Positions 1-64,000 of a DNA stretch of 64,000 nucleotides are shown piece after piece (positions within the stretch are counted from its first letter, which is position 1; every line of letters starts with the position of its first letter). Location: the IMG/VR virus record IMGVR_UViG_3300017991_000048, positions 1 to 64,000 of that record; one strand, given 5' to 3'. The notes below the pieces were generated by a model. It was not told where the DNA came from, searched no databases, and was given only the letters and a program-made list of their open reading frames with translations. The position numbers and the translations under genes were made by a program.

Positions 1-51
1 CCCACCCACCGAGATCAAATAATTAAGACCGTTTCGAGGATTTGAAGAAAC

Positions 52-441
52 CTAGATTGATTCTAGGTATCGTTCGACCACACGCTCAGCGGTCTTGAAT
101 CGCTTTTCTGTTCGCCAGCGGCGAAACGGGCTTGGCTTCGGAATCTTTGGCAACTTCAAAAAAGGGACTGGCTTTGCGGGTCCGGGCGCTGTCGGCGGTT
201 TTGGTGGCACCGGAGGTCTGATTGGAGCCGGGGGTGGGTCCACGGGTATTTCTGGTCTTTCTGGCCGTCTGGGGTGCCTTGGCGGCTTTGCCTTGCCTCT
301 CCAGCGTGGATCTCCCGCCTCATTTGGACGGAGCTTCTGGAAGCGATCTGGCTCTTCTTTGAGCGTTTCTGGCAGAACGTAAACAGTGCGTCCAGTCTCT
401 TTATTCTTTACCGGGATCTCTTTGGCCCAGATGTCCTCCAT
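52..441 (-). CDS. Pro-rich protein ending in TAERVVERYL motif, possibly virion-associated
   Basis: 129-aa ORF, central Pro/Lys-rich low-complexity tract, C-terminal RVxxRY motif also seen at 35667 and 36201. Confidence 0.65.
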   Translation of the reverse strand: MEDIWAKEIPVKNKETGRTVYVLPETLKEEPDRFQKLRPNEAGDPRWRGKAKPPRHPRRPERPEIPVDPPPAPIRPPVPPKPPTAPGPAKPVPFLKLPKIPKPSPFRRWRTEKRFKTAERVVERYLESI

Positions 442-464
442 ACTACTTCAGGAGGACAAGAGGT

Positions 465-1793
465 TTAGCTGGCATCCCTCAGATTGGCGACAATCCCACT
501 CCAAATCTTCTCGATTCGGCAAACGTGAGAGTGTGAACCGTCAAAGCTGGCTCCGCGATGAGCGACCTCATGGATAAGTACCTCAAGAGCGGAATTTCGA
601 CTCAGCTTGTTTTTGGCTATAAGAAACCTGTCTTCCTTGTACATACCTTCAATCTTCTCAGACCGAAAATCAACTATGTCGATTTCAGCAAGTGTGACAG
701 GCTCAACAGCGTTCACCAACTCGATTGCGGACTCAAGGTTACTCTTTTCTTCGTAGGTCAACTCAGACCAGCCGTAAGCATGAGCAACCTCATTAGCCAG
801 TTCTCGCTTAATTTCATCGGCTGTTCCAAATATCGTTTCAAGAACCGCCTGGAGAGGCTTATTATTCACAACCACTCCCTTTTTGCCGTAATGCTCGATG
901 TCTTTGGAGTCAAGCATGGTTGCCACAGGGACAGCATCTTCACCGTGCTTCTCCTTGAATGATGCGGCTGCCTGTTCCCGAACCTCTCTCGGAAGCTGTC
1001 GCGCCCCGTAGCTGTCGAGATCCGAAACATCCCCGGCAGAGTCTTCCAGTAGCCCCATGAACTTTGCCATAAGCTCTTGACGCTGCCCTATGGAAAGAAC
1101 CCAGATTTCGCGCATCCGCCATGAAAGGTCGTACCGGGCGATCATCTTTCGGTCTCGATCTACGCTCACATCCTTTGTGAGATCGTAACCGACAACCAGT
1201 TTTGGATCGTGCTCAACAAAAATGCCTTTGACAAAAACCCTCCCGACGTTTTCTTCCCCCAACAGCAGAGCACCGTACCTTGTATCAATCCGATACTCTT
1301 TATTGATCTTCTTGTTGAGAAACAAGAAGCACCCCTTCATTTGGGACCACTCTTCTTCAGAGACGTTTGAAACCTCAATCTGAACACGATTCTTTGGCTG
1401 ACGGCCTTTACTTATATAAAATACGAGCACATCAGCCTGGAACTTCTCTGATTTTTCGATCTTTGGAACCCAAACCTCGGCCCCTGACCTTATCTTTATG
1501 TCATAACCAGCCCGAACCAAAGCTAGAGCACCGAGCTTTAACCCCTCACCGAATTTACCGATCAAATCCTCTTTGCCGGTTTTGGTTGTATGTCCGAACA
1601 GTAACGCTTCGTGAGGCAGCGAAGTGTTCTTATTCTCAATGAGTAACTTCTTCGTATCGGCGCGATGCCTTACGCCCAAAGGAGCATTGAACTCCGTCTC
1701 AGCATCCTTGCCATTCTGAATCAGTTCTCTGATTCCCTCAAAGGCTCCCCACTCAGGCAAGTATGTGGTTTTGATGGAAAGTTCGATTTTCAT
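465..1793 (-). CDS. GHKL (HATPase_c) ATPase fused to a C-terminal HExxH metallopeptidase-like segment
   Basis: ELIQNGKDA (N box), IGKFGEGLKLG (G2 box), LIHEVAH near C-terminus; RBS GGAGG and promoter upstream. Confidence 0.8.
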   Translation of the reverse strand: MKIELSIKTTYLPEWGAFEGIRELIQNGKDAETEFNAPLGVRHRADTKKLLIENKNTSLPHEALLFGHTTKTGKEDLIGKFGEGLKLGALALVRAGYDIKIRSGAEVWVPKIEKSEKFQADVLVFYISKGRQPKNRVQIEVSNVSEEEWSQMKGCFLFLNKKINKEYRIDTRYGALLLGEENVGRVFVKGIFVEHDPKLVVGYDLTKDVSVDRDRKMIARYDLSWRMREIWVLSIGQRQELMAKFMGLLEDSAGDVSDLDSYGARQLPREVREQAAASFKEKHGEDAVPVATMLDSKDIEHYGKKGVVVNNKPLQAVLETIFGTADEIKRELANEVAHAYGWSELTYEEKSNLESAIELVNAVEPVTLAEIDIVDFRSEKIEGMYKEDRFLIAKNKLSRNSALEVLIHEVAHRGASFDGSHSHVCRIEKIWSGIVANLRDAS

Positions 1794-1810
1794 AGTAACG
1801 CCTCCTGCTA

Positions 1811-1839
1811 CTATTACACCGGAACTCTCTAAAACTCTA
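1811..1839 (-). promoter_or_regulatory. Phage promoter class I (TAGAGT-N17-TAATAG)
   Basis: Minus-strand TAGAGT, 17-nt spacer ending TG, TAATAG; directly upstream of 465..1793. Confidence 0.75.
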
Positions 1840-1872
1840 ATAATATTTGTAACTGCTGATTTTTACAGGCTT

Positions 1873-2448
1873 TTATTCCTCGTCCTTCTCTTGTAAATGA
1901 CGCCAGAGATCCCGTTCCGACCCCTTAGGGACCGCTGTCGCAAGCTCAATAATTCCTAAAATCTTCAGCACAACATCTTCTGGCAAGTCCCTGGCTTGTA
2001 TATTGATCTTACCTATGCACTCTTCGCTAACACTAAGCGCAACCCCCTCCGGTATTCGGTCTTTCCGTTTCCAATGTTCAATAGTGTTCTCGGCTGATTG
2101 TATCAGTTGTCGTTTTCGCTCTTCTTCACGACGCATGGCTGTTTCAATATCAACAGACTCGCGGATATGAACAATGACACGTTCGAGTAAAAAGCCGCCG
2201 CCTTTTGTTTCCCTGAAACTTTTATGTTGAGTATTAGAAGATCTTACCACCAGAGTGTGCCGATCACTGCCACCCACGGGCCGAAAAAAAAGGACAACTC
2301 GATCGCGGCCCACATCCAATTGACATTCAACATATGAGCTTTGCGGTTCTTCTCCAACATTTGTCCGAGCACTACACACTCGACTGGTACGCCTCTCGAC
2401 TCCTTTGTAAACATCACCTATGAACTGCTGTATCTGTTTCAGTTCCAT
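1873..2448 (-). CDS. Hypothetical protein with C-terminal LWRHL tag
   Basis: 191-aa ORF ending RDLWRHLQEKDEE; KSFRETKGGGF segment resembles 47090..47502. Confidence 0.75.
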   Translation of the reverse strand: MELKQIQQFIGDVYKGVERRTSRVCSARTNVGEEPQSSYVECQLDVGRDRVVLFFRPVGGSDRHTLVVRSSNTQHKSFRETKGGGFLLERVIVHIRESVDIETAMRREEERKRQLIQSAENTIEHWKRKDRIPEGVALSVSEECIGKINIQARDLPEDVVLKILGIIELATAVPKGSERDLWRHLQEKDEE

Positions 2449-3201
2449 TTACTCGTCACCATCACAATGAGTTGAGTCAAAGTAAGCCTTACGAGCATGG
2501 ACCTGAACAAACTCAGGATCACCATCAGATGTTAAAATCATTGCTGTGAGCCTACCGCCAAACACACACCCAGTGTCGATACCATAACAGCAGCCCTCTT
2601 CAAACTTATCTACACGCGGAGTTAATGAATGCCGAGCATGGCCATAAATAATACTCTCAGGACCACCCCATTTTTCAGCCCAGTAAACCGTGTTCTCAGG
2701 TTGCTTCATTGAACCTCTGGCATAACCAACTTTCTTCCCTTCTTCATCTACATAACGAACTCGTAGAACAGCATCACTTTGCCCGTCCACAGAAAAAGCC
2801 GGTTCCAACCCTCCATGAACAACTACGAAACCACTCTCAAGTTTATAAGTCAGAGGCAGCTTAGACATCCACTCAATCTCTTCTTCCGTCAAGTCCGCAT
2901 TCTGAGCCGCACGTTTGAGAGAAAAGGGCTTCATGGGGTTTTTCTTACCCGTAAGAATTCTCTTAACTTCATGCCTACGCCATCGAACATGCTTTTCCTC
3001 GTGGTTGCCCATTATGACAACAGCCCCTATTTTTCTGGCGTACCGGACACACTCTATCGGATCAGGACCACGATCCATAAGGTCACCGACCTGAACCAAA
3101 CGATCGGATTCTTCGGAAAAAGACAATAAATTCAATAACTCACGGAACTCATCCAAGCACCCGTGAACGTCACCGACTACGATTGTACGCATACGGTACA
3201 T
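2449..3201 (-). CDS. Calcineurin-like metallophosphoesterase (PPP/ApaH-like)
   Basis: GDVHG, GDLMDRG, GNHE, VHGG, HG and IDTGCVFGGRLTA motifs in order. Confidence 0.9.
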   Translation of the reverse strand: MYRMRTIVVGDVHGCLDEFRELLNLLSFSEESDRLVQVGDLMDRGPDPIECVRYARKIGAVVIMGNHEEKHVRWRRHEVKRILTGKKNPMKPFSLKRAAQNADLTEEEIEWMSKLPLTYKLESGFVVVHGGLEPAFSVDGQSDAVLRVRYVDEEGKKVGYARGSMKQPENTVYWAEKWGGPESIIYGHARHSLTPRVDKFEEGCCYGIDTGCVFGGRLTAMILTSDGDPEFVQVHARKAYFDSTHCDGDE

Positions 3202-3232
3202 TACACCGAAGCGAGTTTAAACTCCAGCAAAG

Positions 3233-3910
3233 TTACCGCCAAGCACGACGGCCCGATACTGCCCGTGATGCCTGTGCAGCCTTGAGCGCTCCCTCAAGAG
3301 CCGTTAAGTTCTTGAGAATTTCTTGGTACTCTTCCCCCTTGGCCACAGCATCTTTCACTCTTTGAGGGACCGGCTTGCCTTGGCTTATAGCCCAACTGAC
3401 GCTGTTTGTATGTGCCTTTATGAACGTCTTTGCCGCTACTACATTAATTGGTTGCCTGGACGCATCCATAACTGAAGGGACTTCTCTGTGCCACTGTTCT
3501 ATCATCCGAGTGGCAATGCCTTTTTTCCGATACCCGTCTCGCACCACAATCCATCTGGGTACTTGTTTATAGTTGCCGGGAATTATGTAAGAAGCGATAA
3601 TCCCGTCACCGTCATAAATAAGAACGCCTGCCCTCGTATCTCCTGTAAGAGGAATATGAGGGCACTCACCATGAATAGGTGCAATATCTTTTGCGACCGA
3701 AGTGTCTGATACCCCAAGCTGATAGGTATAAGGAGTGCCTTCAAGAGGGCGCTTCGGCCCCGCAAAAGGCTGTCTTGCCAACGGGCCATCCTGCCCTCTT
3801 GGTATAGGTCTAAAACAACCGAAGAGTTCATTCGGAGTCATTTCCCAACGATAAACAAGCGCCATTATCTCTCTCCTAATCTCTACGGTATAGCTTTTGC
3901 GCGTCTCCAC
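3233..3910 (-). CDS. GNAT-like acetyltransferase-fold protein (start may be 3865)
   Basis: VVRDGYRKKGIATRMI resembles the GNAT acetyl-CoA loop V.p.yRgkGia. Confidence 0.5.
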   Translation of the reverse strand: METRKSYTVEIRREIMALVYRWEMTPNELFGCFRPIPRGQDGPLARQPFAGPKRPLEGTPYTYQLGVSDTSVAKDIAPIHGECPHIPLTGDTRAGVLIYDGDGIIASYIIPGNYKQVPRWIVVRDGYRKKGIATRMIEQWHREVPSVMDASRQPINVVAAKTFIKAHTNSVSWAISQGKPVPQRVKDAVAKGEEYQEILKNLTALEGALKAAQASRAVSGRRAWR

Positions 3911-5652
3911 TTCTTGATCGAAGCATTGTTAGGCATATCAGTTACCCAAGTACCTACCCCGTCCGAAATCAACCTGACAACTTGTGGAGCGCCTGATGCA
4001 GCACCCAATAACATGGACTCTCCTGGTGGTCCGGACGGTGTAACCGAATCAGATCCAGCCGGGTGAGCTACAAACCCAAATCCCGAAAATGGAGTTGTGC
4101 TACTCATCTTATTTTTCTTACCAAAATAACTAACGAACGTAATTTCTTTTCCCGCGCTTTCAGGTGTAATCTCTGGCATTGTCAAACAAACAAATGCGTT
4201 AGTTGCGTTGGGGTTTTGCATATAAAAAGAACGCCCCATTACCATATCATAAAAGTTAACATCGATACGAATAGGCCCAAACCCGTCGATGTCCTGTGTG
4301 TTTGCCAAGACCCATATCTGCGGGTCGGTTCCTACAAGCACACTGGTGGACACTGGCGCGGCTAAAATAAAAGCGCGATCCTTGTAAATACTGCCTGCTG
4401 TCGCTTTATAAGAAATACCCCCACTGACGGCTATCCCGTCATGGAATAAATTATCTGGACTTCCACGGAGCCACGCACCGCCAGTATTAACCTCCCAAGG
4501 GCCATTTTCTATGGGATCGGTTTGCCCAATGAGCAAAATATACTGGCCGTTGCCTAATACAACGCCGTCTGCTGTCACCGGTCCGGTTAGACTGACATTA
4601 TCCGTGGCTACAGCCTGAACAGAGCCAGACCAGAAAGTAACGCCGCCAGCCCAAACAGTGACCCAATTCTGAGGGTCTGTATCAACCGTTATAGGAATAC
4701 CAGACAAGTTCCAGAACGCCCACCGATTCACTGCTGGCGTAGCCACGCCCACCGGAAGCCCTAAAACTGTCAGAGAGGTGCTGGCAAGTGTATCAAGTTG
4801 AGATCCATCTCCGGTCGTATCTGATTCTAACTTAAGTAAGTCGCCAACATCCAACGATGGAGTGATCCCTGTAGTTTGAGCTAGAATCTGAGCCACGACA
4901 TCATTTTCGTCAGTGGGAGCCGCAAAAGTCACGGTTTGTGTGCCGCCACCGTCTACCTTTAGATTGAGGTCTAAACCATCCAAGTCACCGCCGCCACCGT
5001 AAACAAGACCCGTAAGATCAACTTGACCGATTATTGTAGCCGCCAAATCTTCAGTCGCCTCAACAATAGCGTCCTGAATTTCAGCCCCAGTGTCAGCGTC
5101 CGTGGCACGGGGCCACGCTCCCGCTTGAGCCACATAAATACCATTGGCTACTTGATCCTCAACACCCGGATCTTCCAAACACGCCCGAAGAATTCTATCC
5201 CCGTTCTGTACATCATAGCCCTCTTTAACGCCCAGATCCTCTAAGGTTGTAGCAGGATTAGTAAGAACCTTTTTGACATCAGCTAGAGTTGGAGCAGTAT
5301 CAGTCACATCGTAAATATCACCCGGAGTGCCGCCCCTCCATCTTACGGTGATATTGTGGTGGACGTGCCCACCGCTTGTGATCTGCGTCACATCCCCCAC
5401 ATTATTTATGGAGAACAGCTCGCTCTTTGTGTCAACAGTTTTCGCGTAGTTTTTAACCGAACCCGCCACTGGTGCTGGATCACTCGGCTGCACATCATAT
5501 TGAACAGGCGCTCCCGCATTTGTGGCAGAAGTTACAACCCTGTTGTGATCCATGAGAGAAGGATTGCCGTTCTCATCCACAAAAAACGCGGTATGCATCT
5601 CAGTAGGGGTTGGAACACTCTCAGCAGGTTTCTTTTTTAATGTTATCGCCAT
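3883..5652 (-). CDS. Fibre-like virion structural protein
   Basis: 589 aa, Gly/Thr/Val/Asp rich; two NG(I/P)(Y/W).V..GAW.R fibre-type repeats; N-terminal module shared with 10767, 11333, 12727. Confidence 0.7.
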   Translation of the reverse strand: MAITLKKKPAESVPTPTEMHTAFFVDENGNPSLMDHNRVVTSATNAGAPVQYDVQPSDPAPVAGSVKNYAKTVDTKSELFSINNVGDVTQITSGGHVHHNITVRWRGGTPGDIYDVTDTAPTLADVKKVLTNPATTLEDLGVKEGYDVQNGDRILRACLEDPGVEDQVANGIYVAQAGAWPRATDADTGAEIQDAIVEATEDLAATIIGQVDLTGLVYGGGGDLDGLDLNLKVDGGGTQTVTFAAPTDENDVVAQILAQTTGITPSLDVGDLLKLESDTTGDGSQLDTLASTSLTVLGLPVGVATPAVNRWAFWNLSGIPITVDTDPQNWVTVWAGGVTFWSGSVQAVATDNVSLTGPVTADGVVLGNGQYILLIGQTDPIENGPWEVNTGGAWLRGSPDNLFHDGIAVSGGISYKATAGSIYKDRAFILAAPVSTSVLVGTDPQIWVLANTQDIDGFGPIRIDVNFYDMVMGRSFYMQNPNATNAFVCLTMPEITPESAGKEITFVSYFGKKNKMSSTTPFSGFGFVAHPAGSDSVTPSGPPGESMLLGAASGAPQVVRLISDGVGTWVTDMPNNASIKKWRRAKAIP

Positions 5653-5752
5653 CTAAGATCTCCCCACAGAGGAACTGGGTGTTCGCAGTGGTTTCTCTTA
5701 AATAGTGTAATAATAGAATACTTGGGCTGCTTAGACCCCTAACTGCCTGATT

Positions 5753-6754
5753 TCAAAACATTCTTTCTGTCCAGGTCCGGGGAGTGCGCTCGTTCTGTAT
5801 TTCCACTTCCAAGTGGTAAACAAATTTTTTAGTGCCGCACCCCCGAATATAATCAACAATGGACTGGAACCCCTCCCTTAGCTGCACAGTGGTCTTATAT
5901 CCCAATCTGTCACGAGCCTTTTCAGCCGAACAGGTGGCTTCCTTTACCTCCATCGGGCGATCAGGAACATAAATAGGGTCTAAATCAAAGCCCACAATAT
6001 CGGCCAAAATCCTTGCCAACTCGTTAATAGTGATGAAATCCTCATCTGGACCGACATTAAAAACCTCGCCACTCAACCCCTTATCAAACCCTAAACGTTC
6101 CATAGGTGCCGTTACATCGTTCACAAAAGAGAAACACCTCTTTTGCTCTCCATTTCCGTAAATAATTGGCTGACGGCCCTGAAGCATTAGATTTGCCATA
6201 ATACTGGCGACATTTCTGTACGGGTCGTCATATTTCTGTCTGGGGCCGACTATATTATGGGGTACTGCGATTACGTACTCCATCCCATGCGTCTCACAAA
6301 GATTGCGTAACATTTGTTCAGCAGCCACTTTGCCAATTGCGTAAGGATCTTGAGGCTTTGGGATCATGTCTTCTTCAAAAGGGACTTGATTTGCCCCGTA
6401 CCGAGCCATACTTGAACAATATACAAACCTCTTGACGTTGTTCCTGATCGCCGCTGTGATCATGGATACAGATGCTTGAACTATGTTCCTAGTAACCAGT
6501 GTAGGACTGAAAACACTCAACCCTTCATAGGCGGTTGCTGCGCAGTGGTAGACCACATCGACCCCCTTGAGGTCATAGGTCATCGCCATCAGATTTGCGC
6601 AGTCGTCACGATGAAACTCCACCCCCTTGGGTACATTCAATGGATCGCCGCCAATAAGATTGTCGCACCCTACCACTTGGTGCCCTCGTTCCAGCAAACA
6701 ATCAGCAAGGTGGCTACCTAAAAATCCAGCAATGCCTGATATAAAAACCTTCAT
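5753..6754 (-). CDS. NAD-dependent nucleotide-sugar epimerase/dehydratase (extended SDR)
   Basis: VFISGIAGFLGSHL Rossmann motif, YAIGK catalytic YxxxK, NIVGP, G.GEQKRCFSFVND. Confidence 0.92.
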   Translation of the reverse strand: MKVFISGIAGFLGSHLADCLLERGHQVVGCDNLIGGDPLNVPKGVEFHRDDCANLMAMTYDLKGVDVVYHCAATAYEGLSVFSPTLVTRNIVQASVSMITAAIRNNVKRFVYCSSMARYGANQVPFEEDMIPKPQDPYAIGKVAAEQMLRNLCETHGMEYVIAVPHNIVGPRQKYDDPYRNVASIMANLMLQGRQPIIYGNGEQKRCFSFVNDVTAPMERLGFDKGLSGEVFNVGPDEDFITINELARILADIVGFDLDPIYVPDRPMEVKEATCSAEKARDRLGYKTTVQLREGFQSIVDYIRGCGTKKFVYHLEVEIQNERTPRTWTERMF

Positions 6755-6769
6755 CGTCTCACCATTTCG

Positions 6770-7342
6770 CTACCCAGAAACATCCACCTTCTTTTCCAAC
6801 CGAATGGCATAATCTGCAAAATGTTTATTGGACAAAGCTATCATAGGCCCTGCACCGGCTTGAATTACTTCAATAACAGCCCTGCACACTCCCGTTTTCC
6901 ACCCCTCTACACCGGGTGATAGGAACGGCTTGACAGCAAAGTCATGCCCCGCAATCACACCCCCTATCTTCACTGCCTTGATCGCTAACTGTAGATGCCG
7001 CGAAACATTTTCGTAATCATGGTGAGCATCTACATATGCAAAATCAAAGTAGCTATCACCAAATGTAGGTAAAATCTCTTCCACCCTTCCTTCGTGCAGC
7101 CTTGTCGTGCCCCGGCTTATGTGTTTTGCCAAACGCTTTTTAGTCTCTCTCTTATATTTCCTCCATATTTTAGGATCACCTGAATGCCCCTCCCACAAAT
7201 CAATCAGATGGAATTCACGTGGCGTGGCGGCACCCAGAATAAGTTGCGCGTTTTCACCACCCATCACTCCCACTTCACACCCAACAGCGTTCTTAGGTAA
7301 GCATTCATAGAACGCTGAACGGCTAGGGTACTCTTTTATCAT
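6770..7342 (-). CDS. Class I SAM-dependent methyltransferase (Methyltransf_24-like)
   Basis: EVGVMGG motif I, DFAYVDAHHDYENV, GGVIAGHDF. Confidence 0.85.
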   Translation of the reverse strand: MIKEYPSRSAFYECLPKNAVGCEVGVMGGENAQLILGAATPREFHLIDLWEGHSGDPKIWRKYKRETKKRLAKHISRGTTRLHEGRVEEILPTFGDSYFDFAYVDAHHDYENVSRHLQLAIKAVKIGGVIAGHDFAVKPFLSPGVEGWKTGVCRAVIEVIQAGAGPMIALSNKHFADYAIRLEKKVDVSG

Positions 7343-8217
7343 TACATGCCCAGAACGGCATGTTTTGCCATCTCAATAGATTTCAGCTCTGCCGCATCTA
7401 GCCAGTCCATGTCTACCTTGGCCTGACGTTTATGGCAATGTGGGCATACTTGCTTTCGCCTGGACCTTTGCTTCCCCTCGTATCGAGCGCCACAGTTCCC
7501 GCAGATAAACGGTGCAGCAATCATATATAAGTTCATAGGTGTTCCCTTGTATAAGGCCGCGCTCTCCTCAAACTCGAAAGTATAACCAGGAAAGCCTTCG
7601 GCAGCATACCGGTGCTTGGGTATGTTATCCCAATCAGGTTTACTAAAAAGCCGGTCACTCTTTATCCAAAAGAATGTTCCTGGGTAATGCCATGTGGCCC
7701 GTGGACAACCCGCTGGCGATCCTCCAGTTCGATAGCAGCCTACACACGCATAGGTCTGCAACAGTTTATCAATCTTGTCTGGGTTCTTCAGACACTTGTC
7801 ATACATGGTGTCTCGCCACTGTCTTATAGCGTACCTCTCCAAAGGGTCACTTCGGCTAACACCCTTGCTGTGAGCAAAAAAGAAGGCTTCATCCGGGCTT
7901 GTTGACTCCAGAAGCCTTAAATTCTCATCGAACTCTGAAGCCTCTCTCAGCCCTGGAAATGGATCATTTTTGCGCTCGACAAACTGTACGCCCTCCAGTT
8001 CAGAAAACCAAGGCATGGCTTCATCCGGTGAGTAAACATTCTCCCCCACACGAAGTATAATAATCTTTCTTCCATTGAAAGCCTGCTTATAATGTATGAT
8101 CTTTCTTACGTTCAGGTAGGTCTCCACCGCGCCAGCAGCCCTGGCTTTGAACTTTTCACCCCATGCTGGTGCGGTATCTTTCAACGCACAACAGTCAAAC
8201 AGCAAATGCCTAATCAT
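7342..8217 (-). CDS. Putative glycan-modifying/glycosyltransferase-like protein with C-terminal Zn ribbon
   Basis: FFAHSKG and WHYPGTFFW motifs typical of proteins in phage glycosylation loci; CxxC...CxxC tail; neighbourhood. Confidence 0.5.
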   Translation of the reverse strand: MIRHLLFDCCALKDTAPAWGEKFKARAAGAVETYLNVRKIIHYKQAFNGRKIIILRVGENVYSPDEAMPWFSELEGVQFVERKNDPFPGLREASEFDENLRLLESTSPDEAFFFAHSKGVSRSDPLERYAIRQWRDTMYDKCLKNPDKIDKLLQTYACVGCYRTGGSPAGCPRATWHYPGTFFWIKSDRLFSKPDWDNIPKHRYAAEGFPGYTFEFEESAALYKGTPMNLYMIAAPFICGNCGARYEGKQRSRRKQVCPHCHKRQAKVDMDWLDAAELKSIEMAKHAVLGM

Positions 8218-9161
8218 AGTCCCTCCTGTATGGCATCGCGACAATGAGCAATCATCGTTTCTATATGCCTGTCTAACCGCAGTTTATCCTTTTGCCACTC
8301 AGAAGCAATCTTCTCCTGGTCTCCAAATAGCCCAGACAACGCCCTGCCAGAATCAAGATCACGGCACCACACCCTCGATAACATATCGCGATCAGAAAGA
8401 AATCCCTTCATCTTACGGTCTGACGGGAAAACCAGAAATGGCTTTTGTGCTCTATAGGTAAACAATGTAGCATGGAGAGAGCTAGATACAGTCCCAACTA
8501 CTTGTGGGTGTTCAATCAATGCAATCAAATCTCGCGGGTTATCGCTACTAACGACAGGCCACCCAAGATACTCTGATAGCGCCTTCACATATTGGGGTTC
8601 AAAAGACGTGAAGTTTACACATACCTTCTTGATGTCTGGAGTCGCACGATCAATCGCATGAGCCATGCGACGAAACTGCACCGCCTGTCTCCTGTTATAC
8701 ATATCCTGATGGAAGACATGAATTAACAAAATCTTCCCACCCGGCAGATCGGGCACAGTAGCCTGTCCAGGTTTCAAACACAACGACACACAAGGTACGA
8801 CTTCAACATCTGGCCGCGCTTCACGGATTATATCCGCGTCCCACTTAGACCGCACAGTAACATAACGATAATCCCGTAAAAATCCAAGATCACCTGGACT
8901 AGAGTTACACCCACAACCGTTCAGAATATTTCTACCGCTCTGCCGAAAGACTCTATATAACGGAAAGTCTTTTCGTATTAACTGACCACCGCCCACTATA
9001 ATTGTCGATGTCTCTACCTTAGCCACTTCCTCAACTGAATTCGGAAGCACCACATACGGCAGCTTCGCCTCTTCAAGTATTTGAACTAAAGCTAGCCCTA
9101 TGGCCCTATCGCCAAAGTTGGAAGTTGTATTGTCAAAAAGAATCCCGACAGGCTTGATCAT
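8214..9161 (-). CDS. Polysaccharide pyruvyl-transferase-like protein
   Basis: NFGD, IIVGGG, YVTVRS..D, SSSLHA motifs. Confidence 0.75.
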   Translation of the reverse strand: MIKPVGILFDNTTSNFGDRAIGLALVQILEEAKLPYVVLPNSVEEVAKVETSTIIVGGGQLIRKDFPLYRVFRQSGRNILNGCGCNSSPGDLGFLRDYRYVTVRSKWDADIIREARPDVEVVPCVSLCLKPGQATVPDLPGGKILLIHVFHQDMYNRRQAVQFRRMAHAIDRATPDIKKVCVNFTSFEPQYVKALSEYLGWPVVSSDNPRDLIALIEHPQVVGTVSSSLHATLFTYRAQKPFLVFPSDRKMKGFLSDRDMLSRVWCRDLDSGRALSGLFGDQEKIASEWQKDKLRLDRHIETMIAHCRDAIQEGL

Positions 9162-9177
9162 TACCCCCTCGCAAGGA

Positions 9178-10020
9178 CTACCGGGATCTAAATGTGGACT
9201 CAGTACGTATTATCTCAGTATAGTCGCCAATGACGCCTGCTGCACTAAAAGTCTTGGGGGAACTAGCGCCGTCTGAACTCCAGGTTGTCCCTGAAAACAA
9301 TCCATTCTTCGCTTTGACGGACCAGACATAATCCAGCGCGGTCAGACCGGGAAGCGTAGGAACCAGCGGGATATCCTTCGACATTTCGATTTGCTGTCGC
9401 CACATGAATATCTCCTCCTCAGTCATTGGATCTTCATGCCACGCCATGCCTACAAGCCAGTCCGACGTCGGAAGATCGCTTGAACCAGAGCTTGGCTGGA
9501 AGAAGTGGAAGTTCTGAGGAACAACCTCATTATCAAGAGTGATAGAGTCCACCGTAGGCTCTTTCTTGTGTCTGCGGCCATTGATATAAAAACCACCCTC
9601 AATATAATCGTCATCAGAGAGTACTATGGCCGTAAACTGAATCCCGGCATTGATCTGACTCCAATGTGACGTGCCATACTCGTTATTAATGTCGAACCCC
9701 TCTGCGTTCCAGGCCCCATCAGAGCTATTATTCTGAACCTCGAAGCTCATCTGACCAGTGACTTGAAGGTCCTCAGAACTCCCGCCTTGTCTATATAACT
9801 TATAATATGGCGAAGTATCCTCACACTCAAACAAATACTCATTCTTACCGGTTGGAGGGTGCCAAATTCCCTGCTTCCTTACCAGATGAACAATGAAGAT
9901 GGTCATCGCGGGTGCTCCGAACCGCAAAAACGAATCGTTTGATGCAAAATTAACATCCGTCCAGCTAAGGCCGTCTAACGGCTTAAGGATGTGCCACTTA
10001 TTATCTCTAGGTGCGACCAT
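9178..10020 (-). CDS. Putative structural protein, possibly lectin/LamG-like beta sandwich
   Basis: Beta-rich 280-aa ORF inside the structural cluster; fold guess only. Confidence 0.45.
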   Translation of the reverse strand: MVAPRDNKWHILKPLDGLSWTDVNFASNDSFLRFGAPAMTIFIVHLVRKQGIWHPPTGKNEYLFECEDTSPYYKLYRQGGSSEDLQVTGQMSFEVQNNSSDGAWNAEGFDINNEYGTSHWSQINAGIQFTAIVLSDDDYIEGGFYINGRRHKKEPTVDSITLDNEVVPQNFHFFQPSSGSSDLPTSDWLVGMAWHEDPMTEEEIFMWRQQIEMSKDIPLVPTLPGLTALDYVWSVKAKNGLFSGTTWSSDGASSPKTFSAAGVIGDYTEIIRTESTFRSR

Positions 10021-10023
10021 CGT

Positions 10024-10767
10024 CTAACTCCTCTGTACGAATGCTTCGATACTCCAATCGATTGTTGCAACTTCATTCGGAACCGCTCTGATAACGAAGT
10101 CCGTGCCAGATACCACTGCATCGATACTCCAGATCAGACTCTCACTTTCCTGCGGACCGTTTAGTATTAGCAGATCATGCACCCGTTCTGCATTTGTGTC
10201 ATCTCTGCTGAATAGTGCCGAAAACACCCAAGTCTTATACTTCAACACAGTGCTATCGGTCGCAACGATAGTCCCCCAAATTACGTATGCTCCGTTGTCA
10301 GTGCCGGGATCAAAAGTGCCGAGATTCGCTGCCGTATCCGAGCTGGTCTGAATATCGGCATCAATATCAAACCCGCCACCGCCGCCACCGGGGATTGTTA
10401 CGACCGTTTTTCCGCCAGCATCCGCTGCTGTAACACCGGCTCCTACGAAGTTTAGATCGTCCCTTTGGGTTAATGGGGTGCCCTCATCTTCAATTGTATG
10501 ACCGCTTCCTGCTGGCCCGGTTGGACCAATAGGCCCGGTTGGACCAATAGGCCCGGTTGCCCCAAAACCGCCTGTTGGTCCAGTGGCTCCGGGTCCGCCT
10601 GTTGGCCCTGTCGGTCCTGGGGGTCCCGGTGGTCCGCCTGGGCCTGTAGCGCCGGTATGATCCAGAAGCTCTGGCTGGCCGCTCTCGTTGATATAAAACA
10701 CCACATACATATCCGAAGGCGGCGGCGGCACCGCCCCAGAAGGTCGTCTTCTTAATGCTATAGTCAT
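10024..10767 (-). CDS. Collagen-like (Gly-X-Y) fibre protein
   Basis: About 16 GXY triplets ([14 protein letters not shown]...), EDEG..NFVG.GVT module shared with 11375..12727; start MTIALRRR. Confidence 0.8.
10501..10650 (-). repeat. Collagen-encoding 9/18-nt tandem repeats
   Basis: ggcccggttggaccaata-type repeats on the + strand. Confidence 0.85.
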
Positions 10768-10769
10768 CT

Positions 10770-11333
10770 TTAACCTACCTGCATCCAGTTTGCTCCATCT
10801 GAACGGAGTTTGACCCACTCATAATCGGTGTTCATCACATGGCTCGCTGCCCCGTCTATCGTTTCGCCACCGAATGTGTTTATCGTGCAATTGTTGGTTG
10901 CCGCTGTAGTCAACTTGACCCAAATCTCACGGTTTGTTCCGCCAACTGCTGTAGGCAGAGTTACCGTGGCAACACCGCCTGAAACATCGACTCTGATAAG
11001 CTCCCCAAGAGCAGCGGCGATAGCTCCGGTCTGAACGGCTGTCTGAAGTACAGGCGTTCCACCTAATAAACCCGGAGCCTTCCAAGTAGCTGCCACAGCC
11101 GAGTCCGCTGTTAAAACGCCGCCTGCAACCGGAGGGGCTGATGCTGAAACATCAACTGGCGCTCCCGTGGTAGCCAGTTCGTCTGCTGTTCCAACCCCAG
11201 ATGGCCGCACAACACCGGCATCATCTTTGGTTTTCAGAATGTCATCAGCAAGATCAACAAACAGACTCAACTGGTCTGTCGCTGGTAACACCACACTAGC
11301 GGCACTCTGTTTCTTTAACGTAATCTGACCCAT
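10770..11333 (-). CDS. Fibre/appendage structural protein
   Basis: Ala/Thr/Val rich; C-terminal TIDG...[11 protein letters not shown] module; shared N-terminal module. Confidence 0.7.
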
Positions 11334-11374
11334 AATCTATTGCCTCCAAAAGACGACACTCAATGAATGAATGA

Positions 11375-12727
11375 TTATCCGTGTTCAACGGCTTTACCTG
11401 ACACCCGCCAATCAATGCTTTCTGCGGCGTCTCCAGTAACCTGAATATCAATAATCGGACCGCCACCAGGAATATCAAACGTGACGTCCCAAGCAGCGGC
11501 TCCCGCATCCTTATAAGGACCGTTTACAAAATTAACATCTTTGTTAGTCACGGTTGTGGCCCCCGCACCCCTACGGAAAGCCGCCGCAACTTTGAACAAC
11601 GCCACGTCTGACGTATCGTTAGATTGAGCCTCTATCAGAAAGTCAAGGGCTACAATTCGATTGTCAGCCAGAGTGGAGTAAGAATATAATGTGGTAGGTG
11701 TGGCATCTGCGGTACTAATATTGGCATCGATATATGTGGTCCCTGGATACGCCAGTTCCAAAGCAGTCGTAATATCGTAACCATCGTAAGGAGTGACATC
11801 TACAATATCCCCATCAACGATCAGAGTGCCGTCCACGATCAACGGCTCCACATACGGCATCCGGTCATTCTCTTGAACGACCCGCCTGGACCGTGGCGGG
11901 ATATAAGCTATTGAGAAGTTGTCTTCGGTCCTTACCGCTGTAGCATTGCCGTCGATAAAGAGGTTACCGCCATCCCCCACGACAACATTGTTCTCAAACA
12001 ACATGTCCTGTTTTTCAGGGACTGTCTGATCATCAGTAACTTCAGCTAGACTGTAGCCGCCACCGCCCTCGACCTCTACTTGAGTCTTACCTCCTGTATC
12101 AGTGACAGTGACGCCATCCCCCACGAAATTCATGGTGGCTCTTTGGGTTACCGGTACGCCTTCATCCTCAACCAAAGTGTAGCCGCCACCGCCAATGGCC
12201 TCAAAAGTCAGGGCTGTGGTGTTAAGGGTTATTGGAGCCGCTGTAGCCAAAATGAAAATCTGCTTGCCGTTCGCAGTTCCTTCTGGCCCTGTGGTAGTAA
12301 TACAACCGGGATTGACCTGATCTGACGCAGCAAAGTCTTCGCGCCGTTCCAGTATAAAAGGGTTAGCCCCGTCACCGAGTTGAGTGACAGTATAAATGCC
12401 GTTATCCTCGCCAGCCGCCCCGTTCTGTAGAAGAAGGTCATCAGTTAAGGCAGGAGCAACACCGTCAATAGAAGGCAGAGCACCGTTGGCGTTCGCCGTA
12501 ATAACATTATCTACCCGTGTGTAAGCTGGCAGAACCGCATCAGTGGCGAACCGAACAGCGTCATGGTAATCTTCTGGCCCTGAGGCCACCGGATAAATAA
12601 CGCCAAGGTGGTCTTTCCACTTTAAAGCTCCGTCCGCAACGTCCCGAAATAACCGAGCTTTTCCAGCCCCAGTCGCTACCGGAATAGCAGAAGCAAGCTC
12701 ACCTGTAAGTTGGATGTTAGACGCCAT
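11375..12727 (-). CDS. Fibre-like structural protein
   Basis: DAVRFAT...IDGV...LLQN....NGIY fibre repeat; EDEG..NFVGDGVT module. Confidence 0.7.
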   Translation of the reverse strand: MASNIQLTGELASAIPVATGAGKARLFRDVADGALKWKDHLGVIYPVASGPEDYHDAVRFATDAVLPAYTRVDNVITANANGALPSIDGVAPALTDDLLLQNGAAGEDNGIYTVTQLGDGANPFILERREDFAASDQVNPGCITTTGPEGTANGKQIFILATAAPITLNTTALTFEAIGGGGYTLVEDEGVPVTQRATMNFVGDGVTVTDTGGKTQVEVEGGGGYSLAEVTDDQTVPEKQDMLFENNVVVGDGGNLFIDGNATAVRTEDNFSIAYIPPRSRRVVQENDRMPYVEPLIVDGTLIVDGDIVDVTPYDGYDITTALELAYPGTTYIDANISTADATPTTLYSYSTLADNRIVALDFLIEAQSNDTSDVALFKVAAAFRRGAGATTVTNKDVNFVNGPYKDAGAAAWDVTFDIPGGGPIIDIQVTGDAAESIDWRVSGKAVEHG

Positions 12728-12730
12728 CTC

Positions 12731-13318
12731 CTAAATCTCCAGCACAATTAATTCGCCAATCGAATCCAACGTTCCCTCAACATTCACGCCACCAACAACA
12801 ATCATTTGCTGGTACTGAGGGATGGTTACGGTGGTTCCGCTTGGGACGGTTTCGTAACTAAAGTTGTCAAGACCTCCGCCACCCCCTCCCGAACGGATAA
12901 GAGGATTTAACTTTGTGGCCCACCCATAATCCGTGTTCCCCTCACGAGTTTCTAAGACAAACCCAACACGAGTGCTGAAGGCGGTAAGCGAAAAAGTACC
13001 AAAGGACGTTTCTAGCGGCCCTCCGGTGCCTGTGACAGTGCTTTTGAAGCCTACAGCCCTGCCCGTGCTCGCGGGAAACACAAACGTAACAACGGTTGTG
13101 GGGGTCAGAACTAGATGGGTAATGGGATTGACATCGGTGAGGGCGGGAGTTGTAGACAACTCATCTGTTCCCAAGACCTCCAAATACCACTCCACAACGC
13201 TAGAAGCGTCCTGTAGCTTGATGCTGATCGTATTGCCTGGGCCTACGTCTACGCCGTCCGTTGTGGGTACAAACGGTCCAACTCCGTCTTGAATCAAGCA
13301 GATAGGAGAAAGTGGCAT
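12731..13318 (-). CDS. Putative structural protein
   Basis: First gene of minus-strand structural cluster; C-terminal TVTIPQYQQMIV.G.L module resembles middle of 11375..12727. Confidence 0.6.
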   Translation of the reverse strand: MPLSPICLIQDGVGPFVPTTDGVDVGPGNTISIKLQDASSVVEWYLEVLGTDELSTTPALTDVNPITHLVLTPTTVVTFVFPASTGRAVGFKSTVTGTGGPLETSFGTFSLTAFSTRVGFVLETREGNTDYGWATKLNPLIRSGGGGGGLDNFSYETVPSGTTVTIPQYQQMIVVGGVNVEGTLDSIGELIVLEI

Positions 13319-13403
13319 ATCACTACCTGCTGGTACATAAGGAAAAATTACGGGCTACAATGGTGTAAGTAAAAAAATAACCTTATGATTCTGAATTCTT
13401 AAG

Positions 13404-13688
13404 ATGTCTTCTGCGATGTTAGAACTATTCTGTAGCCGATGTGGTAAAACACCCCACCAATTCCAAAACCCTCTCAACGAAGAGTCCTATTGGAACTGTT
13501 CCAAATGTCACCAAAAGGTGAAAACAATGGATATTATAGAACAATTGGTCGCAATAGCGACACAGGCAAGAGATTGGGAAAGAAGAGCGCTACGGGCAGA
13601 GTCCGCGTTAGAAGACAGACCTAATGGGCGAAAACCCTGGAGAAGGGAAGATCGGAGTCGAGGTCTAATGAGGTACAGGTTCCGCTAA
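13404..13688 (+). CDS. Zn-ribbon protein
   Basis: CSRC...CSKC then helical tail; GGTGTAA box upstream. Confidence 0.65.
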   Translation: MSSAMLELFCSRCGKTPHQFQNPLNEESYWNCSKCHQKVKTMDIIEQLVAIATQARDWERRALRAESALEDRPNGRKPWRREDRSRGLMRYRFR

Positions 13689-14086
13689 CGGCAATCGTAA
13701 GTATACGCCGTTAGAATCCTCCGGGCTTTCAAATAAGAACCTAACTGACCCAAAGGAGGTAAAGGCATCTCCGGTGTTAACTCTCCAGGCTCCACAAAAA
13801 GCAGATCTTCAAAATTCTTCACTAATTTCGAAATAGGTATCTTCACAGTCATTGAGTCCACAACCGGTCCCACTGTCTCATCTAATATAACTGGGGTTCC
13901 CTTCACCCATTCCAGGGGCAGCCAATCTAACTGTTGGGTTTTATCAAACCGACCAACCACAGTTCCGTCAGTGACCAGCCAATCCCCACGCCGAAGTCTA
14001 ATTCGATGAGAAGGCTTTGGCCCCGTCAACAAATGATCTTTCATAACAAAGTGGTAGCCTGAACGCATGTTTTTGATTTTTGACAA
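13685..14086 (-). CDS. Hypothetical protein
   Basis: 133-aa ORF filling the gap between plus-strand genes. Confidence 0.55.
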   Translation of the reverse strand: MSKIKNMRSGYHFVMKDHLLTGPKPSHRIRLRRGDWLVTDGTVVGRFDKTQQLDWLPLEWVKGTPVILDETVGPVVDSMTVKIPISKLVKNFEDLLFVEPGELTPEMPLPPLGQLGSYLKARRILTAYTYDCR

Positions 14087-14092
14087 AAAGTT

Positions 14093-14121
14093 TAGAGATC
14101 TCCGAGTCTCAAGTGTAATAT
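14093..14121 (+). promoter_or_regulatory. Phage promoter class I
   Basis: TAGAGA-N17-TAATAT, 4 nt before ATG 14126. Confidence 0.7.
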
Positions 14122-14125
14122 AAGT

Positions 14126-14503
14126 ATGGAAGATTTATTCGAAAAAGAAATTGAGGCCCGTAAAGCAGCGGATGAACAAGTAGAAACAGAACAGAGTTCC
14201 CTTGAACCGGGTGACTTTTGCGTCCGTTACGCCCATGGGCTGGCAATCTATAGCGAAATCCTGGACGCCGCCACCCTTTCTCTGCGTGGTCGTCGCCTTG
14301 AAGACCTTGATGAAGACGAACGTGAAGAATACGAATTCGTCCGTACCTCTTATCAAGACGAACACATGCGGAACTACCGCTTCACTCGCTCGTATAGCTG
14401 TGTGTGCCCTCAAGGTGAACTGGGAGACATTCACGTGTCAACTGTCTCACGTTGTCTCACTCACGAAGAGTTTATCGCCGCTAAAAACAACGGTTGGCAA
14501 TGA
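14126..14503 (+). CDS. Hypothetical protein
   Basis: 125-aa acidic ORF behind class I promoter. Confidence 0.75.
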   Translation: MEDLFEKEIEARKAADEQVETEQSSLEPGDFCVRYAHGLAIYSEILDAATLSLRGRRLEDLDEDEREEYEFVRTSYQDEHMRNYRFTRSYSCVCPQGELGDIHVSTVSRCLTHEEFIAAKNNGWQ

Positions 14504-14526
14504 TTCTCTTTTGAGAACACACTGAC

Positions 14527-14880
14527 ATGCTAGGAGAATTCAAAAGTGTGCTCCCTGATTTGTCTGTTTATCCTTCTACCAAAGAAGGAGTTGAACACCT
14601 CATACAAGATTTAACCCCTGCAATTACCAATTTGTGGAAGACTGAGCGCAAAGATTCAGACGATTTGGTAGCAGTGATCGACGCTCATACCAATAATATA
14701 TCCCTGAAATCTAGAAAAGCTGTCTACGTGCAATTAAAAAGACACAACCCTGAGATAGATTTGCTCAAACGACTTCAAAAGCCTGCCTCAAAAGCAAACG
14801 GAACTGTAAAAATCTGGACAATTGTTGGGTTTTCAAACGGAAAAGTTTGCGCTCTTCCGATGGTTTTAGCTCGCAGCTAA
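14527..14880 (+). CDS. Hypothetical protein
   Basis: 117-aa ORF co-oriented with 14126. Confidence 0.6.
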   Translation: MLGEFKSVLPDLSVYPSTKEGVEHLIQDLTPAITNLWKTERKDSDDLVAVIDAHTNNISLKSRKAVYVQLKRHNPEIDLLKRLQKPASKANGTVKIWTIVGFSNGKVCALPMVLARS

Positions 14881-15447
14881 AGCAGCACTAGAGTGGTCCC
14901 TGATCAAGTCAAAGTACTGCTCGCGGCCTTTACACAAAATGATACAAGGCTCGACGCCAACCAATAACGAATGGTTGATCGTAAGCACCCGGCCAACCTT
15001 TCCGTTATAGAGATCATAAGGATGGATATTTTCAAATTTACAATGAAGCTCCCAAACTTCGAAAACTCTCTGCTCCAATTCAGTGTTCTTTTGAAGACGT
15101 AACATATTTACTACTCTTTGAACCGAACGGTTCCACTCCCACATAAAATAAGGGACGTCAGCAACCGGCAATAAATGATTAAGGCCGATCTTTTTTTCCC
15201 TCCTCCGAAGTTTCCCGGCTAATAAATGATCTCGGAGTAGTAGCCTATGTACAGAATGAGGTAAAGCGAAGCGGCTTTCTGACGCCATTTTGATCGCGTA
15301 CATTACAGCTTCTCTGTGTCCGTCGTAAACTAACTCCCCTGGCTCACTCAGACCGGGCTGCGGATCAATCTTGTTAGACTCTGTTACAAATTCATGGACC
15401 CACTCCGCAGACAAGCCAGCCTGATAAAGCAACTCAGTTTCTTCCAT
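14866..15447 (-). CDS. Fic/Doc-family protein with degenerate motif
   Basis: FVTESNKID and HCKFENIHPYDLYNGKVGR versus canonical HPFx(D/E)GNGRxxR. Confidence 0.75.
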   Translation of the reverse strand: MEETELLYQAGLSAEWVHEFVTESNKIDPQPGLSEPGELVYDGHREAVMYAIKMASESRFALPHSVHRLLLRDHLLAGKLRRREKKIGLNHLLPVADVPYFMWEWNRSVQRVVNMLRLQKNTELEQRVFEVWELHCKFENIHPYDLYNGKVGRVLTINHSLLVGVEPCIILCKGREQYFDLIRDHSSAALAAS

Positions 15448-15449
15448 AC

Positions 15450-15701
15450 CTATTTCCTTTTAAGTTGCCGCGCTGCTTCCTGAAGATCTTTCGCGGAAGT
15501 GCGTTTGACTTCGGCCCAAGGCTTCGAAAGCTCAACCGCCTCTTGCAAAAGCTCTTTCATAACTGTTTGCCAGGGGCGTCCACGACGGTCGGCTATCTCT
15601 TTAATGGCTTCTTCCAAATCATAAGGTAACCGGAAAGTTACAATCCTACTCAACTTTCCCCGTGTCGTAAGCGGCTTATCTGGTTTTCGTCGATGGTGCA
15701 T
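15450..15701 (-). CDS. Ribbon-helix-helix (CopG-like) protein
   Basis: IVTFRLPYDLEEAIKEIA....PWQTVMKELL strand-helix-helix pattern. Confidence 0.7.
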   Translation of the reverse strand: MHHRRKPDKPLTTRGKLSRIVTFRLPYDLEEAIKEIADRRGRPWQTVMKELLQEAVELSKPWAEVKRTSAKDLQEAARQLKRK

Positions 15702-15979
15702 TACGTTTCTGAGTCTGTTTTACGCTTTGCTAAACGCACTAGCCGTTGAATTTCGCGTTCTTGTGTCCTGGTTGGCCCCTGAACTTTGAACCGCCCAAAA
15801 GGTGTAGACCAACCATAATAACGAGCCTCCGACTTGAGGCCCTCTTCAACTAACCATTGTAAATATGTTTGATACTTGATTTCGTGGTATGCTGCTCCTT
15901 GCTGCAACAGTTCCAACACATGCGGTTCAATCCGAACAGTAATAGGTACTTTCGAAACCTTCTTACGCTTTGACACCAT
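15701..15979 (-). CDS. RHH / BrnA-like antitoxin-type DNA-binding protein
   Basis: KVPITVRIEPHVLELLQQGA....KYQTYLQWLV; start MVSKRKK. Confidence 0.65.
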   Translation of the reverse strand: MVSKRKKVSKVPITVRIEPHVLELLQQGAAYHEIKYQTYLQWLVEEGLKSEARYYGWSTPFGRFKVQGPTRTQEREIQRLVRLAKRKTDSET

Positions 15980-16604
15980 GGACGACTCTACACCACTACC
16001 AAAAACAATGGAATATGGGCAACTTAGGGCCGAAAGCCTCGATGAAGTGGCTCCCCGGTTGGTGGAATTCACACAAGATCTCATCAAACGCCTGAGAGCT
16101 TGTAAAATCAAAATTGAAACTACTACGGTTTACCTGTTGAACTCTACGGATCATCCCATCGAAGTCCCATGTTCTGGAAACGGAGTTCCCATAGAAATGA
16201 ACTTCGATGCCTCGCTCCCGGTCTGGTCACCAGAGCCCAGAGCCAGAGTCCAGGTCAGTTTCAACCACGGAAAGCGTTACTTCTATCTTGAACGAGGCAA
16301 AGAGCTTCGGAACGCCAAGTTTCCGATGTCCAAGGTGCTAAAACGGTTTCTCGGTGAAATTAAGATCACTGAACGAAAGGTTCGAATTCAATCAGAAAAG
16401 AAAGAGAAAGCTCTAAAAGCAAGGCAAAACCTCAGTAAGCTCTGCAAAGAAATGGGAGCCTTACCCACGAAAAACCCCGATATTGTTCAGAAAAACAGCG
16501 TGAAGGTCACGTGCTTACCGCAAACGCCTACTCAAGTGTCCCTCACCCTTACTGTTACACACGACCAAGTACTTGAAATCATTAGAAAGTATACAAAAGT
16601 TTAA
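15978..16604 (+). CDS. Hypothetical protein
   Basis: Start MDDSTPL within ORF 15876..16604; coiled-coil C-half. Confidence 0.7.
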   Translation: MDDSTPLPKTMEYGQLRAESLDEVAPRLVEFTQDLIKRLRACKIKIETTTVYLLNSTDHPIEVPCSGNGVPIEMNFDASLPVWSPEPRARVQVSFNHGKRYFYLERGKELRNAKFPMSKVLKRFLGEIKITERKVRIQSEKKEKALKARQNLSKLCKEMGALPTKNPDIVQKNSVKVTCLPQTPTQVSLTLTVTHDQVLEIIRKYTKV

Positions 16605-16612
16605 CCTTAAAC

Positions 16613-16641
16613 TAAAGTTTTCCAACGCTGAAGTGTAATTA
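16613..16641 (+). promoter_or_regulatory. Phage promoter class I (variant)
   Basis: TAAAGT-N17-TAATTA upstream of RBS GGAGG and 16674. Confidence 0.6.
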
Positions 16642-16673
16642 AATTAGGGCTAAGCTTTGGCCTATGGAGGTAT

Positions 16674-17027
16674 ATGTGTATGAACAAACCAACTCACCAA
16701 GTCCCGATCGGGTCCATTGTCAAAGTTAAGGTGGACTTGTCGTATGGGGTTTGCAGCGAAGACGTCAAAATCGACTTGGCAGGAGACTGTCAGCTTTACG
16801 TTGTGGCTCATGCTGACAATGGATCAGAATCAACACCGTTGTATGTAGTCTCCGATTTACCCGTGGAGTATGCGGCGGACACAGAGCCACACAGTCAACC
16901 CCGATTACTGTACCGTTCCTTGGCTACGCTCGTAGAGTACTTCTTTGAGGACGCTATCGAACCGACAGGACAACAGCAAAAGCTCCACTCAAACCTTTCC
17001 GAGTGGATCGCAAAGGATGCCGCATGA
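16674..17027 (+). CDS. Hypothetical protein
   Basis: RBS GGAGG; 117 aa. Confidence 0.7.
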   Translation: MCMNKPTHQVPIGSIVKVKVDLSYGVCSEDVKIDLAGDCQLYVVAHADNGSESTPLYVVSDLPVEYAADTEPHSQPRLLYRSLATLVEYFFEDAIEPTGQQQKLHSNLSEWIAKDAA

Positions 17028-17572
17028 CACCTTTCTTGAAAGTATACTTTGCAGTTGAAGCTCCTTTATCTGTTTTCTTCTACGACACCGGCAGACGAGA
17101 ACACGTTTGCAGTGGTTCTTCGCACACCGTGAGCGAAACTGCCAAGTTCTGTGAACAGTGTGGAGCTGCCGCCATGACCAAACCAATAATGGAGCCCACA
17201 GAGGTATTCAGAGCCTTCTGTGTCAAGATGGACTGCACCCCAGAATACGCTTTTGATGCACTCAGAAAAGGCGAATGGGAATGGTCTGATGAAGAGGGGT
17301 CAAGCCACACTCTTGGTTGGCACAAAGTTAACTACCTAGAAGACTCCGAGAGTTTAGCTGAAAGCTCCAGCGGTAAGCGGTTAATGGCTCTGGGAATAGA
17401 ATTGGCTTCCCGTGATCTAACAGACGACATAGTTTATGAATCCCGAAAACAAGAACTGTCATATACCCTTGATGACCTAGCCGCGTTCACTAGAGTTATG
17501 CAAGAAGTCAAAGACGAGTTTAACATCCCCGCAGCCCCGAAGCTCTATGTCCAAGGGTATCTGTCTTATTAG
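17024..17572 (+). CDS. Hypothetical protein with Zn-ribbon
   Basis: C.G.H...FCEQCG; ATGA-type overlap with upstream gene. Confidence 0.7.
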   Translation: MTPFLKVYFAVEAPLSVFFYDTGRREHVCSGSSHTVSETAKFCEQCGAAAMTKPIMEPTEVFRAFCVKMDCTPEYAFDALRKGEWEWSDEEGSSHTLGWHKVNYLEDSESLAESSSGKRLMALGIELASRDLTDDIVYESRKQELSYTLDDLAAFTRVMQEVKDEFNIPAAPKLYVQGYLSY

Positions 17573-17603
17573 ATCTATTACACCTCACTTTCGTTCCTTT
17601 TAT

Positions 17604-17632
17604 ATATTACACTTCAACTCCACAAAACTCTA
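17604..17632 (-). promoter_or_regulatory. Phage promoter class I, leftward
   Basis: TAGAGT-N17-TAATAT on minus strand, back-to-back with 17647. Confidence 0.65.
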
Positions 17633-17646
17633 GTTTGACTTTTTCC

Positions 17647-17675
17647 TAGAGTTTCCCCGACCTCAAGTGTAATAT
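17647..17675 (+). promoter_or_regulatory. Phage promoter class I
   Basis: TAGAGT-N17-TAATAT upstream of 17691. Confidence 0.75.
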
Positions 17676-17690
17676 ATAAAAGGACGGCAT

Positions 17691-19187
17691 ATGAGTAAGA
17701 ACTATCTACCCACCTTCGACGTTTCCAAGAAAGGTCTGGCGAACATACTGGCCAGGAGGGGCGTCGAGTTCATCGTTCTGGAACTGATTCAGAACGCCTT
17801 GGACGAAAACTCATCCAGGGTCGAAGTTGAGTTCATCCCCGTTCCTAATAAAAGAGGACTGTACCGATTGACCGTCGAAGACGACAACCCAGAAGGCTTC
17901 AAAAACATAGCCAACGTCTATACACTGTTTGGAGAATCCCCCAAGGCTTCCGATCCAACCAAGGCTGGACGTTATATGATGGGTGAGAAACTCGTTATTG
18001 CAAACTGCCAAGAGGCATCGGTTCTGACCACCACCGGGCATGTGCTGTTCAATGAAAAGGGCAGGCGTCATGGTCGGAAACGCCGAGACTTCGGATCAAT
18101 CTTCACCGGGACTTTGCGAATGACAAAGGCTCAGGCCGAATGTATCAGGGCTGCGGTAAGTACCGTTATCGTCCGTGAAGATGCCAAGCTGATATTCAAT
18201 GGCATCCAAATGCCATACTGGGAACCTGAGACAACGTTCCAGGGTACATTGACAACCGAAAAGGCTGACGAAGAGGGACGCATTCGCCGCACCAGACGCA
18301 AGACCAACATAGAGGTCTACAATGTTCAGGACGGTGACACCCCCATGCTTTACGAAATAGGACTACCGGTTGTCGAGATTGACTGCCCTTACCATATTAA
18401 TGTCTGCCAGCGAGTGCCTCTCAATGTTGAGAGAGACAATGTTACCCCGGCTTACATGCGTGAGATTCTAACACTTGTCCTGAACGAAATACACCAGGAG
18501 CTTGACGAAGAGGATGCCAAAGCACCCTGGATTGATGAAGCCCTGGAGTCTGGCAACGTAACCAACGAAGCTCTTGGAGATGTGATTACGGCTCGTTATG
18601 GTGACAAGGTTGTCTTGCAAGACCCCAAGGACCGGGAAGCTGAAAAGATTGCCGTATCCAAAGGCTACACAGTTATGCCCAACTCAATGCCGTCTGCCAC
18701 GCGGAAAGCGATAAAAACGTCTGGCCACGTGCTCCCGGCAGGACAAGTGACACCTAGCCCCAAGGCGTGGTCTGACGACCCAAATGCAAGCCCTGCTGAC
18801 TATATTCCTTACGAAAAGTGGTCGCCGGGTATGAAGCGGGTTGCCGTTTATGCGACACGGCTTGCTCGACTGCTGATGGATGTGACCCTGAATGTTTCTT
18901 ATGTCAGGGTGCCCAACAATTTCCAAGCCTGTTATGGAAGAGGCACCCACACAGGTGACCTCACATTCAACCTCCGCTATCAGAAAAAGGCGTGGTTTGA
19001 TGAGGCTTACGATAATATCGAGGAACTGGACAGCCTGCTCATTCACGAGTTCGGGCATCATTACAGCAGCGACCACCTGAGCGGCAGGTATCACAACGCC
19101 CTGTGTGACCTTGGAGCCAAGCTCAAAAAGCTGGCACTGGCCGGTAAGCTCAGGGAGCCGACCAAGAAACTTCAAGTACGGTCGTAG
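17691..19187 (+). CDS. GHKL ATPase fused to C-terminal HExxH metallopeptidase-like segment
   Basis: ELIQNALDE, VEDDNPEGF, AGRYMMGEK; LLIHEFGHH near C-terminus. Confidence 0.78.
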   Translation: MSKNYLPTFDVSKKGLANILARRGVEFIVLELIQNALDENSSRVEVEFIPVPNKRGLYRLTVEDDNPEGFKNIANVYTLFGESPKASDPTKAGRYMMGEKLVIANCQEASVLTTTGHVLFNEKGRRHGRKRRDFGSIFTGTLRMTKAQAECIRAAVSTVIVREDAKLIFNGIQMPYWEPETTFQGTLTTEKADEEGRIRRTRRKTNIEVYNVQDGDTPMLYEIGLPVVEIDCPYHINVCQRVPLNVERDNVTPAYMREILTLVLNEIHQELDEEDAKAPWIDEALESGNVTNEALGDVITARYGDKVVLQDPKDREAEKIAVSKGYTVMPNSMPSATRKAIKTSGHVLPAGQVTPSPKAWSDDPNASPADYIPYEKWSPGMKRVAVYATRLARLLMDVTLNVSYVRVPNNFQACYGRGTHTGDLTFNLRYQKKAWFDEAYDNIEELDSLLIHEFGHHYSSDHLSGRYHNALCDLGAKLKKLALAGKLREPTKKLQVRS

Positions 19188-19354
19188 ATACCCTGCAAGC
19201 TTTTCATCTGTTTTGCCGTAAGGCTTTTCCCCTCTTCAAGGCGCTCTTCAATGTTGATTACAAACTCTTCTTCCCATTCAGTTAGCTCAAAGTTATCATC
19301 TAATTTAATACAGGTATTAATAGCTTCTATCATATCTTGTGGAGTTGTTGCCAT
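19172..19354 (-). CDS. Small hypothetical protein
   Basis: LTEWEEEFV.NI.ERL....LT.KQ pattern common in phage genomes. Confidence 0.7.
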   Translation of the reverse strand: MATTPQDMIEAINTCIKLDDNFELTEWEEEFVINIEERLEEGKSLTAKQMKSLQGIYDRT

Positions 19355-19362
19355 CAGTATTC

Positions 19363-19572
19363 CTACGCTGGTAGTTTAAAAACCTTAGATAGCTCTTGAG
19401 TAATGATCTCTTCTGTCTCGCCGTATGTTATGACAGCTTGCCCCTCCATCCCAAACTGAGTCAGATCGATTAAGATTGGTTTTCCCTCTCTCAAATGCTC
19501 AAGGTTTTTCTCGGAGAGGCCCAAGATCACAGCCGGTTTTCCCTCGTTAGTTTTTACGCCCAACTTAATCAT
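19363..19572 (-). CDS. Small hypothetical protein
   Basis: ILGLSEKNLEHLREGKPI; in tight minus-strand operon. Confidence 0.7.
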   Translation of the reverse strand: MIKLGVKTNEGKPAVILGLSEKNLEHLREGKPILIDLTQFGMEGQAVITYGETEEIITQELSKVFKLPA

Positions 19573-19777
19573 CGCTTTTACATCCCGAACACGGGCACGG
19601 ACGCCCCTTTCTTGGAGTCTTATATCGGCCTTTTGTCGCTTCTTTGAGAGCCGTTATAACCTTACAGCTATTCTCTTTGGGCACAAATGAAAGTTCGCCT
19701 CTCACAAGTTGCAGACACGTCTGATAAGCTAACCCTGTTGCCTTCTGTACTTTCCGTGCTCTACTGGCCGCGCTCAT
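19565..19777 (-). CDS. Small basic hypothetical protein
   Basis: Overlapping operon arrangement; CPCSGC tail. Confidence 0.6.
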   Translation of the reverse strand: MSAASRARKVQKATGLAYQTCLQLVRGELSFVPKENSCKVITALKEATKGRYKTPRKGRPCPCSGCKSDD

Positions 19778-20181
19778 CTAAGCCTCTTAAAACATTCGAT
19801 TGCCCCTGTTTTTAGATCACGACCACACGTGGGGCACGGGTCCCCCTCCATTTCCCCACTCTTTACGTGACCGCACTGCTCACAGCAGACTTTGAAAATG
19901 GCTGCGACTCTGCCCCACCCAGGCTCACCTTTATATGTCTGAGTTCCCGCTAAGCCACAAAGGACTCCGAGCAAACCTACCTGATAGCCCATCTTACCAT
20001 CTGGCCCTTCAGTTCCAGCCACTTGTATAGACGGGTGGGAAGCCAATGCATTATTACAATCTACCCGTGCTTCCACCAAAGCTCCAACCGCTTTCGGATC
20101 GAGTTTGATAGCGCTATTCATAACATCAATGATACGATCGGCTATCACCGCATCAACAACATCAGTGTTTTTCATGTCCAC
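19774..20181 (-). CDS. Hypothetical protein with C-terminal Zn ribbon
   Basis: CEQCG...CPTCG. Confidence 0.7.
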   Translation of the reverse strand: MDMKNTDVVDAVIADRIIDVMNSAIKLDPKAVGALVEARVDCNNALASHPSIQVAGTEGPDGKMGYQVGLLGVLCGLAGTQTYKGEPGWGRVAAIFKVCCEQCGHVKSGEMEGDPCPTCGRDLKTGAIECFKRLR

Positions 20182-20183
20182 CT

Positions 20184-21083
20184 CTACACCGCAGCCGCCG
20201 CTCTCTTACGATCCTCATGGTTTGCGGATAATACTTTATAACCTCTGGGTAAACCCGGATCAAGTTTAATGGAAACCCTTGCTCGTTGCTGCCATGCTTC
20301 ATCGTCACCATCCATGGTTCTGGACATCCAAAACCTGAGCTTCGTTCCGTTTATAATTTTGAACACCCACCCCCAGTATGTTCGGCCATCCTTACCGTCG
20401 AGACCATACTTAACAGGGACGCCGTTCTCATAAAACAAGAATTCCTCTCCTATTTCCGGAAGCTTGACGGGGCCGATGGCCGCATTCACATTGGTCCTTA
20501 TTCCCCCGGACGGTCCCACACTGGTAACGACAAATAATGTAGAAGGATTTTCCTTGCTCCGCCTGAAGAAAAAGGGCTTCAGATAATCCCAAGCCTCTTC
20601 GACTCTGCCCATGTAAGCTATTAGCTCCTGGTGAAGTTCTGAGAGTTTTTCGGGTGTGGTGTTATCATCAAAAAGTCCACCCATACTTACATCACTTTCA
20701 TCGTCCATCCAATCTAAGTCTGTTACCTCCGGGACTTCTATCACAGGTTCAGGCGATTCCTCCAAAGCCTCTTCCACCAAATCAGGGTTTACCAGCCTTT
20801 TGGACAAGGTGCGATATGTGTTAACATCACCAGGGATAAAGTCCAAAATACCCTCTACAGTATCCCGATAAAGAGAATCTGCCTTTTTCTTCTCAAATCC
20901 TCCTTGGCTAAAAGTCTCGTACAACCTTTTTAGCTCTACTGGAATAACCGCGTAGTTGTTTTTCCAACTACTCGCCAACCCCTTAATCAAACACTTTGCG
21001 TACCTCGAACGTGGGCCTATTTCTTTCGCCATTTTCGTTTCCTCCATTTCAATTCGTTTCGCTTCGTAACTGCCCAAAAGCAT
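20184..21083 (-). CDS. Hypothetical protein
   Basis: 299-aa ORF, GGTGTAG box upstream. Confidence 0.75.
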   Translation of the reverse strand: MLLGSYEAKRIEMEETKMAKEIGPRSRYAKCLIKGLASSWKNNYAVIPVELKRLYETFSQGGFEKKKADSLYRDTVEGILDFIPGDVNTYRTLSKRLVNPDLVEEALEESPEPVIEVPEVTDLDWMDDESDVSMGGLFDDNTTPEKLSELHQELIAYMGRVEEAWDYLKPFFFRRSKENPSTLFVVTSVGPSGGIRTNVNAAIGPVKLPEIGEEFLFYENGVPVKYGLDGKDGRTYWGWVFKIINGTKLRFWMSRTMDGDDEAWQQRARVSIKLDPGLPRGYKVLSANHEDRKRAAAAV

Positions 21084-21158
21084 GAGCAGTCACCTATGCG
21101 CCTACACCAAAAGATCCATAAGGCGCATTCCCCCAATCTAACTATAACTAACCTTACT

Positions 21159-21452
21159 CTAACACGTTGTGTGTCCTTGAGCCGTTGTAGTTGGACGCTT
21201 TATTTCATCGTTAAAAATGGTCCGCACCATTTCCAATGCGTCCTCTCGGTCCATGCCTTTCATTCTCTGGCATAGGTCAGCGACATGCTGAGCCACATCT
21301 GCCAGTACCAATCCCCACTGCCCACAATGCTCTTCCGCAGTTTTGCCCAAAGGCTTTATTATCACGTACAAGTCGTCGTCAGCGCCGATGGCGGCTCGTA
21401 AAATTTCTTGGCCCTTATCCACGGGCTCTGGGGCGGCATCATACTTTTTCAT
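21159..21452 (-). CDS. DUF5076-like protein
   Basis: EILRAAI...LYV.....WGLVLADVAQHVA pattern; RBS GGAG. Confidence 0.55.
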   Translation of the reverse strand: MKKYDAAPEPVDKGQEILRAAIGADDDLYVIIKPLGKTAEEHCGQWGLVLADVAQHVADLCQRMKGMDREDALEMVRTIFNDEIKRPTTTAQGHTTC

Positions 21453-21726
21453 CTCTATGCTCCTGTTCTAACTGCATGAGAGCCCCACCGACAAGCCGAA
21501 AGGATCAAAGCACTTGCGGTGGGGCTTACCAGCAGTTTACAGCCTGTCTGGTACATGCTGTCTTTCCTCAATTCAGGCATCAAGGCTTCCGACATCTCGC
21601 GACAAACGAAACGGAGGTAAGGATCTCAGACATCCCACGTCGGAACTTCTGATGTCGTGTACAAAGGCACCAAAGTAAGCCTCTCTGAGCCGACACCCAC
21701 CAAATAGCAAAGAGCTATGGCTAAAT

Positions 21727-22092
21727 TTATGTCCTTTCCCGGCCACTGTCAATTCCTTCTACAGCCTCTGCAAGCCCTTCGTCCTCTATGTAAAAGAGGT
21801 TAGGTGCCGCATTACTGATTAACTGGCCCAGACGGTAATGAGGGTTTGCTGCCCAAACCTTGTAAAGACGCTCAATTACAACTCTTTTCTCCGCTGCTGT
21901 CTGTGCTCGCCCCTCCATTTTCTTACCTCTCGTGTTATCAACTTTCCATTGGCGTTCGATCTTTCGCTTAGCTTCTTCGCCTTGAACCAAATATAAAAGC
22001 CGCCAAGTGAGGGGCGTCTTACTGTCGTTTAAAAAGCCCCAATGAAATTTCTTAGACCTGCGTTGGAGTTTCGGCCACTTGATCATCTTCAT
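21727..22092 (-). CDS. Hypothetical protein
   Basis: C-half VIERL.KVW...PHYRLGQLISNA...FYIEDE common phage pattern. Confidence 0.6.
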   Translation of the reverse strand: MKMIKWPKLQRRSKKFHWGFLNDSKTPLTWRLLYLVQGEEAKRKIERQWKVDNTRGKKMEGRAQTAAEKRVVIERLYKVWAANPHYRLGQLISNAAPNLFYIEDEGLAEAVEGIDSGRERT

Positions 22093-22342
22093 CTGCTTTC
22101 TTTATCCAACCGGAAACCCTCTTATCTCCCATTCCAGCGATTAATAATAATCGAAGACACTGACCGCTAAACCCTTCTCGTATGGCAAATATGTAAAAAT
22201 CGTCCTCTGGCACGTCCTTGATAATCACATTAAACCGATCCGGATGTAGGTAATCGGACGCATCCTCGAATACTGCTTCGGGCCATTTATCCTTGATCAG
22301 CCCACGCAACGCATAATCTCCGTAAACAAGTTCTTCAACCAT
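22052..22342 (-). CDS. Hypothetical protein
   Basis: 96-aa ORF in operon. Confidence 0.65.
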   Translation of the reverse strand: MVEELVYGDYALRGLIKDKWPEAVFEDASDYLHPDRFNVIIKDVPEDDFYIFAIREGFSGQCLRLLLIAGMGDKRVSGWIKKADEDDQVAETPTQV

Positions 22343-22568
22343 CGTCTTCCTCTATGTGCTCCCATAGAGTTTTACTGGGGCCTTCGAGTTCATCAGGTAA
22401 AGGCGGCACAAACTGTGCTCCAGGTTCAGTAGCAACTATCCTGTGAACAGTTCCGTCCCAACTCTTTGCTGACAGGACACCTTCTTCGTCTACAAAAATA
22501 GTAACACGCCCCATATCTGGAGTTCGAACACTGGCGGCACTGGTCTTTTTCATAGTCAAAGACGACAT
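22335..22568 (-). CDS. Stand-alone fibre N-terminal module with LWEHI tag
   Basis: MSSLTMKKTSAASVRTP...IFVDEEG matches N-termini of 5652/10767/11333; ends TLWEHIEEDDG. Confidence 0.75.
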   Translation of the reverse strand: MSSLTMKKTSAASVRTPDMGRVTIFVDEEGVLSAKSWDGTVHRIVATEPGAQFVPPLPDELEGPSKTLWEHIEEDDG

Positions 22569-22870
22569 CAACCCTCTTCTTGAATGTAATCCCACAAAGT
22601 CATATTGTTCGGATCAGGTCCGGTCGGTTGCTCTCCAGGAGGTAGCGGTTCCTGTTCTTCCTCCTTTTTCTTAGAAAGCAGCCTGTATACATTGTTATAG
22701 TAGTCTTTGAAACAAGGAACACCCTCTTCATCTACAAAAAGGACTACTTGGCCAAACGCAGGGGCCTGTATCGCTGAGGCCCATTCCCCTCCCACAGTTA
22801 ACGTCTGGGTGTTTACCGCTCCTGTTGTTACAGAGTCCGGTGTTATTGGATTAAACTCAGTAGTCGGCAT
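22568..22870 (-). CDS. Stand-alone fibre N-terminal module with LWDYI tag
   Basis: ASAIQAP...LFVDEEG...KD; ends TLWDYIQEEG. Confidence 0.75.
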   Translation of the reverse strand: MPTTEFNPITPDSVTTGAVNTQTLTVGGEWASAIQAPAFGQVVLFVDEEGVPCFKDYYNNVYRLLSKKKEEEQEPLPPGEQPTGPDPNNMTLWDYIQEEG

Positions 22871-23017
22871 AAATACAACCTACACCAAAAGTAACCCCCA
22901 CACACTGACTAGGTGACTAAAGAAGCCAGCGCGTGGGGGTCGTGTGGCTAGAAAAAAGAAACGCTTGGGTTACAAAGCGCCTTTTTCAAATTACACTTTA
23001 CACCAAATAATTATTAG

Positions 23018-23347
23018 CTACAGGTATTTTTGCTTGATCTCTGCCATATCCCAACAAACCGGAATACCTAAAATCCCGCCGTACTCTACTTCAGCGTCAG
23101 CACCAGAGCTTTCGCCCATGATCCGAAATATGACATCACACTCTCTTAGCCAACCTTTATCGAGTTCTGTCCAAAACTCCCTTTTCCTTGGCCTCATTAG
23201 ATCCCAAAAGAAATACAAGTGCGGAAGGAAAACCTGAAACCCGGCATCCTGAAGTTCTTCAGCCACCGCGACAGCTTTTCTGATATTCTCCCCCATACTC
23301 CCCGACGAGTACATTGGGCCTGCAATGAACACTTTCGGTCTACTCAT
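23018..23347 (-). CDS. DUF4406 / nucleoside-deoxyribosyltransferase-like protein
   Basis: VFIAGPM, G..VFLPH, WL.ECDVI...GESSGA..E. Confidence 0.7.
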   Translation of the reverse strand: MSRPKVFIAGPMYSSGSMGENIRKAVAVAEELQDAGFQVFLPHLYFFWDLMRPRKREFWTELDKGWLRECDVIFRIMGESSGADAEVEYGGILGIPVCWDMAEIKQKYL

Positions 23348-23604
23348 TTTTCTAACCTCACATTCTGGATACCCCCGATCCACTCTTCAGTGATTTTCCG
23401 GACTAGCTCTTCAAGGGACCCCTCTCCCGGCTCAATAAATGGGTGTGTGACAGAGGACCAAACTTTTAAGGGACCGAATTTGACACTTACATTAATCCCG
23501 TCTGTCTCAACAGCAAAACGAACCACCCATCGATCAACGTCGCCTGCCTCAAGCTCTTTGTTCAGCTTCGTAACGACCTCTACGGCTTCCTGTATCAATT
23601 CCAT
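23344..23604 (-). CDS. Hypothetical protein
   Basis: In operon; start MELIQEA. Confidence 0.6.
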   Translation of the reverse strand: MELIQEAVEVVTKLNKELEAGDVDRWVVRFAVETDGINVSVKFGPLKVWSSVTHPFIEPGEGSLEELVRKITEEWIGGIQNVRLEK

Positions 23605-23606
23605 CG

Positions 23607-24017
23607 TTACTCCCAATTCGGTGGCTTCGGCAGCTTCGGATAAGGCTTGGACCACCACCATCCAGACCACTGAACAAAAGACGTTATATCTCGCACACTC
23701 TTATCGGGTAGCACCGCCAAAGAGCGATCCTTGGCTCGCTCCCCAGTCTGCGCGGCTGTGGGGTATGTTCCTGGTGCAGTAGGTGCCTCTTTCTGCCAGC
23801 ATCCCGTCAAGAACTCCACCCACGCCGTTTCATTTACAACAGGCGAAAACAAAGCATCCCCAAGAGCCGTTTTCATTTCTCCGTCAGTAACTTCGGCTCC
23901 GCACTCAAAGCACTGATAGCGGATGTCGCCTCTGAGGTTTACGTTAAACACCATAGATGAGCTACCACACTCACACTTGTGTTCCCCGCTATCGAACTTG
24001 AGAGTTATTTTACCCAT
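23607..24017 (-). CDS. Zn-ribbon hypothetical protein
   Basis: CECG...CFECG; C-terminal W...P.APG.Y...WWW..P.P; GGTGTAA box upstream. Confidence 0.7.
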   Translation of the reverse strand: MGKITLKFDSGEHKCECGSSSMVFNVNLRGDIRYQCFECGAEVTDGEMKTALGDALFSPVVNETAWVEFLTGCWQKEAPTAPGTYPTAAQTGERAKDRSLAVLPDKSVRDITSFVQWSGWWWSKPYPKLPKPPNWE

Positions 24018-24219
24018 TATTGCTCTTACACCAAAATCGACAACTACTGGTCTTTCTTACGAAAAATTGCCCAGACGATACAGCCGAACACAACCAGTAA
24101 CCAAAACACGTCCGTTATGACAGAAGGCTCTTCCATATTTCGCAATTACACCACTTTAAGAACCTACTGATAAACGTCAGTAGTATGAATACACTACCCG
24201 TACTATCGAGGGAGAAGAC

Positions 24220-24543
24220 ATGAAAAAGATAGCCGAAAGCCCAAATCCGAGTCGGCAAGAGTTGGCTAGCTCTCTTAAAAAGTTAGCCAGACGGATAACG
24301 GCAAGAGGTTCCGACCTCGGTGATCTGATCTATGACCTCAAAGACGCTGTTGAGAGTGCTGGTATATATGCTACCCAAGACGCCTTGAAGGAACTCAAAA
24401 AAGAAAGACTCAAGGGTGAGCAAAAGGACTTAATCGATGACCTTATGAAACAAGGTTGGGATGCAGTTAACGAGATGTGGAATACGTTCCACTTGTGTGA
24501 GGAAACAGAAGACGAGTTGGCGGACCTAGAGCTAGAAAGCTGA
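24220..24543 (+). CDS. Protein with NPSR..LA leader module
   Basis: MKKIAESPNPSRQELASSLKKLARRITA; RBS GAGGGAG. Confidence 0.75.
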   Translation: MKKIAESPNPSRQELASSLKKLARRITARGSDLGDLIYDLKDAVESAGIYATQDALKELKKERLKGEQKDLIDDLMKQGWDAVNEMWNTFHLCEETEDELADLELES

Positions 24544-24544
24544 T

Positions 24545-25186
24545 ATGGCAGATTCAGACAGACCCTCCGAAACCAAAGCTCAAATAAAAGCCCGACATCA
24601 GGCAGAGCTTGAAGCAATGGGTTATGTTCCCTGGATAAAGAAATGGGGCGGGGTTGCCGGTGCCATTACAGCCATCATAGCATTATGTATCACGATTGGT
24701 ACGCAAGTCTGGCCTTGGATGGTTCAATATGGAGTCAAAAAAGAACTGACTACGGCACGTAAGACCGCAGAGTCCGTGGAGGATCTGAAAAAACTTGTGG
24801 AACAGACTCAAGCATTACTTCAGGCAACCATCAAAGCTACAGATGAGCAAGTTCAGGAAAGCGATTTGAGAGCACAACGAATGCATGATTCTATTGAGGC
24901 TCTGAGAAATGAGGTTCGACTGCGGCACGGAATAGAGTCTGGCATCGTTCTGACAGCCATACAGCCGGTTCATACCTCTGGAATCACTGTAGGATCAGCC
25001 GGTGGCGGTAGTGCTGGATCATCTTCCCGGCCAAGGCCAAGAAGAGCGCGGCCCATGACACGACAACAAAAGCTCAAGGCTGTAACGGAACAGGCAGACG
25101 CTACACTCAAAGCGGCGGAGATAGACCCGACAGCAGATTTCGATGACGACGTAAAAGCCAAACTTAAGATTCAGAAGAAAAAGTAA
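24545..25186 (+). CDS. Single-pass membrane protein with coiled coil
   Basis: Hydrophobic GGVAGAITAIIALCITIG then heptad-like region; lysis role possible but unsupported. Confidence 0.65.
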   Translation: MADSDRPSETKAQIKARHQAELEAMGYVPWIKKWGGVAGAITAIIALCITIGTQVWPWMVQYGVKKELTTARKTAESVEDLKKLVEQTQALLQATIKATDEQVQESDLRAQRMHDSIEALRNEVRLRHGIESGIVLTAIQPVHTSGITVGSAGGGSAGSSSRPRPRRARPMTRQQKLKAVTEQADATLKAAEIDPTADFDDDVKAKLKIQKKK

Positions 25187-25224
25187 GGACGGGGAAAAGC
25201 GGAGACGCGGCCCAAGGTGATATT

Positions 25225-25665
25225 ATGGAAAAGATAGCCAACCCCCAAGAACTAGCCTCTGAACTGCGGTCCCTGATTCAAAAAGTTCAAGAACCGAATC
25301 CAAGCCGAGAGGAACTGTCTTCTGACTTAAAGAAGCTAGCCGCCATCCTCACCAAATTTTCCGGGTGGGAAGCCCATGCAACTCTTGTGGATTGTGTGGA
25401 AGCTATAACGCACAACAAGTTTCGCATTCGAGTTGGAAATGGAAGCCTAACAGTTGATTTGAACGGAGTCATCCATGCACTTGCTGACACGTTAGGGCTC
25501 AGCTTCCCCAACGTAGAACCTGTTCTCGATAACGCGCTTTTGAGAAGAGGGCAAATGGTGTCAAAGGAATTAATGAACGTCCAAAGAGACTTGAACAGAG
25601 TACTAGACGACGTGTTTGAAATTGCTGCGGACCTGGAAAAGTACCTGGATCGAGAGAGTGGTTAG
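25225..25665 (+). CDS. Protein with MEKIANPQELA leader module
   Basis: N-terminus near-identical to 33653 and 27293. Confidence 0.75.
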   Translation: MEKIANPQELASELRSLIQKVQEPNPSREELSSDLKKLAAILTKFSGWEAHATLVDCVEAITHNKFRIRVGNGSLTVDLNGVIHALADTLGLSFPNVEPVLDNALLRRGQMVSKELMNVQRDLNRVLDDVFEIAADLEKYLDRESG

Positions 25666-25692
25666 ACGGCTGATCTGGTGTAATTATACTCT

Positions 25693-25938
25693 GTGGCCCG
25701 TTACAGTCTTACAGCAGTGTTTAACGTCATGCGTTATTTCTGTGAGCACGAAGAAGCTTACAGCACCGACTTGATGAAAGCCTGTGATCTGTCGTATAAC
25801 CACGTCTACCATCTTCTCAAAGATTTGGAACAGGACGGGGAGTTGGTTTCCGAAATGCGAAACGGCCCTCACATGCAACGCAAATACTTCAGGCTATCTG
25901 ACAAAGCCAGAGCGGAATGGGAAACAAGCACTCACTGA
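25693..25938 (+). CDS. Winged-helix DNA-binding protein
   Basis: DLMKACDLSYNHVYHLLKDLEQDGELVS...RKYFRLS. Confidence 0.7.
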   Translation: MARYSLTAVFNVMRYFCEHEEAYSTDLMKACDLSYNHVYHLLKDLEQDGELVSEMRNGPHMQRKYFRLSDKARAEWETSTH

Positions 25939-25958
25939 ATGTTTCACGTGAAACAATT

Positions 25959-26132
25959 ATGACCGACACAGAACTGGAAAAACTACACACGCAACTAGAT
26001 GAAGAGCTTCCGTGGTGGCAGCTTTTCGTTTTCGCTTACCGGTACAAAAACCTAAGAGCCTTGGCCCGGTATCTTATTAGAGAGCTTCAGGACGAAAAGA
26101 AAGGGGTCTGGAAAGGGAAAGACGTGGAATAA
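25959..26132 (+). CDS. Small hypothetical protein
   Basis: Start MTDTELE within ORF 25917..26132. Confidence 0.5.
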   Translation: MTDTELEKLHTQLDEELPWWQLFVFAYRYKNLRALARYLIRELQDEKKGVWKGKDVE

Positions 26133-26133
26133 A

Positions 26134-26415
26134 TCAAGTACGTTTCTCCATTTTATTATATTCCGCCCACCCCTTATCTGTCGGTGCCCACTTGAAGTTA
26201 TTTTCTTTCACGTAACCCTTTTCCTCAAGGATATGGATAGCTCTTATTGTTGTGATTTGTTTCCTCTTCACTGAGGGAAGTATTTCATGCAGCCGTATTG
26301 ACTCATGGGTGTGGCCAAACGTGCGCTTACGTTCGATTTCATTACACACAGACCACAAAATATACTTCTGGTTACTGGTTATGGAAGCAACTCTGCAATC
26401 GTAAGAATATTGCAT
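26134..26415 (-). CDS. Winged-helix-like small protein
   Basis: RAIHILEEKGYV....W.PT.KG. Confidence 0.55.
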   Translation of the reverse strand: MQYSYDCRVASITSNQKYILWSVCNEIERKRTFGHTHESIRLHEILPSVKRKQITTIRAIHILEEKGYVKENNFKWAPTDKGWAEYNKMEKRT

Positions 26416-26699
26416 CAGGGAAGTTTGTACTCAATATAACGATAAGCTTCGTGTAGCCTGCCTAACGCATCATCTAGGCTCTCTCTACTCTCGGTCAATT
26501 GCTCATCTATATCCGCTTGGAACTCTTGCAACTCTATAAGGTCGTCCTCTCTAAGCATATTTTCAGGGTAGCCGAGCAAGGTGCCCCGTTGCGCGAGTTG
26601 GCGGCGTACTTGACCTAAGACCTCTTTGGCCTGTTTTAGCTCCCGTTCCCATTGCTTGATGGAAACAGTCGTTGCTGTGCGTTTGTAAGAGTACTCCAT
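26415..26699 (-). CDS. Coiled-coil hypothetical protein
   Basis: M(E/Q)YSY N-terminus shared with 26134..26415. Confidence 0.65.
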   Translation of the reverse strand: MEYSYKRTATTVSIKQWERELKQAKEVLGQVRRQLAQRGTLLGYPENMLREDDLIELQEFQADIDEQLTESRESLDDALGRLHEAYRYIEYKLP

Positions 26700-26708
26700 T
26701 GATAACCC

Positions 26709-27293
26709 TTAAAGTTTCTCGAAGCCTATGCGATCGACAAAGTGATATTGAGAGCCAATCTGAACCACGTCACCGACAGACATGCTTGTGTGATCCAATC
26801 CCTTACGAGTAACCAATTGCCTTGCCTGTCCCATAGGACTCCAAGCCTCACCTTGCATCATACGAAAAATCTCTTCAAGGTTCCGTTCTCCCACAGTTCC
26901 TAATATGTTGTGGGTCTTTTCTGGGATCTCTGCCAGCAAATCAGGACGTCGCTCTTTAAGCCAGTCATATCCCATTATAATGTCGCGACGGTCCTCTATG
27001 GGGATCGCCTTTTTCACGTACCAAATGGTAGCGGCTTTCCCGTCATACTCAGGGTTCCCCGTTATCCTCGCGGCATCGGCCAAAGAACGGTACTGCTTCC
27101 GGTACTCCCTCTGAACGTCCCGCTCTTTTAGGCTTTGCTCAAGCCAGGGCTCAAGTGCTTTTGCCCCTAACCGAGACGCTAGAGAACGTAACTCGGTAGC
27201 TATCCTAACTCGGCTTGGGTTAGATCCTTGAGCGTATTCAAGGAGAGTTTCCAGTTCTTGGGCCAACTGTGCGGGAGTAGCTAACTTTTCCAT
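26709..27293 (-). CDS. Leader-module protein with C-terminal YodL-like motif
   Basis: MEKLATPAQLAQEL leader; HTSMSVGDVV resembles YodL HSLSVSDVV. Confidence 0.7.
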   Translation of the reverse strand: MEKLATPAQLAQELETLLEYAQGSNPSRVRIATELRSLASRLGAKALEPWLEQSLKERDVQREYRKQYRSLADAARITGNPEYDGKAATIWYVKKAIPIEDRRDIIMGYDWLKERRPDLLAEIPEKTHNILGTVGERNLEEIFRMMQGEAWSPMGQARQLVTRKGLDHTSMSVGDVVQIGSQYHFVDRIGFEKL

Positions 27294-27344
27294 GCTTTTG
27301 AGGGATTATAAAAAGATCCAATTAAACAGGTGTAAGTACGCGAT

Positions 27345-27539
27345 ATGTGCAAGAATAATAGCACTCGACCTTTATGGATAAATAGCGAAATTGTCTATAT
27401 TGACGAGTGCATACACAAGCTGATCTGGTGTCTGAATCGGAATGGGATGGAAACGGTAGCCTCGTGCTGTGGGCACGGCAAGCAACCCGGCAGAATCCTA
27501 CTCAAGGATGGCCGGGAGATAATAATATCTGATCCTTGA
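27345..27539 (+). CDS. Small phage protein (ET.ASCCGHG type)
   Basis: IDECI..LI..LN..G.ET..SCCGHG pattern. Confidence 0.7.
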   Translation: MCKNNSTRPLWINSEIVYIDECIHKLIWCLNRNGMETVASCCGHGKQPGRILLKDGREIIISDP

Positions 27540-27609
27540 TCTTCTTTACCCAAGTCGGTGGCCTCAAATTCAGAGTCCATCGCTTTAGAGTTATGATAAA
27601 GTGTAAAAC

Positions 27610-27951
27610 ATGACGACACTATCCAATCTCCAGGATGAATTCACGGTATTTGTTACCCGTGACTTCGGGATGAACACCCACGCGGTCCCGCTCTGTGGCC
27701 TTTGTGGAAATACCGGGATTGTGAAAGCCATCTGGAAACCACCGTGGGCACCCACGGTAGATGCAAAAACCTATGAAATAGAGAGCTATTGCATCTGCTC
27801 AAACGGTCGGACTTTGCGTAAGAAAAACCCTCGCATAGGTCGGAAGTGGGGTGGATCATCGGTTACGAAGACACCTGACGGCTGTACCCTGGACGCGCCA
27901 GTGCCAGAAAAGGAGGGCCGAAGCCTCTGGGACCACGTGAAAGACGAATAA
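27610..27951 (+). CDS. Zn-finger protein with LWDHV tag
   Basis: CGLCGNTG...CICSNG; ends SLWDHVKDE. Confidence 0.8.
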   Translation: MTTLSNLQDEFTVFVTRDFGMNTHAVPLCGLCGNTGIVKAIWKPPWAPTVDAKTYEIESYCICSNGRTLRKKNPRIGRKWGGSSVTKTPDGCTLDAPVPEKEGRSLWDHVKDE

Positions 27952-28058
27952 AGTTCCTAAATGACTGAAGCCGCCCCTGGCACCAAAGACGGCCTCAGAA
28001 CTCCTTCTACCCAAGGCAGATGAGCTACCGTGAGGTTAACCACGGCAAGCGCTATGTG

Positions 28059-28274
28059 TCAACGACCCACCCACCCATCGGCTTCTGACTCCTTTAAAAG
28101 CTTCTCAGTCTTACGTCTCCAGGCGGAAAACCGTTCAGCAGCCATATGCTCAGGGTAGTTATTCCACCGTTTGTCTCCACACCACTCGCACAAAGTGTAA
28201 GAACGGTCGAAAGTAGCTGAAATCTCATTGATTAATTCGATTATGGCGATAAGCCTGTCTCGGTTTGTTATCAC
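28059..28274 (-). CDS. Small Zn-ribbon protein
   Basis: CEWCG; RBS GGAGG upstream. Confidence 0.6.
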   Translation of the reverse strand: MITNRDRLIAIIELINEISATFDRSYTLCEWCGDKRWNNYPEHMAAERFSAWRRKTEKLLKESEADGWVGR

Positions 28275-28354
28275 GGCGAACCTCCTACATATTTAGGGGG
28301 TCTGGGAGCCGAGATGGTTTCAATTCAGCCAAAACGGTGTAATATTTCTCAACA

Positions 28355-28606
28355 ATGGAAGTTTTCAGACGCTTGTCAAACCCACCTTCTAAGTGGCATG
28401 TAGCCAACCCGGACGACGGGACAATAGCACTCTGTGGGTGGCACACAAACCCTGACGGAAATTCTGATTATATAAAACAGGCGATCGAAGTTTTCGAAAG
28501 CCACGCAATACCCGACGACAACCCCAGTGAGATATACTGCCATAACTGTCTACGAAAACGAAGAAAGGCTCTGAAAGACCTCTGGGATCACTTGTCCGAA
28601 AGTTGA
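28355..28606 (+). CDS. Zn-finger protein with LWDHL tag
   Basis: WH......LCG...CHNC; ends DLWDHLSES. Confidence 0.8.
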   Translation: MEVFRRLSNPPSKWHVANPDDGTIALCGWHTNPDGNSDYIKQAIEVFESHAIPDDNPSEIYCHNCLRKRRKALKDLWDHLSES

Positions 28607-28627
28607 TTAAATCAACTTGGTGTAATT

Positions 28628-28849
28628 GTGTCAGAACCTCCAAAATGCAAATGCGGAAAAACTCTTGATCTGTGGCCTGCTCGACACCATACCTTTCGAA
28701 CCTTCACCTCAACCCGAAAAAGCTTTTTACCCCCGACCTACGTTTGCACCAGATGCCATCTATCTTATCCAATAGATCACTTCGATACCAAAAACCTCTG
28801 GGAACATTTATCTGAGGACTCAAATGGCAAAAAAACTCAAAACAAGTGA
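28628..28849 (+). CDS. Zn-ribbon protein with LWEHL tag
   Basis: CKCG...CTRC; NLWEHLSED. Confidence 0.7.
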   Translation: MSEPPKCKCGKTLDLWPARHHTFRTFTSTRKSFLPPTYVCTRCHLSYPIDHFDTKNLWEHLSEDSNGKKTQNK

Positions 28850-29321
28850 CTTTTTCAACACCGCTGTCTCCAGAGACCTCGCTCAGGCTGTTGAAGTTAT
28901 TAAAGCTCAAGAGCAGACTGTTCAGGCTGTTAAAGCTCAAGCTGTTAAGGTTCAAGCCTACACACCCGCCACAGACTTCCAGACGGTTTACGCTACTGAA
29001 AACCCCTTCCATACAACGGAAGAGGGCGAAGTTAGGCGTCTAAGCCCTAAGAAACAAGGAGCCCAAAAAACGCTCGAAAAGTATAGACACAGTGTGCTGA
29101 AAGGTTACCCACGCGGAGAGACGGTAGAGAAATACTATAGAGCGGCTGTTATCTTAGACGAAGAACTGGACCACGACATTGAACTCGATCATATAAGATT
29201 GCTCTTGCGTGTTATTGACAAACTGCGAAACGAGCTTGATGTTGATACCCCCGGTGAACCGCCGCCTAAGAAGAGAAAGGCAAACGACCTTTGGGGCCAT
29301 CTTACCAACGATGAAGAATGA
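28824..29321 (+). CDS. Hypothetical protein with LWGHL tag
   Basis: Ends NDLWGHLTNDEE. Confidence 0.75.
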   Translation: MAKKLKTSDFFNTAVSRDLAQAVEVIKAQEQTVQAVKAQAVKVQAYTPATDFQTVYATENPFHTTEEGEVRRLSPKKQGAQKTLEKYRHSVLKGYPRGETVEKYYRAAVILDEELDHDIELDHIRLLLRVIDKLRNELDVDTPGEPPPKKRKANDLWGHLTNDEE

Positions 29322-29836
29322 ACCGTTACGAACTTGAAGAACTCTTAGAAGATGAAGACCGCATAGGCTTGGCAGTTTCACCCTGTAATGATGAGCCGCG
29401 TCTGTGGACTCATCACACTGGCCTTGTCGTTGGTGATCCTTACAATCAAACCGTTCTTGCCTTCTTTTGTATTTACGGCCAAAGAGCGGTTCAGATGCAC
29501 AACTGGCTGCAATCGTTAGACGTGTTCTCCTCCGATTTAATCCCCGAATCGGTAAACTTTCAAGGTCGTGTGTATGGCGATAGAGAGTCAATAGAAGTTG
29601 CTTGCTACCGATGTTATAAAGTTACTCGGATAACACCCACCCGGCTGATCACCAGGAACATACCATGTGGCTGTGCCGCTGGCACTTTTGGCCCTATTCA
29701 CTTGGTCAGATTTATAGACCTACCCAGGCCAGGGATTGAAGATTATGTCCCTTACTTGCAGCAGCGAGAAGGCAGGACACCAGAAACGACACCGGAACCT
29801 GAACTCGACTATTATGAATGTGTGAAAGACGATTAG
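29318..29836 (+). CDS. Hypothetical protein
   Basis: 172 aa, CYRC...CGC; tail LDYYECVKDD may be a degenerate tag. Confidence 0.7.
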   Translation: MNRYELEELLEDEDRIGLAVSPCNDEPRLWTHHTGLVVGDPYNQTVLAFFCIYGQRAVQMHNWLQSLDVFSSDLIPESVNFQGRVYGDRESIEVACYRCYKVTRITPTRLITRNIPCGCAAGTFGPIHLVRFIDLPRPGIEDYVPYLQQREGRTPETTPEPELDYYECVKDD

Positions 29837-29839
29837 GCT

Positions 29840-30307
29840 TTACCACTTGGTTCGGTTTTCATCCCGACCGGTAGAGCCTTCGGGGTAATGTATTGTGCCC
29901 TTCCATCCGGGCCAGAAGGGTTTCCAGGAATCGAGCCCTCTCCAAAGATACGTCTTTTCGCCCCAATCTCCGTAAGAAGCGCTACTCTCCATGTCGTAGG
30001 CTTTTGATCCCTTAATATAGCCCGAAGGGGTTTTAAGACCCATATACTCAAAAATGTCATCTGAGGCTAAATCGGCAAGAAGAGCATCTCTTGAAATAGG
30101 ACCGGGGTAGTTCTGTTCCAGTTTCTCTGGCTTGTTATAAAACGTACCATAAATAATACGAGCGGGTTTGGCGGTCGCCTGAAGTCCTTTGACTATCTTC
30201 CTGGGATCTCTGGCTCCATCCAGGGCTCTTTCCTCTTTCAAGAGTTTCTCAAATGTTTTTCGTAGCCGTCCAATGGTCTTGTCCCGGTTAGTTACGTAAC
30301 GCTCCAT
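29840..30307 (-). CDS. Hypothetical protein
   Basis: 155-aa ORF, converges on 29836. Confidence 0.65.
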   Translation of the reverse strand: MERYVTNRDKTIGRLRKTFEKLLKEERALDGARDPRKIVKGLQATAKPARIIYGTFYNKPEKLEQNYPGPISRDALLADLASDDIFEYMGLKTPSGYIKGSKAYDMESSASYGDWGEKTYLWRGLDSWKPFWPGWKGTIHYPEGSTGRDENRTKW

Positions 30308-30712
30308 CCGTTGCTGCCGAACGGCCTCTGCTCTTTGCTTCTTTTTGACTTCCTCTTCTTCGATGGTCTGGACCTGGGCTGGCTCCCAGTTGCGAACCTT
30401 TTTCTCATAACGAGCCAGGAATCTTTCGGACTCTTTAAGTCTCCATTTAAGATCACGCTCAGCATCCTTGTAAACTCTGTCCCACTCGGCATCGCCCCGC
30501 TAGCCGTAGCCCGGACGCTTATAGCCATGGTGGGCCAATCTGCCGCGAGGACACTTGACTTTCTGCTCACAGAACCCGCAAGTCCCAATGTGCCGGGTCT
30601 TTGTAGCCATGCCCTCAAGATACCGGGCAACTATATTATGGGCGGGAGTCATCTACAAAGCCGGTCTTACCAAAAGAGTATGATTTCCAGCCAAATCGGT
30701 GTAATATTAAGA

Positions 30713-30859
30713 ATGCGAGCATTCCTCCAAAACCTATACAAGAGGTACCAGCGATGGAAATGCCGCAGGGACTTCTCAAAGCTCCGTAAGAATGAACAAA
30801 AACTGTTTACATGGTTGGGGTACGACCCGGAAACTCTGATCCGAAGGGGAAAGCTGTAA
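30713..30859 (+). CDS. Small basic protein
   Basis: ATG just after CGGTGTAATA box; 3' part of ORF 30311..30859. Confidence 0.5.
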   Translation: MRAFLQNLYKRYQRWKCRRDFSKLRKNEQKLFTWLGYDPETLIRRGKL

Positions 30860-30864
30860 ACGAT

Positions 30865-31149
30865 ATGGACAGGATACCTGAAACCATAATGTTTGGGGGT
30901 AAAGAACGGAAGGTCGAGCCGGGTTGGAGCAACTGGTATAAAATCCGCATTGGAAAGCTAGGAACGCTGGATATCCATGATTGCGGCAAATCCGGGTTTC
31001 AAGCCTTTTGCAATACAATTATCCCAAGGTGCAACGCCCAAGGATTCACGTTCCACGAGGCCGTCAGCAGCCTGGAAATAGCGATGAATGACTACCTTGA
31101 GGCTCTAGGTGTGGAACTCGGCTACGTGAGTTTTGATAAAAGCCGTTGA
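30865..31149 (+). CDS. P.T.MFGG.ERKV family protein (HicB-like C-half)
   Basis: Paralogous to 52169..52711 and 54776..55042; FTFHEAVSSLE. Confidence 0.7.
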   Translation: MDRIPETIMFGGKERKVEPGWSNWYKIRIGKLGTLDIHDCGKSGFQAFCNTIIPRCNAQGFTFHEAVSSLEIAMNDYLEALGVELGYVSFDKSR

Positions 31150-31320
31150 TCCGGAACTTTATTATATCAAATGCTGACGGGAACAATTTTGCTTGTTAGC
31201 GAAATCATTTACTTTTTTGTCCAGAAATTTTTATTTTCGTGTAAATTGTTGAGATCGGTCCTGTTTTCGGTGTAGTAGATACTGTCAACCTTTTGGCGTA
31301 GGGCCAGAAAGAAAATGTAA

Positions 31321-32013
31321 ATGTTAACTAAGGCTAGAAAATATCAAGCAACCCTGAGAGGCGTGACTCCAATACTTATGAACAATGACAATCTCGCCTG
31401 GAAGGAAAGGGTAAAAGCGTGGCAGATCGACCCGGCCAACAAATCCAAGAGCGTAAAAGGTGACGACCGTTCCCCCGCCTGGACTTGGATTGGCTGTTTG
31501 TACAAGGCCAATGACTTGATCGTCGTTGAGTCTGACGCGATCATGGCAATGCTCCGAGACGCTGGACAGAAATGTCCAACCGGAAAAGGTAGGGCATCTT
31601 ACAAGGCCATAACCCAAAGCGGCATCCTTGTGGACCAAATCGGCTGGCCGGTGGAGACCTCCAAGGGGTTCATAAAGTGGTCATCTTTTGACGCCCTCCA
31701 TGATGACGAGGACTTTACAGTTCACGAAAAGGTGGCGAACCAGCACGGGATTGACCTTTTTGTCAAAAGGGTAACAATTGGCAACAGTAAGTGGGTCAGA
31801 GTCAGACCACGATTCGATCAGTGGAAGATTGAGGGAACCATTACTGTAGTGGACGATACCCTTACAACGGACGTCCTTCAGACTATCTTTAATGTCGGAG
31901 GGCACCGCTGCGGTCTGTGTGACTGGAGACCGGGAAGTCCCAAGAAGCCCGGTAGTTTCGGCATGTTTGAAACCACACTCAAAGAGATTAAAATGGAAGG
32001 AGTTGCGGCATGA
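31321..32013 (+). CDS. Stand-alone RAMP-superfamily (Cas7/Cas5-like fold) protein
   Basis: N-terminal LRGVTPILMN strand, IVVESDAIMAMLRDAG helix, RVRPRFDQW, C-terminal Gly-rich loop GGHRCGLCDWRPG....GSFGMFE; no other cas genes. Confidence 0.7.
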   Translation: MLTKARKYQATLRGVTPILMNNDNLAWKERVKAWQIDPANKSKSVKGDDRSPAWTWIGCLYKANDLIVVESDAIMAMLRDAGQKCPTGKGRASYKAITQSGILVDQIGWPVETSKGFIKWSSFDALHDDEDFTVHEKVANQHGIDLFVKRVTIGNSKWVRVRPRFDQWKIEGTITVVDDTLTTDVLQTIFNVGGHRCGLCDWRPGSPKKPGSFGMFETTLKEIKMEGVAA

Positions 32014-32462
32014 GTGGCAAGACAAACGTATTTTTCGGCGGGGTGCCAACGGCTCCCGACGTAAAGAAACTCATGGATCATTTCGGAGTGCCTGAGGAAA
32101 ACGTGTTACTGAACTGGACCGAAATCGAAGAGGTGATAGGAGAGGAGAAAGGCTCCAGCCGTTTCACTTCCGTTACCGGGGCATGGAGGAAAAAGCTTCG
32201 TAAGGACCATAATATCGAAATGATCCCCGAAATCGGCAAGGGTCTGAAAGCCGCTAATCCGCATGAGCGTGTTGATCTGGCAGGAGGTCTTATCCACAAA
32301 GCCACCAATAGCATCAAACGCTCCATCTCTGTAGCCGACAAGACAGACGTAACCCGATTGGACGAAGAGCATAAGAAACGACACACTTTTCTTAGTGTGT
32401 TAGGCGGAAAGATGCGTATGCTTTTCATCAACGAGCAGAAGAAGCTGCCTACCGGCGAATAG
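32010..32462 (+). CDS. RAMP-associated accessory protein, possibly winged-helix
   Basis: ATGA overlap with RAMP gene; 150 aa, basic; directly precedes pentamer array. Confidence 0.75.
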   Translation: MSGKTNVFFGGVPTAPDVKKLMDHFGVPEENVLLNWTEIEEVIGEEKGSSRFTSVTGAWRKKLRKDHNIEMIPEIGKGLKAANPHERVDLAGGLIHKATNSIKRSISVADKTDVTRLDEEHKKRHTFLSVLGGKMRMLFINEQKKLPTGE

Positions 32463-32471
32463 CCGGTAAAC

Positions 32472-32900
32472 TGAGGATTCTGTTGCGGCAGGGTGTGCTT
32501 CGATTCGGCAGGGTTAGCCAGGGCTTGGTCAGGTCCGCTACGGTATGGTTGGGTGAGGATTATGGTTCGGCAAGGTTCGCCAGGGTACGGTAGGCTGCGG
32601 TCTACTACGGTTCGGTTGGTACGCTTTGGTTCGGTCGGGTCTGGTGAGGATTATGGCCCGGTGAGTTGGGCAGCGAGGTTAGGGACGTGGTTTGTTGAGA
32701 CTCGGTTGGCTTTGGCCCTGTTTGGTACGCTGCGGCAAGGTGAGGACCCTGGTTTGGTGAAGGTATGGCACGTTTCGTTTCGCTATGGTTGGGCCGGGTG
32801 AGGTATGGTACGGTCGGGTTGCCTTTGGTTTGGTGTGGCGAGGATTGCGTTTTGGCGAGCTATGGTATGGCAAGGTTTGGCGAGGATTAGGGTATGGCTA
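32472..32900 (+). ncRNA. G-G-Y-N-N pentamer array, candidate guide-RNA locus (five units)
   Basis: About 75 tandem pentamers with mostly GGT/GGC (else GNY) at positions 1-3 and variable positions 4-5; 7-nt GGA(T/C)nnn spacers after (G)YGA at 32475, 32557, 32648, 32744, 32842, 32884. Confidence 0.75.
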
Positions 32901-33091
32901 TGACCAACGCAGAGATTTATTGCTTTACCTGGAAATATATCGGAGGTGTCTACCACGCAAAAAATGAGGACGGTAATCCTCTGTGTGGTGCTTACCCAAC
33001 CAATCTCAGATCCTCCGATGTCAAACCCAGAGGCTACCGGCCCTGTAAACGGTGTTTCCGGGACTTGTGGGATCACTTGATTAAGGAATAA
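32900..33091 (+). CDS. Zn-finger protein with LWDHL tag
   Basis: YH......LCG...CKRC, paralog of 28355; ends DLWDHLIKE. Confidence 0.8.
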   Translation: MTNAEIYCFTWKYIGGVYHAKNEDGNPLCGAYPTNLRSSDVKPRGYRPCKRCFRDLWDHLIKE

Positions 33092-33290
33092 AACGATGGA
33101 TGGCGATGGTAATATTCCCGACAGCATTATCGAGTCTACGGTCCGCAAGTGGCTGAAGGGCAACTACCGTGATGTTTACCCAACCCCCACAATGATATAC
33201 AACGCTCTCTTGCGTATTAAAACTGGCTCTCAAAGAAACCGCCAGTCTGAAGTGGGAAGAGATAAAAGACGAAGCCCTGGTAAAGTAACT

Positions 33291-33653
33291 CTACTCAGAC
33301 TGTGCAGCGACCCCGCCCCAATAGTAAGCGAACTCCCAAAGAGCGCTGGATATATTACGGGTATGAGCGAGAGGCATACGAGAGGTAGCGCTCATGGCTC
33401 TTTTGAGTGAGACTAATAACTCCGTGTGCATATCTTTAAGCGCACGAGCGGCTTCAGGATCGGCAGCTTTGAACCCGGCCTCATAAGATTCCATCATGGC
33501 TCTTATGATGGGCATGTCGGCTGTGGCGACCTTGTTAGCCAACTCTCTCAAGTCAGAAGCGAGCTTTTCGCGGCTTGGCTCCGGGCCTTGGGCATACTCA
33601 AGAAGGGTCTGTAGTTCTTGGGCTAATTCTTGGGGATTGGCTATCTTTTCCAT
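33291..33653 (-). CDS. Protein with MEKIANPQELA leader module
   Basis: Leader then VATA; RBS AGGGAG. Confidence 0.75.
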   Translation of the reverse strand: MEKIANPQELAQELQTLLEYAQGPEPSREKLASDLRELANKVATADMPIIRAMMESYEAGFKAADPEAARALKDMHTELLVSLKRAMSATSRMPLAHTRNISSALWEFAYYWGGVAAQSE

Positions 33654-33727
33654 ACTTAGGCTCCCTTATTAGAAGTTTGTCAGGCCGCAACAAAAAGGTT
33701 GATTTTAATACTCTTTTCCCAAAAACC

Positions 33728-33756
33728 TAGAGTTTTCTGGCCCTGATGTGTATTAG
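33728..33756 (+). promoter_or_regulatory. Phage promoter class I (variant)
   Basis: TAGAGT-N17-TATTAG. Confidence 0.55.
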
Positions 33757-33806
33757 AAATATGAGGAAAGGAAACTTCTTATTAGTTGCCTGGACTGAGG
33801 TGGAAA

Positions 33807-34333
33807 ATGGCTGACAAGTGAGGCCAAAACCAAACAGGCAGCGAACAGCACAGCCAGGGTGAAACTGGACCTGGACTGGGATATCACCATTGGACCGGAG
33901 CGACAGGGTTACAAGGCTGTAATCGGTGTTGGGCATGACGACATCAAATTCGATAAATTAGTGCCCGAAGCAGGCGGTGGTTTGAAAGCCAAAGGCTACA
34001 ACTCCCATCTATACCGCGTACCGATAATCCCTCCAACAGTACAAGAAATGGTCGTGCGTTTGATAAACAAGGGGGGGGGGAACCACAGCCAAGGTGAAGG
34101 TGGGCTATAAGATCACTGTCGGCCCACAGTCAGGCAAGAAGCGGCATTTCCCGGCTGAAGTTGAGGTTGAGGCTGTACGTACCCCTCTCAAATTCATAAT
34201 GGTGCTCGATATGAGACGCCGTGACTTCCGGGTTTCAGCCGATGGCCCGGACTTTGATCTTTACTACGCCATGCCGCCAGCGGTCTTCAGAACGATTGAG
34301 CGTCTGGTTATTGAACAAGCTGGCTTGAGGTAA
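33807..34333 (+). pseudogene. Two-domain internally duplicated protein broken by two apparent indels
   Basis: RBS GAGGTG + MADK(W)AKTKQAANSTARVKLDLDWDITIGP joins ORF 33859; a G9 instead of G10 at 34071-34080 fuses it to TTAKVKVGYKITVGP (ORF 34094). Confidence 0.55.
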
Positions 34334-34352
34334 TCAACAACTGAGGTGCAAA

Positions 34353-34688
34353 ATGGCTGACAAATGGAAAACAAAGAAAGCGACAGAGGACTACAATCCT
34401 TACGAACCTTACGCAGACAACCTCAAGCGTCTTTACGACCATTTACAAGACGCAAGAATTCACACCCTAAGCAGTAGCTCCCTTTTCAATAGTATTCGTA
34501 AGAGTATTGCCGAACACTTCCGAAGCCAGCGCTTTTGGGGTCCGTCCGAAACAAAGGCCCAGGAAATCCAGATGGACAAGGCTGCTCGTAAGGAAATACG
34601 GGAAGTCCAGAAGCTTGTTGATGAGGCTGATGCAATCATCGTCAAAATCCTGAACATGACGTGGCGTGAGAAAACGATTGATAGGTGA
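34353..34688 (+). CDS. Hypothetical protein with MADKWKTKKA N-terminus
   Basis: RBS GAGGTG; N-terminus matches 33807. Confidence 0.75.
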   Translation: MADKWKTKKATEDYNPYEPYADNLKRLYDHLQDARIHTLSSSSLFNSIRKSIAEHFRSQRFWGPSETKAQEIQMDKAARKEIREVQKLVDEADAIIVKILNMTWREKTIDR

Positions 34689-34696
34689 GGTGCGAA

Positions 34697-35023
34697 ATGA
34701 CGGATCATGAGATTTGGAAAAAAGGTGTCAAAGGCAGTGTGGCCGACACAATAAAGATTACAAAAACCTACGACATTGAGGTGAAACCGATCGAAGAGTG
34801 GCCCCCAGAACTACGAAAAACGGTCTATTGGGTGCGGATAGAGCTTACATCTACATCCCGGCACGGCCCTCACAACAAATACCAATACACGATCGATCAC
34901 ATTAAGCCTAATGGGAATCTTGATATTCGGGAAGGCGATGACCGAACTTGGCTGCTCCAACCCGTGGAGGTCAAGGAATCGGTCAAATCGGCCATTAAGA
35001 CTCTGAAGCGATGGGGGATGTAA
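34697..35023 (+). CDS. Hypothetical protein
   Basis: RBS GAGGTG before ATG; in operon. Confidence 0.7.
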   Translation: MTDHEIWKKGVKGSVADTIKITKTYDIEVKPIEEWPPELRKTVYWVRIELTSTSRHGPHNKYQYTIDHIKPNGNLDIREGDDRTWLLQPVEVKESVKSAIKTLKRWGM

Positions 35024-35025
35024 TG

Positions 35026-35344
35026 TCACCCTTTTCGCTCGTTGCCCTCTGTGGTCAAGGCTGACATAGCCATCCCCAAAGCCACAATGCGGTTCGGGTG
35101 CGTAACCTCAATATAAGCGTCCTCGCTGTGATGGAGCTTCACGCGCCAGAAAGGGATTTGATCAGGCTTGTGTTCCAGGGACCTCGATATAAGCATCCTC
35201 ACTGTGATGGAGCTTCACCCGCCAGAAAGGGATTTGATCAGGCTTGTGCTCCAGGGACAGAGTTATCTCTGTCGGACCCCATGCTTTCTCAGCCGCTTCG
35301 CGTACAGCGGTAATTTCGTCTCTACGAGTTACGGTGGTATCCAT
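35026..35344 (-). pseudogene. Small gene disrupted by a 76-bp tandem duplication
   Basis: MDTTVT...YIEV reading resumes as THPNRIVALG...ERKG* only if one copy is removed. Confidence 0.6.
35105..35256. repeat. 76-bp tandem duplication (2 copies, 5 differences)
   Basis: 35105-35180 vs 35181-35256. Confidence 0.9.
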
Positions 35345-35388
35345 TACCCAAGGCTTTACACCAAAACAAGATGAGAAACTTGATAAAA

Positions 35389-35637
35389 TCAAGTTTCCCG
35401 AATCACACTCCAGAGGGTCACATCGTCACCTCTCTCACACTCGATCAGAGCAACCACGTCCGGGTGATGCCCCAAATGGCGAAGAATCCGATTGCCGTAC
35501 TTCTTACACCTGTGGTGCTGGAAGGCCGCGCCCACTCTGTGCTGCCCCTCTTCTTTGGGGCTGAGGTGTTTACAGTCAGACTCACATAAGCTGTGTGGTT
35601 TGGCCAAACGGCTACAGAAATCGCAAGATACAGGCAT
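35389..35637 (-). CDS. Cys/His-rich protein with LWSVI tag variant
   Basis: Paralog of 61812..62099 (C..DC.HL.P.E..Q....H.C.KYG); ends TLWSVIRET. Confidence 0.7.
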   Translation of the reverse strand: MPVSCDFCSRLAKPHSLCESDCKHLSPKEEGQHRVGAAFQHHRCKKYGNRILRHLGHHPDVVALIECERGDDVTLWSVIRET

Positions 35638-35666
35638 AGTGTTTATTTTATAGTATACACCATTGT

Positions 35667-36188
35667 ATGAGCGGGATACGACAGCGAGTGGCCGAACGGT
35701 ATTTAACCGGTGGGGCCAAAAGGCCAGAAGACCTCAAAAGGGAGGGCTGGCGTATTGAGCTTCGTGATGAAGGTTATGCCATTCTTATTTTGTTGTTTTC
35801 AGAAAAAGGCGGTGAGCTAGGGGGTCTTAGAATGCGATACCGCAACGAATGCAAGAGTTGGGAGGTTATGAACAGCAAGGCTCCGTCTGGCTTTGGGCCA
35901 TTATTATATGACCTCGCCATGGAATGGGCCGGGGACAAAGGTATTATACCCGATCGAGATAATGTTAGCGCCGATGCCCGGAACATCTGGAAACACTATT
36001 ATGACAAACGGCGAGATGTTTGGAAGTTCGACCTTGGAAATGAGCCTATCAATTGTGAAATGCACGAGCGTTATGAAGGAGACCTCTGGGAAAAAAATAT
36101 GGAATGGTTAGATTTCCGCTTTGTTGCCAAATCCAAGAAGGTGCTCCCGAAGCTCAAAGCCTTGGGTTTGTTCAAATACAAGAGTTGA
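35667..36188 (+). CDS. GNAT-like protein with N-terminal RVAERYL motif
   Basis: GFGPLLYDLAMEW..IIPDR.NVSADARNIW. Confidence 0.65.
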   Translation: MSGIRQRVAERYLTGGAKRPEDLKREGWRIELRDEGYAILILLFSEKGGELGGLRMRYRNECKSWEVMNSKAPSGFGPLLYDLAMEWAGDKGIIPDRDNVSADARNIWKHYYDKRRDVWKFDLGNEPINCEMHERYEGDLWEKNMEWLDFRFVAKSKKVLPKLKALGLFKYKS

Positions 36189-36200
36189 TTAAATCAAGTT

Positions 36201-36884
36201 ATGAGACTAACCCCGCAAAAAATTGTGGCCCGTTATGCGGCATCCCGGCCCAAGCTCTTCCTTTATAAAAGCGCCGATCAAATCGCTGTCAATTTGGGAA
36301 CGGACACAGAAGTTGGCTACTTGTTGCTTGGCCCAGTATCGTCAGTAAAGTCCAAATGCGAGTCTTTGGTAGAAGAGATCCAAAGAGAAGTCTTCGGAAG
36401 TAAGCCTGTACCACTGTGGCACGTAACCGATGTTCAACTGGACCCTGAGTTTCGAGGAAAGGGGTGGGGCCTCAAGATGTACGAGAAAGCCTTACGTGCA
36501 GCCCGTCCCGCAATCATCGTGTCCGGTGACTGTATAGGATATGGAACAACCGTTGTTTCTGACCCGATAATGCCGGGATTCTGTTCTTTGCTGTGCTTCA
36601 CAGCATGGCGGCAGAGTCTCAAAAACACGCATAAAGAACTGTGTCCAGCGGAGTCTAAGATTACTGATGAGTATGGCAGAAAAGCCCGTACTCTAACTTG
36701 CCACCTGCCTAGAGGTCATAAAGGCAGACACGCGGTGGAAATGAGTTGGTACGAAAAAGAGAACGTGATGCGCTCTCACGACATTGTGATTACCTGGGCA
36801 GGCGATGACTTACAAGAGGTCGATAATACCGGAGAGCCTTTGCCAAAAGATAAAGACCTGTGGGACCACCTGAGTGAAGCTTGA
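36201..36884 (+). CDS. Chimeric GNAT-like / Cys-His protein with LWDHL tag
   Basis: KIVARY N-terminus, LDPEFRGKGWGLKMY GNAT loop, FCSLLC and C.LPRGH.G.H, ends DLWDHLSEA. Confidence 0.7.
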   Translation: MRLTPQKIVARYAASRPKLFLYKSADQIAVNLGTDTEVGYLLLGPVSSVKSKCESLVEEIQREVFGSKPVPLWHVTDVQLDPEFRGKGWGLKMYEKALRAARPAIIVSGDCIGYGTTVVSDPIMPGFCSLLCFTAWRQSLKNTHKELCPAESKITDEYGRKARTLTCHLPRGHKGRHAVEMSWYEKENVMRSHDIVITWAGDDLQEVDNTGEPLPKDKDLWDHLSEA

Positions 36885-36918
36885 TCTTATCAAGTAAAAC
36901 CGCTATTTCATCAAACTT

Positions 36919-37185
36919 ATGGAAACGGCTGAGATATTCGATGTGGTGGAGCGTAACGGTGATATTGTCCTGACCACCGAAAGCCTCAAGCCCGGAGATT
37001 TGGTGCTTCACTGGCCCAGTGGCGAGGTTTATGAGTTTTCTCATTTTTCTCAGAACTCAGCCAAACTTGATGTACGTAAAGACCTTCTGGTGTGCAAGCG
37101 TCCCTACCAAGCCTTTCCGATAAGGGAGATGAGACGGGTTATTTCCTACAAGACCCTCTGGGACCACCTGAGCGAGAGAACTTGA
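36919..37185 (+). CDS. Small protein with LWDHL tag
   Basis: LKPGDLV SH3-like start; ends TLWDHLSERT. Confidence 0.75.
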   Translation: METAEIFDVVERNGDIVLTTESLKPGDLVLHWPSGEVYEFSHFSQNSAKLDVRKDLLVCKRPYQAFPIREMRRVISYKTLWDHLSERT

Positions 37186-37257
37186 TTTTATCAAGTTTTT
37201 AGTGCAATCTTATCAACTTTTTGATAAAACGGTGTACTATTCACCCAGGAGGTTTTT

Positions 37258-38118
37258 ATGAGTAACTACGACAGCCCTGTATGGACCACACATGAGGATA
37301 ACAAGCTTACCATCCTTCGTGAAAAAGGTCTTACATTTGAACAAATCGCCAAACGTATGAAAGGTCGGTCCTCTGCCGGGTGTAATACTCGTTATGGAAG
37401 ACTAAAAAGGGCAAAGACAAAACCAAGCGCGAGGGCAAAAAAAGGAAAAGGTGCTCGACCGAAACCATGGACTCCCGCAGAAGACCAACTAATTACTGAA
37501 CTACGTGAGAAGGGCTGGTCTTTCCCGAAAATTTCCATAGAACATAATAAACGGTTCCCAAAAATCCCTCGTTCTACTCCTGGCTGTTGGGCGCGATATG
37601 AAAAGTTGAAAAGAAAGAAAGCAGTGACTAATTCTGCTGCTGTGCTCGATGGGCTGGCTACAAAGGAGGAGCAGCCACAAGTTCAGCCACAAGAGCGGGG
37701 CGGGTTATCTTTTCCGGGGCTAATAGCTAAGGTAATGGGAACAAAAGCCATGGACAATACAGAGATTGTGAAGGCTTTAAAAGCGAGTGGTGAGACACTA
37801 CCTTTAAGTAATAATTTGCCTGGTTATGTCTGTTCGGTCCTCAGCGGTCAAAGAAATCCTGACGGGAGCCGAAAGTTTAAGGCCGTTTCAAGAGGTGTGT
37901 ATCAAGTCGCCCCAAACACTGTCTTTAACAGTGTTCCTCCAAAGCCCAGGCCCAAAAAGAAAAAGGACCACCCTCATGTTCCAAAAAACGGAGCTTGGAA
38001 CATGAGTATAGATTCCGAGACAGGCTCTTTGAAGGTAGTGTTAGATGGCGATTTTTGTACCCAAGAAATTCAGAATAAAATCAAGAAGCTTCTTGGGAGT
38101 ATTGTAGCTGGTCAGTAA
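37258..38118 (+). CDS. Tandem Myb/SANT-like plus winged-helix DNA-binding protein
   Basis: WTTHEDNKL...F.QIA..M.GRS...C..RY and WTPAEDQLI...PRS...CWARY; C-terminal FKAVSRGVY wing. Confidence 0.7.
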   Translation: MSNYDSPVWTTHEDNKLTILREKGLTFEQIAKRMKGRSSAGCNTRYGRLKRAKTKPSARAKKGKGARPKPWTPAEDQLITELREKGWSFPKISIEHNKRFPKIPRSTPGCWARYEKLKRKKAVTNSAAVLDGLATKEEQPQVQPQERGGLSFPGLIAKVMGTKAMDNTEIVKALKASGETLPLSNNLPGYVCSVLSGQRNPDGSRKFKAVSRGVYQVAPNTVFNSVPPKPRPKKKKDHPHVPKNGAWNMSIDSETGSLKVVLDGDFCTQEIQNKIKKLLGSIVAGQ

Positions 38119-39308
38119 TGGCACACATATCTCGAATACGGCGGCAGAAAGAATTAACAGCCCACAAGGAGTTATTCCCCTACTTGCCAATAGAGGATCA
38201 AAGATTGCTCCGCTTTTATCTTCAAGAAAAGTGTAGCCAAGCGAGCCTCGCGGCAAAATTTAATACGCCGCAGTCAACAATACATTACCGTTTAACCAGG
38301 ATAGCCAAGCGCTTAGAGTTTCTGAAGTACTTTCCTATACTTTCCAAAACAGAACTCGAAAAACTATTTCACTCAATCGGAGTAGACTCTAAGACCGTAC
38401 AGATGATGGCGGCGTTGTACTTAACCACAAGTCAAGCCAGTGCTGCTAAAGAAGTTGGCTGCGGCCTAAGTGTAATTGCTTACAACCAACGAAAAACAAT
38501 TGCTTTGCTTCATAAATTAGTGGCAGCGGGAGCGTGGGACTACGAGCCCCTTTTGCGTGGTATGCTCATGATCAAAGACAATTACAAACTTCTGTGTAAG
38601 CCACAAAGAGAGGCCATTCGCAATGTATGGGCGGATAAAACATTAGACCAGATGAAAGACATTATTCTTGAGCACTTTTATGGTACAGGAAATTGGCCTA
38701 GCTCAAAAACCTCTCTAAAATTCAGATCCTTGGCTGAAACGCTTCGTAAATACAGAGGGACTTCATTGTCAAAACTCGTGGAGGAACTTGGTGGCCCTAA
38801 GGCAAGACCAACTATTTTATATGTTGGTCTTTCGCCCGAAAAGCGGAAACTGATTAAATTCTTGCCTAAAACAGAGCAAGATATGATTCGGGCTTATTAT
38901 ATCAAAGGTTTGAAGCAGGAACAGATCAGCCTGAAACATGATATGACACAGGCAGCGGTATCATATCGCTTAAAAACAGCCCATAAACGATTGGAGTTTT
39001 TGCTAAAATTTCCTATTCTGGAAAGGGATGAAATCACGAGAGTCTTGGAGTCAGCCGATTTCTTACCGGAATCTATACAGATATTGATAGCTTTATATGA
39101 GACTACTAGCCAAAGTGCTACTGCTAAGAGACTGGGGGTTTCACAAGGAAAGGTCAGGTGGCATCTCCATAATGCAATAAAGACGCTTGAGCCTCTTGTC
39201 GCTTCCGGTCGGGAAGACCTTAAAGATGTTCTGTTGGGGCTGACAATGGTTCGGGATTGGAGTGGGGCACTTCACTCTTACCCTCATTCAAAATTTAGCC
39301 GGGGCTAA
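38118..39308 (+). CDS. Internally duplicated multi-HTH (sigma70 region-4-like) regulator
   Basis: Two copies of [LP..(D/E)Q.....Y......Q......Q..(I/V).YRL....KRLEFL..FP + second HTH TSQ...AK..G]. Confidence 0.7.
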   Translation: MAHISRIRRQKELTAHKELFPYLPIEDQRLLRFYLQEKCSQASLAAKFNTPQSTIHYRLTRIAKRLEFLKYFPILSKTELEKLFHSIGVDSKTVQMMAALYLTTSQASAAKEVGCGLSVIAYNQRKTIALLHKLVAAGAWDYEPLLRGMLMIKDNYKLLCKPQREAIRNVWADKTLDQMKDIILEHFYGTGNWPSSKTSLKFRSLAETLRKYRGTSLSKLVEELGGPKARPTILYVGLSPEKRKLIKFLPKTEQDMIRAYYIKGLKQEQISLKHDMTQAAVSYRLKTAHKRLEFLLKFPILERDEITRVLESADFLPESIQILIALYETTSQSATAKRLGVSQGKVRWHLHNAIKTLEPLVASGREDLKDVLLGLTMVRDWSGALHSYPHSKFSRG

Positions 39309-39361
39309 AAAATTCCAGATTTGCAAATAAGGGGTGGGTTTATAATTTAGACCCCCATACC

Positions 39362-39871
39362 TTGATTTTATCAACTTTTATTGCTATTTCATCAAGGTTT
39401 CAAACTTTCATCGATCGGTGTCCACGCGCATGATGGACGAGCCAATTCCGTGCCAATGGCATCATAAAAAAGATAAGCAAGCGGTTCTGTGTTTTTCCCC
39501 AATTTGATCAAGTTCCAGACCCCCCTCCCCCGGTAGGTGATCGACAACACACTGAGTCCGAGTTCGTGCCTACGGCACTCACTTGTGGACAGAGTTCTGT
39601 TTACCTTTTTTATTTTTCCTATTGAGATAATACTTGATATAATCAAGTTATCTTTTATATGATCAAGTTCACGGGCGTTACAGCACTTGATATAATCAAG
39701 TTTGCGTTATGCTATATTATCAAGTTCTAATCATGGCTAGTTCGCTGACGGTCGCTGACACGCAGGCACCCCCTCCCCCTTACCCCCTCCCCTGCCTATG
39801 AGCGTGTGTACCCATGGGGGTTGATTTAATCAACTTTGTCTTTTCCGGTGTATGGACCTTGATATAATCAA
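39362..39871. promoter_or_regulatory. Cluster of TTGAT-N3-ATCAA palindromic operators
   Basis: Perfect copies at 39362, 39634, 39687, 39821, 39859 plus half sites. Confidence 0.75.
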
Positions 39872-39894
39872 CTCTCACCCCCTATGGAGGACAG

Positions 39895-40761
39895 ATGTCT
39901 GAGGATACCATACAGAAGAGGCTGGCACAGTATAAGAAGCTGACGGCTGATATAGTCAAGCTCGAAGAGACTATAGTCAAATGCAAACAACTCAAGAGCG
40001 ATGTGGCCAAGGGGTTGCTGGACGAGAACGGCAAGGACAAGCTCTATGACCTGGGAGACGGCATACCCCTCTTCGTCTCAGGCACCAAAGCAGGCACTTG
40101 GTTTTTGGCCCCGCGTAAACGTACCATAGGTAGGAAAAAGAAGAAAAAGGCCGATTCCAAGCCCAAGGAAAAAGGGCCTTCTGAGCCCAAGGCCAAGAAA
40201 GGCAAGACGAAAAAGGTGATCCAGAACGGGCAGGTAGTAGAAGTCCCTGCTGAGAGCCCTGCCAAAAAGGGCCGCGTTATAGAGGCATCTGCGACCCTTA
40301 CCGGAACAGGCGCTATTTCGGCCCCTGAGCCAGACCCTGTTGAGCCGCCTCCCAGTCGGGATCTTCAGGCGGAGCCAGAACCAGTCGAGCCTGTTGAACC
40401 AGAACCTGTTGAACCAGTCGAGCCTGTAGAGGCCGATTCTGCCCCTGTTGAACCAGATCCGGAGCCAGACCCTGTTGAACCTGTTGCCCCAGTGGAACCA
40501 GACCCTGTTGAACCAGAGCCTGCCAAAAAGCCGGTCAAAATTACCCAAGAAATGGTTGATGAAATGAAGGCCCGTGCAGATCAGGGCATAGTGGACGCTG
40601 ATGCCGAAGCCGAAGCTCTCGAAAAGGCCCTACAAGAGGCTGACGAAAGCCCCGATCCAGAGCCCGTTTCTGACGCTACGGAGCAACAGGGCGCTTCTGA
40701 GAGCGATGAAGAGCTTGATCCTCTGGAACAGGCGCTTGCTGAATTGGAGCTTGATTCTTGA
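39895..40761 (+). CDS. Protein with Lys-rich and PEPVE-repeat regions
   Basis: RBS GGAGG; N-terminal coiled coil, VEP(E/D)P repeats, acidic helical C-tail. Confidence 0.8.
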   Translation: MSEDTIQKRLAQYKKLTADIVKLEETIVKCKQLKSDVAKGLLDENGKDKLYDLGDGIPLFVSGTKAGTWFLAPRKRTIGRKKKKKADSKPKEKGPSEPKAKKGKTKKVIQNGQVVEVPAESPAKKGRVIEASATLTGTGAISAPEPDPVEPPPSRDLQAEPEPVEPVEPEPVEPVEPVEADSAPVEPDPEPDPVEPVAPVEPDPVEPEPAKKPVKITQEMVDEMKARADQGIVDADAEAEALEKALQEADESPDPEPVSDATEQQGASESDEELDPLEQALAELELDS

Positions 40762-40831
40762 CTTCCGAATTCGGGCGGCGTAGACTTGGGATCAAGTAGA
40801 GGGTAGTTGGACTTTTCAGAAGAAGCGATTT

Positions 40832-40874
40832 AAAACCCCCTGGCCGCATAGGAAAGGCCAGGGGGTTTTTCTTT
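40832..40874. terminator. Bidirectional intrinsic terminator
   Basis: AAAACCCCCTGGCC / GGCCAGGGGGTTTT perfect 14-bp stem with A- and T-tracts. Confidence 0.85.
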
Positions 40875-41088
40875 GTGGCTGATTGGCTCAAATGGGGTGC
40901 CCCGGCTTCCACGGGGGTCTCCCGGTTCTATCCGGGTGCTTTCCGGGGTGGTGCTGCCAGCGGCCTACTGGCACCTTCTCAGACCGGACGACGCCTTCCA
41001 ATCCGAGCTTTTCCAGCCCGTTCCGTTTCGCTTACGGAGTTAAGCTACATCCCTTTCAACCAACCAACCAACCTTGTCAAAGAACAGT
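40870..41088 (-). ncRNA. Candidate structured non-coding RNA
   Basis: Between a leftward class I promoter and a bidirectional terminator; no RBS-ORF; five hairpins in 40893-41053. Confidence 0.55.
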
Positions 41089-41094
41089 CTAACT

Positions 41095-41123
41095 GTATTA
41101 CAGTTCAGCTTCGCAAAACTCTA
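41095..41123 (-). promoter_or_regulatory. Phage promoter class I, leftward
   Basis: TAGAGT-N17-TAATAC. Confidence 0.7.
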
Positions 41124-41142
41124 GAATTTCGAGTCGATTTAA

Positions 41143-41171
41143 TAGAGTTTCGGGGCGCTGGTTTGTAATAT
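41143..41171 (+). promoter_or_regulatory. Phage promoter class I
   Basis: TAGAGT-N17-TAATAT then RBS AGGAGGG. Confidence 0.78.
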
Positions 41172-41189
41172 CAATAGGAGGGAAGAGAC

Positions 41190-41546
41190 ATGAGACACGA
41201 AGGTTCAAGCTGGCTGCAAGACCACGAGACACTGAAGGACGAATATGTGCCCTTCGATCTGATAGACGAGAAGGGGCGTACCGTAGGTGTCCAGATAAGT
41301 ATCGACCGGCACGAGTATGTACCTCACACTGACGAGACCAGGGCTAAGGGTTCGTGGGGCGTAAACCCCGGTGTCTACTACATTGCCAGGGTTCAGCCGA
41401 CCAGAAACACCAAGCGGTTCGGCACACGGAGCGAGAAATGGCTCTCAACCTACGAGCAAGCCGAAGAGCAGGTAAGAAAAGCTACAGCCGCGAGTCGGAA
41501 ACGGTACACAAAGAAGTACGGTGTCCCATGGAACTTCAAGCTCTAA
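41190..41546 (+). CDS. Hypothetical protein
   Basis: Own promoter and RBS. Confidence 0.75.
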   Translation: MRHEGSSWLQDHETLKDEYVPFDLIDEKGRTVGVQISIDRHEYVPHTDETRAKGSWGVNPGVYYIARVQPTRNTKRFGTRSEKWLSTYEQAEEQVRKATAASRKRYTKKYGVPWNFKL

Positions 41547-41558
41547 CCGGAGTTTTAA

Positions 41559-41587
41559 TAGAGTTTCGGGGCGCTGATTTGTAATAT
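41559..41587 (+). promoter_or_regulatory. Phage promoter class I
   Basis: Near-identical (one mismatch) to 41143 copy. Confidence 0.78.
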
Positions 41588-41601
41588 CTACAGAGGGAGC
41601 C

Positions 41602-42027
41602 ATGTCAAAACACGAAACACACACTGTAACCGAGTCCGGAACCTACCTCGTTATGGTAGCCGATATGGGTTACGTCTACTCAGCCGCCCGGATGGGCGAT
41701 ACCATCACCGAAAATGGCGGTCTTCGCCTTAAGTGTGAGGTGGCCGAAAGACTGGGACGTGCGGTTGCATGTCGGTCGGGTAAGCGCCTTGTACGGGTTT
41801 TTCACGATAGCTCAGCCGGTGGTGTCTTCGCAGAACTGGCCGATGAAGACCGTGAGCATCCCTCAAGAAGGCATGAGGGTCAGACCATAACAATAGAGCA
41901 CTGCCGTACCGGAGCCCGGTTGACCGGTGTCTACAAACACAAGGCACGGCGTCACAGCTTCGATTTTGAGCACGGTTCTTTTGACTGCGACCAGATCACA
42001 AGGTCGGAATGGTACGTTTGTGAGTAA
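41602..42027 (+). CDS. Hypothetical protein
   Basis: Own promoter and RBS GAGGGAG. Confidence 0.75.
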   Translation: MSKHETHTVTESGTYLVMVADMGYVYSAARMGDTITENGGLRLKCEVAERLGRAVACRSGKRLVRVFHDSSAGGVFAELADEDREHPSRRHEGQTITIEHCRTGARLTGVYKHKARRHSFDFEHGSFDCDQITRSEWYVCE

Positions 42028-42037
42028 GGAGCATCCA

Positions 42038-42298
42038 ATGAGAGACGTTGATAACTGTAAACAGTGTGGAGGTATCCGGATTATGCGAATCTCCGCCAAG
42101 TGTTCGGACCGATTCTATGCCTGCATGGGTCAAACGCCAGATGAGGTCGAGTACCAGGGCTACGTTTTGAGTGGCGCTGGCATTGGCGGCGGTGATTACG
42201 TCGAATTTGACTACTGTCTTGACTGTGGTCAAATCCAGGGCGACCAGTTCCCGATTGCGGATTCCTTTTCCACGTTGGTTGTGCGTCAATCCGAGTAA
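42038..42298 (+). CDS. Zn-ribbon small protein
   Basis: RBS AAGGAG; CKQCG...GGGDYVEF.YCLDCGQIQG. Confidence 0.75.
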   Translation: MRDVDNCKQCGGIRIMRISAKCSDRFYACMGQTPDEVEYQGYVLSGAGIGGGDYVEFDYCLDCGQIQGDQFPIADSFSTLVVRQSE

Positions 42299-42303
42299 TA
42301 AAC

Positions 42304-42332
42304 TAGAGTTTTAGGCTCCTGAACTGTAATAT
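42304..42332 (+). promoter_or_regulatory. Phage promoter class I
   Basis: TAGAGT-N17-TAATAT then GGAGGGAG. Confidence 0.78.
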
Positions 42333-42348
42333 AATTGGAGGGAGCGAC

Positions 42349-42678
42349 ATGATCATCGAAAGCGTAATAGAACTGGACAGTGACCACCCGGCTGAGTACA
42401 TCCAGGGGCACATGTACGATATTATGGTCGTAATAGAGTGCTATCCCGGCGAGACACACTTCAACAGCGTCTACTGGGAAGATGACCACGGCAACCGGGT
42501 CGAGCTTGAAGAAGAGGATCTACCTGAGTGGGCAGTCGAAAAGGCCATGGAAGATGCTTACGAGACTGCTTGTAACATCGAGTCTTCCAGGATCGAAGAT
42601 GCCTACTGGTCTAAGGTCAACAGTCAAATCGACGAAGCGCGGGGGAACTGGCTAACACTGAGCGTGACGACGGCATGA
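42349..42678 (+). CDS. Acidic hypothetical protein
   Basis: Own promoter and RBS; very Glu/Asp rich. Confidence 0.75.
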   Translation: MIIESVIELDSDHPAEYIQGHMYDIMVVIECYPGETHFNSVYWEDDHGNRVELEEEDLPEWAVEKAMEDAYETACNIESSRIEDAYWSKVNSQIDEARGNWLTLSVTTA

Positions 42679-42773
42679 CCGATGCTGAGCACGGTGTTGA
42701 TCCACCCATGCTGTAGAACTTGACAACGGCTTGGCCATGTTCTAACTTCCGAGTAGTTCCAAACTGATGGACT

Positions 42774-42810
42774 AAAACCCCTGGAAAGCACCTGTTCCAG
42801 GGGTTTTCTT
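42774..42810. terminator. Bidirectional intrinsic terminator
   Basis: AAAACCCCTGGAA / TTCCAGGGGTTTT 13-bp stem between converging genes. Confidence 0.85.
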
Positions 42811-42815
42811 TTGGC

Positions 42816-42992
42816 CTAAAAATCAGGTTCGGGCTCGATAGGCTCACAAACATCGTTTTGAGTGTAGCCTGTAAGGATCTCCGGGCGATAACGCTTGAGC
42901 TTCGCGTCCCGGCAGACCTCACAAACGATGCACAGTGGGATGCCCTGAGCATCGTATTCCCACCACCCGTCTACGCATGTGTGGTTGTCCAT
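42816..42992 (-). CDS. 58-aa Cys-rich protein (absent from ORF track)
   Basis: MDNHTCVDGWWEYDAQGIPLCIVCEVCRDAKLKRYRPEILTGY...; directly behind class I promoter 42997. Confidence 0.75.
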   Translation of the reverse strand: MDNHTCVDGWWEYDAQGIPLCIVCEVCRDAKLKRYRPEILTGYTQNDVCEPIEPEPDF

Positions 42993-42996
42993 ACTG

Positions 42997-43025
42997 ATAT
43001 TACACTTCAGCGTCGGAAAACTCTA
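42997..43025 (-). promoter_or_regulatory. Phage promoter class I
   Basis: TAGAGT-N17-TAATAT. Confidence 0.75.
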
Positions 43026-43121
43026 ATCTTAAAAGGACAAAGGCCCCGTGGGGAGCCTTTGTCAGAGACACAAACAAATGAAACGTTTTATTTTTTTATA
43101 TATATGGCCCTCCTTCTATTA

Positions 43122-43150
43122 ATATTACACTTGAGCGCCACGAAACTCTA
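43122..43150 (-). promoter_or_regulatory. Phage promoter class I
   Basis: TAGAGT-N17-TAATAT followed by RBS AAGGAGGG but no intact ATG. Confidence 0.7.
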
Positions 43151-43272
43151 GTCTTTATCGCCAATTAATCGCTCTAATTTGTCGAGCCCCGGTCCTAAGA
43201 AGATGTAAAAACCGAGCCCTATCCCTACAACAGTTAGGAACACAAAAAGCCCCAGTGCGAACGCCTCAAGTG

Positions 43273-43542
43273 TCAAAAGTCCTCTTTTCTTCTGACTTCT
43301 AACCGGACGGTCAAGGTGGCATCCCGGTCGGAATGCCCTAAAAGCTTGATCTTGATATCAGGTACGGAAATGACGACCGGATCGGCCAGACTTTCGAAGT
43401 CCGCCTCTTCCAACTTCTGTTTCATCTGGTCGATGGATGAGTTGAGTACTTTGATGAGCTTACTGGTGTGCTCTACATCCTGAATAAAGTCGCTTGAGAG
43501 TTCGATTTTCATAGATTTGGCTCCCGTGATTTCAATTTTCAT
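43273..43542 (-). CDS. Hypothetical protein
   Basis: RBS AAGGAG; duplicated MKIE start. Confidence 0.65.
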   Translation of the reverse strand: MKIEITGAKSMKIELSSDFIQDVEHTSKLIKVLNSSIDQMKQKLEEADFESLADPVVISVPDIKIKLLGHSDRDATLTVRLEVRRKEDF

Positions 43543-43559
43543 AGATTTGGCTCCTTATT

Positions 43560-43802
43560 TTACCCAAACGCCTTCATAATGATGTCTGGTAAGCAGCACA
43601 AAAGGACGCTCCCAAAAAGTAAGAGGCAGACGAACCAGATCTGCCCCGCCACTTGAAAGATCCGTTTCCAATAGGGCCGGTCTTTGAACACTGGGAAGTT
43701 GAATGACACGAGATGTCCGATGCTGGTTACAACAAACGTGCCAGCCAGGAACATCGGGTAGGTTACCGCAACAAACAGTATAAACATGAGCACATTTGTC
43801 AT
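43560..43802 (-). CDS. Small two-TM membrane protein
   Basis: Two hydrophobic segments; start MTNVLMF. Confidence 0.6.
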   Translation of the reverse strand: MTNVLMFILFVAVTYPMFLAGTFVVTSIGHLVSFNFPVFKDRPYWKRIFQVAGQIWFVCLLLFGSVLLCCLPDIIMKAFG

Positions 43803-43803
43803 A

Positions 43804-44331
43804 TCAAAACCTATATTTGAACTGACTTGATACCTTATTGGTCCGATGTGGACCCCACATGTTAGTGGCTTTGAGGTTTTTCCAGACCATACCCTCCAAG
43901 AATTCATCGTCTTTTTGAGACATGATCACTTCATATTCGGTTGCCGGTAACGATTTGACACACTCGATTACCAGACCGTTCTTTGAGAGAGACAGCCCTT
44001 TTAACTGCTGTATTCGAGGTCCGTATTCGGTCTTGAAGACCATTTCTCCGCCTATTAGGGCGTAATCCCAGACGTAGATCCGACCATCTCTGAGCAATTC
44101 TCCGTCCAGGAACCAGGGCTTTGGCAAGGGTAGCTCCGAAAGCCACTTCCATTCATCCAAATACCATTCTCGCTTCTCACGGCTGTAGGTTCGGACCTCT
44201 CCATTACAATGAATTTCGATCCTTTTGCCGTTCCATTTGGGCTGTAATCTCCAGTGAGTTAGATTGCCCAACTTTTTGAGCAACCCTTCCGGGTCAAAGA
44301 TCTCAATCGGCTTGTTAGGGTAAAAGAACAC
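43804..44331 (-). CDS. Minimal ATP-dependent ligase-like adenylation domain (no OB domain)
   Basis: QPKWNG (motif I Lys), YSR, FLDGELL (III), YVWD (IIIa), EGMVWK (IV). Confidence 0.7.
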   Translation of the reverse strand: MFFYPNKPIEIFDPEGLLKKLGNLTHWRLQPKWNGKRIEIHCNGEVRTYSREKREWYLDEWKWLSELPLPKPWFLDGELLRDGRIYVWDYALIGGEMVFKTEYGPRIQQLKGLSLSKNGLVIECVKSLPATEYEVIMSQKDDEFLEGMVWKNLKATNMWGPHRTNKVSSQFKYRF

Positions 44332-44332
44332 T

Positions 44333-44536
44333 TCACACCCCTAGAAGTCTCTCCGCTTCCTTGATGGTAAGGCCGGTCGCACCCATGATGTAGAACAGCT
44401 TACAGAGCACGTCGGGAGTATGAGGTGTCAGAGCCGCCCTCATATCCATGTTTACAACCTGGACGCAGGACTTGACGACATCTTCCGTCGCCCGATCCCG
44501 GCTACTGGAGACGGCTTGCTTCAGTTCTTCTTCCAT
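44333..44536 (-). CDS. Small hypothetical protein
   Basis: In operon; start MEEELK. Confidence 0.55.
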   Translation of the reverse strand: MEEELKQAVSSSRDRATEDVVKSCVQVVNMDMRAALTPHTPDVLCKLFYIMGATGLTIKEAERLLGV

Positions 44537-44646
44537 TATAACCATTCTAACTCCCAAAATTTGGTAGCCCCAGTGACCACCCGGCATATGGCATCTCGCA
44601 GCGCATTACGAGGCAATCTCCGGTAGATATGGGGCTGGATTTCATG

Positions 44647-44940
44647 TTATTTTAACTCCAAAAGTAGAGCTTCATAGGCCCTCTGAACCTTAATGAACTC
44701 TTCGTGAGAGCCGCCCTGGTCCGGGTGCGCCTGGAAAGCCGCCTTTTTGAAGGCAGCTTTGAGTTCTTGAGCGGTAGGAGTCGAAGAGAGGCCCAAGATC
44801 CTCATGTTCTCACAGACGCTGGTGTCCTCAAGAGCAAGTTTGGCCAGTTTTTTGGCTTTTCGAGCCCAGTCGGACGCAGATCCGTAGCCCTCTTCGCTTG
44901 GATCGTAAGTTTTGTAGTCTTCAGGACGTGGGAAAGCCAT
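44647..44940 (-). CDS. J-domain (DnaJ-like) protein
   Basis: ILGL....ELKAAFKKAAFQAHPDQGGS.EEF..VQRAYE.L with HPD motif. Confidence 0.85.
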   Translation of the reverse strand: MAFPRPEDYKTYDPSEEGYGSASDWARKAKKLAKLALEDTSVCENMRILGLSSTPTAQELKAAFKKAAFQAHPDQGGSHEEFIKVQRAYEALLLELK

Positions 44941-44941
44941 T

Positions 44942-45127
44942 TTATTTGCCTGCTGAGTACGGGTACTTGCTTTTGAGTTCCTTGTTTTTTCGACGTTCCT
45001 TCTCCAAAGCGGCGATCAACCATGCAAACTTTTCTGCAACCTCTGGAACTGACCAGTTGAAGCTGCTTTCCAGCTTTTTGTGAAAGGCAGCCATTTCTGG
45101 GAGCCTATCTTTGTCAGAAGTCGCCAT
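44942..45127 (-). CDS. Small hypothetical protein
   Basis: Start MATSDKD with RBS GGAG. Confidence 0.55.
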   Translation of the reverse strand: MATSDKDRLPEMAAFHKKLESSFNWSVPEVAEKFAWLIAALEKERRKNKELKSKYPYSAGK

Positions 45128-45375
45128 TATTCTACTCCCAAAAAGTTTGCCAGAGGCTGCACCGGACAACCGTCGCACTCCTTTTCACATTCAGAACAGA
45201 TTAGCTCGATCCTGGTAAACATACCGATAAGCATCTCGGTCCCGGTGGCCAAGTCCCGGACGTTGCCGGTTGTGAGAGCTTGCCCCTGGTTATAAGCCAG
45301 TTCATCCTGGTCATTCTTATTGGCCAGAGCGATCCGGAACATTTTGAGGTCGCTTTTTGTGATTTTAAGGGACAT
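45127..45375 (-). CDS. Hypothetical protein
   Basis: CSECEKECDGC near C-terminus. Confidence 0.65.
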   Translation of the reverse strand: MSLKITKSDLKMFRIALANKNDQDELAYNQGQALTTGNVRDLATGTEMLIGMFTRIELICSECEKECDGCPVQPLANFLGVE

Positions 45376-45379
45376 GAAC

Positions 45380-45658
45380 CTATCGTCCGTTCCTGTTCAG
45401 GGCCTGTTCACCGGGGGAACCCAGTTGTTTCAGGGCTGGCAGCATGGCTTTGAGGTGTTTGCAGCGTCGGTGTCGAATCCAACCCATGCAAGAGCACTCC
45501 CACTGGCCATGAGTCGAGCCGTTGGTGGCCCTCTGAGCAACAATGTAGACCCGATTTGAGCTTTCGGAGCGGATCTCCATTCGATTTATGTGGGTACGGT
45601 TGTCGGGTAGAGTATCCGTTCCCATCTCCTCAGCGATTTTTGCGATTGTGGTAGTCAT
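45380..45658 (-). CDS. SWIM zinc-finger protein
   Basis: WECSCMGW..HRRCKH. Confidence 0.8.
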   Translation of the reverse strand: MTTTIAKIAEEMGTDTLPDNRTHINRMEIRSESSNRVYIVAQRATNGSTHGQWECSCMGWIRHRRCKHLKAMLPALKQLGSPGEQALNRNGR

Positions 45659-45662
45659 ATTG

Positions 45663-45691
45663 ATATTACAATCGAGCGGACCGGAACTCTA
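45663..45691 (-). promoter_or_regulatory. Phage promoter class I
   Basis: TAGAGT-N17-TAATAT, 4 nt before ATG 45658. Confidence 0.75.
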
Positions 45692-45695
45692 GCTT

Positions 45696-46157
45696 TTAGT
45701 TATGAATAATTCGCTGATTGTACCAGGGCGGAACCTGAGCATTTATAAGGTCGGTGTACATTTTGAACATAACCTGATCAGGCACCCCGTGGGTCTGACG
45801 CTTCATTGCAACTTCGAGCGGAACCCAAACGGTCACAAGCTCAGTTTCATAGTCAAAAGCCTGAGCGTAGGTCATGTAAGGGGCGAATTCAGCGGCATTT
45901 ATGTTGGTGTTGTCAATTATAATGTGCTGCTTTCCAGCATCCACAGCCTCAACAAACTTCAGAAAACACGTCTTGTGGGCTATTGGGAGCAGACTTGGGT
46001 CAAAACCGTACTCGCCGTCCCTCATAAAGAAGTGATCGGCTGAGCAGATAACAGCCGCCTCGTCGCCGTAAACACAGTAGAGGTACGAAAGACTGGCGAG
46101 AATATGAGTTTTCCCGGAACCGGGCAACCCTCTGAGAACTGTTAAGTGCTTTGACAT
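45696..46157 (-). CDS. P-loop nucleotide/polynucleotide kinase (AAA_33 / N4BP2-like)
   Basis: RGLPGSGKT, ICSADHFF, IIIDNTN, RQTHGVP. Confidence 0.85.
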   Translation of the reverse strand: MSKHLTVLRGLPGSGKTHILASLSYLYCVYGDEAAVICSADHFFMRDGEYGFDPSLLPIAHKTCFLKFVEAVDAGKQHIIIDNTNINAAEFAPYMTYAQAFDYETELVTVWVPLEVAMKRQTHGVPDQVMFKMYTDLINAQVPPWYNQRIIHN

Positions 46158-46381
46158 GGTGCCTTTCCGTCGATCATGGCGACGTAAGTTTTGAACATTT
46201 CCTTGTCGAGGATAATCTCCTGGGCAAGCTCACCGTCCGGAAGGTGGATCATCAGGACAAGATCCTTGTGTTCGGTGTTAGACAGGATGGTGATACAGCC
46301 TTTGCCCCACTTGCCCTCATAACGGCGCTCACCGGGAACAACCGTCTCGTCTTTGATGGATATGATGATTTTCTGTTCCAT
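46142..46381 (-). CDS. Small hypothetical protein
   Basis: Start MEQKIII. Confidence 0.55.
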   Translation of the reverse strand: MEQKIIISIKDETVVPGERRYEGKWGKGCITILSNTEHKDLVLMIHLPDGELAQEIILDKEMFKTYVAMIDGKAPCQST

Positions 46382-46425
46382 GTTGGAACCTTCAGACGGG
46401 CTTGGAGCCCGTCTTCTGACAGAGG

Positions 46426-47022
46426 TTACTTGCGAACCTTGACGCTCGCCTTGTCTTGAGAGACAAGCCACTTGACCTTTTCAGGCAGCGAAAACTGCTT
46501 ACGGTCCATGTCGGGCTTTGCAGCCAGGGAAAGCTTGATCTCAAAGATTTGCTTGAACTTTTCAGGTCCGAGCTTTTCGATCAGAAGTTGCACAGTCTCA
46601 TCTGAGGTATCGACCAGAGTCAGAACCCGCCTTTCCTCAAAGTAGGTGTCGAACTCCTGTTCGGCGTCTTCCAAGTCTGCCTCGATGGTGTCCTTTTCAT
46701 CGATCGAAATGGCGGAGAACTTATCCTTGTAAGTTACCTGAACGCCCGGTGTCTCTTCACCAATGACGTTGAACGATTTGGTGAATGTCCCGCTGGTAGC
46801 GTGAGATTCGTACTTGGGAGCAACGATCTCCAATAACTGAGCTTCCAGGGCAGCGTGAGCAGCCTTGGAGTCTTTCATCAGCTTATTGGCTTCGACGATC
46901 TTGTCGGCCAGTTCCCCGCTCTCGGTTAACTCCGGGATACCGTTCTTCTTACCAGCCTTCGGCTTGGCACCGGCATTGGAGTTGAGGAAGTCCGAGACAT
47001 CTACCTTTTTCTTTTTTGCCAT
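46426..47022 (-). CDS. Hypothetical protein
   Basis: 198 aa, RBS GGAG, class I promoter upstream. Confidence 0.8.
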   Translation of the reverse strand: MAKKKKVDVSDFLNSNAGAKPKAGKKNGIPELTESGELADKIVEANKLMKDSKAAHAALEAQLLEIVAPKYESHATSGTFTKSFNVIGEETPGVQVTYKDKFSAISIDEKDTIEADLEDAEQEFDTYFEERRVLTLVDTSDETVQLLIEKLGPEKFKQIFEIKLSLAAKPDMDRKQFSLPEKVKWLVSQDKASVKVRK

Positions 47023-47057
47023 GTTATCGTACTCCGGTTGAGTGTTGATCCATATTG

Positions 47058-47086
47058 GTATTACACATCAGCGTCAGGTTTCTCTA
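47058..47086 (-). promoter_or_regulatory. Phage promoter class I
   Basis: TAGAGA-N17-TAATAC. Confidence 0.7.
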
Positions 47087-47089
47087 GGT

Positions 47090-47502
47090 TTATTTAATCA
47101 AGTTTCGGGTTTTCTCAATCTCGACAATACGAAGTAACTCGTTAGCGATCGCCTCAACTTTGAAGCCAGCTTTCGGCTCCCTGAAGCTCTTACGGCCCTT
47201 CTTGATCCAGCCGTAGCCTATCGAAATGAGCATCTTACCGTTCCAAACGATATCAATGGGGTGATGCCCACTTTTTTCTGCATCCTGACAGTCAGGAACT
47301 CTCGGACGTCAACACCGTCAATATGTAAAGGCGGCTTATAGCCGTCGATAGCGACCGGAAGCATGGCTTCCCCCATGTCCGGGCTGTGGCCGTTGCTTTC
47401 GAGGTGGCTGACAAGCCGGTCCATAAAAGCAGCCAGCCGGGTACGGGCTTCAGCCTCAAGTACCTTGTTCTGCTCCCACTGTATCTGTGTTGAACCGTTC
47501 AC
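47090..47502 (-). pseudogene. Hypothetical protein with two apparent frameshifts
   Basis: ORF 47218..47502 continues out of frame as SGHHPIDIVWNGK...KSFREPKAGFK then VEAIANELLRIVEIE*. Confidence 0.55.
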
Positions 47503-47516
47503 TGTTGCCTCTATTT

Positions 47517-47545
47517 ATATTACAGTTGAGCGACACGATCCTCTA
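47517..47545 (-). promoter_or_regulatory. Phage promoter class I
   Basis: TAGAGG-N17-TAATAT before GTG 47502. Confidence 0.72.
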
Positions 47546-47612
47546 GTTGATTTAATCAAGTTCCCAAAAATATAGACGCCGGGGCGCTCGCAGGCTGACA
47601 GGTTTATTTATT

Positions 47613-47740
47613 GGACCGAACCGACCGGGTGGTTTGTATAGGACCGACTGGATCGGACCGAACTGACTGGACCGAACCGACCGGAGTGACCGGATGGTTT
47701 ATAGGCCGACTGGACCTACAGGGATCTATCGGACCAACAG
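47613..47740. repeat. GGACCGAAC(C/T)GAC(C/T)-type short tandem repeats
   Basis: Three 14-mers plus GGACC/GACT fragments inside a twice-repeated ~45-60-nt block. Confidence 0.75.
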
Positions 47741-48245
47741 GCGATCTCGGATGCGTCAGCATCCGGTAGCAGAGATCCGACCAACGGTGCGCTCCTGCCG
47801 CTTCGCGGCGTCGAGCATACCGTGGGTATCTTTCCTGCTCGCCTACTTGATTTTATCAAGTTTACGATTTTTATTTTTCCTACTTGATAATATAAAGTTC
47901 GACATGCGTTTCGTGCTACTATTATAGCGCGAAACTTGATTTTATCAAGTTTATCATTTTTATAGAAAAAATAAATCCTCACCTGCTCGGTGGGCGCTCG
48001 TGACAACGGATTTTTTCAGTGGGAAAGGTCGTCCGTGTACATACAAAAATACCGCTGTCGCTGTAATCTAAGTATGTGAATTTGCGGGACTTTCGTGCCA
48101 AAAATCGTGCCAAGTTTTTGCGTCCGATTTTCCAGAATTTTCTCAAAACACGCTTGCAATTTTCAGAACTTGATTAAATCAAGTTTCCGGTGTAATACTC
48201 GGATATGAAGCCCGTGAACTACGACATTGAACTTGATATCAACCT

Positions 48246-48554
48246 CTAGCCCTCTCTCAAATGGTCCCAAAGGGTCATTTCCGAGAAGTCTATCCTCTCC
48301 CCACCCTCTTCACATTTCGTGTTGCAGAACCCGACTTCATACCAAAGGATCATGCCACACACCTTGCAGCGGCTCGCTCCCTCAGCCGACATATCCAGCT
48401 TCCCCTCTCGCACCAGGGGCCTAACCTGTTTCTTGATTTCTTCAAAAGCGGCGTAATGCCTAACAAGCACACGCCGCACCTCCTTTGGCCCTATCTTGAT
48501 ATTCCCTGGAAGGTAAAGCGTCTCGTAGGTCAAATTCCTGAGCGAGATATCCAT
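48246..48554 (-). CDS. Zn-ribbon protein with LWDHL tag
   Basis: CKVCG...FCNTKC; ends TLWDHLREG. Confidence 0.8.
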   Translation of the reverse strand: MDISLRNLTYETLYLPGNIKIGPKEVRRVLVRHYAAFEEIKKQVRPLVREGKLDMSAEGASRCKVCGMILWYEVGFCNTKCEEGGERIDFSEMTLWDHLREG

Positions 48555-48577
48555 AATTATTGCTTACACCATTTTGC

Positions 48578-48610
48578 GGTGTAATACTTGATTATATCAA
48601 GTATTACACC
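48578..48610. promoter_or_regulatory. Perfect 33-bp palindrome (two GGTGTAATA boxes around an operator)
   Basis: GGTGTAATACTTGAT-TAT-ATCAAGTATTACACC between divergent genes. Confidence 0.8.
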
Positions 48611-48623
48611 CTATGGTGAAAAT

Positions 48624-48914
48624 ATGCCCAAAGTTGGTGACATTATTTACGTCCCTCACAGTCTCTATGTCTATCGTGGCAGGGACGATTTCCATGGCGG
48701 CAAAGCCCGTGTCTCCAAGGTACAAGAGCAGTTCAACTCCACATTTGTCCACATTGAAGCCCGACCCGGCACTGGGTACAACTGGGCCGTTCTGGAAAAG
48801 CAGCAAGATGAGCTACAAGCCAGATTTGGAGACACCTGGGCCTATCCTGACCCCGACAACCACCAGGACGTCAATGACTCTGAAGCCGACTGGGTGCCCT
48901 ATATACCGAAATAA
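48624..48914 (+). CDS. SH3-like small protein
   Basis: MPKVGDIIYV; first gene of plus-strand array. Confidence 0.7.
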   Translation: MPKVGDIIYVPHSLYVYRGRDDFHGGKARVSKVQEQFNSTFVHIEARPGTGYNWAVLEKQQDELQARFGDTWAYPDPDNHQDVNDSEADWVPYIPK

Positions 48915-49212
48915 TGCCTAGAAACGACCTCAAGTTCAATAAGCGTGGGTTCGCCAGATATGGTGAAGGCTCCTGCTCACATGGCATCGGGTGGCGTGTA
49001 CTCGAATCCTCAATGGCCGATGCCCCTCACTGTTGGCTCTTCACAACTGGTGTCCTGCGCGGTGTGGGCTCGGTTCAGGAGCGAACTCAGAGAGGCGCGT
49101 TGCACCTCAGTGTCGAACAAGCCTCGGAACTAATCAGTCATCTCCAGACCACTGGAAAAGTGACCCTCAACCTGAGACTACTGTCTGGGATCATCTAACG
49201 GACCAGGATTAA
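48914..49212 (+). CDS. Hypothetical protein with VWDHL tag, one apparent 1-nt deletion near 49146
   Basis: ...ELISHLQ continues out of frame as DHWKSDPQPETTVWDHLTDQD*. Confidence 0.65.
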
Positions 49213-49244
49213 TTTTTTTAATTCCCAACTTGATTTCATCAACT

Positions 49245-49757
49245 ATGCAAGACCGACCCCCATTAATCAAAACCAAGTGTACGCGCTGCACCCACATGGG
49301 CTATTCCCGCTACCCCAAGACCTACCGGTGCGGCGCGTGTTATTATGCTGGTTCAACACAAATGTACATAACAAAGGCATCTGACAGTCGTCAGAGAGCC
49401 GTCAAATACGATGCCAAGGCCCGTGAGTGCCTAAATAAGTCTAAAGCCTTCCAGGAACGTCACCCCAATGCAGGCATAATCAATGGCGTTCCGGTTACCG
49501 ATGGTCTTGTTCCCCCGGAGCCGCCTGACCCTCAAAACCATCCCTGGATAACGGACAGAAACCCCACTAACAAAGAATTGCGGCAAAACCCGGTAGACGA
49601 TTCCATAGGCAACCGTTTTCTGGTCTGTGCCGGTGGTCACATCTTTACCGACTTCTTTTTCAGAGAAGACCCGGCTGACAAGGGCAAGTGGAATATCTGT
49701 GAGCATGACAGGCTCACGGTTGTAGCCTGGACCCCTATACCCGAACTCCCCTGGTGA
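49245..49757 (+). CDS. Zn-ribbon plus DUF551-like protein
   Basis: CTRC...CGAC; C-terminal W....RNP....VVAWTPIPELP. Confidence 0.65.
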   Translation: MQDRPPLIKTKCTRCTHMGYSRYPKTYRCGACYYAGSTQMYITKASDSRQRAVKYDAKARECLNKSKAFQERHPNAGIINGVPVTDGLVPPEPPDPQNHPWITDRNPTNKELRQNPVDDSIGNRFLVCAGGHIFTDFFFREDPADKGKWNICEHDRLTVVAWTPIPELPW

Positions 49758-49760
49758 ACA

Positions 49761-50054
49761 ATGCGCCCTCCCAAAATTATCAAAGTCTTTGAGGTTCTGT
49801 TCACCTACAATGGTGCGTTTTACCAGACTGAGTTCTCCGCAGGTACAGATATCGCATGGACAGACGACGGAGAGATCACTCTCGTTTTTCACAGCGTGGA
49901 ACCTGGGGTCCAGTTCATGGGCAAAGGAGCCACGTTCCCGGACGCTATCAGGGATTTAGAGGCCAAGATGCACTCTATTGGACGGTATTTGTTGCGTTTT
50001 ATACAGAGTTCACCCTCTACAGACAACCAGAACCTTTGGGACCATGTGAGGTAA
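49761..50054 (+). CDS. HicB-like-fold protein with LWDHV tag
   Basis: GATFPDAIRDLE; ends NLWDHVR. Confidence 0.75.
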   Translation: MRPPKIIKVFEVLFTYNGAFYQTEFSAGTDIAWTDDGEITLVFHSVEPGVQFMGKGATFPDAIRDLEAKMHSIGRYLLRFIQSSPSTDNQNLWDHVR

Positions 50055-50058
50055 TATA

Positions 50059-50534
50059 ATGTCGTTCGTTGTCCCGTACAGCAGTAGCCCAAATGCCTTC
50101 TATTGCTCCCGTTGCAACAAGACTTTTGTCTACAACAGAACTTTGGAAACCCCTCCCTGTCCTACCTGCGACGTGGTTGAGGCTGAGTTCCCTGACGAAC
50201 CGGACCGGGTAAAGGTTCTAGAAGCTGAGTTAGACATATACAGACATGCTTGCCAAAAAGCAGTCAATGCGCTTCGTGTCAAACGACTGGGATGCCAAGC
50301 TACTCAGCGATCGCCTGATGACCCCCAAGCTCTTTTGGACGAATGTGCCGTTCTCAATAACAATGATTACCGGCCTACCTCTATGCAGCGATTCTGCAAT
50401 ATTATAAAGGTGCTGACGATTTCCATGACGGTCTGCTCATCAAAAGAGAGATAGACTCCCTTTTTGACAAGGCACAAGCCTACTGGACTCCCACCCCTGA
50501 CTCCACCCTTTGGGACCATGTGAAGGAACCGTAA
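50059..50534 (+). CDS. Helical-domain paralog with Zn ribbon and LWDHV tag, 1-nt deletion near 50394
   Basis: CSRC..CPTC; out-of-frame continuation LQYYKG...KREIDSLF...STLWDHVKEP*. Confidence 0.7.
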
Positions 50535-50939
50535 ATGTCCAGAACACTCTCAATCGCAGAACAACAGCTTGAACTCGCTCGAAGTGACTTGGCAATCCTG
50601 GAACAAAGGCACAACCTTCTCAGGGCTCAACTCTTGAAGCTGATCACGGCACTCAGGGACAGGCGTACCACCACCGAAGATCAGAGCATCATACCTACCG
50701 ACATCACTGACGGTAACTTACGGGACTTGGTTGAGTATGAGATGAACCTGCTCAAAGAACTGCCCCTCTTCAGTGAGCTATATAGTAGTCTGGCTCGATA
50801 TTTTGGGGCTGCTCCCAACACCAACGTAATGGCTGACGCTAAACACCGGCTTGTCAGTCTTTATGAACAGGAGATGAGCAAACGTTATGGCAATCAACCC
50901 TCCATCTCTCTTTGGGCCGTTCTTAAGGATTTGCCATGA
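50535..50939 (+). CDS. Helical-domain paralog with LWAVL tag variant
   Basis: LRDRR..E...L..; ends SLWAVLKDLP. Confidence 0.75.
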   Translation: MSRTLSIAEQQLELARSDLAILEQRHNLLRAQLLKLITALRDRRTTTEDQSIIPTDITDGNLRDLVEYEMNLLKELPLFSELYSSLARYFGAAPNTNVMADAKHRLVSLYEQEMSKRYGNQPSISLWAVLKDLP

Positions 50940-50964
50940 CTTTCCTGGTGTAATTATACTCTAT

Positions 50965-51672
50965 ATGGACCTACACCCCCTCTATCTCGAAGGCACCGAA
51001 CTTGACGACTGGGCTGTCAATAACGACCCTGACCCCGCCTTGTATTACAAGACAGCCATGGAAGCTCAAATTCAGAAACTTGAAGCTATCAGCGTCATTC
51101 TCCCGGACTTTGCCAATGCAGGCGTTCCCCCACGGGTTGTGGGGCATCACATTTCCAAGTCCGTCAAACTTCCTGTCACTTGCTTTATGTTCAGTCTTGA
51201 AGGCTTTGAGGCATTCGCTTTTATCCGGGACAATTTCCATGATATCAAGGTCGTGGTTGTTTCCGACGTTCCGGTCCACATCCCCTATTCCGTTGTCCAC
51301 ATCGAATGGACTCAAGAGCATTATGATTCCGAACTCAAAAGCTTCAGCGAGTACCTCTCAGATGAAACTCTGGGTCCAGAAGACGCTCGTAAGCGTAAAG
51401 ACCTGATCGCGTCCGGAACCGACGATTGGTACAAGCAATGGTCTTCTGGGACCATTTTACGTAAGGAAGGCCACATATATCGTGCCGGTAGCCACCAATC
51501 TCACTATTGTGAGGGTATCCGGGAACTCGGATTGGAGGAGTCCGTGTTCAAACCTTACGAGGCCGGTGACAAGGCTTTCGTCTGTGAGGTCTATTCTTAT
51601 TCCACCGTCGCCACAATTTTGGAGTGTATTATTAGCTCCCTCGATATGGCCGAATCTCTGGAGCAGGAATAA
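50965..51672 (+). CDS. Hypothetical protein
   Basis: GGTGTAATT box upstream; VVGHH.SKSVKLP. Confidence 0.75.
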   Translation: MDLHPLYLEGTELDDWAVNNDPDPALYYKTAMEAQIQKLEAISVILPDFANAGVPPRVVGHHISKSVKLPVTCFMFSLEGFEAFAFIRDNFHDIKVVVVSDVPVHIPYSVVHIEWTQEHYDSELKSFSEYLSDETLGPEDARKRKDLIASGTDDWYKQWSSGTILRKEGHIYRAGSHQSHYCEGIRELGLEESVFKPYEAGDKAFVCEVYSYSTVATILECIISSLDMAESLEQE

Positions 51673-51711
51673 TTCTCTGGCCGAACGGTGTAATAGTTGA
51701 TAATATCACCT

Positions 51712-52194
51712 ATGCCTGTCTGCAAGCACTGCAATTCCAATATCCCCTATGAAGGGGGTGTGATCGTTTCCGGGAAGCTTGAATACTGCTCTTTGACGTG
51801 CTTTGCGGTGCGTGTGTTGGAACCTGACCCCACTGACGCAAATCCTAAAAACGAGCTTCACGGCGGGTGTGTAGTCTGTCAAAAGCTAATTTACAATGTA
51901 GGCCCGGTTCATATCCCTGACCCAGACGACGCCGGTATGTGGTTCTGCCCCGATTGCTGCCCACCCGATGAGATAGTTAAGAAGGTGCGTCTTCAGGACG
52001 GTGATTATTACGTCTGTACTCATTGTGGCATGAGGTATCTTATCTCTACCTTCCCTCTCTGGCTTTCCGCGTTTGATAACGGCGTTTATTGCAGTTTGGC
52101 CTGTAGGCAAGGCTCCAGGAATGGCATCCGGAAGCCGTCGCCTGCCAACCTTTGGGACCATCTAACCTTTGGAGGTTCAAGTGACCATACCTAA
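51712..52194 (+). CDS. Multi-Zn-finger (YCSxxC) protein with LWDHL tag
   Basis: Three CxxC/YCSLxC units; paralog of 62178. Confidence 0.75.
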   Translation: MPVCKHCNSNIPYEGGVIVSGKLEYCSLTCFAVRVLEPDPTDANPKNELHGGCVVCQKLIYNVGPVHIPDPDDAGMWFCPDCCPPDEIVKKVRLQDGDYYVCTHCGMRYLISTFPLWLSAFDNGVYCSLACRQGSRNGIRKPSPANLWDHLTFGGSSDHT

Positions 52195-52711
52195 AACCGT
52201 AATGTTCAAAGGCAAAAAGCGTAAAGTCAAAGCTTCTGCTGATGAGTGCGGCTCCTACACCGTCTCCCTTGGCAGTCAAGGCGTGATCCATGTCCGTAAG
52301 TACTTTTCCGGATTTGTAGCCCGGTGCAACGGGCGTAGCATTCAGGGTAATGGGATGTTCCGTCACACTTTCCAGGAAGCCGTCCAAAGCCTGGAAGAAA
52401 ACCTCTTACCTCAAACCATAATGTTTGGCGGCAAGAGACGTAAGGTTACTCCCGGACCCGTTATCATCTTTATTAATTTAGGTAAGGATTTGGGTGATAT
52501 CGAGGTACGTCCTTATCATTACGACTCCAAGTATCATATGCCTGACGGTGCCAGCAATTCCGGGTATTTCGCTCGATACGCCATGGGGAACACCGCTCAA
52601 GGAATAGTGAGAGGCGACACTTTCAGGGGAGCCGTCCAAAAACTTGAGGCGGAAGCACTCAAGTTTTTCAAGGCAATTGGTGCCGAACTTGGATATGAGG
52701 TTGAGGGTTAA
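52169..52711 (+). CDS. Tandem P.T.MF.GK.RKV family protein
   Basis: Two copies of the 30865/54776 domain. Confidence 0.75.
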   Translation: MEVQVTIPKTVMFKGKKRKVKASADECGSYTVSLGSQGVIHVRKYFSGFVARCNGRSIQGNGMFRHTFQEAVQSLEENLLPQTIMFGGKRRKVTPGPVIIFINLGKDLGDIEVRPYHYDSKYHMPDGASNSGYFARYAMGNTAQGIVRGDTFRGAVQKLEAEALKFFKAIGAELGYEVEG

Positions 52712-52713
52712 CC

Positions 52714-52908
52714 ATGCCAGATCAGTTTGGGTGCCAGTTGTGCGGCGGCAAGGGCATGGCATTCATGCTCCGTATCCCCCTTGATACCGGAGAGACACGG
52801 ACTCTCTTTTTCTGTTCCGATGGATGCCGTGCCAGATTCAGAGCATTACTCCCCACCCCCAAAATCATACACCCCGATCTAAGTCTTTGGGATCACCTCA
52901 GAGAGTAA
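52714..52908 (+). CDS. TRASH-like Zn finger with LWDHL tag
   Basis: CQLCG...FFCSDGC; ends SLWDHLRE. Confidence 0.8.
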   Translation: MPDQFGCQLCGGKGMAFMLRIPLDTGETRTLFFCSDGCRARFRALLPTPKIIHPDLSLWDHLRE

Positions 52909-52910
52909 TA

Positions 52911-53165
52911 ATGAACTGCCTGACCTGTAATGAGCCAATTGGCCATACAATTTACTTCCGAAGGCGGGGCAATCATTCTGACCAGAAGGCCCTGCTTTAC
53001 TTCTGTTCCGGGCATTGCAGGTTCCGTGCCATTACAGAAGGCGGCTTCACCTCGTGTGATGGTTGCCTACGAACCCCTTCTTGTGACCCTCACTGTTCAT
53101 CGGGCCGGGGAACCAACTTCACAATCAAACCCATGACTCTTTGGGATTATCTGAGGCATTCTTAA
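52911..53165 (+). CDS. Zn finger with LWDYL tag
   Basis: CLTC...YFCSGHC; ends TLWDYLRHS. Confidence 0.75.
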   Translation: MNCLTCNEPIGHTIYFRRRGNHSDQKALLYFCSGHCRFRAITEGGFTSCDGCLRTPSCDPHCSSGRGTNFTIKPMTLWDYLRHS

Positions 53166-53218
53166 AACACACCGTCTTGCGATTCGGTGTAATACTTGAT
53201 AATATCCACAAGGTCATT

Positions 53219-53815
53219 ATGCCCGAACTGATCGTCACAGACTCCGATTTGAGCGACCGGACCAAGGTTGCCCCTTGTACTCTTTACGTGTGCAAAAGTG
53301 ACCGTCCTGCTACCAACGACGGGCTTTACTGGCGCGTAGTGTACACAATTTCGGCATGTGTGGACGATGTTTTGGGGCATTTCCACACGAAAGAGGATGC
53401 GATCAAGTTCGCTGAAGAGCTTTCGGACCCCAGAGAGTTCCTTGGACTCAAAGTTCAGAACGACCATTTTCGGCAAGAGATAGCCGAACGACAGGGGCAA
53501 TTAGAAGCTCTCAAAAACATAGCCGACGCTATGGTCCAGGAACTTAAGAAAAGACGCGCTCCACACCCGGACGATTCTGAAGGGTTTACAACAGCGTCCG
53601 AATTGAGTTTTGAGTTAACGCAGTTGCGTCTCGGAGCCTTTGACCCCGACTTTCCCAGGCTTCTAACTTTTCTTCTGAGGCATTACCAGGGCGCGGAAAG
53701 CCCTCTGGAGTTAAAGTTGCAAGTCGATTCCGTCTGGGACTGGTATCAAATCAAGCAAATCGAGGGCGATCCTAACTCACCTACATTGTGGGACCACCTA
53801 GAAAACAAGGAATAA
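53219..53815 (+). CDS. Helical-domain paralog (module A) with LWDHL tag
   Basis: GLYWRVV module + ELKKRR...KLQVDSVW + TLWDHL. Confidence 0.8.
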   Translation: MPELIVTDSDLSDRTKVAPCTLYVCKSDRPATNDGLYWRVVYTISACVDDVLGHFHTKEDAIKFAEELSDPREFLGLKVQNDHFRQEIAERQGQLEALKNIADAMVQELKKRRAPHPDDSEGFTTASELSFELTQLRLGAFDPDFPRLLTFLLRHYQGAESPLELKLQVDSVWDWYQIKQIEGDPNSPTLWDHLENKE

Positions 53816-53816
53816 C

Positions 53817-54065
53817 ATGCCTGACATGCCTGACAGCGAATCCCTCAGAGCCTTGCAAGCCCTGTTATCAGAATATGACAAAGCGAATGATGAGACTCTG
53901 GAAGCTCTCAAAGCCGGGGATATGGCTAAGTATGAAAAACTCGCTCAAGCGAAAATGAAAGCCATAGGCGAGCTTGGCCCTGAAGCCTTAAGAAATGTTA
54001 TGAGGGAGCATCCCGAATTCAGACCCCAAGGTTATGACCCGGACTCGGAGGATCAAAATGCCTGA
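53817..54065 (+). CDS. Small helical protein
   Basis: In operon. Confidence 0.65.
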   Translation: MPDMPDSESLRALQALLSEYDKANDETLEALKAGDMAKYEKLAQAKMKAIGELGPEALRNVMREHPEFRPQGYDPDSEDQNA

Positions 54066-54444
54066 GTACGGACCTTCTGAAACCATTGCGGAGTTAAGAT
54101 TCCGGTGTGGTCAGTATCAGGACAGGCTTGATGACCTCCAAATGAGGCTCAATAACATTGAACGTGTCGGCAAAGATTTGGTCCATGAACTCAAAAGTAG
54201 ACGGCCCCGACACCCAGAAGACTCTGAGGAGTATGAGTTAACAGCCGAACTTATGTTTGAAACGGGCCAGCTTCGTGACGGTGTTTGGGATCTCGACCTT
54301 GAAAAGGTTTTGGAGTACCTCGGAGAACGTTACAGATATACAGAGAACCCTTGGTTGATCAAAAGTCAGGTTGACACTGTTTGGGTAAGGTTCCAAGCCG
54401 AACAAACCAAACATTCCAACCTTTGGGATCATTTGAAGGGGTAG
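54058..54444 (+). CDS. Helical-domain paralog with LWDHL tag
   Basis: Closely similar to C-half of 53219. Confidence 0.8.
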   Translation: MPEYGPSETIAELRFRCGQYQDRLDDLQMRLNNIERVGKDLVHELKSRRPRHPEDSEEYELTAELMFETGQLRDGVWDLDLEKVLEYLGERYRYTENPWLIKSQVDTVWVRFQAEQTKHSNLWDHLKG

Positions 54445-54445
54445 T

Positions 54446-54760
54446 ATGGACTGGGTATCTCAATACTGGGTTGGCTTTTGTGTGGCGGGTTATATCTGCC
54501 TTTTGGTCCTTTATTTTCGCACCCTTTACCACTACTACAAGATGAGAGATCTTTACTCCCATGTCCAGGTTGAGAACTCAAAACTACTCAATCGTAACCT
54601 TGAACTACTTGAGCGCAACCATCAGCTTGACCGTCAAAATACCTATCTGGAGCGTCAAAATAGCTCGATGCTCAGAGCCCAACCAACCAAGACAAAAGCT
54701 CGAAAACCGAAACCACCACCGGACGACCCTAAAAGCCTTTGGGATCATGTGAAGGACTAG
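54446..54760 (+). CDS. Membrane-anchored coiled-coil protein with LWDHV tag
   Basis: N-terminal TM YWVGFCVAGYICLLVLYF, heptads, Pro linker, SLWDHVKD. Confidence 0.8.
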   Translation: MDWVSQYWVGFCVAGYICLLVLYFRTLYHYYKMRDLYSHVQVENSKLLNRNLELLERNHQLDRQNTYLERQNSSMLRAQPTKTKARKPKPPPDDPKSLWDHVKD

Positions 54761-54775
54761 AAAAGAGTTGATGTT

Positions 54776-55042
54776 ATGAAATTAGATGCACCTAAAACCG
54801 TAAAGTTCGCCGGTATCGAGAGAAAAGTCAAAGTACACAGGGGCTTTGCCCGTCTCAGACCTGGGATTGACGTGATAGTGCTCACAAGCGGCAGGTACTA
54901 CGCCATGGAGAGGCACCAGACCGACTCTGCCTTTACGGGCACAGGCGATACCTTCCAGGAAGCTGTATCCAACCTGGAAGCCAATGCACTATCCAAGTTC
55001 AAGGCTTTGGGCAAGATGCTAAATTATGATGTGGAGAAATGA
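54776..55042 (+). CDS. P.T.KF.G.ERKV family protein
   Basis: GDTFQEAVSNLE...LG..LNYDVE. Confidence 0.75.
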   Translation: MKLDAPKTVKFAGIERKVKVHRGFARLRPGIDVIVLTSGRYYAMERHQTDSAFTGTGDTFQEAVSNLEANALSKFKALGKMLNYDVEK

Positions 55043-55326
55043 CCAAAATCATACTCACAAGCGAAAGCACACCTGTCATTGACCGGGAAGGCGAGACCCC
55101 TCCTGGCACTTTGATTGTGTGCAAGACCAATAACCCGGATTCTATCAAGCGGGGGTTATATTGGCGTGTGGTACAGGTGCATTCCCAGATGGGTGTTGAC
55201 CTTCAGGGACGCTTTGCCACCAAAACGTCTGCCATAGCTTATACGGATAAAATGACAAACGGATCACCTATGACTGTTGTCCCTGAAACCACCAAAACCC
55301 TTTGGGACCATCTGCGATGCCAATAA
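55039..55326 (+). CDS. Module A alone with LWDHL tag
   Basis: TPPGTLIVCKTNNP...RGLYWRVV; ends TLWDHLRCQ. Confidence 0.8.
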   Translation: MTKIILTSESTPVIDREGETPPGTLIVCKTNNPDSIKRGLYWRVVQVHSQMGVDLQGRFATKTSAIAYTDKMTNGSPMTVVPETTKTLWDHLRCQ

Positions 55327-55928
55327 GAAGAATTGACACACCGGAACAGCTACTAGAAGAAATCAGTCGCTTTTTCCGATCAAACGCCTCGGTAAGCAGG
55401 GTTGACGCTGCTTACACCTTGCGGCAACTGGCCAAGCGTATCAACCCGCCTGACGTCAACTCTTCTGAACCCCTTGACCCCAAACCTGAAGCAGTCCCAA
55501 TTGACGGCCTCAATAGAATCCACGGTATGGTCAAAGACCAAACAAAATCCATTAGAGAGCTACGCAACGCTCTTTTCCGAAGAAACAAAGAGGATCTAAA
55601 GACAAGCGACACGGGAAAGGCTTTGATCCGTGAAATGCGTGATCGTAGGGCCAGATATCCAAATGAGCCAACTCTTTACGAAACACCCCTCAGAGAGCTA
55701 CTTCAATACGAACTTGACTGTCTTCTGAAGGGCGCTTGGCATACGAAAAAAGACACCCTGGCTTATATCAAGCTAAACTATAACGTTACCGCCGACTTCA
55801 AAGAGGCGGTTGACTTCAAAAAGAACATCGATGCTCTCTGGGATCAGTTTGAAACCGAATGGATTGAAGACCATGGCGGCAAATCCACCCTTTGGGACCA
55901 TTTAGAAAAGGACGCCACAAATGACTGA
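55317..55928 (+). CDS. Leader-module plus helical-domain paralog with LWDHL tag
   Basis: RIDTPEQLLEEI...SR..AAYTLRQLAKRI resembles MEKIANPQELA leader; KKNIDALW; STLWDHL. Confidence 0.8.
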   Translation: MPIRRIDTPEQLLEEISRFFRSNASVSRVDAAYTLRQLAKRINPPDVNSSEPLDPKPEAVPIDGLNRIHGMVKDQTKSIRELRNALFRRNKEDLKTSDTGKALIREMRDRRARYPNEPTLYETPLRELLQYELDCLLKGAWHTKKDTLAYIKLNYNVTADFKEAVDFKKNIDALWDQFETEWIEDHGGKSTLWDHLEKDATND

Positions 55929-56330
55929 ACTGGCAGACATCGGTGGTATCTTTGCCCTTCTAGCTCTCTGGCATTTCATTGCTGACTGGCTGTTCCAATC
56001 TCACTATACGGCGGTCAATAAGTCTGCCAGACCCTTGATCCGGGCGTGGCACTCATTCGCCTATGCGGTGTACTTCTTTCCCCTCGTGTTCTTTGTTCCC
56101 ATTCTAACCGGAACCCTGCTACTCTTGTGGCTTTTCAGTTCCCATTACTTCATCGATTCTTACTACCCTCTCTACTGGTGGGCCAAGTACCAACGGAAGA
56201 TGCCAGAACCTAACAATCCCAGACAACTTGAGGCTTGGGTAGCCTCACCGTCAACCCTGTTCTGTTTATTACGGTTGACCAAATTTTTCACCTCATCTGC
56301 CTCTTACCTTTGGCGTGGCTCGTAAGATGA
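55921..56330 (+). CDS. DUF3307-like membrane protein, 1-nt deletion near 56258
   Basis: HFIADWLFQS, HSFAY, SHYFIDSY; DQIFH motif appears in the shifted frame. Confidence 0.75.
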
Positions 56331-56572
56331 ACACCTATATCTTCCCCTCAGACACCCGTGTACTGGTCGTTATGGCTGAAACGATAGAAGTGGCCGTTTC
56401 CATATTACAGCCGACGCAGTTGGAAATAAATAAGGTCGTGGTCCTATCTGACAGTAATACCACTGTGGAGATTTCATGGACCGATAAAAAGGCTCATATG
56501 GTCAAAAGGACCGGACCGCAGGAGCAGATCCGGGTTTTATGGGATCACCTGAAAAGTGATAATGAGGATTAG
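56327..56572 (+). CDS. Small protein with LWDHL tag
   Basis: Ends VLWDHLKSDNED. Confidence 0.75.
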   Translation: MNTYIFPSDTRVLVVMAETIEVAVSILQPTQLEINKVVVLSDSNTTVEISWTDKKAHMVKRTGPQEQIRVLWDHLKSDNED

Positions 56573-56573
56573 T

Positions 56574-56804
56574 ATGGACCCCACAGAATGTCTTTTGGAA
56601 TTACTCAAGGCTTGCAAAGAGAAACGAACTATAGATGCCAGAGATCAAGCCAAGGCCCTGTATGAGCACCTACTGAGAAGCGGAGCCGTGCCTGACTCCG
56701 ACCGTGCTGTCATTGACTATGCAGACACCTATCTTCCAGAGAAGACCCCCTCAGAGGAACGTGAAGCGTTTATGGCGGCTCTCAACTTCATGGACGAAAA
56801 GTGA
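56574..56804 (+). CDS. Small hypothetical protein
   Basis: MDPTECLLEL... in operon. Confidence 0.65.
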   Translation: MDPTECLLELLKACKEKRTIDARDQAKALYEHLLRSGAVPDSDRAVIDYADTYLPEKTPSEEREAFMAALNFMDEK

Positions 56805-57540
56805 ATGGCCAAACTCGTAGTCACAGACGAACCCTCAGTTGTAATTGACCGGGAAGGGCTCACCCCAACGGGTACTCTGATTGTATGTAGAACCAATAAC
56901 CCCAATGCCTTCGACAGAGGGTTGTATTGGCGTGTGGTCAAAGTGGCAAAAACCGGAGTTGACGATATAGGCCAGTTCGCCACCAAACAGTCTGCATTGG
57001 ATTATGCTGAAAAGGTGGTGGAACCAGAAGTAATTAGGATTTTTGGGATCGAATTTACCCCTAGCGATGATATTGAGGCGGATGACAATGTTTATACTTC
57101 TGATCTTGTTCTTTGGGATTGGGTCGAGGTTTACTATCAACGATTGGGTGATGCGTTCCAGGTAGGCATCCGAACGGGCCTTAGAGGTTTGGGGCTGGCT
57201 GGCACTGGCCCTCATTTGAAGGCGGCTGTGCATGACTTGGAACGGCACATTGAGGGTATCCTGAATCTCTGCCTGCAACTCGTCAATACCAAGCCTGAGA
57301 AGTTTAATGAGACGCAAGTTTATCTCGAACGGATAGTCAAGCTTAGGGCCACGGTTCAAGAACAAATAGAGACGGAACAAAAATGGGAGTTTGAAGTATA
57401 TTGGCGACATCTATCGTGACGCCTATCCGAAAGGCTGCGATACGGCGTACCAGTATAAGCAAGACATTGATGCCGTTTGGGAACGTATCCAGCGCGATTA
57501 TGACCAGGGCGGCTCAACTCTTTGGGACCATTTAAAGTGA
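56805..57540 (+). CDS. Modules A+B plus helical tail with LWDHL tag, frameshift near 57392
   Basis: ORF 56805..57419 continues out of frame LKYIGDIY...KQDIDAVW...STLWDHLK*. Confidence 0.7.
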
Positions 57541-57923
57541 TTCAAACGATTAAAACACACCCCAAGACCTGTCCCATCACCAACGTGATCCACACGTCTG
57601 GAAACTTGGAGCAAATTTTCATTCATAATGAGCAGTACAGCGCCCTTTGTGAGACTCATTACCGGCTCGGACTCAAGCCGGTAGACTTTATGAAAACCGT
57701 TTTCGGACGTCAGACCTATTGCATGACCACTTTTCGCCGGTACTGGGTCTGGGAATTTGATACACACCGTGTCTATGCCAATAACCAAAAGGGCATAGTC
57801 TTTGAAGTCCCTCTCAATTCCAAGGGACGCAAGCCCCAACTTAAGCAAGCTCTTCAGGCATGGTGTGGGTTTTATCGCACCGTCGTTAGAACCGGACGAA
57901 AGATTGAGAAGCGACATGGCTAA
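57537..57923 (+). CDS. Hypothetical protein
   Basis: GTGA overlap with upstream stop. Confidence 0.65.
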   Translation: MIQTIKTHPKTCPITNVIHTSGNLEQIFIHNEQYSALCETHYRLGLKPVDFMKTVFGRQTYCMTTFRRYWVWEFDTHRVYANNQKGIVFEVPLNSKGRKPQLKQALQAWCGFYRTVVRTGRKIEKRHG

Positions 57924-58452
57924 GACTTTTACAGAGTTTGCATCTTACACTCTGGGCTCGCACCCGACCGCTGTTTGTGCCCGTTGCGACAAGAGATACC
58001 ACGAGGAACCCCGTCGTCTTTGCCCTCATTGTGAACAGGAGTATTCTCAGAGGTATCGCCCCTACTTCTCTGAAGGCCATATACGGCAAATTCTGAACCT
58101 CGAACACCAAATCACTGAGTATAAGGAACTCGTTACTCGTTATGAAAACCTCTGTCTGGAAGCGACTAACGCCTTGCGGTTCCGTCGCATCAGAACCGGA
58201 CCCGAACATAGCAATTCATACCACGCCTTAGATCACGAGGTGCGTCTGTTGACAGGGGGTAGGGACTGGAAGCCTTCCACAGTATTCACAAATCAAGTCG
58301 TCAGAGGCTACTATGAAAAAGCCGAAACCGCTGATGAGAGCTTTAACCTCAAGAAACATCTTGATGCCATTTGGGAAGAGGCACATTCTAACAAGTGGTT
58401 CTCATCCGTCAAAAGCTTTTGGGATCATTTAAAGGGAGCAAAGAATGGCTAG
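57916..58452 (+). CDS. Zn-ribbon helical-domain paralog with FWDHL tag
   Basis: CARC..CPHC; LRFRR; KKHLDAIW. Confidence 0.8.
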   Translation: MAKTFTEFASYTLGSHPTAVCARCDKRYHEEPRRLCPHCEQEYSQRYRPYFSEGHIRQILNLEHQITEYKELVTRYENLCLEATNALRFRRIRTGPEHSNSYHALDHEVRLLTGGRDWKPSTVFTNQVVRGYYEKAETADESFNLKKHLDAIWEEAHSNKWFSSVKSFWDHLKGAKNG

Positions 58453-58969
58453 AACGGACCCGGAATGGTCAAACTCACGATCCCGGCGTTATGAAACCGT
58501 GCTTGCCGTTTGCTCTATATGTCGCAGAGAGTATCACAAACACTACTATCCCAAGGGCTGCCCCGACTGCACTGATCCTGTTTATCCTTACGCTTTTCCC
58601 CCGGTAGAGCCAGACGTACTAAAAATGGTCCAGATGCGTGGAGAACTTAATCGTTGTCACCAACAGATGACCCGGTATGAGGAACTTTGTCAGGAAGCTA
58701 CCGATTCTTTACGCCGTCGCCGTGTTTTGGAGGGAGAAAAACACAAAGATACCTGCCAAGCCTTGCTTGATGAGTTGCGTATCCTTGACGATGATGACTG
58801 GACCCCGACCACGGGATTTGTATACCGTGTCGTCGCACGATACTACGACAGAGCCAGCACCCCCAAGGAAGGCTTCCATTTGAGAAAACAGCTTGAGGGT
58901 ATTTACGAAAATGCCCGTGATAAGTGGGTATTGTCTGTCAAAAACTTCTGGGACCATTTGAGAAAATGA
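58445..58969 (+). CDS. Zn-ribbon helical-domain paralog with FWDHL tag
   Basis: Close paralog of 57916. Confidence 0.8.
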   Translation: MARTDPEWSNSRSRRYETVLAVCSICRREYHKHYYPKGCPDCTDPVYPYAFPPVEPDVLKMVQMRGELNRCHQQMTRYEELCQEATDSLRRRRVLEGEKHKDTCQALLDELRILDDDDWTPTTGFVYRVVARYYDRASTPKEGFHLRKQLEGIYENARDKWVLSVKNFWDHLRK

Positions 58970-59439
58970 CCGATAAGGATACAGAAAATAGACTCAGGCG
59001 TATCTGTCAGGAAATGGGGCACCCGAACCGGGAAGTTGCCAACCGGGAAGAAACGGAAGCTTTGCTTCGTACTATTGATTCACTCCGCAAGGACGAGTGT
59101 CCGTGTTGCAAAGACGGGGAACAGTTAGAATCTTATAAAGCCGTCTGCTGGTCGGCAATCACAGCTTTACAACAGAACCGCACCGGTCGAAAGCCCTTCC
59201 CCACGAACCACGCTGAATCCGTAAGAGAACTATATAATGAGATCGAACAGATGAGGCATCCCGATTGGGAGCCCCACCATACATATGTAAATGAAGTCGT
59301 TACCTCGTACTTTGAGGGAGCTACAACCTACGAGGAAGCTATTGAGCGTAAGAAGTTTCTAGATCGCATCTGGAATCAACAGCTTCAAAGCCATTGGACT
59401 TCTGATTACACCCTTTGGAGCGCCCTTAAAGATGGCTAG
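58966..59439 (+). CDS. Helical-domain paralog with LWSAL tag variant
   Basis: DWEP, KKFLDRIW, TLWSALKDG. Confidence 0.8.
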   Translation: MTDKDTENRLRRICQEMGHPNREVANREETEALLRTIDSLRKDECPCCKDGEQLESYKAVCWSAITALQQNRTGRKPFPTNHAESVRELYNEIEQMRHPDWEPHHTYVNEVVTSYFEGATTYEEAIERKKFLDRIWNQQLQSHWTSDYTLWSALKDG

Positions 59440-59444
59440 GTGCT

Positions 59445-60071
59445 ATGCTGATAATCTCAGATTCTGATACGATAAGCCTGCACCCGGTTATAACCCCAAC
59501 GGGCACCATAATTGTATGCAGGACCACTGATCGTGATATTGCTCAGAACGATAAGGGCTGGAGAGTAGTCCGGGTAAACGAGTTTGAAAACCTTGCTCAG
59601 TTAGGTCGGTACAGTACAAAAGAAGAGGCGGTAGAAGTCGGATTGGAGATAACTCGCAACCTAGTCCACACCACCGAGTCGGCCCGAATTGATGAACTTG
59701 AACGCAGGCTATCAGATCGTGATACCCGGCTTGACGCGCTCAATAAACACATAGCTAATTGGGAACGGACTGCCCAGGAACTCGTTAAGAGAATAAGGTC
59801 AAAAAGACAGGTCGTTTTTAGTGATGACCCTCCCCCCGTAAGACGGTCGCAACTCGATGAATTGCAGCGAGAGTGTGAGATCCTGGAAGAGGGCCACGCC
59901 TGGGAACCAATATTCTCTCAGATTACAGATTGGGTGTATAAAGCGTATTGTCAGAACTCATCGGAAGCGTATAGGTACAAGATATTACTCGACAGTATAT
60001 GGGATCAGTACCAAGAAGAATTAGCTAAACGCGGCGAGATATCGACTCTCTGGGATCATTTGAATGATTAG
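59445..60071 (+). CDS. Module A plus helical-domain paralog with LWDHL tag
   Basis: TPTGTIIVCRT..WRVV; KILLDSIW; STLWDHLND. Confidence 0.8.
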   Translation: MLIISDSDTISLHPVITPTGTIIVCRTTDRDIAQNDKGWRVVRVNEFENLAQLGRYSTKEEAVEVGLEITRNLVHTTESARIDELERRLSDRDTRLDALNKHIANWERTAQELVKRIRSKRQVVFSDDPPPVRRSQLDELQRECEILEEGHAWEPIFSQITDWVYKAYCQNSSEAYRYKILLDSIWDQYQEELAKRGEISTLWDHLND

Positions 60072-60729
60072 ACCCGAAAGTGTTAAGATCTTTGATGTTG
60101 AGTTCTCCAAGGAGGAGGGCTCCACACTCTATACTTCTGACTCTTTCGACGGGTGGGTCGAGGTTTGGGAAGTGCAGTATAAGATCGAGGTCAGTCTCCG
60201 CATCGAGAAACGTATCATCGGGTCTTCTGGGGATACCTTGGAAGAAGCGATCGAGAGCCTCGAAAACTTGGTAGAAAGGATTTGGGCTGGACTTCACAAG
60301 GTCGTCACCTCCAAATGGGGCTCTTCCAAACCTTATTTAGGTCGGATAGCCGAACTCGAAGGGAAAGTTAAATCACTTGAGGCTATGCTTTCGGGGTATC
60401 AAAGACGTGATACCGAGTGGCAAACTCTTGCCGACGATCTTTACAAGGCCATGCGAGCCAGGAGACAAGTAGTACCCGCTGACAATCGTGTGATATCAGA
60501 GTTTATCGAGCTTTTACGCAGAGAGTATGAGATTCTGTTAGACGGTGCCGCTTGGCAGCCGACTTTTACTCAGATTCAAGGGCAACTTGAGAACATCTAC
60601 CAATGTGACCCCGCGAGTGCCCCTGAACGTAAACGAGCGATAGACAGTGTTTGGGAGCTTGCTCAATTAAAGCTCGCTCTCGCTGGCTACCGCACAACCC
60701 TTTGGGAGCACTTGAACGGTGATAGTTGA
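60064..60729 (+). CDS. Module B plus helical-domain paralog with LWEHL tag
   Basis: VKIFDVEF..YTSD..WVEV, GDTLEEAIESLE; KRAIDSVW. Confidence 0.8.
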   Translation: MIRPESVKIFDVEFSKEEGSTLYTSDSFDGWVEVWEVQYKIEVSLRIEKRIIGSSGDTLEEAIESLENLVERIWAGLHKVVTSKWGSSKPYLGRIAELEGKVKSLEAMLSGYQRRDTEWQTLADDLYKAMRARRQVVPADNRVISEFIELLRREYEILLDGAAWQPTFTQIQGQLENIYQCDPASAPERKRAIDSVWELAQLKLALAGYRTTLWEHLNGDS

Positions 60730-60931
60730 TTGCTCATACGATGAAATCAACTACTGGTTTTACACGGTCTGGTTCCAGGAAAAACGGAGAGTGGTTCTCG
60801 GATACTGTGAGAACACAGACGGGAAGCATCCCATGGTTTATGTGGATGAAGAGTGGCTGGAACCAAGGGGCTGGATAGCCAGAACATTCGTCAACTGTAT
60901 TGGACGATACCTGAAGTGGGCACAATGCTAG
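60719..60931 (+). CDS. Small hypothetical protein
   Basis: Overlapping operon arrangement. Confidence 0.55.
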   Translation: MIVDCSYDEINYWFYTVWFQEKRRVVLGYCENTDGKHPMVYVDEEWLEPRGWIARTFVNCIGRYLKWAQC

Positions 60932-61305
60932 TTAGTATGGAGGATTTGATTATGAAAACCAAAAATGAGTCAGAACAAGATATCTTAAAGAGGAAGTACG
61001 GCAAGGTGTATGACCAGCTAATTAAAATGACAACTTTACTCCGATCCAGACGGGGCGAAAGGGAGTACGCCCCTGGCAACACTCCGTCAAATATCATTCA
61101 TAACACAATCGAGTGGGAGATAGATCAACTCAGAGGTGCCCCTAAAATTCCAGAGCTATTGAAATGGATAGAACAGTATTACAACTCACTCGATACTACT
61201 CAAGAGTTGATCGCCTTCAAACGGTTGCTTGACCGTCAGTGGGAAGAGCAATTGACAGAGAGCATGGGTAGCTCCAAGATTCTTTGGGATCATCTCACGG
61301 AGTAG
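60925..61305 (+). CDS. Helical-domain paralog with LWDHL tag
   Basis: LRSRR; KRLLDRQW; ILWDHLTE. Confidence 0.8.
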   Translation: MLVSMEDLIMKTKNESEQDILKRKYGKVYDQLIKMTTLLRSRRGEREYAPGNTPSNIIHNTIEWEIDQLRGAPKIPELLKWIEQYYNSLDTTQELIAFKRLLDRQWEEQLTESMGSSKILWDHLTE

Positions 61306-61311
61306 ATCGAA

Positions 61312-61815
61312 ATGCGACTGTTAGTTTTTGACGAAAAGTGTAGGTGTTCAAAAGGTTTTTTGATCCCTGTCAATACAGGCTTGCCTCAGCCATGCGATTG
61401 TCTTTCTGAGGCTGAATTTGACAAAGTAAAAGGCAAGCTGGAGCTTTGCGTCCAGTCGAGTTCCCCGTGGCGTGTTCTTGAATATCAGACCAAAGCTTTG
61501 GAAGATCAGCTTCGTACAATGCGTAACCAGCTTCGCAAGATTGTTAGGTTGCTTAGATTCAGGCGGGGTGTAGTTGACGCTGACTTTGATAAGGCGAGCA
61601 CTGATAGTTTGGCGCGGACTGAAATCCATGAGTTAGAACAGACTCCTGGATTTGCGGAAATACTAACGTCGTTGAATCGGTGTTATAAGAATGCCACGAC
61701 TGAAGATTTGACCCGGTATAAGCGCACCCTCGATGATCTTTGGGAAAAGTGGACAATAACACGCGGCTCTAAAGACCCAAAGGCACTATGGGACCATCTG
61801 CTCGACAACTCTTAG
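61312..61815 (+). CDS. Cys-motif helical-domain paralog with LWDHL tag
   Basis: CRC.KG...PCDC; LRFRR; KRTLDDLW. Confidence 0.8.
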   Translation: MRLLVFDEKCRCSKGFLIPVNTGLPQPCDCLSEAEFDKVKGKLELCVQSSSPWRVLEYQTKALEDQLRTMRNQLRKIVRLLRFRRGVVDADFDKASTDSLARTEIHELEQTPGFAEILTSLNRCYKNATTEDLTRYKRTLDDLWEKWTITRGSKDPKALWDHLLDNS

Positions 61816-62099
61816 GAATTTTTCAAGTGATCCCATAGTGTTATAATCTTGTCGCCGCACTCATCCTTGGCTATTATCATGTCACGAGAGCCGCCGACCG
61901 GGACACTTCCCCAGTGCGGCCAAGCGTGTTTGACTTCTCCCCCATATTTCATGCACAAATGGGGTGGTTTAGGCGACGGCATAGCCTTCTGTTCTGCTTC
62001 TGTCGGCTTCAGGTGTGGGCAGTCTGGTTTACATAATTTCGCCATGTTAGGCTCTGGGAAAGGCCATTTTAGGGGTAGAGGCGGGTAATGATACGCCAT
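61812..62099 (-). CDS. Cys/His-rich protein with LWDHL tag
   Basis: Paralog of 35389; GGTGTAATA box upstream. Confidence 0.8.
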   Translation of the reverse strand: MAYHYPPLPLKWPFPEPNMAKLCKPDCPHLKPTEAEQKAMPSPKPPHLCMKYGGEVKHAWPHWGSVPVGGSRDMIIAKDECGDKIITLWDHLKNS

Positions 62100-62177
62100 G
62101 TCTAATATATTACACCATCATTTGTGGTTTTTACACCAATTCCTTGCCGTTCGGTGTAACAGTTGATAATATCACCT

Positions 62178-62678
62178 ATGCCCCAATGTAGACAATGCCG
62201 CTGTGTTTACACCCACAAGGGTGTGACTTTTCTCGGACCAAATAGTAACATTCATTGGTGCTCATGGGTCTGTTATAACCTAGCCAGAGCCAACGCCGTC
62301 ACCGAAAAGTGTGACGAATGCGGTAAGCATCTTCATAAGGGGCCTGCTTACATTTGCGAGACTCTCACAGGTGGTAATTACTTCCGGTGTGAGGCGTGTT
62401 ATTCAGTTGCCGATCCAAACGAAATCCCGGAAGTCAAATGTTTTCGCGATCGAATGGTTCATGTGCGAATTAATGACAATGAGATGTTTTTCCGTTGCGA
62501 TTCGTGCAACGGTTACGCCCCTCTTGAACGCCCTGTTTACTTTAGTCTCTACAACCATGGAACCTATTGTAGCCCTGTCTGTAGTCACAATAGTCATGGC
62601 AAACAAGACCCTGAATCCGACAAGGATCTTTGGGGCCACCTAACAAAGGAGCCTGAACAATGTCAGAAGAAGAGTTAG
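62178..62678 (+). CDS. Multi-Zn-finger protein with LWGHL tag
   Basis: Paralog of 51712; WCSWVC, YCSPVC. Confidence 0.75.
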   Translation: MPQCRQCRCVYTHKGVTFLGPNSNIHWCSWVCYNLARANAVTEKCDECGKHLHKGPAYICETLTGGNYFRCEACYSVADPNEIPEVKCFRDRMVHVRINDNEMFFRCDSCNGYAPLERPVYFSLYNHGTYCSPVCSHNSHGKQDPESDKDLWGHLTKEPEQCQKKS

Positions 62679-62896
62679 AACCTTTTAAGTTAGGGCCTAC
62701 CGGCGAGCACCCCAAGGGCAAGCTGCACGAAACTGATGAGGGTGAGATCCGATTGGGTGTAGCAAGCTATAAGGGCAATGTGGTTATCAACTTTGCGACA
62801 CCTGTAGCTTGGCTCGCCATGACTCCTGCTGAGGCGATCCAGTTCGCTGAGGTGGTCAAGAACTGTGCCGTAAATATGAAGACACCGGAGAAGTGA
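62660..62896 (+). CDS. Small phage protein
   Basis: G.TG.HP.GKL.E.DEGEI.LGV pattern; RBS AAGGAG. Confidence 0.75.
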   Translation: MSEEELEPFKLGPTGEHPKGKLHETDEGEIRLGVASYKGNVVINFATPVAWLAMTPAEAIQFAEVVKNCAVNMKTPEK

Positions 62897-63084
62897 TGGA
62901 TCATTTGCTAGCTCGAATAGGCACTATCGCTGTGCCAATAATTGGTGTTGCACTGTTATTGGTTGCTGGTTCCCTCGTTATGAAGATGTTTGGGCTGGCT
63001 CTTATGATGAGCATGTACTTTGCCGTTTATGAGATGGGCAAATATGACGGTATAAAACGGGCGGGACAGAGAAAAGGCGGTTGA
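62893..63084 (+). CDS. Small membrane protein
   Basis: Long hydrophobic stretch. Confidence 0.65.
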   Translation: MMDHLLARIGTIAVPIIGVALLLVAGSLVMKMFGLALMMSMYFAVYEMGKYDGIKRAGQRKGG

Positions 63085-63088
63085 CTGT

Positions 63089-63667
63089 ATGCCGTCAAAA
63101 AAGACCAAAGTAATAGTTCAAAAGACAGGTTCGACAAGCATTGGCTTTGGCAGCGCCCTGACCCTTATACTCATCACACTCAAGCTGACGGGCCACATTG
63201 ACTGGTCTTGGATTTGGGTTCTGTTTCCGTTTTGGCTCCCTGTAGCAGCCATGATCGGTCTGGCGTTAGGGGCCATTCTGATGGTTGCCCTGTTCGGTAC
63301 TGGCTTCATGGTGGTTGAGTTCTTCACAGAGCGACATGCCAAGAAAAAGCAAGACTCGCATGAACGATTGCATAGACAATTGCATGAGCAAAGACTAGAA
63401 ACCGAGAGGACGGCTCGACAACGGCACCAACGTTCACACGAGCGAAGGCTAGAGTACCCTTTACTCCGTGAAAGGGTACGAGGATTGAGAGCGGCACATG
63501 ATCTAGCCTTGTCTTTTTCTGGCGTTGAAGCTGATCTTGAAGCTGAGGAACAAAGGCTTGAGGCTGAGATACAAGAGCTTGAATCTCGTCTACAGGAAAA
63601 GAGTGACCCGCCAGAGGACAAACCGACAGAACCCGAACAGACTTTATGGGATCACCTGAAGGATTAA
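63089..63667 (+). CDS. Membrane protein with coiled coil and LWDHL tag
   Basis: LITLKLTGHIDWSWIWVLFPFW TM hairpin, coiled coil, TLWDHLKD. Confidence 0.8.
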   Translation: MPSKKTKVIVQKTGSTSIGFGSALTLILITLKLTGHIDWSWIWVLFPFWLPVAAMIGLALGAILMVALFGTGFMVVEFFTERHAKKKQDSHERLHRQLHEQRLETERTARQRHQRSHERRLEYPLLRERVRGLRAAHDLALSFSGVEADLEAEEQRLEAEIQELESRLQEKSDPPEDKPTEPEQTLWDHLKD

Positions 63668-63669
63668 TC

Positions 63670-63906
63670 ATGCCCAACCCAATACTTGTACTGTCGCCAG
63701 AACCCGATTGTGCCTTATGCGAGGGCCAAGGGGTTCTTACCGATTCAGATTCAAAACTTCGCACAGAAGACGGAACCGATCTTGAAGTTACATACGTCTG
63801 CGAGTGTGTAAGCAGTGTGGATCTTTGGGAGTTACTGACAGATCGTATCAAAGACGGAACCGCTACTCGGAATCTTTTTGACCACCTGATACACGGAGAT
63901 GGCTAA
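63670..63906 (+). CDS. Zn-finger protein with LFDHL tag variant
   Basis: CALCEGQG...CEC; DLWELL and NLFDHL. Confidence 0.75.
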   Translation: MPNPILVLSPEPDCALCEGQGVLTDSDSKLRTEDGTDLEVTYVCECVSSVDLWELLTDRIKDGTATRNLFDHLIHGDG

Positions 63907-63907
63907 C

Positions 63908-64000
63908 ATGGAAAAAGTTAGACCCCTCGCAGAGATGTCCAGCCTTGAAGAGCAAATCTGGGCAGCAGCGTACATACAACAATTGACCAATCCGCCAATC
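63908..64000 (+). CDS. Partial gene running off the window
   Basis: RBS GGAG, MEKVRPLAEMSSLEEQIWAAAY... Confidence 0.55.
   Translation, partial: MEKVRPLAEMSSLEEQIWAAAYIQQLTNPPI

What the first reader, a model, noticed from the sequence alone, without database searches (positions are those of the whole stretch)
28603..62176. Palindromic operator TTGAT-N3-ATCAA marks control regions and tagged-gene operons
Seen: at least 15 perfect copies (28603, 36185, 36881, 37182, 39362, 39634, 39687, 39821, 39859, 47547, 47847, 47936, 48170, 48588, 49230). Degenerate copies lie directly downstream of CGGTGTAA boxes at 51697, 53196 and 62164. Four copies embed the TGA stop of the upstream gene. None was noticed in 0-28 kb. 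Inference: binding site of one dimeric phage regulator controlling many tagged genes; the dense clusters could alternatively be replication iterons.
Basis: partly seen in the sequence, partly recalled or inferred. Interest (0 to 1): 0.6.

Follow-up and report, generated by a model that had tools for sequence, protein, structure and literature searches.

The report
Palindromic operator motif of a megaphage
A short DNA palindrome repeated about 25 times in one 36-kb stretch of a 398-kb uncultured phage genome is real and far beyond chance. It most likely marks where a gene-switch protein sits on the phage's own promoters, which is an ordinary kind of element, and its binding protein is still unknown.

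Summary
The window is the first 64 kb of a 398,071-bp virus record, and 16 of its 18 perfect copies lie at 28.6-49.3 kb. A weight-matrix scan finds 25 of 27 sites at 12 bits or more inside 26-64 kb. The consensus extends to aaACTTGAT-www-ATCAAGTtt.

Sites lie between genes or on gene junctions. Ten of 25 lie at -59 to +3 of start sites predicted from a GGTGTAAT box, which I show to be a clade-wide -10-only promoter giving leaderless mRNAs. Five of these sites are centred on +1, one of them inside a perfect 33-bp divergent promoter pair.

Imperfect copies keep one half-site and never compensate, which argues against an RNA hairpin. Five copies carry a second site, GCTAT-N3-ATCAA, 20-24 bp downstream. 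This bipartite unit recurs with the same spacing in a 411-kb relative.

Best reading (0.6): an operator of a dimeric, cooperatively binding regulator. The binder is not identified; candidates are 38118-39308, 37258-38118 and 25693-25938. The link to "tagged genes" is loose and the iteron reading is poorly supported. This is a new member of a known kind, of moderate interest.

The parts
28603..28615 (.). Perfect palindrome. It embeds the TGA stop of ORF 28355-28606 and is centred about -25 of the predicted start site of box 28619.
35380..35392 (.). It embeds the stop of the - strand ORF 35389-35637 and lies about -40 of the leftward box at 35362.
36185..36197 (.). Perfect palindrome. It embeds the stop of ORF 35667-36188 and ends 3 nt before ATG 36201. 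There is no SD and no box nearby.
36881..36914 (+). Bipartite unit: perfect palindrome 36881-36893 (embeds the stop of ORF 36201-36884), an 8-nt linker, then second site GCTATTTCATCAA at 36902-36914. ATG 36919 follows.
37182..37216 (+). Bipartite unit: perfect palindrome 37182-37194 (embeds the stop of ORF 36919-37185), then second site GCAATCTTATCAA at 37204-37216. An everted ATCAA/TTGAT pair follows, then box 37231. This is upstream of the regulator operon that starts at 37258.
37258..38118 (+). Candidate binder: 286-aa protein with two Myb/SANT-like repeats (residues 9-53 and about 70-118). It is an orphan in the protein database, with weak paralogues in G000 and homologues in G001.
38118..39308 (+). 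Candidate binder: 396-aa protein, an internal duplication of a module with two sigma-region-4-like HTHs (residues 17-155 and 235-390), so four HTHs in all.
39309..39894 (+). Non-coding hub A. It holds units at 39362-39395, 39634-39666 and 39687-39723. It also holds palindromes 39821-39833 and 39859-39871, which bracket box 39847 at about -35 and +3. All lie upstream of gene 39895-40761.
47089..47101 (.). One-mismatch copy (TTTAT...ATCAA) upstream of the - strand gene 46426-47022.
47503..48245 (.). Non-coding hub B between divergent gene blocks. It holds perfect copies at 47547, 47847, 47936 and 48170 and a one-mismatch copy at 47884. Copy 48170 is centred about -28 of box 48189. A GGACCGA-repeat stretch lies at 47575-47845.
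48578..48610 (.). Perfect 33-bp palindrome: GGTGTAATAC, then TTGATTATATCAA, then GTATTACACC. Two opposed boxes share one central site, which is centred on both predicted start sites. It lies between genes 48246-48554 (-) and 48624-48914 (+).
   Evidence: (I14)
49230..49242 (.). Perfect palindrome ending 2 nt before ATG 49245. There is no SD and no box.
51687..51709 (+). Box GGTGTAAT followed, 10 nt after its start, by one-mismatch copy TTGATAATATCAC, centred on the predicted +1. ATG follows at 51712.
53186..53208 (+). Box GGTGTAAT followed by one-mismatch copy TTGATAATATCCA, centred on the predicted +1. ATG follows at 53219.
62153..62175 (+). Box GGTGTAAC followed by one-mismatch copy TTGATAATATCAC at 62163, centred on the predicted +1. 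ATG follows at 62178. The divergent - strand gene 61812-62099 has its own boxes at 62116 and 62137.
26125..26137 (.). Weak copy (13-15 bits) at the convergent junction of ORFs 25917-26132 and 26134-26415. It marks the left edge of the motif domain.
31158..31170 (.). One-mismatch copy (TTTAT...ATCAA) in the gap after ORF 30811-31149.
25693..25938 (+). Candidate binder: 81-aa winged-helix ORF, PadR-like (E 3e-5, below the Pfam cut-off). Its start codon sits at the leaderless position of box 25677.
26134..26415 (-). Weaker candidate binder: 93-aa ORF with weak MarR/winged-helix matches (E 4e-3).

Best explanation
The palindrome (consensus aaACTTGAT-www-ATCAAGTtt; half-site centres about one helical turn apart) is a DNA operator. 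A sequence-specific protein would bind it as a dimer. Where a second site lies 20-24 bp away, the protein would bind as a pair of dimers on one face of the helix.

Its targets are a subset of transcription units in the 26-62 kb part of a 398-kb phage genome. That part is packed with small genes. At six promoter instances the site covers the predicted start point of a GGTGTAAT (-10-only) promoter; one site serves two opposed promoters. At five others it covers the -25 to -59 region. A bound protein would therefore occlude RNA polymerase there.

Copies on gene junctions without a promoter could act as roadblocks. Copies massed in the two non-coding hubs (39.3-39.9 kb and 47.5-48.6 kb) could act as high-occupancy control regions. 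Hub A brackets the operon of the only clear multi-HTH proteins of the region, which is the usual layout of an autoregulated regulator.

Shown: the excess of the motif, its confinement to this region, its placement, its pattern of degeneracy, and its conservation in a relative. Inferred: that GGTGTAAT is the promoter and where transcription starts, that a protein binds, that the effect is repression, and which protein it is.
For: (1) There are 16 copies against 0.10 expected. 25 of 27 matrix hits in the whole genome lie in 26-64 kb.

(2) Only 1 of 25 site centres falls inside a crudely called gene, although about 60% of the region is so called.

(3) GGTGTAA is a promoter. 22 of 94 boxes have an ORF-opening ATG 15-18 nt after the box start, against 2 for the reversed control. 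There is no -35 signal. The same box is the top upstream hexamer in relative G001 and is strand-biased upstream of genes in L123.

(4) 10 of 25 sites lie at -62 to +12 of a start site predicted from a box. The random mean is 1.4, and 0 of 5000 trials reach 10. Five share the identical register of box start + 10. One of these is the centre of a perfect 33-bp divergent promoter pair.

(5) In 26-64 kb there are 11 copies with a mismatch in one arm, 4.4 times the density of the rest of the genome. There are 0 compensated double changes.

(6) Five copies in this phage and five in G001 carry a second site G(C/T)(T/A)AT-N3-ATCAA 20-24 bp away. It always lies on the downstream side with respect to local transcription. 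The unit at 39361-39396 and the G001 unit align block for block at the same 20-bp offset, each 16-bp block 15/16 identical, although the two phages' proteins are only 40-65% identical.

(7) The only clear multi-HTH proteins found in 24-50 kb are encoded at 37258-39308, between sites.
Against: No binding data and no transcript data exist; no RNA run holds the phage. Fifteen of 25 sites are not next to a recognisable box. Two of these (36185, 49230) abut a start codon that lacks an SD, which could equally point to an RNA-level or promoter role.

In G001 the units are not next to GGTGTA boxes, so the ancestral role of the unit may not be promoter occlusion.

The closest relative of the 38118 protein (L123, 21 kb) has boxes and tags but no palindrome at all. 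The fixed orientation of the bipartite unit relative to transcription is not required by a simple symmetric operator.
Confidence: 0.6

Rival explanations
1. RNA-level element. The palindrome acts as a hairpin in the transcript (5-10 bp stem, 3-nt loop). It could be a terminator or insulator at gene ends. It could instead be a site for a hairpin-specific RNA-binding protein or nuclease that controls translation, or that trims polycistronic RNA into leaderless mRNAs.
For: Five copies embed a stop codon, so they sit exactly at 3' ends of genes. T is frequent just downstream: 16/16, 12/16 and 11/16 at positions +14 to +16. Copies 47847 and 35380 look like hairpin plus T-run. Copies 36185 and 49230 end 2-3 nt before an ATG that lacks an SD, in a genome that clearly uses leaderless mRNAs.
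Against: The sequence is conserved, not merely the pairing. 11 local variants break one arm and 0 are compensated. The stems are AT-rich with two G-C pairs. The terminator scan picked up only 35380 as such, while canonical GC-rich terminators exist nearby. At six promoter instances the predicted start lies inside the palindrome, so the RNA would carry only one arm. Copies also lie upstream of divergent promoters and in clusters of 5-6 in non-coding DNA.
Confidence: 0.12
2. Promoter element for host sigma-70-type polymerase. TTGAT(n) would serve as a -35 hexamer. The core TGAT-www-AT would serve as an extended -10 (TGnTATAAT when the spacer is ATA). In the bipartite unit the second site would supply TGcTATaTc as an extended -10, 17 bp after the -35. 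The element would then mark early host-transcribed promoters, and its palindromic shape would allow use in both directions.
For: Copies 39634, 39687 and 39859 (+ strand) and 48588 (- strand) contain a perfect TGATATAAT. The - strand at 47948-47921 reads TTGATA-16-TATAAT, 11 of 12. In units 36881 and 39362 and in all G001 units, the spacing from TTGAT(n) to TAT(a/t)T(c) is 17 bp. The unit always points in the direction of transcription.
Against: Only 3 of 32 site orientations give an acceptable -35/-10 pair, where I estimate about 2 by chance. The overall promoter-like count in 35-50 kb equals the shuffle expectation, 14 against 13.8. Most spacers put T, not A, at -11. The unit's '-10' mostly ends in C. 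This model does not explain the conserved right arm ATCAAG or the ATCAAG after the '-10'. In five promoters the palindrome lies downstream of the -10-like box.
Confidence: 0.1
3. Replication, partition or packaging site. The two dense clusters (and the two inverted clusters in G001) would be origin iterons, centromere-like sites or a pac region. They would be bound by an initiator, a centromere-binding protein or small terminase. The scattered single copies would be secondary.
For: There are two 0.6-1.1-kb non-coding hubs with 5-6 copies each, 8 kb apart. G001 has two inverted clusters 10 kb apart, with further palindromes and GC-rich hairpins. Hub B lies at a divergence of gene strands.
Against: The repeats are palindromes, not direct iterons. 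Spacing is irregular: 272, 20, 33, 24, 110, 38 in one hub and 458, 300, 37, 52, 234, 418 in the other. There is no excess of DnaA boxes, 16 against 14.2 expected, and none in the hubs. ParB_N is absent from the genome. GC skew follows gene strand and gives no origin signal. About half of the sites are single copies at promoters or gene junctions spread over 36 kb.
Confidence: 0.08
4. Same operator function, but read by a host transcription factor that the phage exploits rather than by a phage protein.
For: No phage protein can be tied to the site. Two phages with different GC content (48% and 44%) and largely different early genes share the core and the bipartite unit. The half-site equals that of the FNR/FixK box.
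Against: The spacing is N3, not N4. Sites are confined to 9% of the genome, next to phage-encoded HTH proteins. No paper in the library holds such a motif. A scan of 185,579 prokaryote genomes for the bipartite unit gave only scattered single hits in unrelated taxa.
Confidence: 0.1

Closest known systems
Temperate-phage repressor/operator arrays (lambda OR/OL, P22, 434)
   Same: Sites are short and twofold symmetric and overlap core promoters. Neighbouring sites are about two helical turns apart, which allows cooperative dimer pairs. One site sits between divergent promoters. Sites flank the genes of DNA-binding proteins.
   Different: There are about 25 sites spread over 36 kb and at least 12 intergenic places, not two tripartite operators. 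No Xre/cI-type repressor, integrase or lysogeny module was seen in the window. The promoters are -10-only GGTGTAAT boxes. The second site of the unit has a distinct conserved left arm (GCTAT).
FNR / FixK (Crp-Fnr family) box TTGAT-N4-ATCAA
   Same: The 5-bp half-sites are identical and inverted.
   Different: The spacer is 3 bp in all 16 copies, and no N4 copy exists in the window. One bp less turns the half-sites by about 36 degrees, so a Crp-Fnr dimer is not expected to fit. No Crp-Fnr domain was found in the proteins scanned.
Phage N4 virion-RNA-polymerase hairpin promoters (5-7 bp stem, 3-nt loop); comparison recalled from my own knowledge
   Same: The geometry is the same: a 5-7 bp inverted repeat with a 3-nt spacer. 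In two cases an ATG lies 9-10 nt after the loop centre.
   Different: The loop sequence is not conserved and not purine-rich. The stems are AT-rich. No N4-like polymerase was looked for or seen. Many copies lie downstream of another promoter element. This remains a lead only.
Dispersed centromere/operator sites of linear plasmid-prophage N15 (SopB sites in promoter regions); comparison recalled from my own knowledge
   Same: Palindromic sites are dispersed over tens of kb and lie in promoter regions, so one protein could serve two roles.
   Different: No ParB/SopB-like N-terminal domain is encoded. There are far more copies, and there is no sign of a plasmid-prophage lifestyle.

Membership tests
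Repressor-type operator of a dimeric DNA-binding regulator | Twofold-symmetric site, over-represented and confined to non-coding or promoter DNA | tested here: met
   16 copies against 0.10 expected. 25 of 27 matrix hits lie in 26-64 kb. Only 1 of 25 site centres falls in called coding sequence.
Repressor-type operator of a dimeric DNA-binding regulator | Site overlaps core promoter elements or the start point | tested here: met
   10 of 25 sites lie at -62 to +12 of start sites predicted from GGTGTA boxes; random mean 1.4, 0 of 5000 trials reach 10. The start sites are predicted from leaderless geometry, not measured.
Repressor-type operator of a dimeric DNA-binding regulator | Weak copies lose one half-site rather than keeping base pairing | tested here: met
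   11 one-arm variants and 0 compensated variants in 26-64 kb.
Repressor-type operator of a dimeric DNA-binding regulator | Cognate DNA-binding protein identified, encoded nearby and co-occurring with the site | tested here: inconclusive
   HTH proteins at 37258-39308 are bracketed by sites. Myb-like homologues occur in G001 (which has sites) and not in G002 or G003 (which have none). However, the 38118 relative in L123 has no sites nearby.
Repressor-type operator of a dimeric DNA-binding regulator | Specific binding and an effect on transcription | not testable with these tools
   No RNA runs hold the phage. No protein-DNA modelling tool is on hand.
FNR/FixK box | TTGAT and ATCAA separated by 4 bp | tested here: not met
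   N3 occurs 16 times and N4 0 times in the window.
Intrinsic (rho-independent) terminator | G+C-rich stem followed directly by a U-tract, with structure rather than sequence conserved | tested here: not met
   The core stem has 1 G-C pair in 5, or 2 in 6-7 with the flanks. The consensus scan lists only the 35380 copy as such. There are no compensated variants.
Origin iterons | Tandem direct repeats at regular spacing next to an initiator gene, with an AT-rich unwinding element or DnaA boxes | tested here: not met
   The repeats are inverted and irregularly spaced. DnaA boxes are at the chance level. No initiator was recognised by Pfam in the flanking genes.
parS/ParB-type centromere | A ParB-family protein encoded by the replicon | tested here: not met
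   PF02195 gives no match in the 398-kb record, while it is found in 10 of the 14 control genomes.
Sigma-70-type promoter (-35 / 16-18 bp / -10) | TTGAT(n) paired with a TAnnnT hexamer at 16-18 bp more often than chance | tested here: inconclusive
   Three acceptable pairs use the palindrome as the -35, against about 2 expected by my estimate. Bipartite units have 17-bp spacing but a weak hexamer that ends in C.

The most novel reading that the evidence does not exclude
The conserved 34-36-bp bipartite unit has four half-sites: TTGAT / ATCAA / GCTAT / ATCAA. It may be read by proteins built only from sigma-region-4-like HTH domains. In this phage that would be the four-HTH protein 38118-39308, an internally duplicated, covalent 'dimer' of the clade's two-HTH factor. 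This would define a new class of megaphage regulators derived from sigma region 4. They would gate -10-only, leaderless GGTGTAAT promoters and organise the early region that encodes about 50 proteins with the C-terminal LWDHL tag.
Probability: 0.12. Interest if true: 0.6.

Novelty: new member of a known kind. Interest (0 to 1): 0.38.

Why it matters
Gene regulation in uncultured phages of around 400 kb is almost unknown. This work gives a concrete, testable circuit with four parts:
- a clade-wide -10-only promoter (GGTGTAAT) with leaderless mRNAs;
- a palindromic site that sits on a defined subset of these promoters;
- a 36-bp bipartite unit conserved between two megaphages;
- a short list of candidate binders.

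All of these can be synthesised and tested in vitro without culturing the phage. By itself a phage operator is an ordinary element. Its value is as an entry point to the early programme of this lineage, including the unexplained C-terminal LWDHL tag.

Tried and rejected
- **Close relatives in the phage collection:** a near-identity search of 'phages' with 36-44 kb gave no match.
- **Protein-seeded locus searches:** searches of viral contigs with the 39895 and 38118 proteins found no relative.
- **Two-palindrome pattern in viral contigs:** more than 118 hits, all AT-rich chance hits with no extended flanks.
- **Bipartite-unit pattern:** in viral, metagenome and prokaryote collections it found only this phage and G001. 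The rest were single chance hits and one unrelated tandem-repeat contig, L168. L181, a contig of a human-gut metagenome among these hits, was not read or used.
- **Sequencing runs:** no RNA run holds the phage. 
- **Rfam:** nothing at gathering score in the window and nothing meaningful in the hubs.
- **RNA folding:** 39396-39620 is not more stable than shuffles, z = -0.4.
- **Fold of the 38118 protein:** mean pLDDT 81, pTM 0.39. The PDB search gave only weak sigma-factor rows (E 0.03 or worse), so the arrangement of its domains is not known.
- **Pfam on about 70 ORFs of 24-50 kb and of the G001 hub flanks:** no further clear DNA-binding domain except two small winged-helix ORFs at 25.7-26.4 kb.
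- **Hub collinearity:** short shared words between hub A and the G001 hub (TTTTCCCCAATTT and C-rich tracts) lie in opposite orientation relative to the unit, so I treat them as chance.
- **Literature:** no paper holds the motif in any of six spellings.
- **Not run:** Complex prediction, because I make no protein-protein binding claim.

Full report
**What the window is.** The window is bases 1-64,000 of a 398,071-bp IMG/VR virus record. The record has direct terminal repeats, is rated complete and has 48.4% G+C. It has no near relative among deposited phage genomes. Essentially identical DNA occurs at low depth in sediment and seawater metagenomes of several studies, and no RNA run holds it. 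Bases 0-24 kb carry mostly - strand genes that match structural or virion PHROG families. From about 24 kb the window holds many small genes, mostly on the + strand, with one - strand block at 43.3-47.5 kb.

**Check of the observation.** TTGAT-N3-ATCAA occurs 16 times against 0.10 expected from dinucleotide shuffles.
- In the whole genome there are 18 copies, 16 of them at 28.6-49.3 kb. No other spacing is enriched; N4 occurs 0 times in the window.
- The 16 copies share more than the core. A at -2 (12/16), C/G at -1, G/C at +13 and T at +14 (16/16) give aaACTTGAT-www-ATCAAGTtt, and the spacer is almost only A/T.
- All eight copies of the 17-mer ACTTGAT-N3-ATCAAGT in the genome lie at 35-49 kb.
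- A symmetrised matrix finds 27 sites at 12 bits or more, 25 of them in 26-64 kb. The reversed sequence gives 4 in the whole genome.
Each starts 10 nt after the start of a GGTGTAA box, at 51697, 53196 and 62163 (not 62164).
- Four copies embed the TGA of the upstream + strand ORF. A fifth (35380) embeds the stop of a - strand ORF.

**Where the sites lie.** Only 1 of 25 site centres lies inside a crudely called gene, and that call (53141-53815, TTG start) probably starts later, at ATG 53219. The rest lie in gaps, on gene junctions or in two long non-coding hubs at 39309-39894 and 47503-48245.

**The neighbouring GGTGTAAT box is a promoter.**
- Of 94 GGTGTAA in the genome, 22 have an ORF-opening ATG 15-18 nt after the box start (mode 16). 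The reversed word gives 2. Boxes with the ATG at 25-28 nt have an AGGAGG in between.
- No -35 signal accompanies the box.
- GGTGTA is the most enriched upstream hexamer both here and in the relative G001, where it reads CGGTGTAGTAAT with the ATG 16 nt after the start of the full CGGTGT word, 15 nt after GGTGTA. In the related contig L123 it occurs 13 times on the gene strand against 2 on the other.
- I therefore read it as a -10-only promoter whose transcripts start about 15-16 nt after the box start, often at the A of the ATG (leaderless). This is an inference from geometry and conservation, not a measured start.
- No Pfam RNA-polymerase beta or sigma region 2 is detectable in the genome, so the enzyme that reads the box is unknown.

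**Sites relative to these promoters.** Ten of 25 sites lie at -62 to +12 of a predicted start. The random mean is 1.4, and none of 5000 trials reaches 10.
- Four boxes (48578, 51687, 53186, 62153) and the opposed box at 48610 have the palindrome in one register, box start + 10, so it is centred on +1.
- The 48588 copy is the centre of a perfect 33-bp palindrome made of two opposed boxes around one site. It lies between gene 48246-48554 (-) and gene 48624-48914 (+; the real start has a GGTGA Shine-Dalgarno).
- Box 39847, upstream of the strongly codon-biased gene 39895, is bracketed by copies centred at about -35 and +3.
- Copies at 28603, 48170, 35380 (leftward box) and 37182 are centred at about -25, -28, -40 and -58 (rounded).

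A protein on these sites would occlude the polymerase. If transcription starts where predicted, the RNAs of the +1 group contain only one arm of the palindrome.

**A bipartite unit, conserved in a relative.** Five copies (36881, 37182, 39362, 39634, 39687) are followed 20-24 bp later, start to start, by a second site G(C/T)(T/A)AT-N3-ATCAA(G).
- A structural protein of the window (465-1793) led to three large relatives. G001 (411,618 bp, 44% G+C, proteins 40-65% identical over a syntenic block) has 9 core copies. G002 (221 kb) has 0 and G003 (442 kb) has 1.
- Five G001 copies form the same unit: TTGATTTGATCAA, an 8-nt linker, then GCTATATCATCAAG. Three lie at 139.9-140.1 kb and two at 150.28-150.35 kb, in two non-coding hubs of opposite orientation. 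A sixth, partial copy lies at 186.7 kb.
- The unit at 39361-39396 and the G001 unit align block for block at the same 20-bp offset, with each 16-bp block 15/16 identical.
- In all ten units the second site lies on the downstream side with respect to local genes.
- Pattern scans of viral, metagenome and prokaryote collections found the unit repeatedly only in these two phages.
- L123 shares the boxes and the C-terminal tag with this phage. It has no palindrome in 21 kb and no other enriched palindrome.

The element is therefore older than this genome but restricted to a narrow lineage. In G001 it is not tied to GGTGTA boxes.

**DNA site or RNA hairpin.** In 26-64 kb there are 11 copies with a mismatch in one arm, 4.4 times the density elsewhere, and none with a compensated pair change. 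The stems are AT-rich. The terminator scan lists only the extended 35380 palindrome, while ordinary GC-rich terminators occur nearby, for example at 39585-39615. Together with the +1 placement this favours recognition of the duplex sequence by a protein.

Some features still fit an RNA role: T-rich 3' flanks, stop-codon embedding, and the two copies that abut an ATG lacking a Shine-Dalgarno (36185, 49230). I keep that rival at about 0.12.

**Iterons, partition, packaging.** Spacing inside the hubs is irregular. The repeat is inverted, not direct. DnaA boxes are at the chance level. No ParB domain is encoded. GC skew follows gene strand. Half of the sites are single copies at promoters or junctions over 36 kb. 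A second role for the hubs cannot be excluded, and I put it at about 0.08.

**Promoter reading.** Copies with an ATA spacer contain a perfect TGATATAAT. One - strand arrangement is 11 of 12 to the sigma-70 consensus. The units space TTGAT(n) and TAT(a/t)T(c) by 17 bp. Against this:
- promoter-like matches in 35-50 kb equal the shuffle expectation;
- most spacers put T at -11;
- the unit's hexamer ends in C;
- the model leaves the conserved right arm unexplained.

I put it at about 0.10.

**Who binds.** Pfam and PHROG scans of about 60 ORFs at 24-50 kb of the window, plus ten ORFs flanking the G001 hubs, gave clear DNA-binding domains only for the following.
- **37258-38118:** two Myb/SANT-like repeats.
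- **38118-39308:** Sigma70_r4 with E 1e-12, plus further HTH matches.
- **25693-25938 and 26134-26415:** two small winged-helix ORFs, PadR-like (E 3e-5) and MarR-like (E 4e-3).

The 38118 protein is an internal duplication of a two-HTH module. Residues 17-155 and 235-390 both align to the single module of its closest relative, P0002. It is a paralogue of a clade-wide two-HTH factor whose true orthologue lies at 326.2-326.8 kb, 75% identical to that of G001. Its model has good local confidence but an undefined domain arrangement, and it matches sigma factors only weakly.

The Myb-like protein has no relative in the 5.8-billion-protein search. It does have weak homologues in G001, and none in G002 or G003. 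The winged-helix ORFs have no G001 homologue.

The 37258-39308 operon is preceded by a unit plus extra half-sites and followed by hub A, as expected for an autoregulated regulator. I rate one of these two proteins as the binder at roughly 0.4-0.45, another phage protein at about 0.3-0.35 and a host factor at about 0.2-0.25. These figures are conditional on the site being a DNA operator at all, and none of them is tested.

**Link to 'tagged genes'.** 51 ORFs end in [T/D/N]-L-W-D/E-H-L plus 1-9 residues, 45 of them at 22-81 kb. L123 has three in 21 kb. G001 has only two, which is the chance level. Genes next to sites include tagged ones (36201, 36919, 48554 leftward, 51712, 53219) and untagged ones (37258, 39895, 48624, 49245). 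Most tagged genes have no site. The palindrome is therefore not a general mark of tagged genes.

**Comparison with what is known.** It works like a classical phage or bacterial operator, with the differences in copy number, promoter type and second-site arm set out under Closest known systems. Its half-sites equal those of the FNR/FixK box, but the spacer is one base shorter in every copy, so it is not that box. The resemblance to N4 hairpin promoters (5-7 bp stem, 3-nt loop) is a lead from memory only; the loop is not conserved. No paper in the library holds the motif.

**Verdict.** The feature is real, highly non-random and conserved. It is most likely an operator (0.6). It is a new member of a known kind, its binder is unidentified, and there are no expression data. 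Interest is moderate (0.38). The leaderless GGTGTAAT promoter and the LWDHL tag, seen in passing, are at least as notable as the palindrome itself.

Noticed in passing
G000 22,367-81,361 mainly (window 22-64 kb), e.g. ORF ends at 28606, 36884, 37185, 52194, 53815: 51 ORFs, mostly small and unrelated, end in a shared C-terminal peptide: [T/D/N]-L-W-D/E-H-L plus 1-9 residues, then stop. 45 of them lie at 22-81 kb. Three more occur in the related 21-kb contig L123. G001 has only 2, the chance level. No paper holds the motif. It may be a sorting, packaging or degradation tag for early proteins.
   Followed up: partly
genome-wide; in the window e.g. 27329, 28336, 30698, 48189, 50947: GGTGTAA(T) is a -10-only promoter-like box. 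22 of 94 copies have an ORF-opening ATG 15-18 nt after the box start (control 2), which implies leaderless mRNAs. There is no -35. The same box is the top upstream word in G001 (CGGTGTAGTAAT) and is present in L123, but it is not enriched in G002 or G003. No Pfam RNA-polymerase beta or sigma region 2 is found in the genome.
   Followed up: partly
window 38118-39308; G000 326207-326845 (-): The 396-aa protein is a tandem duplication of a module with two sigma-region-4-like HTHs. The clade's single-module orthologue, 75% identical to that of G001, sits elsewhere at 326 kb. Homologues in other large phages lie between replication and structural genes.
   Followed up: partly
window 47575-47845: A GC-rich stretch of GGACCGA-type short repeats lies in the divergent non-coding hub. 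It folds better than all 100 shuffles (z = -3.0) and is followed by the 47847 palindrome and a T-run. It may be a structured non-coding RNA.
   Followed up: partly
L133 10040-10310 and L134 140-520 (G001 140.0-140.3 kb and 150.1-150.5 kb): The G001 hubs carry a second repeated palindrome, ATCTTTA-N4-TAAAGAT, in at least 7 copies. They also carry several GC-rich hairpins with CTTCGG loops between the units.
   Followed up: no
window 35389-35637 (-), 61812-62099 (-); also 51712-52194 and 62178-62678: Cys/His-rich small paralogues sit next to palindromes. Two - strand paralogues share a G001 homologue at 163.6 kb. The + strand genes 51712 and 62178 share a near-identical promoter, operator and 5' end, so some sites spread by gene duplication.
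   Followed up: partly
window 39895-40761: This 288-aa protein has the strongest codon bias in the window. It has a short helical N-terminus, a lysine-rich stretch and a long acidic PEPV-repeat tail. It is homologous to G001 131.9-132.9 kb and matches no family. Its promoter carries two palindromes, and three bipartite units lie further upstream in hub A.
   Followed up: no
window 43804-46157 (-): The - strand block between the hubs encodes a ligase-domain fragment (PF01068), a DnaJ-domain protein and an AAA_33 kinase-like protein. This may be an RNA or DNA repair set.
   Followed up: no
G001 51252-52499 (-): A 416-aa open frame that reads like a TnpB/IS605 OrfB-type protein lies directly beside the two-HTH factor gene of G001. 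This is my own reading of the sequence; no family search was run on it.
   Followed up: no

What the first reader, a model, noticed from the sequence alone, without database searches (positions are those of the whole stretch)
31321..32900. Stand-alone RAMP/Cas7-like gene coupled to a GGY-NN pentamer array: candidate non-CRISPR RNA-guided system
Seen: a 230-aa protein with an N-terminal LRGVTPILMN strand, an RVRPRF..W segment and a C-terminal Gly-rich loop (GG.RCGLCDWRP....GSFGMF), translationally coupled to one partner gene and followed immediately by ~420 nt of non-coding 5-nt periodicity. Positions 1-3 are G-(G)-Y and positions 4-5 vary freely. No cas1/2/3/10 or repeat-spacer array is present. 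Established: RAMP proteins (Cas5/6/7) have this strand-plus-Gly-loop signature, and Cas7 polymerises along guide RNA with a fixed nucleotide period. Inference: each subunit binds a constant GGY while the NN dinucleotides form a discontinuous, programmable address for DNA or RNA, e.g. of competing phages or host defence genes. I recall a recent report of phage RAMP plus GGY/NN-repeat RNA systems (VIPR); that recollection is unverified and should be checked before claiming novelty.
Basis: partly seen in the sequence, partly recalled or inferred. Interest (0 to 1): 0.95.

Follow-up and report, generated by a model that had tools for sequence, protein, structure and literature searches.

The report
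VIPR RNA-guided locus in jumbo phage
This is a real but already described kind of system: a phage-encoded VIPR locus (a minimal Cas7-like protein, a DNA-binding helper and an array of GGY-NN pentamer guide RNAs), here as a divergent new example in a 398-kb phage genome.

Summary
Window 31321-32013 encodes a 230-aa protein that matches the solved SUSP1 Vipr protein (PDB 36pp) at E=9.5e-6 alone and E=3e-15 to 4e-17 as a family profile. It folds as a Cas7-type RAMP. The overlapping 150-aa gene is a winged-helix protein related to SUSP1 Vap1. The 431-nt intergenic tract at 32463-32893 holds 82 pentamers (G 93%, G 67%, Y 98%, N, N). 51 are perfect GGY, against 21.5±3.3 in shuffles. Six GGATTNN heptamers divide it into five units. 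In 79 of 80 related viral loci the same protein sits beside GGYNN arrays on its own strand. VIPR systems were described in two 2026 bioRxiv preprints, which showed that one Vipr protomer binds each GGY and the NN pairs read double-stranded DNA with a one-base skip to silence competing phages. This locus is a divergent member. It lies in a jumbo-phage contig and has no structured vrRNA tail, a unique junction variant, a relaxed second G, and substitutions at two predicted GGY-contact residues. No natural target could be identified. Novelty: new member of a known kind.

The parts
31321..32013 (+). vipr: 230-aa minimal RAMP (Cas7-like). The thumb hairpin is about residues 145-165 (R160, R162). 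The G-loop is about residues 194-216 (D201-W202-R203).
   Evidence: Single-sequence match to PDB 36pp 'SUSP1 Vipr protein', E=9.5e-6. Family profile match E=3.2e-15, full length. hhalign probability 98.9%, E=4e-17. AF2 pLDDT 92.4. Foldseek top hits are all Cas7/Csm3/Csm5/Csf2. The start at 31321 is supported by homolog N-termini.
32010..32462 (+). vap (Vap1-like accessory gene): 150 aa, N-terminal winged helix plus a long helical hairpin. Its start overlaps the vipr stop (ATGA).
   Evidence: A homolog lies adjacent to vipr in 69 of 80 related loci, in variable order. hhalign to SUSP1 Vap1 gives probability 91.9%, E=7e-7. AF2 pLDDT 92.4. Foldseek neighbours are weak (E>=0.017) but are all winged-helix DNA binders.
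32463..32893 (+). vrRNA array: 82 GGYNN pentamers in five junction-delimited units.
   Evidence: The predicted RNA structure is weaker than in all 100 shuffles, z=+2.2. No Rfam family matches.
32475..32481 (+). Junction heptamer 1 (GGATTCT), at the start of the array.
   Evidence: Clade-wide 7-nt junction with consensus GGC-RA|GGAACRN|GGY.
32482..32556 (+). Unit 1: 15 pentamers with no phase slip, ending GGTGA.
32557..32563 (+). Junction heptamer 2 (GGATTAT).
32564..32647 (+). Unit 2: 16 pentamers with one 4-nt slip after pentamer 10.
32648..32654 (+). Junction heptamer 3 (GGATTAT).
32655..32743 (+). Unit 3: 17 pentamers with 4 slip nucleotides. It may contain a decayed junction near 32672-32683.
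32744..32750 (+). Junction heptamer 4 (GGACCCT).
32751..32841 (+). Unit 4: 18 pentamers with one 1-nt slip. It holds the best-preserved run, seven perfect units at 32787-32821.
32842..32848 (+). Junction heptamer 5 (GGATTGC).
32849..32883 (+). Unit 5: 7 pentamers.
32884..32890 (+). Junction heptamer 6 (GGATTAG), at the end of the array. Its GAGGA may double as the ribosome-binding site of the next gene (ATG at 32894).
   Evidence: The ribosome-binding role is inference.
31150..31320 (+). A/T-rich intergenic region upstream of vipr. It is the presumed promoter region and, unlike in many relatives, carries no vrRNA array.
   Evidence: No sigma-70-type match was found here, so the promoter assignment is inference.

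Best explanation
The locus is a VIPR (Viral Interference Programmable Repeat) system carried by a roughly 398-kb phage genome.

By homology with the characterised SUSP1 system, the proposed mechanism runs as follows:
- The array is transcribed and cut or terminated into vrRNAs.
- One Vipr protomer binds each pentamer and flips out and sequesters G1-G2-Y3. The predicted contacts are thumb R162 and G-loop D201, W202 and R203.
- The resulting helical filament displays the NN dinucleotides.
- The NN pairs bind double-stranded DNA in a gapped register (two paired bases, one skipped).
- The bound filament blocks transcription of the target, most likely a gene of a competing phage, satellite or prophage.
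- The winged-helix Vap1-like partner enhances the effect.

Shown here: protein homology and fold, array anatomy, and conservation of the protein-array-partner association across 79 of 80 viral loci.

Inferred from the literature: RNA binding, the xNN DNA code and silencing.

Specific to this clade: vrRNAs are separated by a 12-nt junction (GGY-RA + GGA-NY-NN) instead of a structured tail. I infer that this junction is the unit boundary or processing and registration signal.
For: Vipr homology and fold:
- Single-sequence match to PDB 36pp SUSP1 Vipr, E=9.5e-6. Profile E=3.2e-15, full length. hhalign probability 98.9%.
- Confident model (pLDDT 92.4) whose top 30+ PDB neighbours are Cas7-class RAMPs.
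- Of the SUSP1 GGY-contact residues, R138, D177, W178 and R179 align to invariant R162, D201, W202 and R203.

Array:
- 82 pentamers with 51 perfect GGY, against 21.5 +/- 3.3 in shuffles.
- Unique in the window and on the gene strand.
- Unstructured as RNA.
- 79 of 80 related IMG/VR loci carry (GGYNN)>=4 runs directly beside vipr on its strand, with almost none elsewhere.
- NN is hypervariable between conserved junctions.

Partner, context and controls:
- The partner gene is conserved in 69 of 80 loci and is related to SUSP1 Vap1, with a winged-helix fold.
- The contig is a 398-kb IMG/VR viral genome.
- The positive control on phage SUSP1 behaves the same way.
- The active SUSP1 vrRNAs are about as degenerate: 74% perfect against 62% here.
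Against: - No natural target was found. Eleven collection scans with guide seeds from the window (seven viral, two metagenome, two genome) and local searches gave only chance-level hits. A twelfth scan, with a relative's guide, gave one weak hit.
- Expression of the array is not shown, and no promoter or terminator stands out.
- The window's Vipr departs from its family's near-invariant residues at N21 (His in at least 90% of relatives, equivalent to the SUSP1 H17 contact with G1) and at A73 (Asn in relatives, equivalent to SUSP1 M72 in the Y3 pocket).
- The second G is present in only 67% of units, and the units are longer (15-18 pentamers) than the relatives' typical 7-13. Partial decay therefore cannot be excluded.
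- There is no conserved structured 3' tail as in type II vrRNAs.
Confidence: 0.9

Rival explanations
1. It is a VIPR locus by descent, but decaying or non-functional. The array has drifted, with many GCY/GTY units, phase slips and fused units, and the protein has lost two RNA-contact residues, so it no longer silences anything.
For: - Only 62% of units are perfect and G2 is present in 67%, against a median of 91% perfect inside relatives' strict-run arrays.
- Units of 15-18 pentamers suggest lost junctions, with a possible decayed junction near 32672-32683.
- N21 and A73 replace residues that are near-invariant in the family.
- No target was found.
Against: - Both ORFs are intact, full-length and confidently folded.
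- R162, D201, W202 and R203 are conserved.
- Y3 (98%) and G1 (93%) are strongly maintained, and the junction motif is kept six times, which argues for ongoing selection.
- Experimentally active SUSP1 vrRNAs are similarly degenerate at 74% perfect.
- The comparison with relatives is biased, because their arrays were defined from strict runs.
Confidence: 0.12
2. It is a reduced CRISPR-Cas remnant: a solo Cas7 from a type III, IV or VII system captured by a phage. The G-rich tract would be unrelated low-complexity DNA or a leader of the downstream gene.
For: The best solved-structure fold neighbours are type VII and type III Cas7 proteins.
Against: - Sequence homology points to Vipr, not to any Cas7. 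The only PDB sequence hit is SUSP1 Vipr.
- No Pfam, NCBIfam or PADLOC Cas model hits.
- There is no repeat-spacer array.
- The pentamer array co-occurs with the protein in 79 of 80 loci, so it is not incidental.
Confidence: 0.02
3. The pentamer tract is not a guide array. It would instead be a structural or regulatory element (for example G-quadruplex-forming DNA or RNA, or a Gly/Trp-rich coding repeat) that happens to lie next to the RAMP gene.
For: - GGNNN repeats could in principle form two-tier G-quadruplexes (general knowledge).
- A 102-aa ORF (32493-32801) can be drawn through the tract.
Against: - A 5-nt period with phase slips of 1, 2, 4 and 7 nt is incompatible with a conserved reading frame.
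- Conservation falls on G-G-Y at the nucleotide level, with free NN.
- The same architecture is experimentally shown to be guide RNA in SUSP1.
- The strict pyrimidine at position 3 (98%) is explained by the Vipr Y-pocket but not by quadruplex formation.
Confidence: 0.02

Closest known systems
Type II VIPR system of Escherichia phage SUSP1 (vipr-vap1 plus four vrRNAs; bioRxiv 10.64898/2026.04.26.720920 and .720927; PDB 36pp)
   Same: - The Vipr is homologous over its full length.
- The partner is Vap1-like.
- The gene order vipr, then vap, then a downstream array is the same, on one strand.
- Both use GGYNN pentamer guides with free NN and comparable internal degeneracy.
- Both are phage-encoded.
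   Different: - Identity is only about 21%, and the G-loop carries a 7-residue insertion.
- There is no roughly 45-nt pseudoknot tail and no per-vrRNA leader or promoter. Units are separated by a 7-nt heptamer instead.
- There is no vrRNA upstream of vipr.
- The relaxed position is G2 (67%) here and G1 (76%) in SUSP1.
- SUSP1 H17 aligns with N21 in the window.
- The host genome is 398 kb, against 91 kb for SUSP1.
'Staggered' vrRNA arrays described for other VIPR types (fig. S18 of 10.64898/2026.04.26.720920)
   Same: [quoted passage not shown] This fits the heptamer-punctuated arrays of this clade.
   Different: Only the figure legend is available to me. I could not check whether the published staggered arrays use the GGY-RA|GGA-NY-NN junction, or which VIPR type they belong to.
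Class 1 CRISPR-Cas backbone subunit Cas7 (Csm3 / type VII Cas7 / Csf2)
   Same: Both have an RRM core, thumb hairpin and glycine-rich loop. Both polymerise along a guide RNA with a fixed period and flip out bases at regular intervals (mechanism).
   Different: - The period is 5 nt rather than 6.
- Three guide bases are sequestered per unit rather than one.
- There is no second RRM, no Cas5, Cas6 or large subunit, no repeat-spacer array and no adaptation genes.
- There is no detectable sequence similarity to Cas7 families.

Membership tests
VIPR system | Protein homologous to a characterised Vipr | tested here: met
   phmmer to PDB 36pp_D SUSP1 Vipr, E=9.5e-6. Profile E=3.2e-15 over profile positions 6-218 and chain residues 4-189. 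hhalign probability 98.9%, E=4e-17.
VIPR system | Minimal RAMP fold: a single RRM core, thumb and glycine-rich loop | tested here: met
   AF2 pLDDT 92.4. The beta-hairpin spans 145-165 and the low-confidence Gly-rich loop spans 201-210. The top Foldseek PDB hits are all Cas7-class RAMPs, best E=1.5e-5. BFVD neighbours include a 'RAMP superfamily protein'.
VIPR system | GGY-contact residues of SUSP1 Vipr (H17, R138, D177, W178, R179) | tested here: inconclusive
   R162, D201, W202 and R203 are invariant in the family and present in the window. The H17 equivalent is His in at least 90% of relatives but Asn (N21) in the window. The alignment is at about 21% identity, so positional equivalence at the N-terminus is less certain.
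VIPR system | Adjacent array of at least 4 tandem YNNGG/GGYNN units on the vipr strand | tested here: met
   Runs of 3-7 perfect units and 82 units overall at 32463-32893. None elsewhere in the window.
VIPR system | GGY conserved and NN hypervariable across related loci | tested here: met
   79 of 80 loci carry arrays. Junction and GGY are conserved while NN strings differ between and within loci.
VIPR system | Compact locus with a vap accessory gene and no cas genes or CRISPR array | tested here: met
   The partner is conserved in 69 of 80 loci and related to SUSP1 Vap1. No repeat-spacer array. No Cas-like large ORFs. Small cas2-like genes were not screened exhaustively.
VIPR system | Predominantly viral or proviral genome context | tested here: met
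   The window is IMG/VR UViG_3300017991_000048, 398,071 bp. 168 viral contigs encode relatives. The window contains phage-type head-decoration/Ig-like and sigma-factor-like genes.
VIPR system | vrRNAs expressed and co-purifying with Vipr | not testable with these tools
   This needs small-RNA sequencing and a pull-down.
VIPR system | Natural targets matching NN by the one-base-skip rule (at least 80% NN match) | tested here: inconclusive
   No excess over permuted guides in the window or the 80 loci. Exact-seed scans gave a portal gene at 23/32 (72%), a baseplate gene and others with no extension, and two 20/20 genome hits where about 1.1 are expected by chance.
VIPR type II (SUSP1-like) array architecture | Each repeat tract capped by a conserved structured 3' tail (pseudoknot) | tested here: not met
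   Units are separated only by 7-nt junctions. The RNA is less structured than shuffles. SUSP1 shows the tails and leaders clearly under the same inspection.
VIPR hammerhead-interspersed arrays (types I/V) | Hammerhead ribozymes between vrRNAs | tested here: not met
   No Rfam match with E<=1 in 31000-33300 on either strand.
CRISPR-Cas class 1 | Repeat-spacer array, adaptation genes and multi-subunit effector genes | tested here: not met
   Only the Cas7-like fold is shared.

The most novel reading that the evidence does not exclude
This clade (over 1,100 metagenomic relatives) could be a VIPR variant whose biology is not yet described in three respects.

- It has tail-less arrays in which a 12-nt junction (GGY-RA + GGA-NY-NN) serves as the unit boundary. 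The junction might be cut or registered by Vipr itself, in the manner of Cas6.
- The window's member may show protein-RNA co-variation. H21N, N73A and H158W substitutions occur at or near predicted GGY contacts, together with a shifted repeat grammar: G2 relaxed instead of G1, and a GGATT junction instead of GGAAC.
- It is deployed by a 398-kb jumbo phage.

If this holds, it would give a natural series for learning how Vipr repeat specificity can be re-tuned.
Probability: 0.2. Interest if true: 0.55.

Novelty: new member of a known kind. Interest (0 to 1): 0.35.

Why it matters
The result confirms, from raw sequence, a member of the recently described VIPR family, a programmable DNA-recognition system that is not CRISPR. 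It extends the family to a jumbo-phage genome and to a large clade of more than 1,100 proteins. Pfam, NCBIfam and PADLOC have no model for this clade, and PHROG 4652 lists it as 'unknown function'.

The clade's compact, heptamer-punctuated arrays offer comparative material on how vrRNA units are delimited. The window's divergent repeat grammar, paired with substitutions at predicted RNA-contact residues, offers similar material on how tolerant GGY recognition is. Both points matter for engineering VIPR tools.

The result does not open a new category.

Tried and rejected
1. Target prediction with the published xNN rule.
- Local search: the window (array masked) and the 80 related loci were searched with skips of 0-3 against permuted-guide controls. 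Nothing exceeded the controls.
- Six IMG/VR scans used 9-pentamer seeds from units 1-4. Four found nothing.
  - One found a single hit with 1 of 14 matches outside the seed.
  - One found six contigs in three unrelated gene groups: portal, baseplate wedge and unknown. They share only a 9-residue peptide read with the skip at the wobble position, and extension was 4-5 of 14. I rejected these as codon-structured chance matches.
- Two metagenome scans: one was empty, and one re-found the portal group at 23/32.
- Two genome scans: one was empty. The other gave two unrelated 20/20 hits, in a Pelomonas HD-domain gene and in a marine MAG, where about 1.1 are expected by chance and there was no prophage context.
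- 182 guides from relatives searched against 0.69 Mb of local DNA showed no excess over permuted guides for any skip rule.
- One relative's guide, whose core is shared by several guides, gave one IMG/VR hit at 21/24. The skipped base falls on codon position 1 there, so it is weak.

2. Assigning one of the seven published VIPR types. The paper's phylogeny and data tables are not held and no accessions were retrievable for homologs, so this could not be done. Vap1 homology points towards type II, but the array architecture does not.

3. Searches that found no match: tblastn of the Vipr against 50,697 GenBank phages, and Pfam, NCBIfam and PADLOC models.

4. The sigma-70 promoter and intrinsic-terminator scan found nothing above shuffles.

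5. The stronger period-5 signal at 16201-16600 is not a GGY array.
Full report
**1. Observation**

Its stop overlaps the start of a 150-aa ORF (32010-32462) in an ATGA. A 431-nt G/T-rich tract follows, up to the next gene at 32894.

Guanine autocorrelation in that tract peaks at lags 5, 10, 15 and 20. A dynamic-programming parse that allows phase slips resolves 82 pentamers. Their composition is G 93%, G 67%, pyrimidine 98%, then two free positions. 51 units are perfect GGY, against 21.5 +/- 3.3 (maximum 31) in 300 dinucleotide-preserving shuffles.

All runs of three or more perfect units on the + strand of the 64-kb window fall inside this tract. The minus strand has a single 3-unit run elsewhere.

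Six 7-nt insertions (GGATTCT, GGATTAT twice, GGACCCT, GGATTGC, GGATTAG) each follow a pentamer ending in GA. They divide the tract into five units of 15, 16, 17, 18 and 7 pentamers.

**2. The literature lead**

[quoted passage not shown] According to these preprints:

- The system consists of a minimal RAMP (Vipr), an accessory gene (vap) and vrRNAs of 9-16 YNNGG repeats.
- It is found mainly in phages and prophages.
- One Vipr protomer binds each repeat and sequesters GGY.
- The NN dinucleotides pair with double-stranded DNA, skipping every third base.
- The bound filament represses transcription of competing phages, satellites or prophages.
- Seven types are defined, with several array architectures: tail-capped, staggered, hammerhead-interspersed and single.

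**3. The protein**

No Pfam, NCBIfam or PADLOC model hits it. PHROG 4652 ('unknown function') does, at E=5e-16.

Against all PDB sequences the only significant match is 36pp, 'SUSP1 Vipr protein'.

- Single sequence: E=9.5e-6, over the thumb and G-loop.
- Profile of 40 homologs: E=3.2e-15, end to end.
- hhalign against the SUSP1 gene product fetched from GenBank KT454805: probability 98.9%, E=4e-17.

The AlphaFold model is confident (pLDDT 92.4). Its 30+ best solved-structure neighbours are all Cas7-class RAMPs: type VII Cas7, Csm3, Csm5 and Csf2. In the viral predicted-structure library the three significant neighbours include one annotated as a RAMP superfamily protein.

SUSP1 residues shown to hold G2 and Y3 (R138, W178, R179) and G1 (D177) align with R162, W202, R203 and D201, which are invariant in the family. 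H17, the other G1 contact, aligns with a position that is His in at least 90% of relatives but Asn (N21) in the window. M72, in the Y3 pocket, aligns with a near-invariant Asn that is Ala (A73) in the window.

Homolog N-termini support the ATG at 31321. One database gene call (211 aa) starts 19 residues too late and removes the first beta-strand.

**4. The partner**

A homolog of the 150-aa protein lies next to vipr in 69 of 80 related loci, upstream or downstream, sometimes with an array in between.

Its model (pLDDT 92.4) is a winged helix followed by a long two-helix hairpin. Structural neighbours are weak (E>=0.017) but uniformly winged-helix DNA binders.

Its family profile aligns with SUSP1 Vap1 at 91.9% probability, E=7e-7, over 103 columns. 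In the paper, Vap1 enhanced VIPR-mediated protection.

**5. Comparative evidence for the array**

The protein family is large: 1,152 relatives in the 5.8-billion-protein collection, none with an informative name. 168 IMG/VR contigs encode relatives.

In 79 of the 80 best loci, runs of at least four GGYNN units lie on the vipr strand. They sit immediately upstream of vipr, immediately downstream, or after the partner gene. Almost none occur elsewhere in the 8-kb loci or on the other strand.

The commonest interruption between runs is exactly 7 nt (149 cases), with consensus GGC-RA | GGAACRN | GGY. The window's GGYGA | GGATTNN | GGY is a variant of this junction and is unique among the 80 loci.

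Between junctions the NN strings are hypervariable, and units are 7-18 pentamers long.

As a positive control, the same detector run on phage SUSP1 finds arrays only in the two intergenic regions flanking its vipr-vap1 pair, on the gene strand.

SUSP1's experimentally validated vrRNAs are 74% perfect under my parser, against 62% for the window. The window's degeneracy therefore does not argue against function. The relaxed position differs, however: G1 in SUSP1 (76%) and G2 here (67%).

**6. Architecture**

SUSP1 vrRNAs each have a leader and a roughly 45-nt structured tail. The window has neither.

- There is no Rfam hit, which excludes hammerhead-interspersed arrays.
- The array RNA folds less stably than all 100 shuffles, z=+2.2. 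This is as expected for a single-stranded guide coated by protein.
- The compact junction-delimited layout fits the paper's brief description of 'staggered' arrays. I could not see that figure.
- Only 11 of the 80 loci share the window's exact layout of vipr, partner, then array, with no upstream array.
- Promoters and terminators are not identifiable by sigma-70 or intrinsic-terminator consensus.

**7. Targets**

I applied the published rule by replacing each GGY with one wildcard.

*Local searches.* Nothing exceeded permuted-guide controls in the window or the related loci at any skip length. This is consistent with the paper's report of no self-targeting.

*Viral collection scans.* These accept only exact patterns, so I used 9-10-pentamer seeds and tested hits by extension.

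- Four scans were empty.
- One gave a single non-extending hit.
- One gave three unrelated gene groups sharing a 9-residue peptide, with the skip at the wobble position. The best was a portal gene at 23/32, below the 80% criterion.

*Genome scans.* One was empty. The other gave two unrelated 20/20 matches for a 10-pentamer sub-unit, where about 1.1 are expected by chance. The one whose gene could be identified is an ordinary HD-domain gene.

*Guides from relatives.* These were equally uninformative in the small local set. One guide with a core shared among several guides hit a viral contig at 21/24, but the skip fell on codon position 1.

Targets are therefore unresolved. The tools cannot run the mismatch-tolerant search that the paper used.

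**8. Context**

The window is the first 64 kb of a 398,071-bp IMG/VR viral contig. It contains the following:

- mostly small ORFs of unknown function;
- a few phage-type proteins (head-decoration/Ig-like, sigma-factor-like);
- sugar-modifying enzymes;
- no tRNAs.

**9. Verdict**

This is a bona fide VIPR locus. The protein, fold, array, accessory-gene and viral-context criteria are met. Expression and targeting are untested or inconclusive.

The mechanism is inferred by homology from SUSP1. The locus is a divergent new member of a known kind, not a new category.

The residual novelty lies in four features:

- the jumbo-phage host genome;
- the tail-less, heptamer-punctuated array;
- the G2-relaxed repeat grammar;
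- the substitutions at predicted GGY contacts.

Noticed in passing
window 28355-28606, 28607-28849, 28824-29321, 32894-33091, 36201-36884, 51712-52194, 54034-54444, 62178-62678 (all + strand): Eight ORFs of unrelated sequence and length (65-227 aa; several are Cys-rich and zinc-ribbon-like) all end in (D/N)LW(D/E/G)HL followed by 2-12 residues. My rough chance expectation for the motif in the six-frame translation is about 0.02. It looks like a shared C-terminal tag (sorting, packaging, partner-binding or degradation signal) in this large phage. The gene directly downstream of the vrRNA array carries it. No paper in the library mentions the motif.
   Followed up: partly
window 31321-32013: Relative to 39 homologs, the window's Vipr departs from near-invariant residues at H21N, N73A and H158W (the last in the thumb hairpin), among others. 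The first two align with SUSP1 residues that contact G1 and the Y3 pocket. At the same time the window's repeats relax G2 and use a unique GGATT junction. This may be protein-RNA co-variation.
   Followed up: partly
L088 (phage SUSP1) 27500-28030 and 29062-29510, compared with window 32463-32893: Degenerate pentamers in the experimentally active SUSP1 vrRNAs lose G1 (TGT/AGT units; G1 76%, G2 97%). Those in the window lose G2 (GCT/GTT units; G1 93%, G2 67%). I have no explanation for this.
   Followed up: partly
window 32879-32896: The last junction (GGCGA GGATTAG) places a GAGGA about 8 nt upstream of the ATG at 32894. The junction motif may therefore double as the ribosome-binding site of the downstream gene.
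   Followed up: no
window 32447-32471: A 10-bp inverted repeat (6 G-C pairs) spans the vap stop codon, immediately before the first junction heptamer. It could mark the 5' boundary of the array transcript.
   Followed up: no
L025 5312-5356 and 5679-5738; L034 1400-1449 and 1556-1600: Distinct guides in two related phage loci share the NN core CC-AG-GG-GT-TT-TA and then diverge, which suggests several guides converging on one target site. The only exact-seed hit (L093, 21/24) puts the skipped base at codon position 1, so it is unconvincing.
   Followed up: partly
window 31321 vs 31378: One public gene call for this protein (211 aa, ENA-derived) starts at Met20 and removes the conserved first beta-strand. 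The 230-aa call (JGI/Logan) agrees with the homologs.
   Followed up: yes
window 35105-35258: A 76-nt tandem duplication (2.0 copies, 93% identity) lies within overlapping minus-strand ORFs 35026-35202 and 35162-35392, duplicating a peptide segment (…SLEHKPDQIPFWRVKLHHSEDAYIEV…).
   Followed up: no
window 10514-10559 and 40443-40522: There is a perfect 18-nt x 2.6 tandem repeat with neighbouring 9-nt G/C-rich repeats near 10.4-10.6 kb, and a 15-nt x 5.3 repeat at 40.4 kb. These are probably coding repeats.
   Followed up: no
window 16201-16600: This region has the highest period-5 spectral power in the window, higher than the vrRNA array, but it contains no GGY pentamers on either strand. The cause was not determined.
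   Followed up: partly

What the first reader, a model, noticed from the sequence alone, without database searches (positions are those of the whole stretch)
32472..32900. The pentamer array is punctuated into five units by a 7-nt GGA(T/C)nnn spacer after (G)YGA
Seen: the 5-nt register is broken six times by a 7-mer (GGATTCT 32475, GGATTAT 32557, GGATTAT 32648, GGACCCT 32744, GGATTGC 32842, GGATTAG 32884), each preceded by YGA. This gives units of about 15, 17, 18, 18 and 7 pentamers. Unit 1 NN string is GC AG GT TC TC AG TA AG TT CA CC AC AT TG GA. 32762-32841 gives AT AC TC TC AT TG CG GA AT AC CG TG TT TT GT GA. Unit 5 gives TT GA AT AT AA TT GA. NN strings differ between units, so this is not a simple satellite. 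Inference: the 7-mer is a processing or filament-capping signal and each unit is a separate guide. Single-base register slips in units 2-4 may be the same indel errors seen elsewhere.
Basis: partly seen in the sequence, partly recalled or inferred. Interest (0 to 1): 0.82.

Follow-up and report, generated by a model that had tools for sequence, protein, structure and literature searches.

The report
Phage VIPR guide-RNA array with heptamer punctuation
The pentamer tract is the guide-RNA array of a phage VIPR system (a recently described CRISPR-like, RNA-guided DNA-silencing system), and the 7-base interruptions are a family-wide punctuation mark that most likely separates one guide from the next; the system itself is already known.

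Summary
The intergenic stretch 32463-32893 has strong 5-nt periodicity. GGA(T/C)(T/C)NN heptamers, each preceded by GA, sit at exactly the six reported positions (6 found, 0.10 expected). The locus is a VIPR system (bioRxiv 10.64898/2026.04.26.720920). ORF 31321-32013 is a Vipr protein with a RAMP/Cas7 fold and full-length homology to the solved SUSP1 Vipr, including its GG-binding residues. ORF 32010-32462 is a conserved winged-helix-like accessory protein. The array is GGY/NN guide RNA.

Across about 100 related loci, 195 of 201 register breaks inside arrays are exactly 7 nt long. Their consensus is RA|GG-A-W-Y-R-N, a pentamer with 2 nt inserted between GG and Y. GGY positions carry 1.3-2 bits and NN positions 0-0.1 bits. 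Unit lengths match published vrRNA lengths, and paralogous units align from the heptamer.

So [quoted passage not shown] is well supported indirectly. No RNA-end data exist and no convincing target was found. The "indel error" idea is not supported: an independent assembly at about 41x depth is identical. This is probably the published, unconfirmed "staggered array" architecture, so I rate it a new member of a known kind.

The parts
31321..32013 (+). vipr gene (230 aa): RAMP/Cas7-like protein that should polymerise on the GGY/NN RNA
   Evidence: A PDB sequence search gives 'SUSP1 Vipr protein' (36pp_D) as best hit, E=9.5e-6. hhalign of the clade profile against SUSP1 Vipr gives probability 98.7%, E=2e-16, over 186 columns. 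The AF2 model has pLDDT 88.5. Foldseek top hits are type VII Cas7 and Csm3, E=5e-6. R162, C197 and D201-W202-R203 align with SUSP1 R138, C173 and D177-W178-R179. N21 replaces the clade-conserved His that aligns with SUSP1 H17.
32010..32462 (+). vap-like accessory gene (150 aa): N-terminal winged-helix-like domain plus long C-terminal helices
   Evidence: A homolog lies adjacent and on the same strand in 58 of 82 related loci. The AF2 model has pLDDT 87. Foldseek matches to wHTH DNA-binding domains (PurR N-terminus, SaeR/PhoP, CodY) are weak, E 0.02-0.1. There is no similarity to SUSP1 vap1.
32463..32893 (+). vrRNA array: about 70 GGY/NN pentamers in 5-6 units. It is predicted to be less structured than shuffled controls and is probably co-transcribed with vipr-vap.
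   Evidence: The RNA fold z-score is +2.2, and all 100 shuffles fold at least as well. No + strand terminator or strong promoter lies inside. There is no Rfam match.
32475..32481 (+). boundary heptamer 1, GGATTCT, preceded by GA; opens the array 13 nt after the vap stop codon
32482..32556 (+). unit 1: 15 pentamers in clean register, ending GGTGA
32557..32563 (+). boundary heptamer 2, GGATTAT
32564..32647 (+). unit 2: 10 pentamers, a 4-mer GGTT at 32614-32617 (a real 1-nt shortfall), then 6 pentamers
   Evidence: identical in the independent contig
32648..32654 (+). boundary heptamer 3, GGATTAT
32655..32681 (+). degenerate stretch: 2 pentamers, an odd 7-mer GTTGGGC (32665-32671), 2 pentamers. 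Possibly a decayed unit.
32682..32688 (+). probable extra boundary heptamer GGGACGT (the GGGAC class also occurs in relatives)
32689..32743 (+). unit 3b: 11 pentamers ending GGTGA
32744..32750 (+). boundary heptamer 4, GGACCCT (variant)
32751..32841 (+). unit 4: 1 pentamer, a 6-mer GGTGAA (32756-32761), then 16 pentamers ending GGCGA
32842..32848 (+). boundary heptamer 5, GGATTGC
32849..32883 (+). unit 5: 7 pentamers ending GGCGA
32884..32890 (+). terminal heptamer GGATTAG, which closes the array. The GAGGA at 32881-32885 also lies 8 nt before the ATG of ORF 32894-33091.

Best explanation
The tract is the guide-RNA (vrRNA) array of a phage-encoded VIPR system.

Shown here:
- The upstream gene encodes a Vipr, a RAMP/Cas7-fold protein homologous over its full length to the solved SUSP1 Vipr, with the GG- and Y-contacting residues conserved.
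- A conserved winged-helix-like accessory gene follows it.
- The array is GGY/NN on the same strand. GGY is conserved and NN is hypervariable across about 100 related loci.
- Throughout this clade the arrays are broken almost only by heptamers of the form GG-A-W-Y-R-N preceded by RA. In the window these are GA|GGATTNN or GA|GGACCCT.

Taken from the VIPR papers: one Vipr protomer binds each repeat. GG is held by one protomer and Y by the next. NN is displayed and pairs with target DNA, skipping every third base. In SUSP1 a 3' pseudoknot tail caps the filament.

Inferred here:
- The heptamer is a repeat with 2 nt inserted exactly between GG and Y, that is, at the protomer-protomer junction.
- GG followed by a purine instead of Y ends the upstream filament. 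The same 'GG+R' rule ends tracts in the sister subclade with tailed vrRNAs and in SUSP1.
- Y-NN restarts the next filament two bases out of register.
- The exposed A-W linker is the likely site where one long transcript is cut, or at least functionally divided, into separate guides of about 7-17 repeats.

On this reading the heptamer plus the preceding RA is a minimal substitute for the 3' tail and for an inter-guide spacer.
For: VIPR identity.
Locus synteny with SUSP1 (vipr, vap, downstream array).
Clade-wide arrays: present in 75 of 82 loci, with 132 candidate regions on the vipr strand against 17 on the other.
Heptamer rule: 195 of 201 breaks are 7-mers, including GGAAC 121, GGATC 25, GGACT 9, GGTTC 8, GGACC 6 and GGATT 6.
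Logo (n=217): GGY 1.3-2.0 bits and NN 0.0-0.1 bits. Position -2 is R (0.61 bits) and -1 is A (0.69 bits). h3 is A in 0.92 and h5 is Y.
Unit lengths: mode 8-10 pentamers, against tailed tracts with a median of 13 and the published 9-16.
Modularity: paralogous or duplicated units are anchored at heptamers, and NN strings are otherwise unique.
Tract ends: a nested 13-row subclade has tracts ending in GG+G followed by a mini-hairpin. L141 tracts mostly end in GGAT (seven of eight) followed by an AT-rich spacer.
Structure: the array RNA is less structured than shuffles.
In-window statistics.
Against: There is no RNA-seq for this or any related locus, so no 5' or 3' ends are known.

No convincing target delimits a unit. 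Six exact 8-dinucleotide cores scanned in IMG/VR gave chance-level hits, apart from two borderline cases:
- Unit 2a matches a terminase gene at 21 of 22 nt, but out of wobble phase.
- The first 11 dinucleotides of unit 4 match a portal gene at 22 of 22 nt in wobble phase, but the other 6 dinucleotides match at chance level.

The window's units are long (15-17 repeats) and contain +1 and -1 slips that should disturb a filament. The window array is among the most degenerate of the family. Covariation between h5 and the array's Y rests on only 2-3 T-rich loci. No nuclease is identified.
Confidence: 0.75

Rival explanations
1. The array is VIPR guide RNA but is not cut. The heptamer is only a 2-nt bulge or hinge in one long Vipr filament, or in a beads-on-a-string ribonucleoprotein, and adjacent units act together.
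For: No processing enzyme or ribozyme is visible. There is no Rfam hit and no anti-repeat copy in the window. The structure paper notes natural vrRNAs of up to 30 repeats. The window tolerates +1 and -1 slips inside units.
Against: Arrays reach about 27 units and 1.4 kb (L079). Units have the length of single vrRNAs. The purine after GG mimics the tract-ending rule of tailed vrRNAs. Other VIPR types insert hammerhead ribozymes between units, so separating units is the norm. Paralogous units are modular.
Confidence: 0.15
2. The conserved boundary block (GGYGAGGATT in the window) acts at the DNA level as repeated binding sites for the winged-helix accessory protein or another regulator, for example for autoregulation of the array.
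For: The Vap protein has a wHTH-like fold. The boundary block is the only sequence-specific element repeated in the tract: four exact copies inside the array and one elsewhere in the window.
Against: The heptamer's position is tied to the pentamer register (always exactly +2) and to the RNA-level GG/Y split. The motif is strand-specific, on the vipr strand, in all loci. Its sequence follows the RNA repeat grammar rather than a palindromic operator. Vap is missing from some arrays' immediate vicinity.
Confidence: 0.05
3. The heptamers are neutral scars of unit duplication or recombination in a decaying repeat tract and have no function.
For: The window's array is degenerate: 70% perfect GGY, with extra irregular breaks. 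Block duplications occur in relatives (L061).
Against: The same heptamer grammar recurs in Vipr lineages only 40-60% identical and across many bacterial phyla. Breaks of other lengths are almost absent (6 of 201). The flanking RA and h3=A are under constraint.
Confidence: 0.03
4. The register breaks are sequencing or assembly artefacts in a simple satellite.
Against: Logan's contig of the source run, at about 41x depth, is identical with no gaps. Fragments from three other samples are also identical. NN strings are non-repetitive.
Confidence: 0.01

Closest known systems
VIPR type II system of Escherichia phage SUSP1 (and P. fulva prophage); bioRxiv 10.64898/2026.04.26.720920 and 10.64898/2026.04.26.720927
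   Same: Both have a homologous Vipr protein with the GG/Y-binding residues conserved. Both show the order vipr, then a small accessory gene, then a downstream guide array on the same strand. Both use GGY/NN pentamers with hypervariable NN. Both are phage-encoded. In both, tracts end with GG followed by a purine.
   Different: Each SUSP1 vrRNA has about 12 repeats followed by its own roughly 40-nt pseudoknot tail, and further non-repeat sequence lies between neighbouring vrRNAs. In the window, units abut and are separated only by a 7-mer. The accessory protein is unrelated in sequence to vap1. The Vipr proteins are only about 22-31% identical.
'Staggered vrRNA arrays' mentioned in the VIPR discovery paper (fig. 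S18 legend)
   Same: The legend describes contiguous vrRNAs in which the end of one marks the start of the next, with no ribozyme or long tail. This is the architecture that best fits the heptamer-punctuated arrays seen here.
   Different: The figure could not be read, so identity is presumed rather than verified. The paper says only the other two architectures were confirmed by sRNA-seq. The text held here states neither the heptamer grammar (RA|GG-A-W-Y-R-N) nor its +2 register rule.
Hammerhead-ribozyme-interspersed VIPR arrays (types I and V)
   Same: Many guides are encoded head to tail in one transcript and must be separated at defined inter-unit elements.
   Different: Those arrays separate units by self-cleaving ribozymes. 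Here the inter-unit element is 7 nt, far too short to be catalytic, and there are no Rfam hits.
CRISPR arrays with Cas6/Cas5d processing (class 1)
   Same: Both show an alternation of a short conserved element (boundary) and a variable guide. Both have a RAMP-family protein coating the guide. Each guide is flanked by boundary elements on both sides.
   Different: The 'repeat' is 7-12 nt rather than 23-50 nt. The 'spacer' is itself a periodic GGY/NN scaffold of variable length. There are no cas1/cas2 or other cas genes. Recognition is non-contiguous (NNx).
TRAP (trp RNA-binding attenuation protein) binding sites
   Same: Both have a trinucleotide plus 2-nt spacer, giving RNA with 5-nt periodicity that is wrapped by an oligomeric protein, one subunit per repeat.
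   Different: TRAP binds 11 (G/U)AG repeats around a closed ring to regulate attenuation. It has no guide function, no RAMP fold and no arrays of units. This is an analogy only (from general knowledge).

Membership tests
VIPR system | Vipr protein: minimal RAMP with an RRM core, a glycine-rich loop and a thumb, homologous to described Viprs | tested here: met
   The PDB sequence hit is to SUSP1 Vipr, E=9.5e-6. hhalign gives probability 98.7%, E=2e-16. Foldseek top hits are Cas7 and Csm3. The thumb Arg and the G-loop Cys and D-W-R are conserved.
VIPR system | Tandem GGY/NN (YNNGG) pentanucleotide repeats next to vipr, on the same strand | tested here: met
   for the window. Arrays are present in 75 of 82 related loci, with 132 regions on the vipr strand and 17 on the other.
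VIPR system | GGY conserved and NN hypervariable across homologous loci | tested here: met
   The logo of 217 aligned boundaries gives GGY 1.3-2.0 bits and NN 0.0-0.1 bits. NN strings are essentially unique among the pairs formed by 213 units.
VIPR system | Minimal locus of vipr plus a vap accessory gene predicted to interact with DNA | tested here: met
   The 150-aa neighbour is conserved in 58 of 82 loci. It has a wHTH-like fold at weak Foldseek scores.
VIPR system | vrRNAs are expressed and bound by Vipr | not testable with these tools
   No RNA run holds the locus. Only metagenomic DNA contigs are available.
VIPR system | NN dinucleotides match natural DNA targets with a 1-nt skip, usually at the codon wobble position | tested here: inconclusive
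   There is no self or in-house match above shuffled controls. IMG/VR gave two borderline candidates. One is in a portal gene, 22 of 22 nt over 11 codons, in wobble phase. The other is in a terminase gene, 21 of 22 nt, out of phase.
VIPR type II (SUSP1-like) vrRNA architecture | Each repeat tract is followed by an invariable, roughly 40-nt structured 3' tail (pseudoknot) | tested here: not met
   Only 7 nt separate units. The tract folds worse than shuffles. The SUSP1 tails are shown for comparison.
VIPR 'staggered array' architecture | Contiguous vrRNAs whose ends coincide or overlap by 1 nt, without ribozymes or long tails | tested here: inconclusive
   The DNA architecture fits. The RNA ends and the published figure could not be examined.
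CRISPR-Cas array | Direct repeats of about 23-50 nt alternating with spacers, plus cas genes | tested here: not met
   No such repeats are found. There are no Cas families in Pfam or NCBIfam for the neighbours. The only RAMP is the Vipr.

The most novel reading that the evidence does not exclude
The heptamer (RA|GG-A-W-Y-R-N) may be a self-sufficient punctuation mark read by the Vipr filament itself. A 2-nt insertion at the protomer-protomer junction would end one filament, start the next and expose a linker. Dozens of guides (up to about 27 in relative L079) would then mature from one transcript without a tail, ribozyme or Cas6-like enzyme. If so, it would be the simplest known 'repeat-spacer' grammar and a plausible intermediate between tailed vrRNAs and CRISPR-type arrays. 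The tailed subclade is nested among the heptamer lineages when the tree is drawn with SUSP1 on a very long branch and midpoint-rooted, so the root is not secure.
Probability: 0.3. Interest if true: 0.6.

Novelty: new member of a known kind. Interest (0 to 1): 0.4.

Why it matters
VIPR systems were described only in 2026, and how multi-guide arrays without tails or ribozymes are divided into guides has not been shown experimentally. This locus belongs to a very large, uncultured-phage-dominated Vipr clade of more than 1,100 homologs. In that clade a crisp rule, a 2-nt insertion between GG and Y with a purine-A before it, marks every unit boundary.

The rule gives three practical things:
- a parser for calling individual guides, and hence targets, in these arrays;
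- a direct, cheap experimental test of vrRNA biogenesis;
- a design principle for compact multiplexed VIPR guide arrays.

For the window itself the result is mostly annotation. Three features that had no function assigned in the libraries searched here become a named defence or competition module.

Tried and rejected
- Rfam gathering scan and tRNA scan of the window: nothing found.
- Pfam, PHROGs and NCBIfam on the neighbouring proteins: only phrog_4652, of unknown function, for the Vipr.
- blastn of the locus against GenBank phages: no match.
- Coding explanation for the 102-aa ORF inside the tract: rejected, because 5-nt periodicity is incompatible with a codon structure. No homology search was run on that ORF.
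- tracr-like anti-repeat or an antisense copy of the boundary block: none in the window.
- A second array in the window: the G-rich stretch near 39725-39849 (- strand) and the GGTCC repeats at 47600-47760 are not period-5 arrays.
- Target hunting: all family guides against all held loci were no better than shuffled guides. The window guides against the window and loci gave no self-target, and the skip-3 control recovered the array itself.
- Six IMG/VR scans with exact 8-dinucleotide cores: chance-level apart from the two borderline hits already described. The U2a hit fails the wobble-phase expectation, and no other guide hits the same element.
- Covariation of h5 with the array's pyrimidine: suggestive, with 7 of 10 against 17 of 298, but it rests on very few T-rich loci.
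- Assigning the published VIPR type (I-VII): not possible, because the figures and supplements are not held.

Full report
**1. The observation**

The intergenic stretch 32463-32893 lies between ORF 32010-32462 and ORF 32894-33091, both on the + strand. It is 41% G. Identity autocorrelation peaks at lags 5, 10, 15 and 20.

Dynamic-programming segmentation into GGY-led segments gives 74 five-nucleotide segments, of which about 70 form the array proper. Each is preceded by GA.
- GAGGAYY occurs six times in these 431 nt. Markov simulations of the tract expect 0.10.
- Four more register breaks exist: a 4-mer at 32614, an irregular 7-mer at 32665, GGGACGT at 32682 and a 6-mer at 32756.
- Within the window, G1 is 0.94, G2 0.73 and Y3 1.00, while N4 and N5 carry under 0.1 bit.

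**2. What the locus is**

A literature search on pentanucleotide repeats in phages returned the 2026 description of VIPR systems. A VIPR system has a small RAMP protein (Vipr), an accessory gene (vap) and guide RNAs (vrRNAs) built of alternating GGY and NN. The NN dinucleotides pair with DNA while every third target base is skipped.

The cryo-EM paper shows one protomer per repeat. G1 and G2 are held by one protomer and Y3 by the next. In SUSP1 a 3' pseudoknot caps the filament.

Evidence that the window carries such a system:
- ORF 31321-32013 has 'SUSP1 Vipr protein' as its best hit among all PDB sequences, E=9.5e-6.
- A profile of 25 clade members aligns with SUSP1 Vipr over 186 columns, probability 98.7%, E=2e-16.
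- The thumb Arg, the G-loop Cys and the D-W-R residues are conserved. The His that contacts G1 in SUSP1 is conserved in the clade but is Asn21 in the window protein.
- The AF2 model (pLDDT 88.5) matches Cas7 of type VII and Csm3 of type III complexes.
- ORF 32010-32462 has adjacent, same-strand homologs in 58 of 82 related loci. It models as a winged-helix-like domain plus long helices, with weak Foldseek scores.
- The gene order vipr, accessory gene, array is the same as in SUSP1.
- The window comes from a 398-kb IMG/VR contig and carries virion-type genes.

**3. The heptamer is a family rule**

The Vipr has more than 1,100 homologs. I fetched 3 viral, 79 metagenomic and 23 genomic related loci. 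Arrays are present in 75 of 82 loci, almost always on the vipr strand.

Inside arrays, 195 of 201 register breaks flanked by good pentamers are exactly 7 nt long. The main classes are GGAAC 121, GGATC 25, GGACT 9, GGTTC 8, GGACC 6 and GGATT 6.

The logo of 217 boundaries reads ...GGY NN GGY RA | G G A W Y R N | GGY NN...
- GGY carries 1.3-2.0 bits.
- Ordinary NN carries 0.0-0.1 bits.
- The dinucleotide before the heptamer carries 0.6-0.7 bits (R, then A).
- h3 is A in 92% of cases.

The heptamer is therefore a normal repeat with two extra bases between GG and Y. Relatives show this very cleanly. L079 has about 27 units in 1.4 kb. L050 has an invariant GGTAA-GGTAA-GGACTAA-GGC boundary.

**4. 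Are units separate guides?**

Indirect evidence says yes.
- Units between heptamers have a mode of 8-10 pentamers and a range of 2-18. This matches the published 9-16 repeats per vrRNA.
- A nested subclade of 13 rows (Pseudorhodoferax sp. Leaf274, Rubrivivax, Planctomycetota and others) has no heptamers. It has separate tracts instead, with a median of 13 repeats.
- In most of that subclade, tracts end in GG+G followed by a 4-5-bp hairpin with an AAT(G) loop. In L141, tracts mostly end in GGAT (seven of eight) followed by an AT-rich spacer.
- In SUSP1 the last GG is also followed by a purine. 'GG then purine' therefore looks like a general end-of-tract signal, and the heptamer looks like its minimal form.
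- Duplicated or paralogous units within a locus align from the heptamer, while NN strings are otherwise unique.
- Arrays typically open and close with a heptamer, as in the window.
- The window's tract folds worse than every shuffle (z=+2.2), as expected for a protein-coated linear guide.
[quoted passage not shown] I think the heptamer arrays are that architecture, but I could not see the figure.

**5. What is not shown**

No RNA data exist for the locus, so processing is an inference. I could not find a convincing target.
- In-house scans with the 1-nt-skip rule are no better than shuffled guides, and there is no self-target.
- Six exact 8-dinucleotide cores were scanned in IMG/VR. Each returned about 10-20 hits, as chance predicts.
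- Exception 1: unit 2a matches the terminase large-subunit gene of five near-identical contigs at 21 of 22 nt, including the heptamer's last two bases. The skipped base falls on codon position 1, and no other guide hits that element.
- Exception 2: the first 11 dinucleotides of unit 4 match the portal gene of L187 and L189 at 22 of 22 nt, with the skipped base on the wobble position (peptide VMSRHIEDVIS). The remaining six dinucleotides match at chance level.
- Each exception is expected roughly 0.02-0.3 times by chance in a database of this size, using my own rough size estimate. I treat them as leads, not findings.

**6. The register slips**

Logan's independent contig from the source run (word depth about 41) is identical to the window over 31200-33200, with no gaps. 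Short contigs from three other sediment samples are identical too. The -1 and +1 slips and the irregular stretch at 32655-32688 are therefore real sequence, not indel errors. Such slips are rare in relatives (6 of 201 breaks). The window's array is among the most degenerate: 70% perfect GGY, against a median of 95%. This may reflect decay or relaxed G2 reading. I did not resolve it.

**7. Mechanism proposed**

Vipr protomers coat the transcript one per pentamer and display NN. At RA|GG-A-W-Y the purine after GG cannot enter the pyrimidine pocket of the next protomer, so the filament ends. The Y two bases later seeds the next filament in a new register. The exposed A-W linker is then cut, by an unidentified nuclease or by Vipr itself, or it simply uncouples neighbouring filaments.

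The steps taken from the literature are the protomer contacts and the skip rule. The steps inferred here are filament termination at the heptamer and cleavage.

Rivals are an uncut hinge (0.15), DNA-level operator sites for the winged-helix protein (0.05), neutral scars (0.03) and artefact (0.01).

**8. Verdict**

The system is known. This is a new member, in the tail-less contiguous architecture, with a GGT/GGATT flavour instead of the clade's usual GGC/GGAAC. The heptamer grammar and its mapping onto the protomer junction are a useful and testable detail. It may or may not already be in the published figure.

Noticed in passing
window 39300-39900 and 47880-47950 (read on the - strand): At least eight copies of a palindrome close to CTTGATWWWATCAAG lie in two long intergenic regions. 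They look like operator or phage-promoter sites for one regulator.
   Followed up: no
window 47600-47760 (- strand): Repeated GGTCC motifs, with CCGGTCGGTTCGGTCCA occurring twice. TRF reports a 14-nt period at 47654-47685. This is not a period-5 VIPR array.
   Followed up: partly
window 31381-31383 (codon 21 of the vipr gene): The window's Vipr has Asn where at least 90% of clade members have His. That His aligns with SUSP1 H17, which hydrogen-bonds G1 of the repeat. The window's array is also unusually degenerate, mainly at G2.
   Followed up: partly
window 32881-32896: The last boundary block (GAGGA) lies 8 nt before the ATG of a 65-aa Cys-rich ORF (32894-33091), so it may double as that ORF's ribosome-binding site. 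The ORF has no homolog next to Vipr in 82 related loci.
   Followed up: partly
L187:3646-3677 and L189 (portal gene, phrog_12): The first 11 dinucleotides of unit 4 match 11 consecutive codons (VMSRHIEDVIS) at 22 of 22 nt, with the skipped base on the wobble position. The rest of the unit does not match. This is a borderline candidate target.
   Followed up: partly
L183:2533-2564 (terminase large subunit), and also L168, L172, L173, L180: Unit 2a, including the heptamer's last two bases, matches at 21 of 22 nt, but the skipped base is codon position 1. This is probably chance.
   Followed up: partly
L134, L137, L139, L142, L148 and others (13-row subclade); L141: A nested Vipr subclade has no heptamers. 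Instead, most of its vrRNA tracts end in GG+G followed by a 4-5-bp hairpin with an AAT(G) loop. In L141, binned to a Candidatus Saccharibacteria MAG, tracts are separated by an AT-rich spacer of about 25 nt that mostly begins GGAT.
   Followed up: partly
L036:3900-3960 and L047:1390-1430: The last unit of some heptamer arrays ends in a conserved GC-rich hairpin (GGACCGGGG..GCGGCGGATACGC..). This suggests a terminal tail or terminator only at the end of the array.
   Followed up: no
L061:3073-3350: An exact tandem duplication of a two-unit block shows that arrays grow by unit-block duplication. A recurring irregular 7-mer, GGCGAGG, follows each copy.
   Followed up: no
window 35105-35258: A 76-bp tandem repeat with two copies at 93% identity overlaps small ORFs on both strands.
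   Followed up: no
window 10514-10559: A perfect 18-bp repeat (2.6 copies, GGCCCGGTTGGACCAATA) lies inside ORF 10024-10818, in a region with several 9-bp G/C-rich repeats. It may encode a collagen-like or fibre protein.
   Followed up: no
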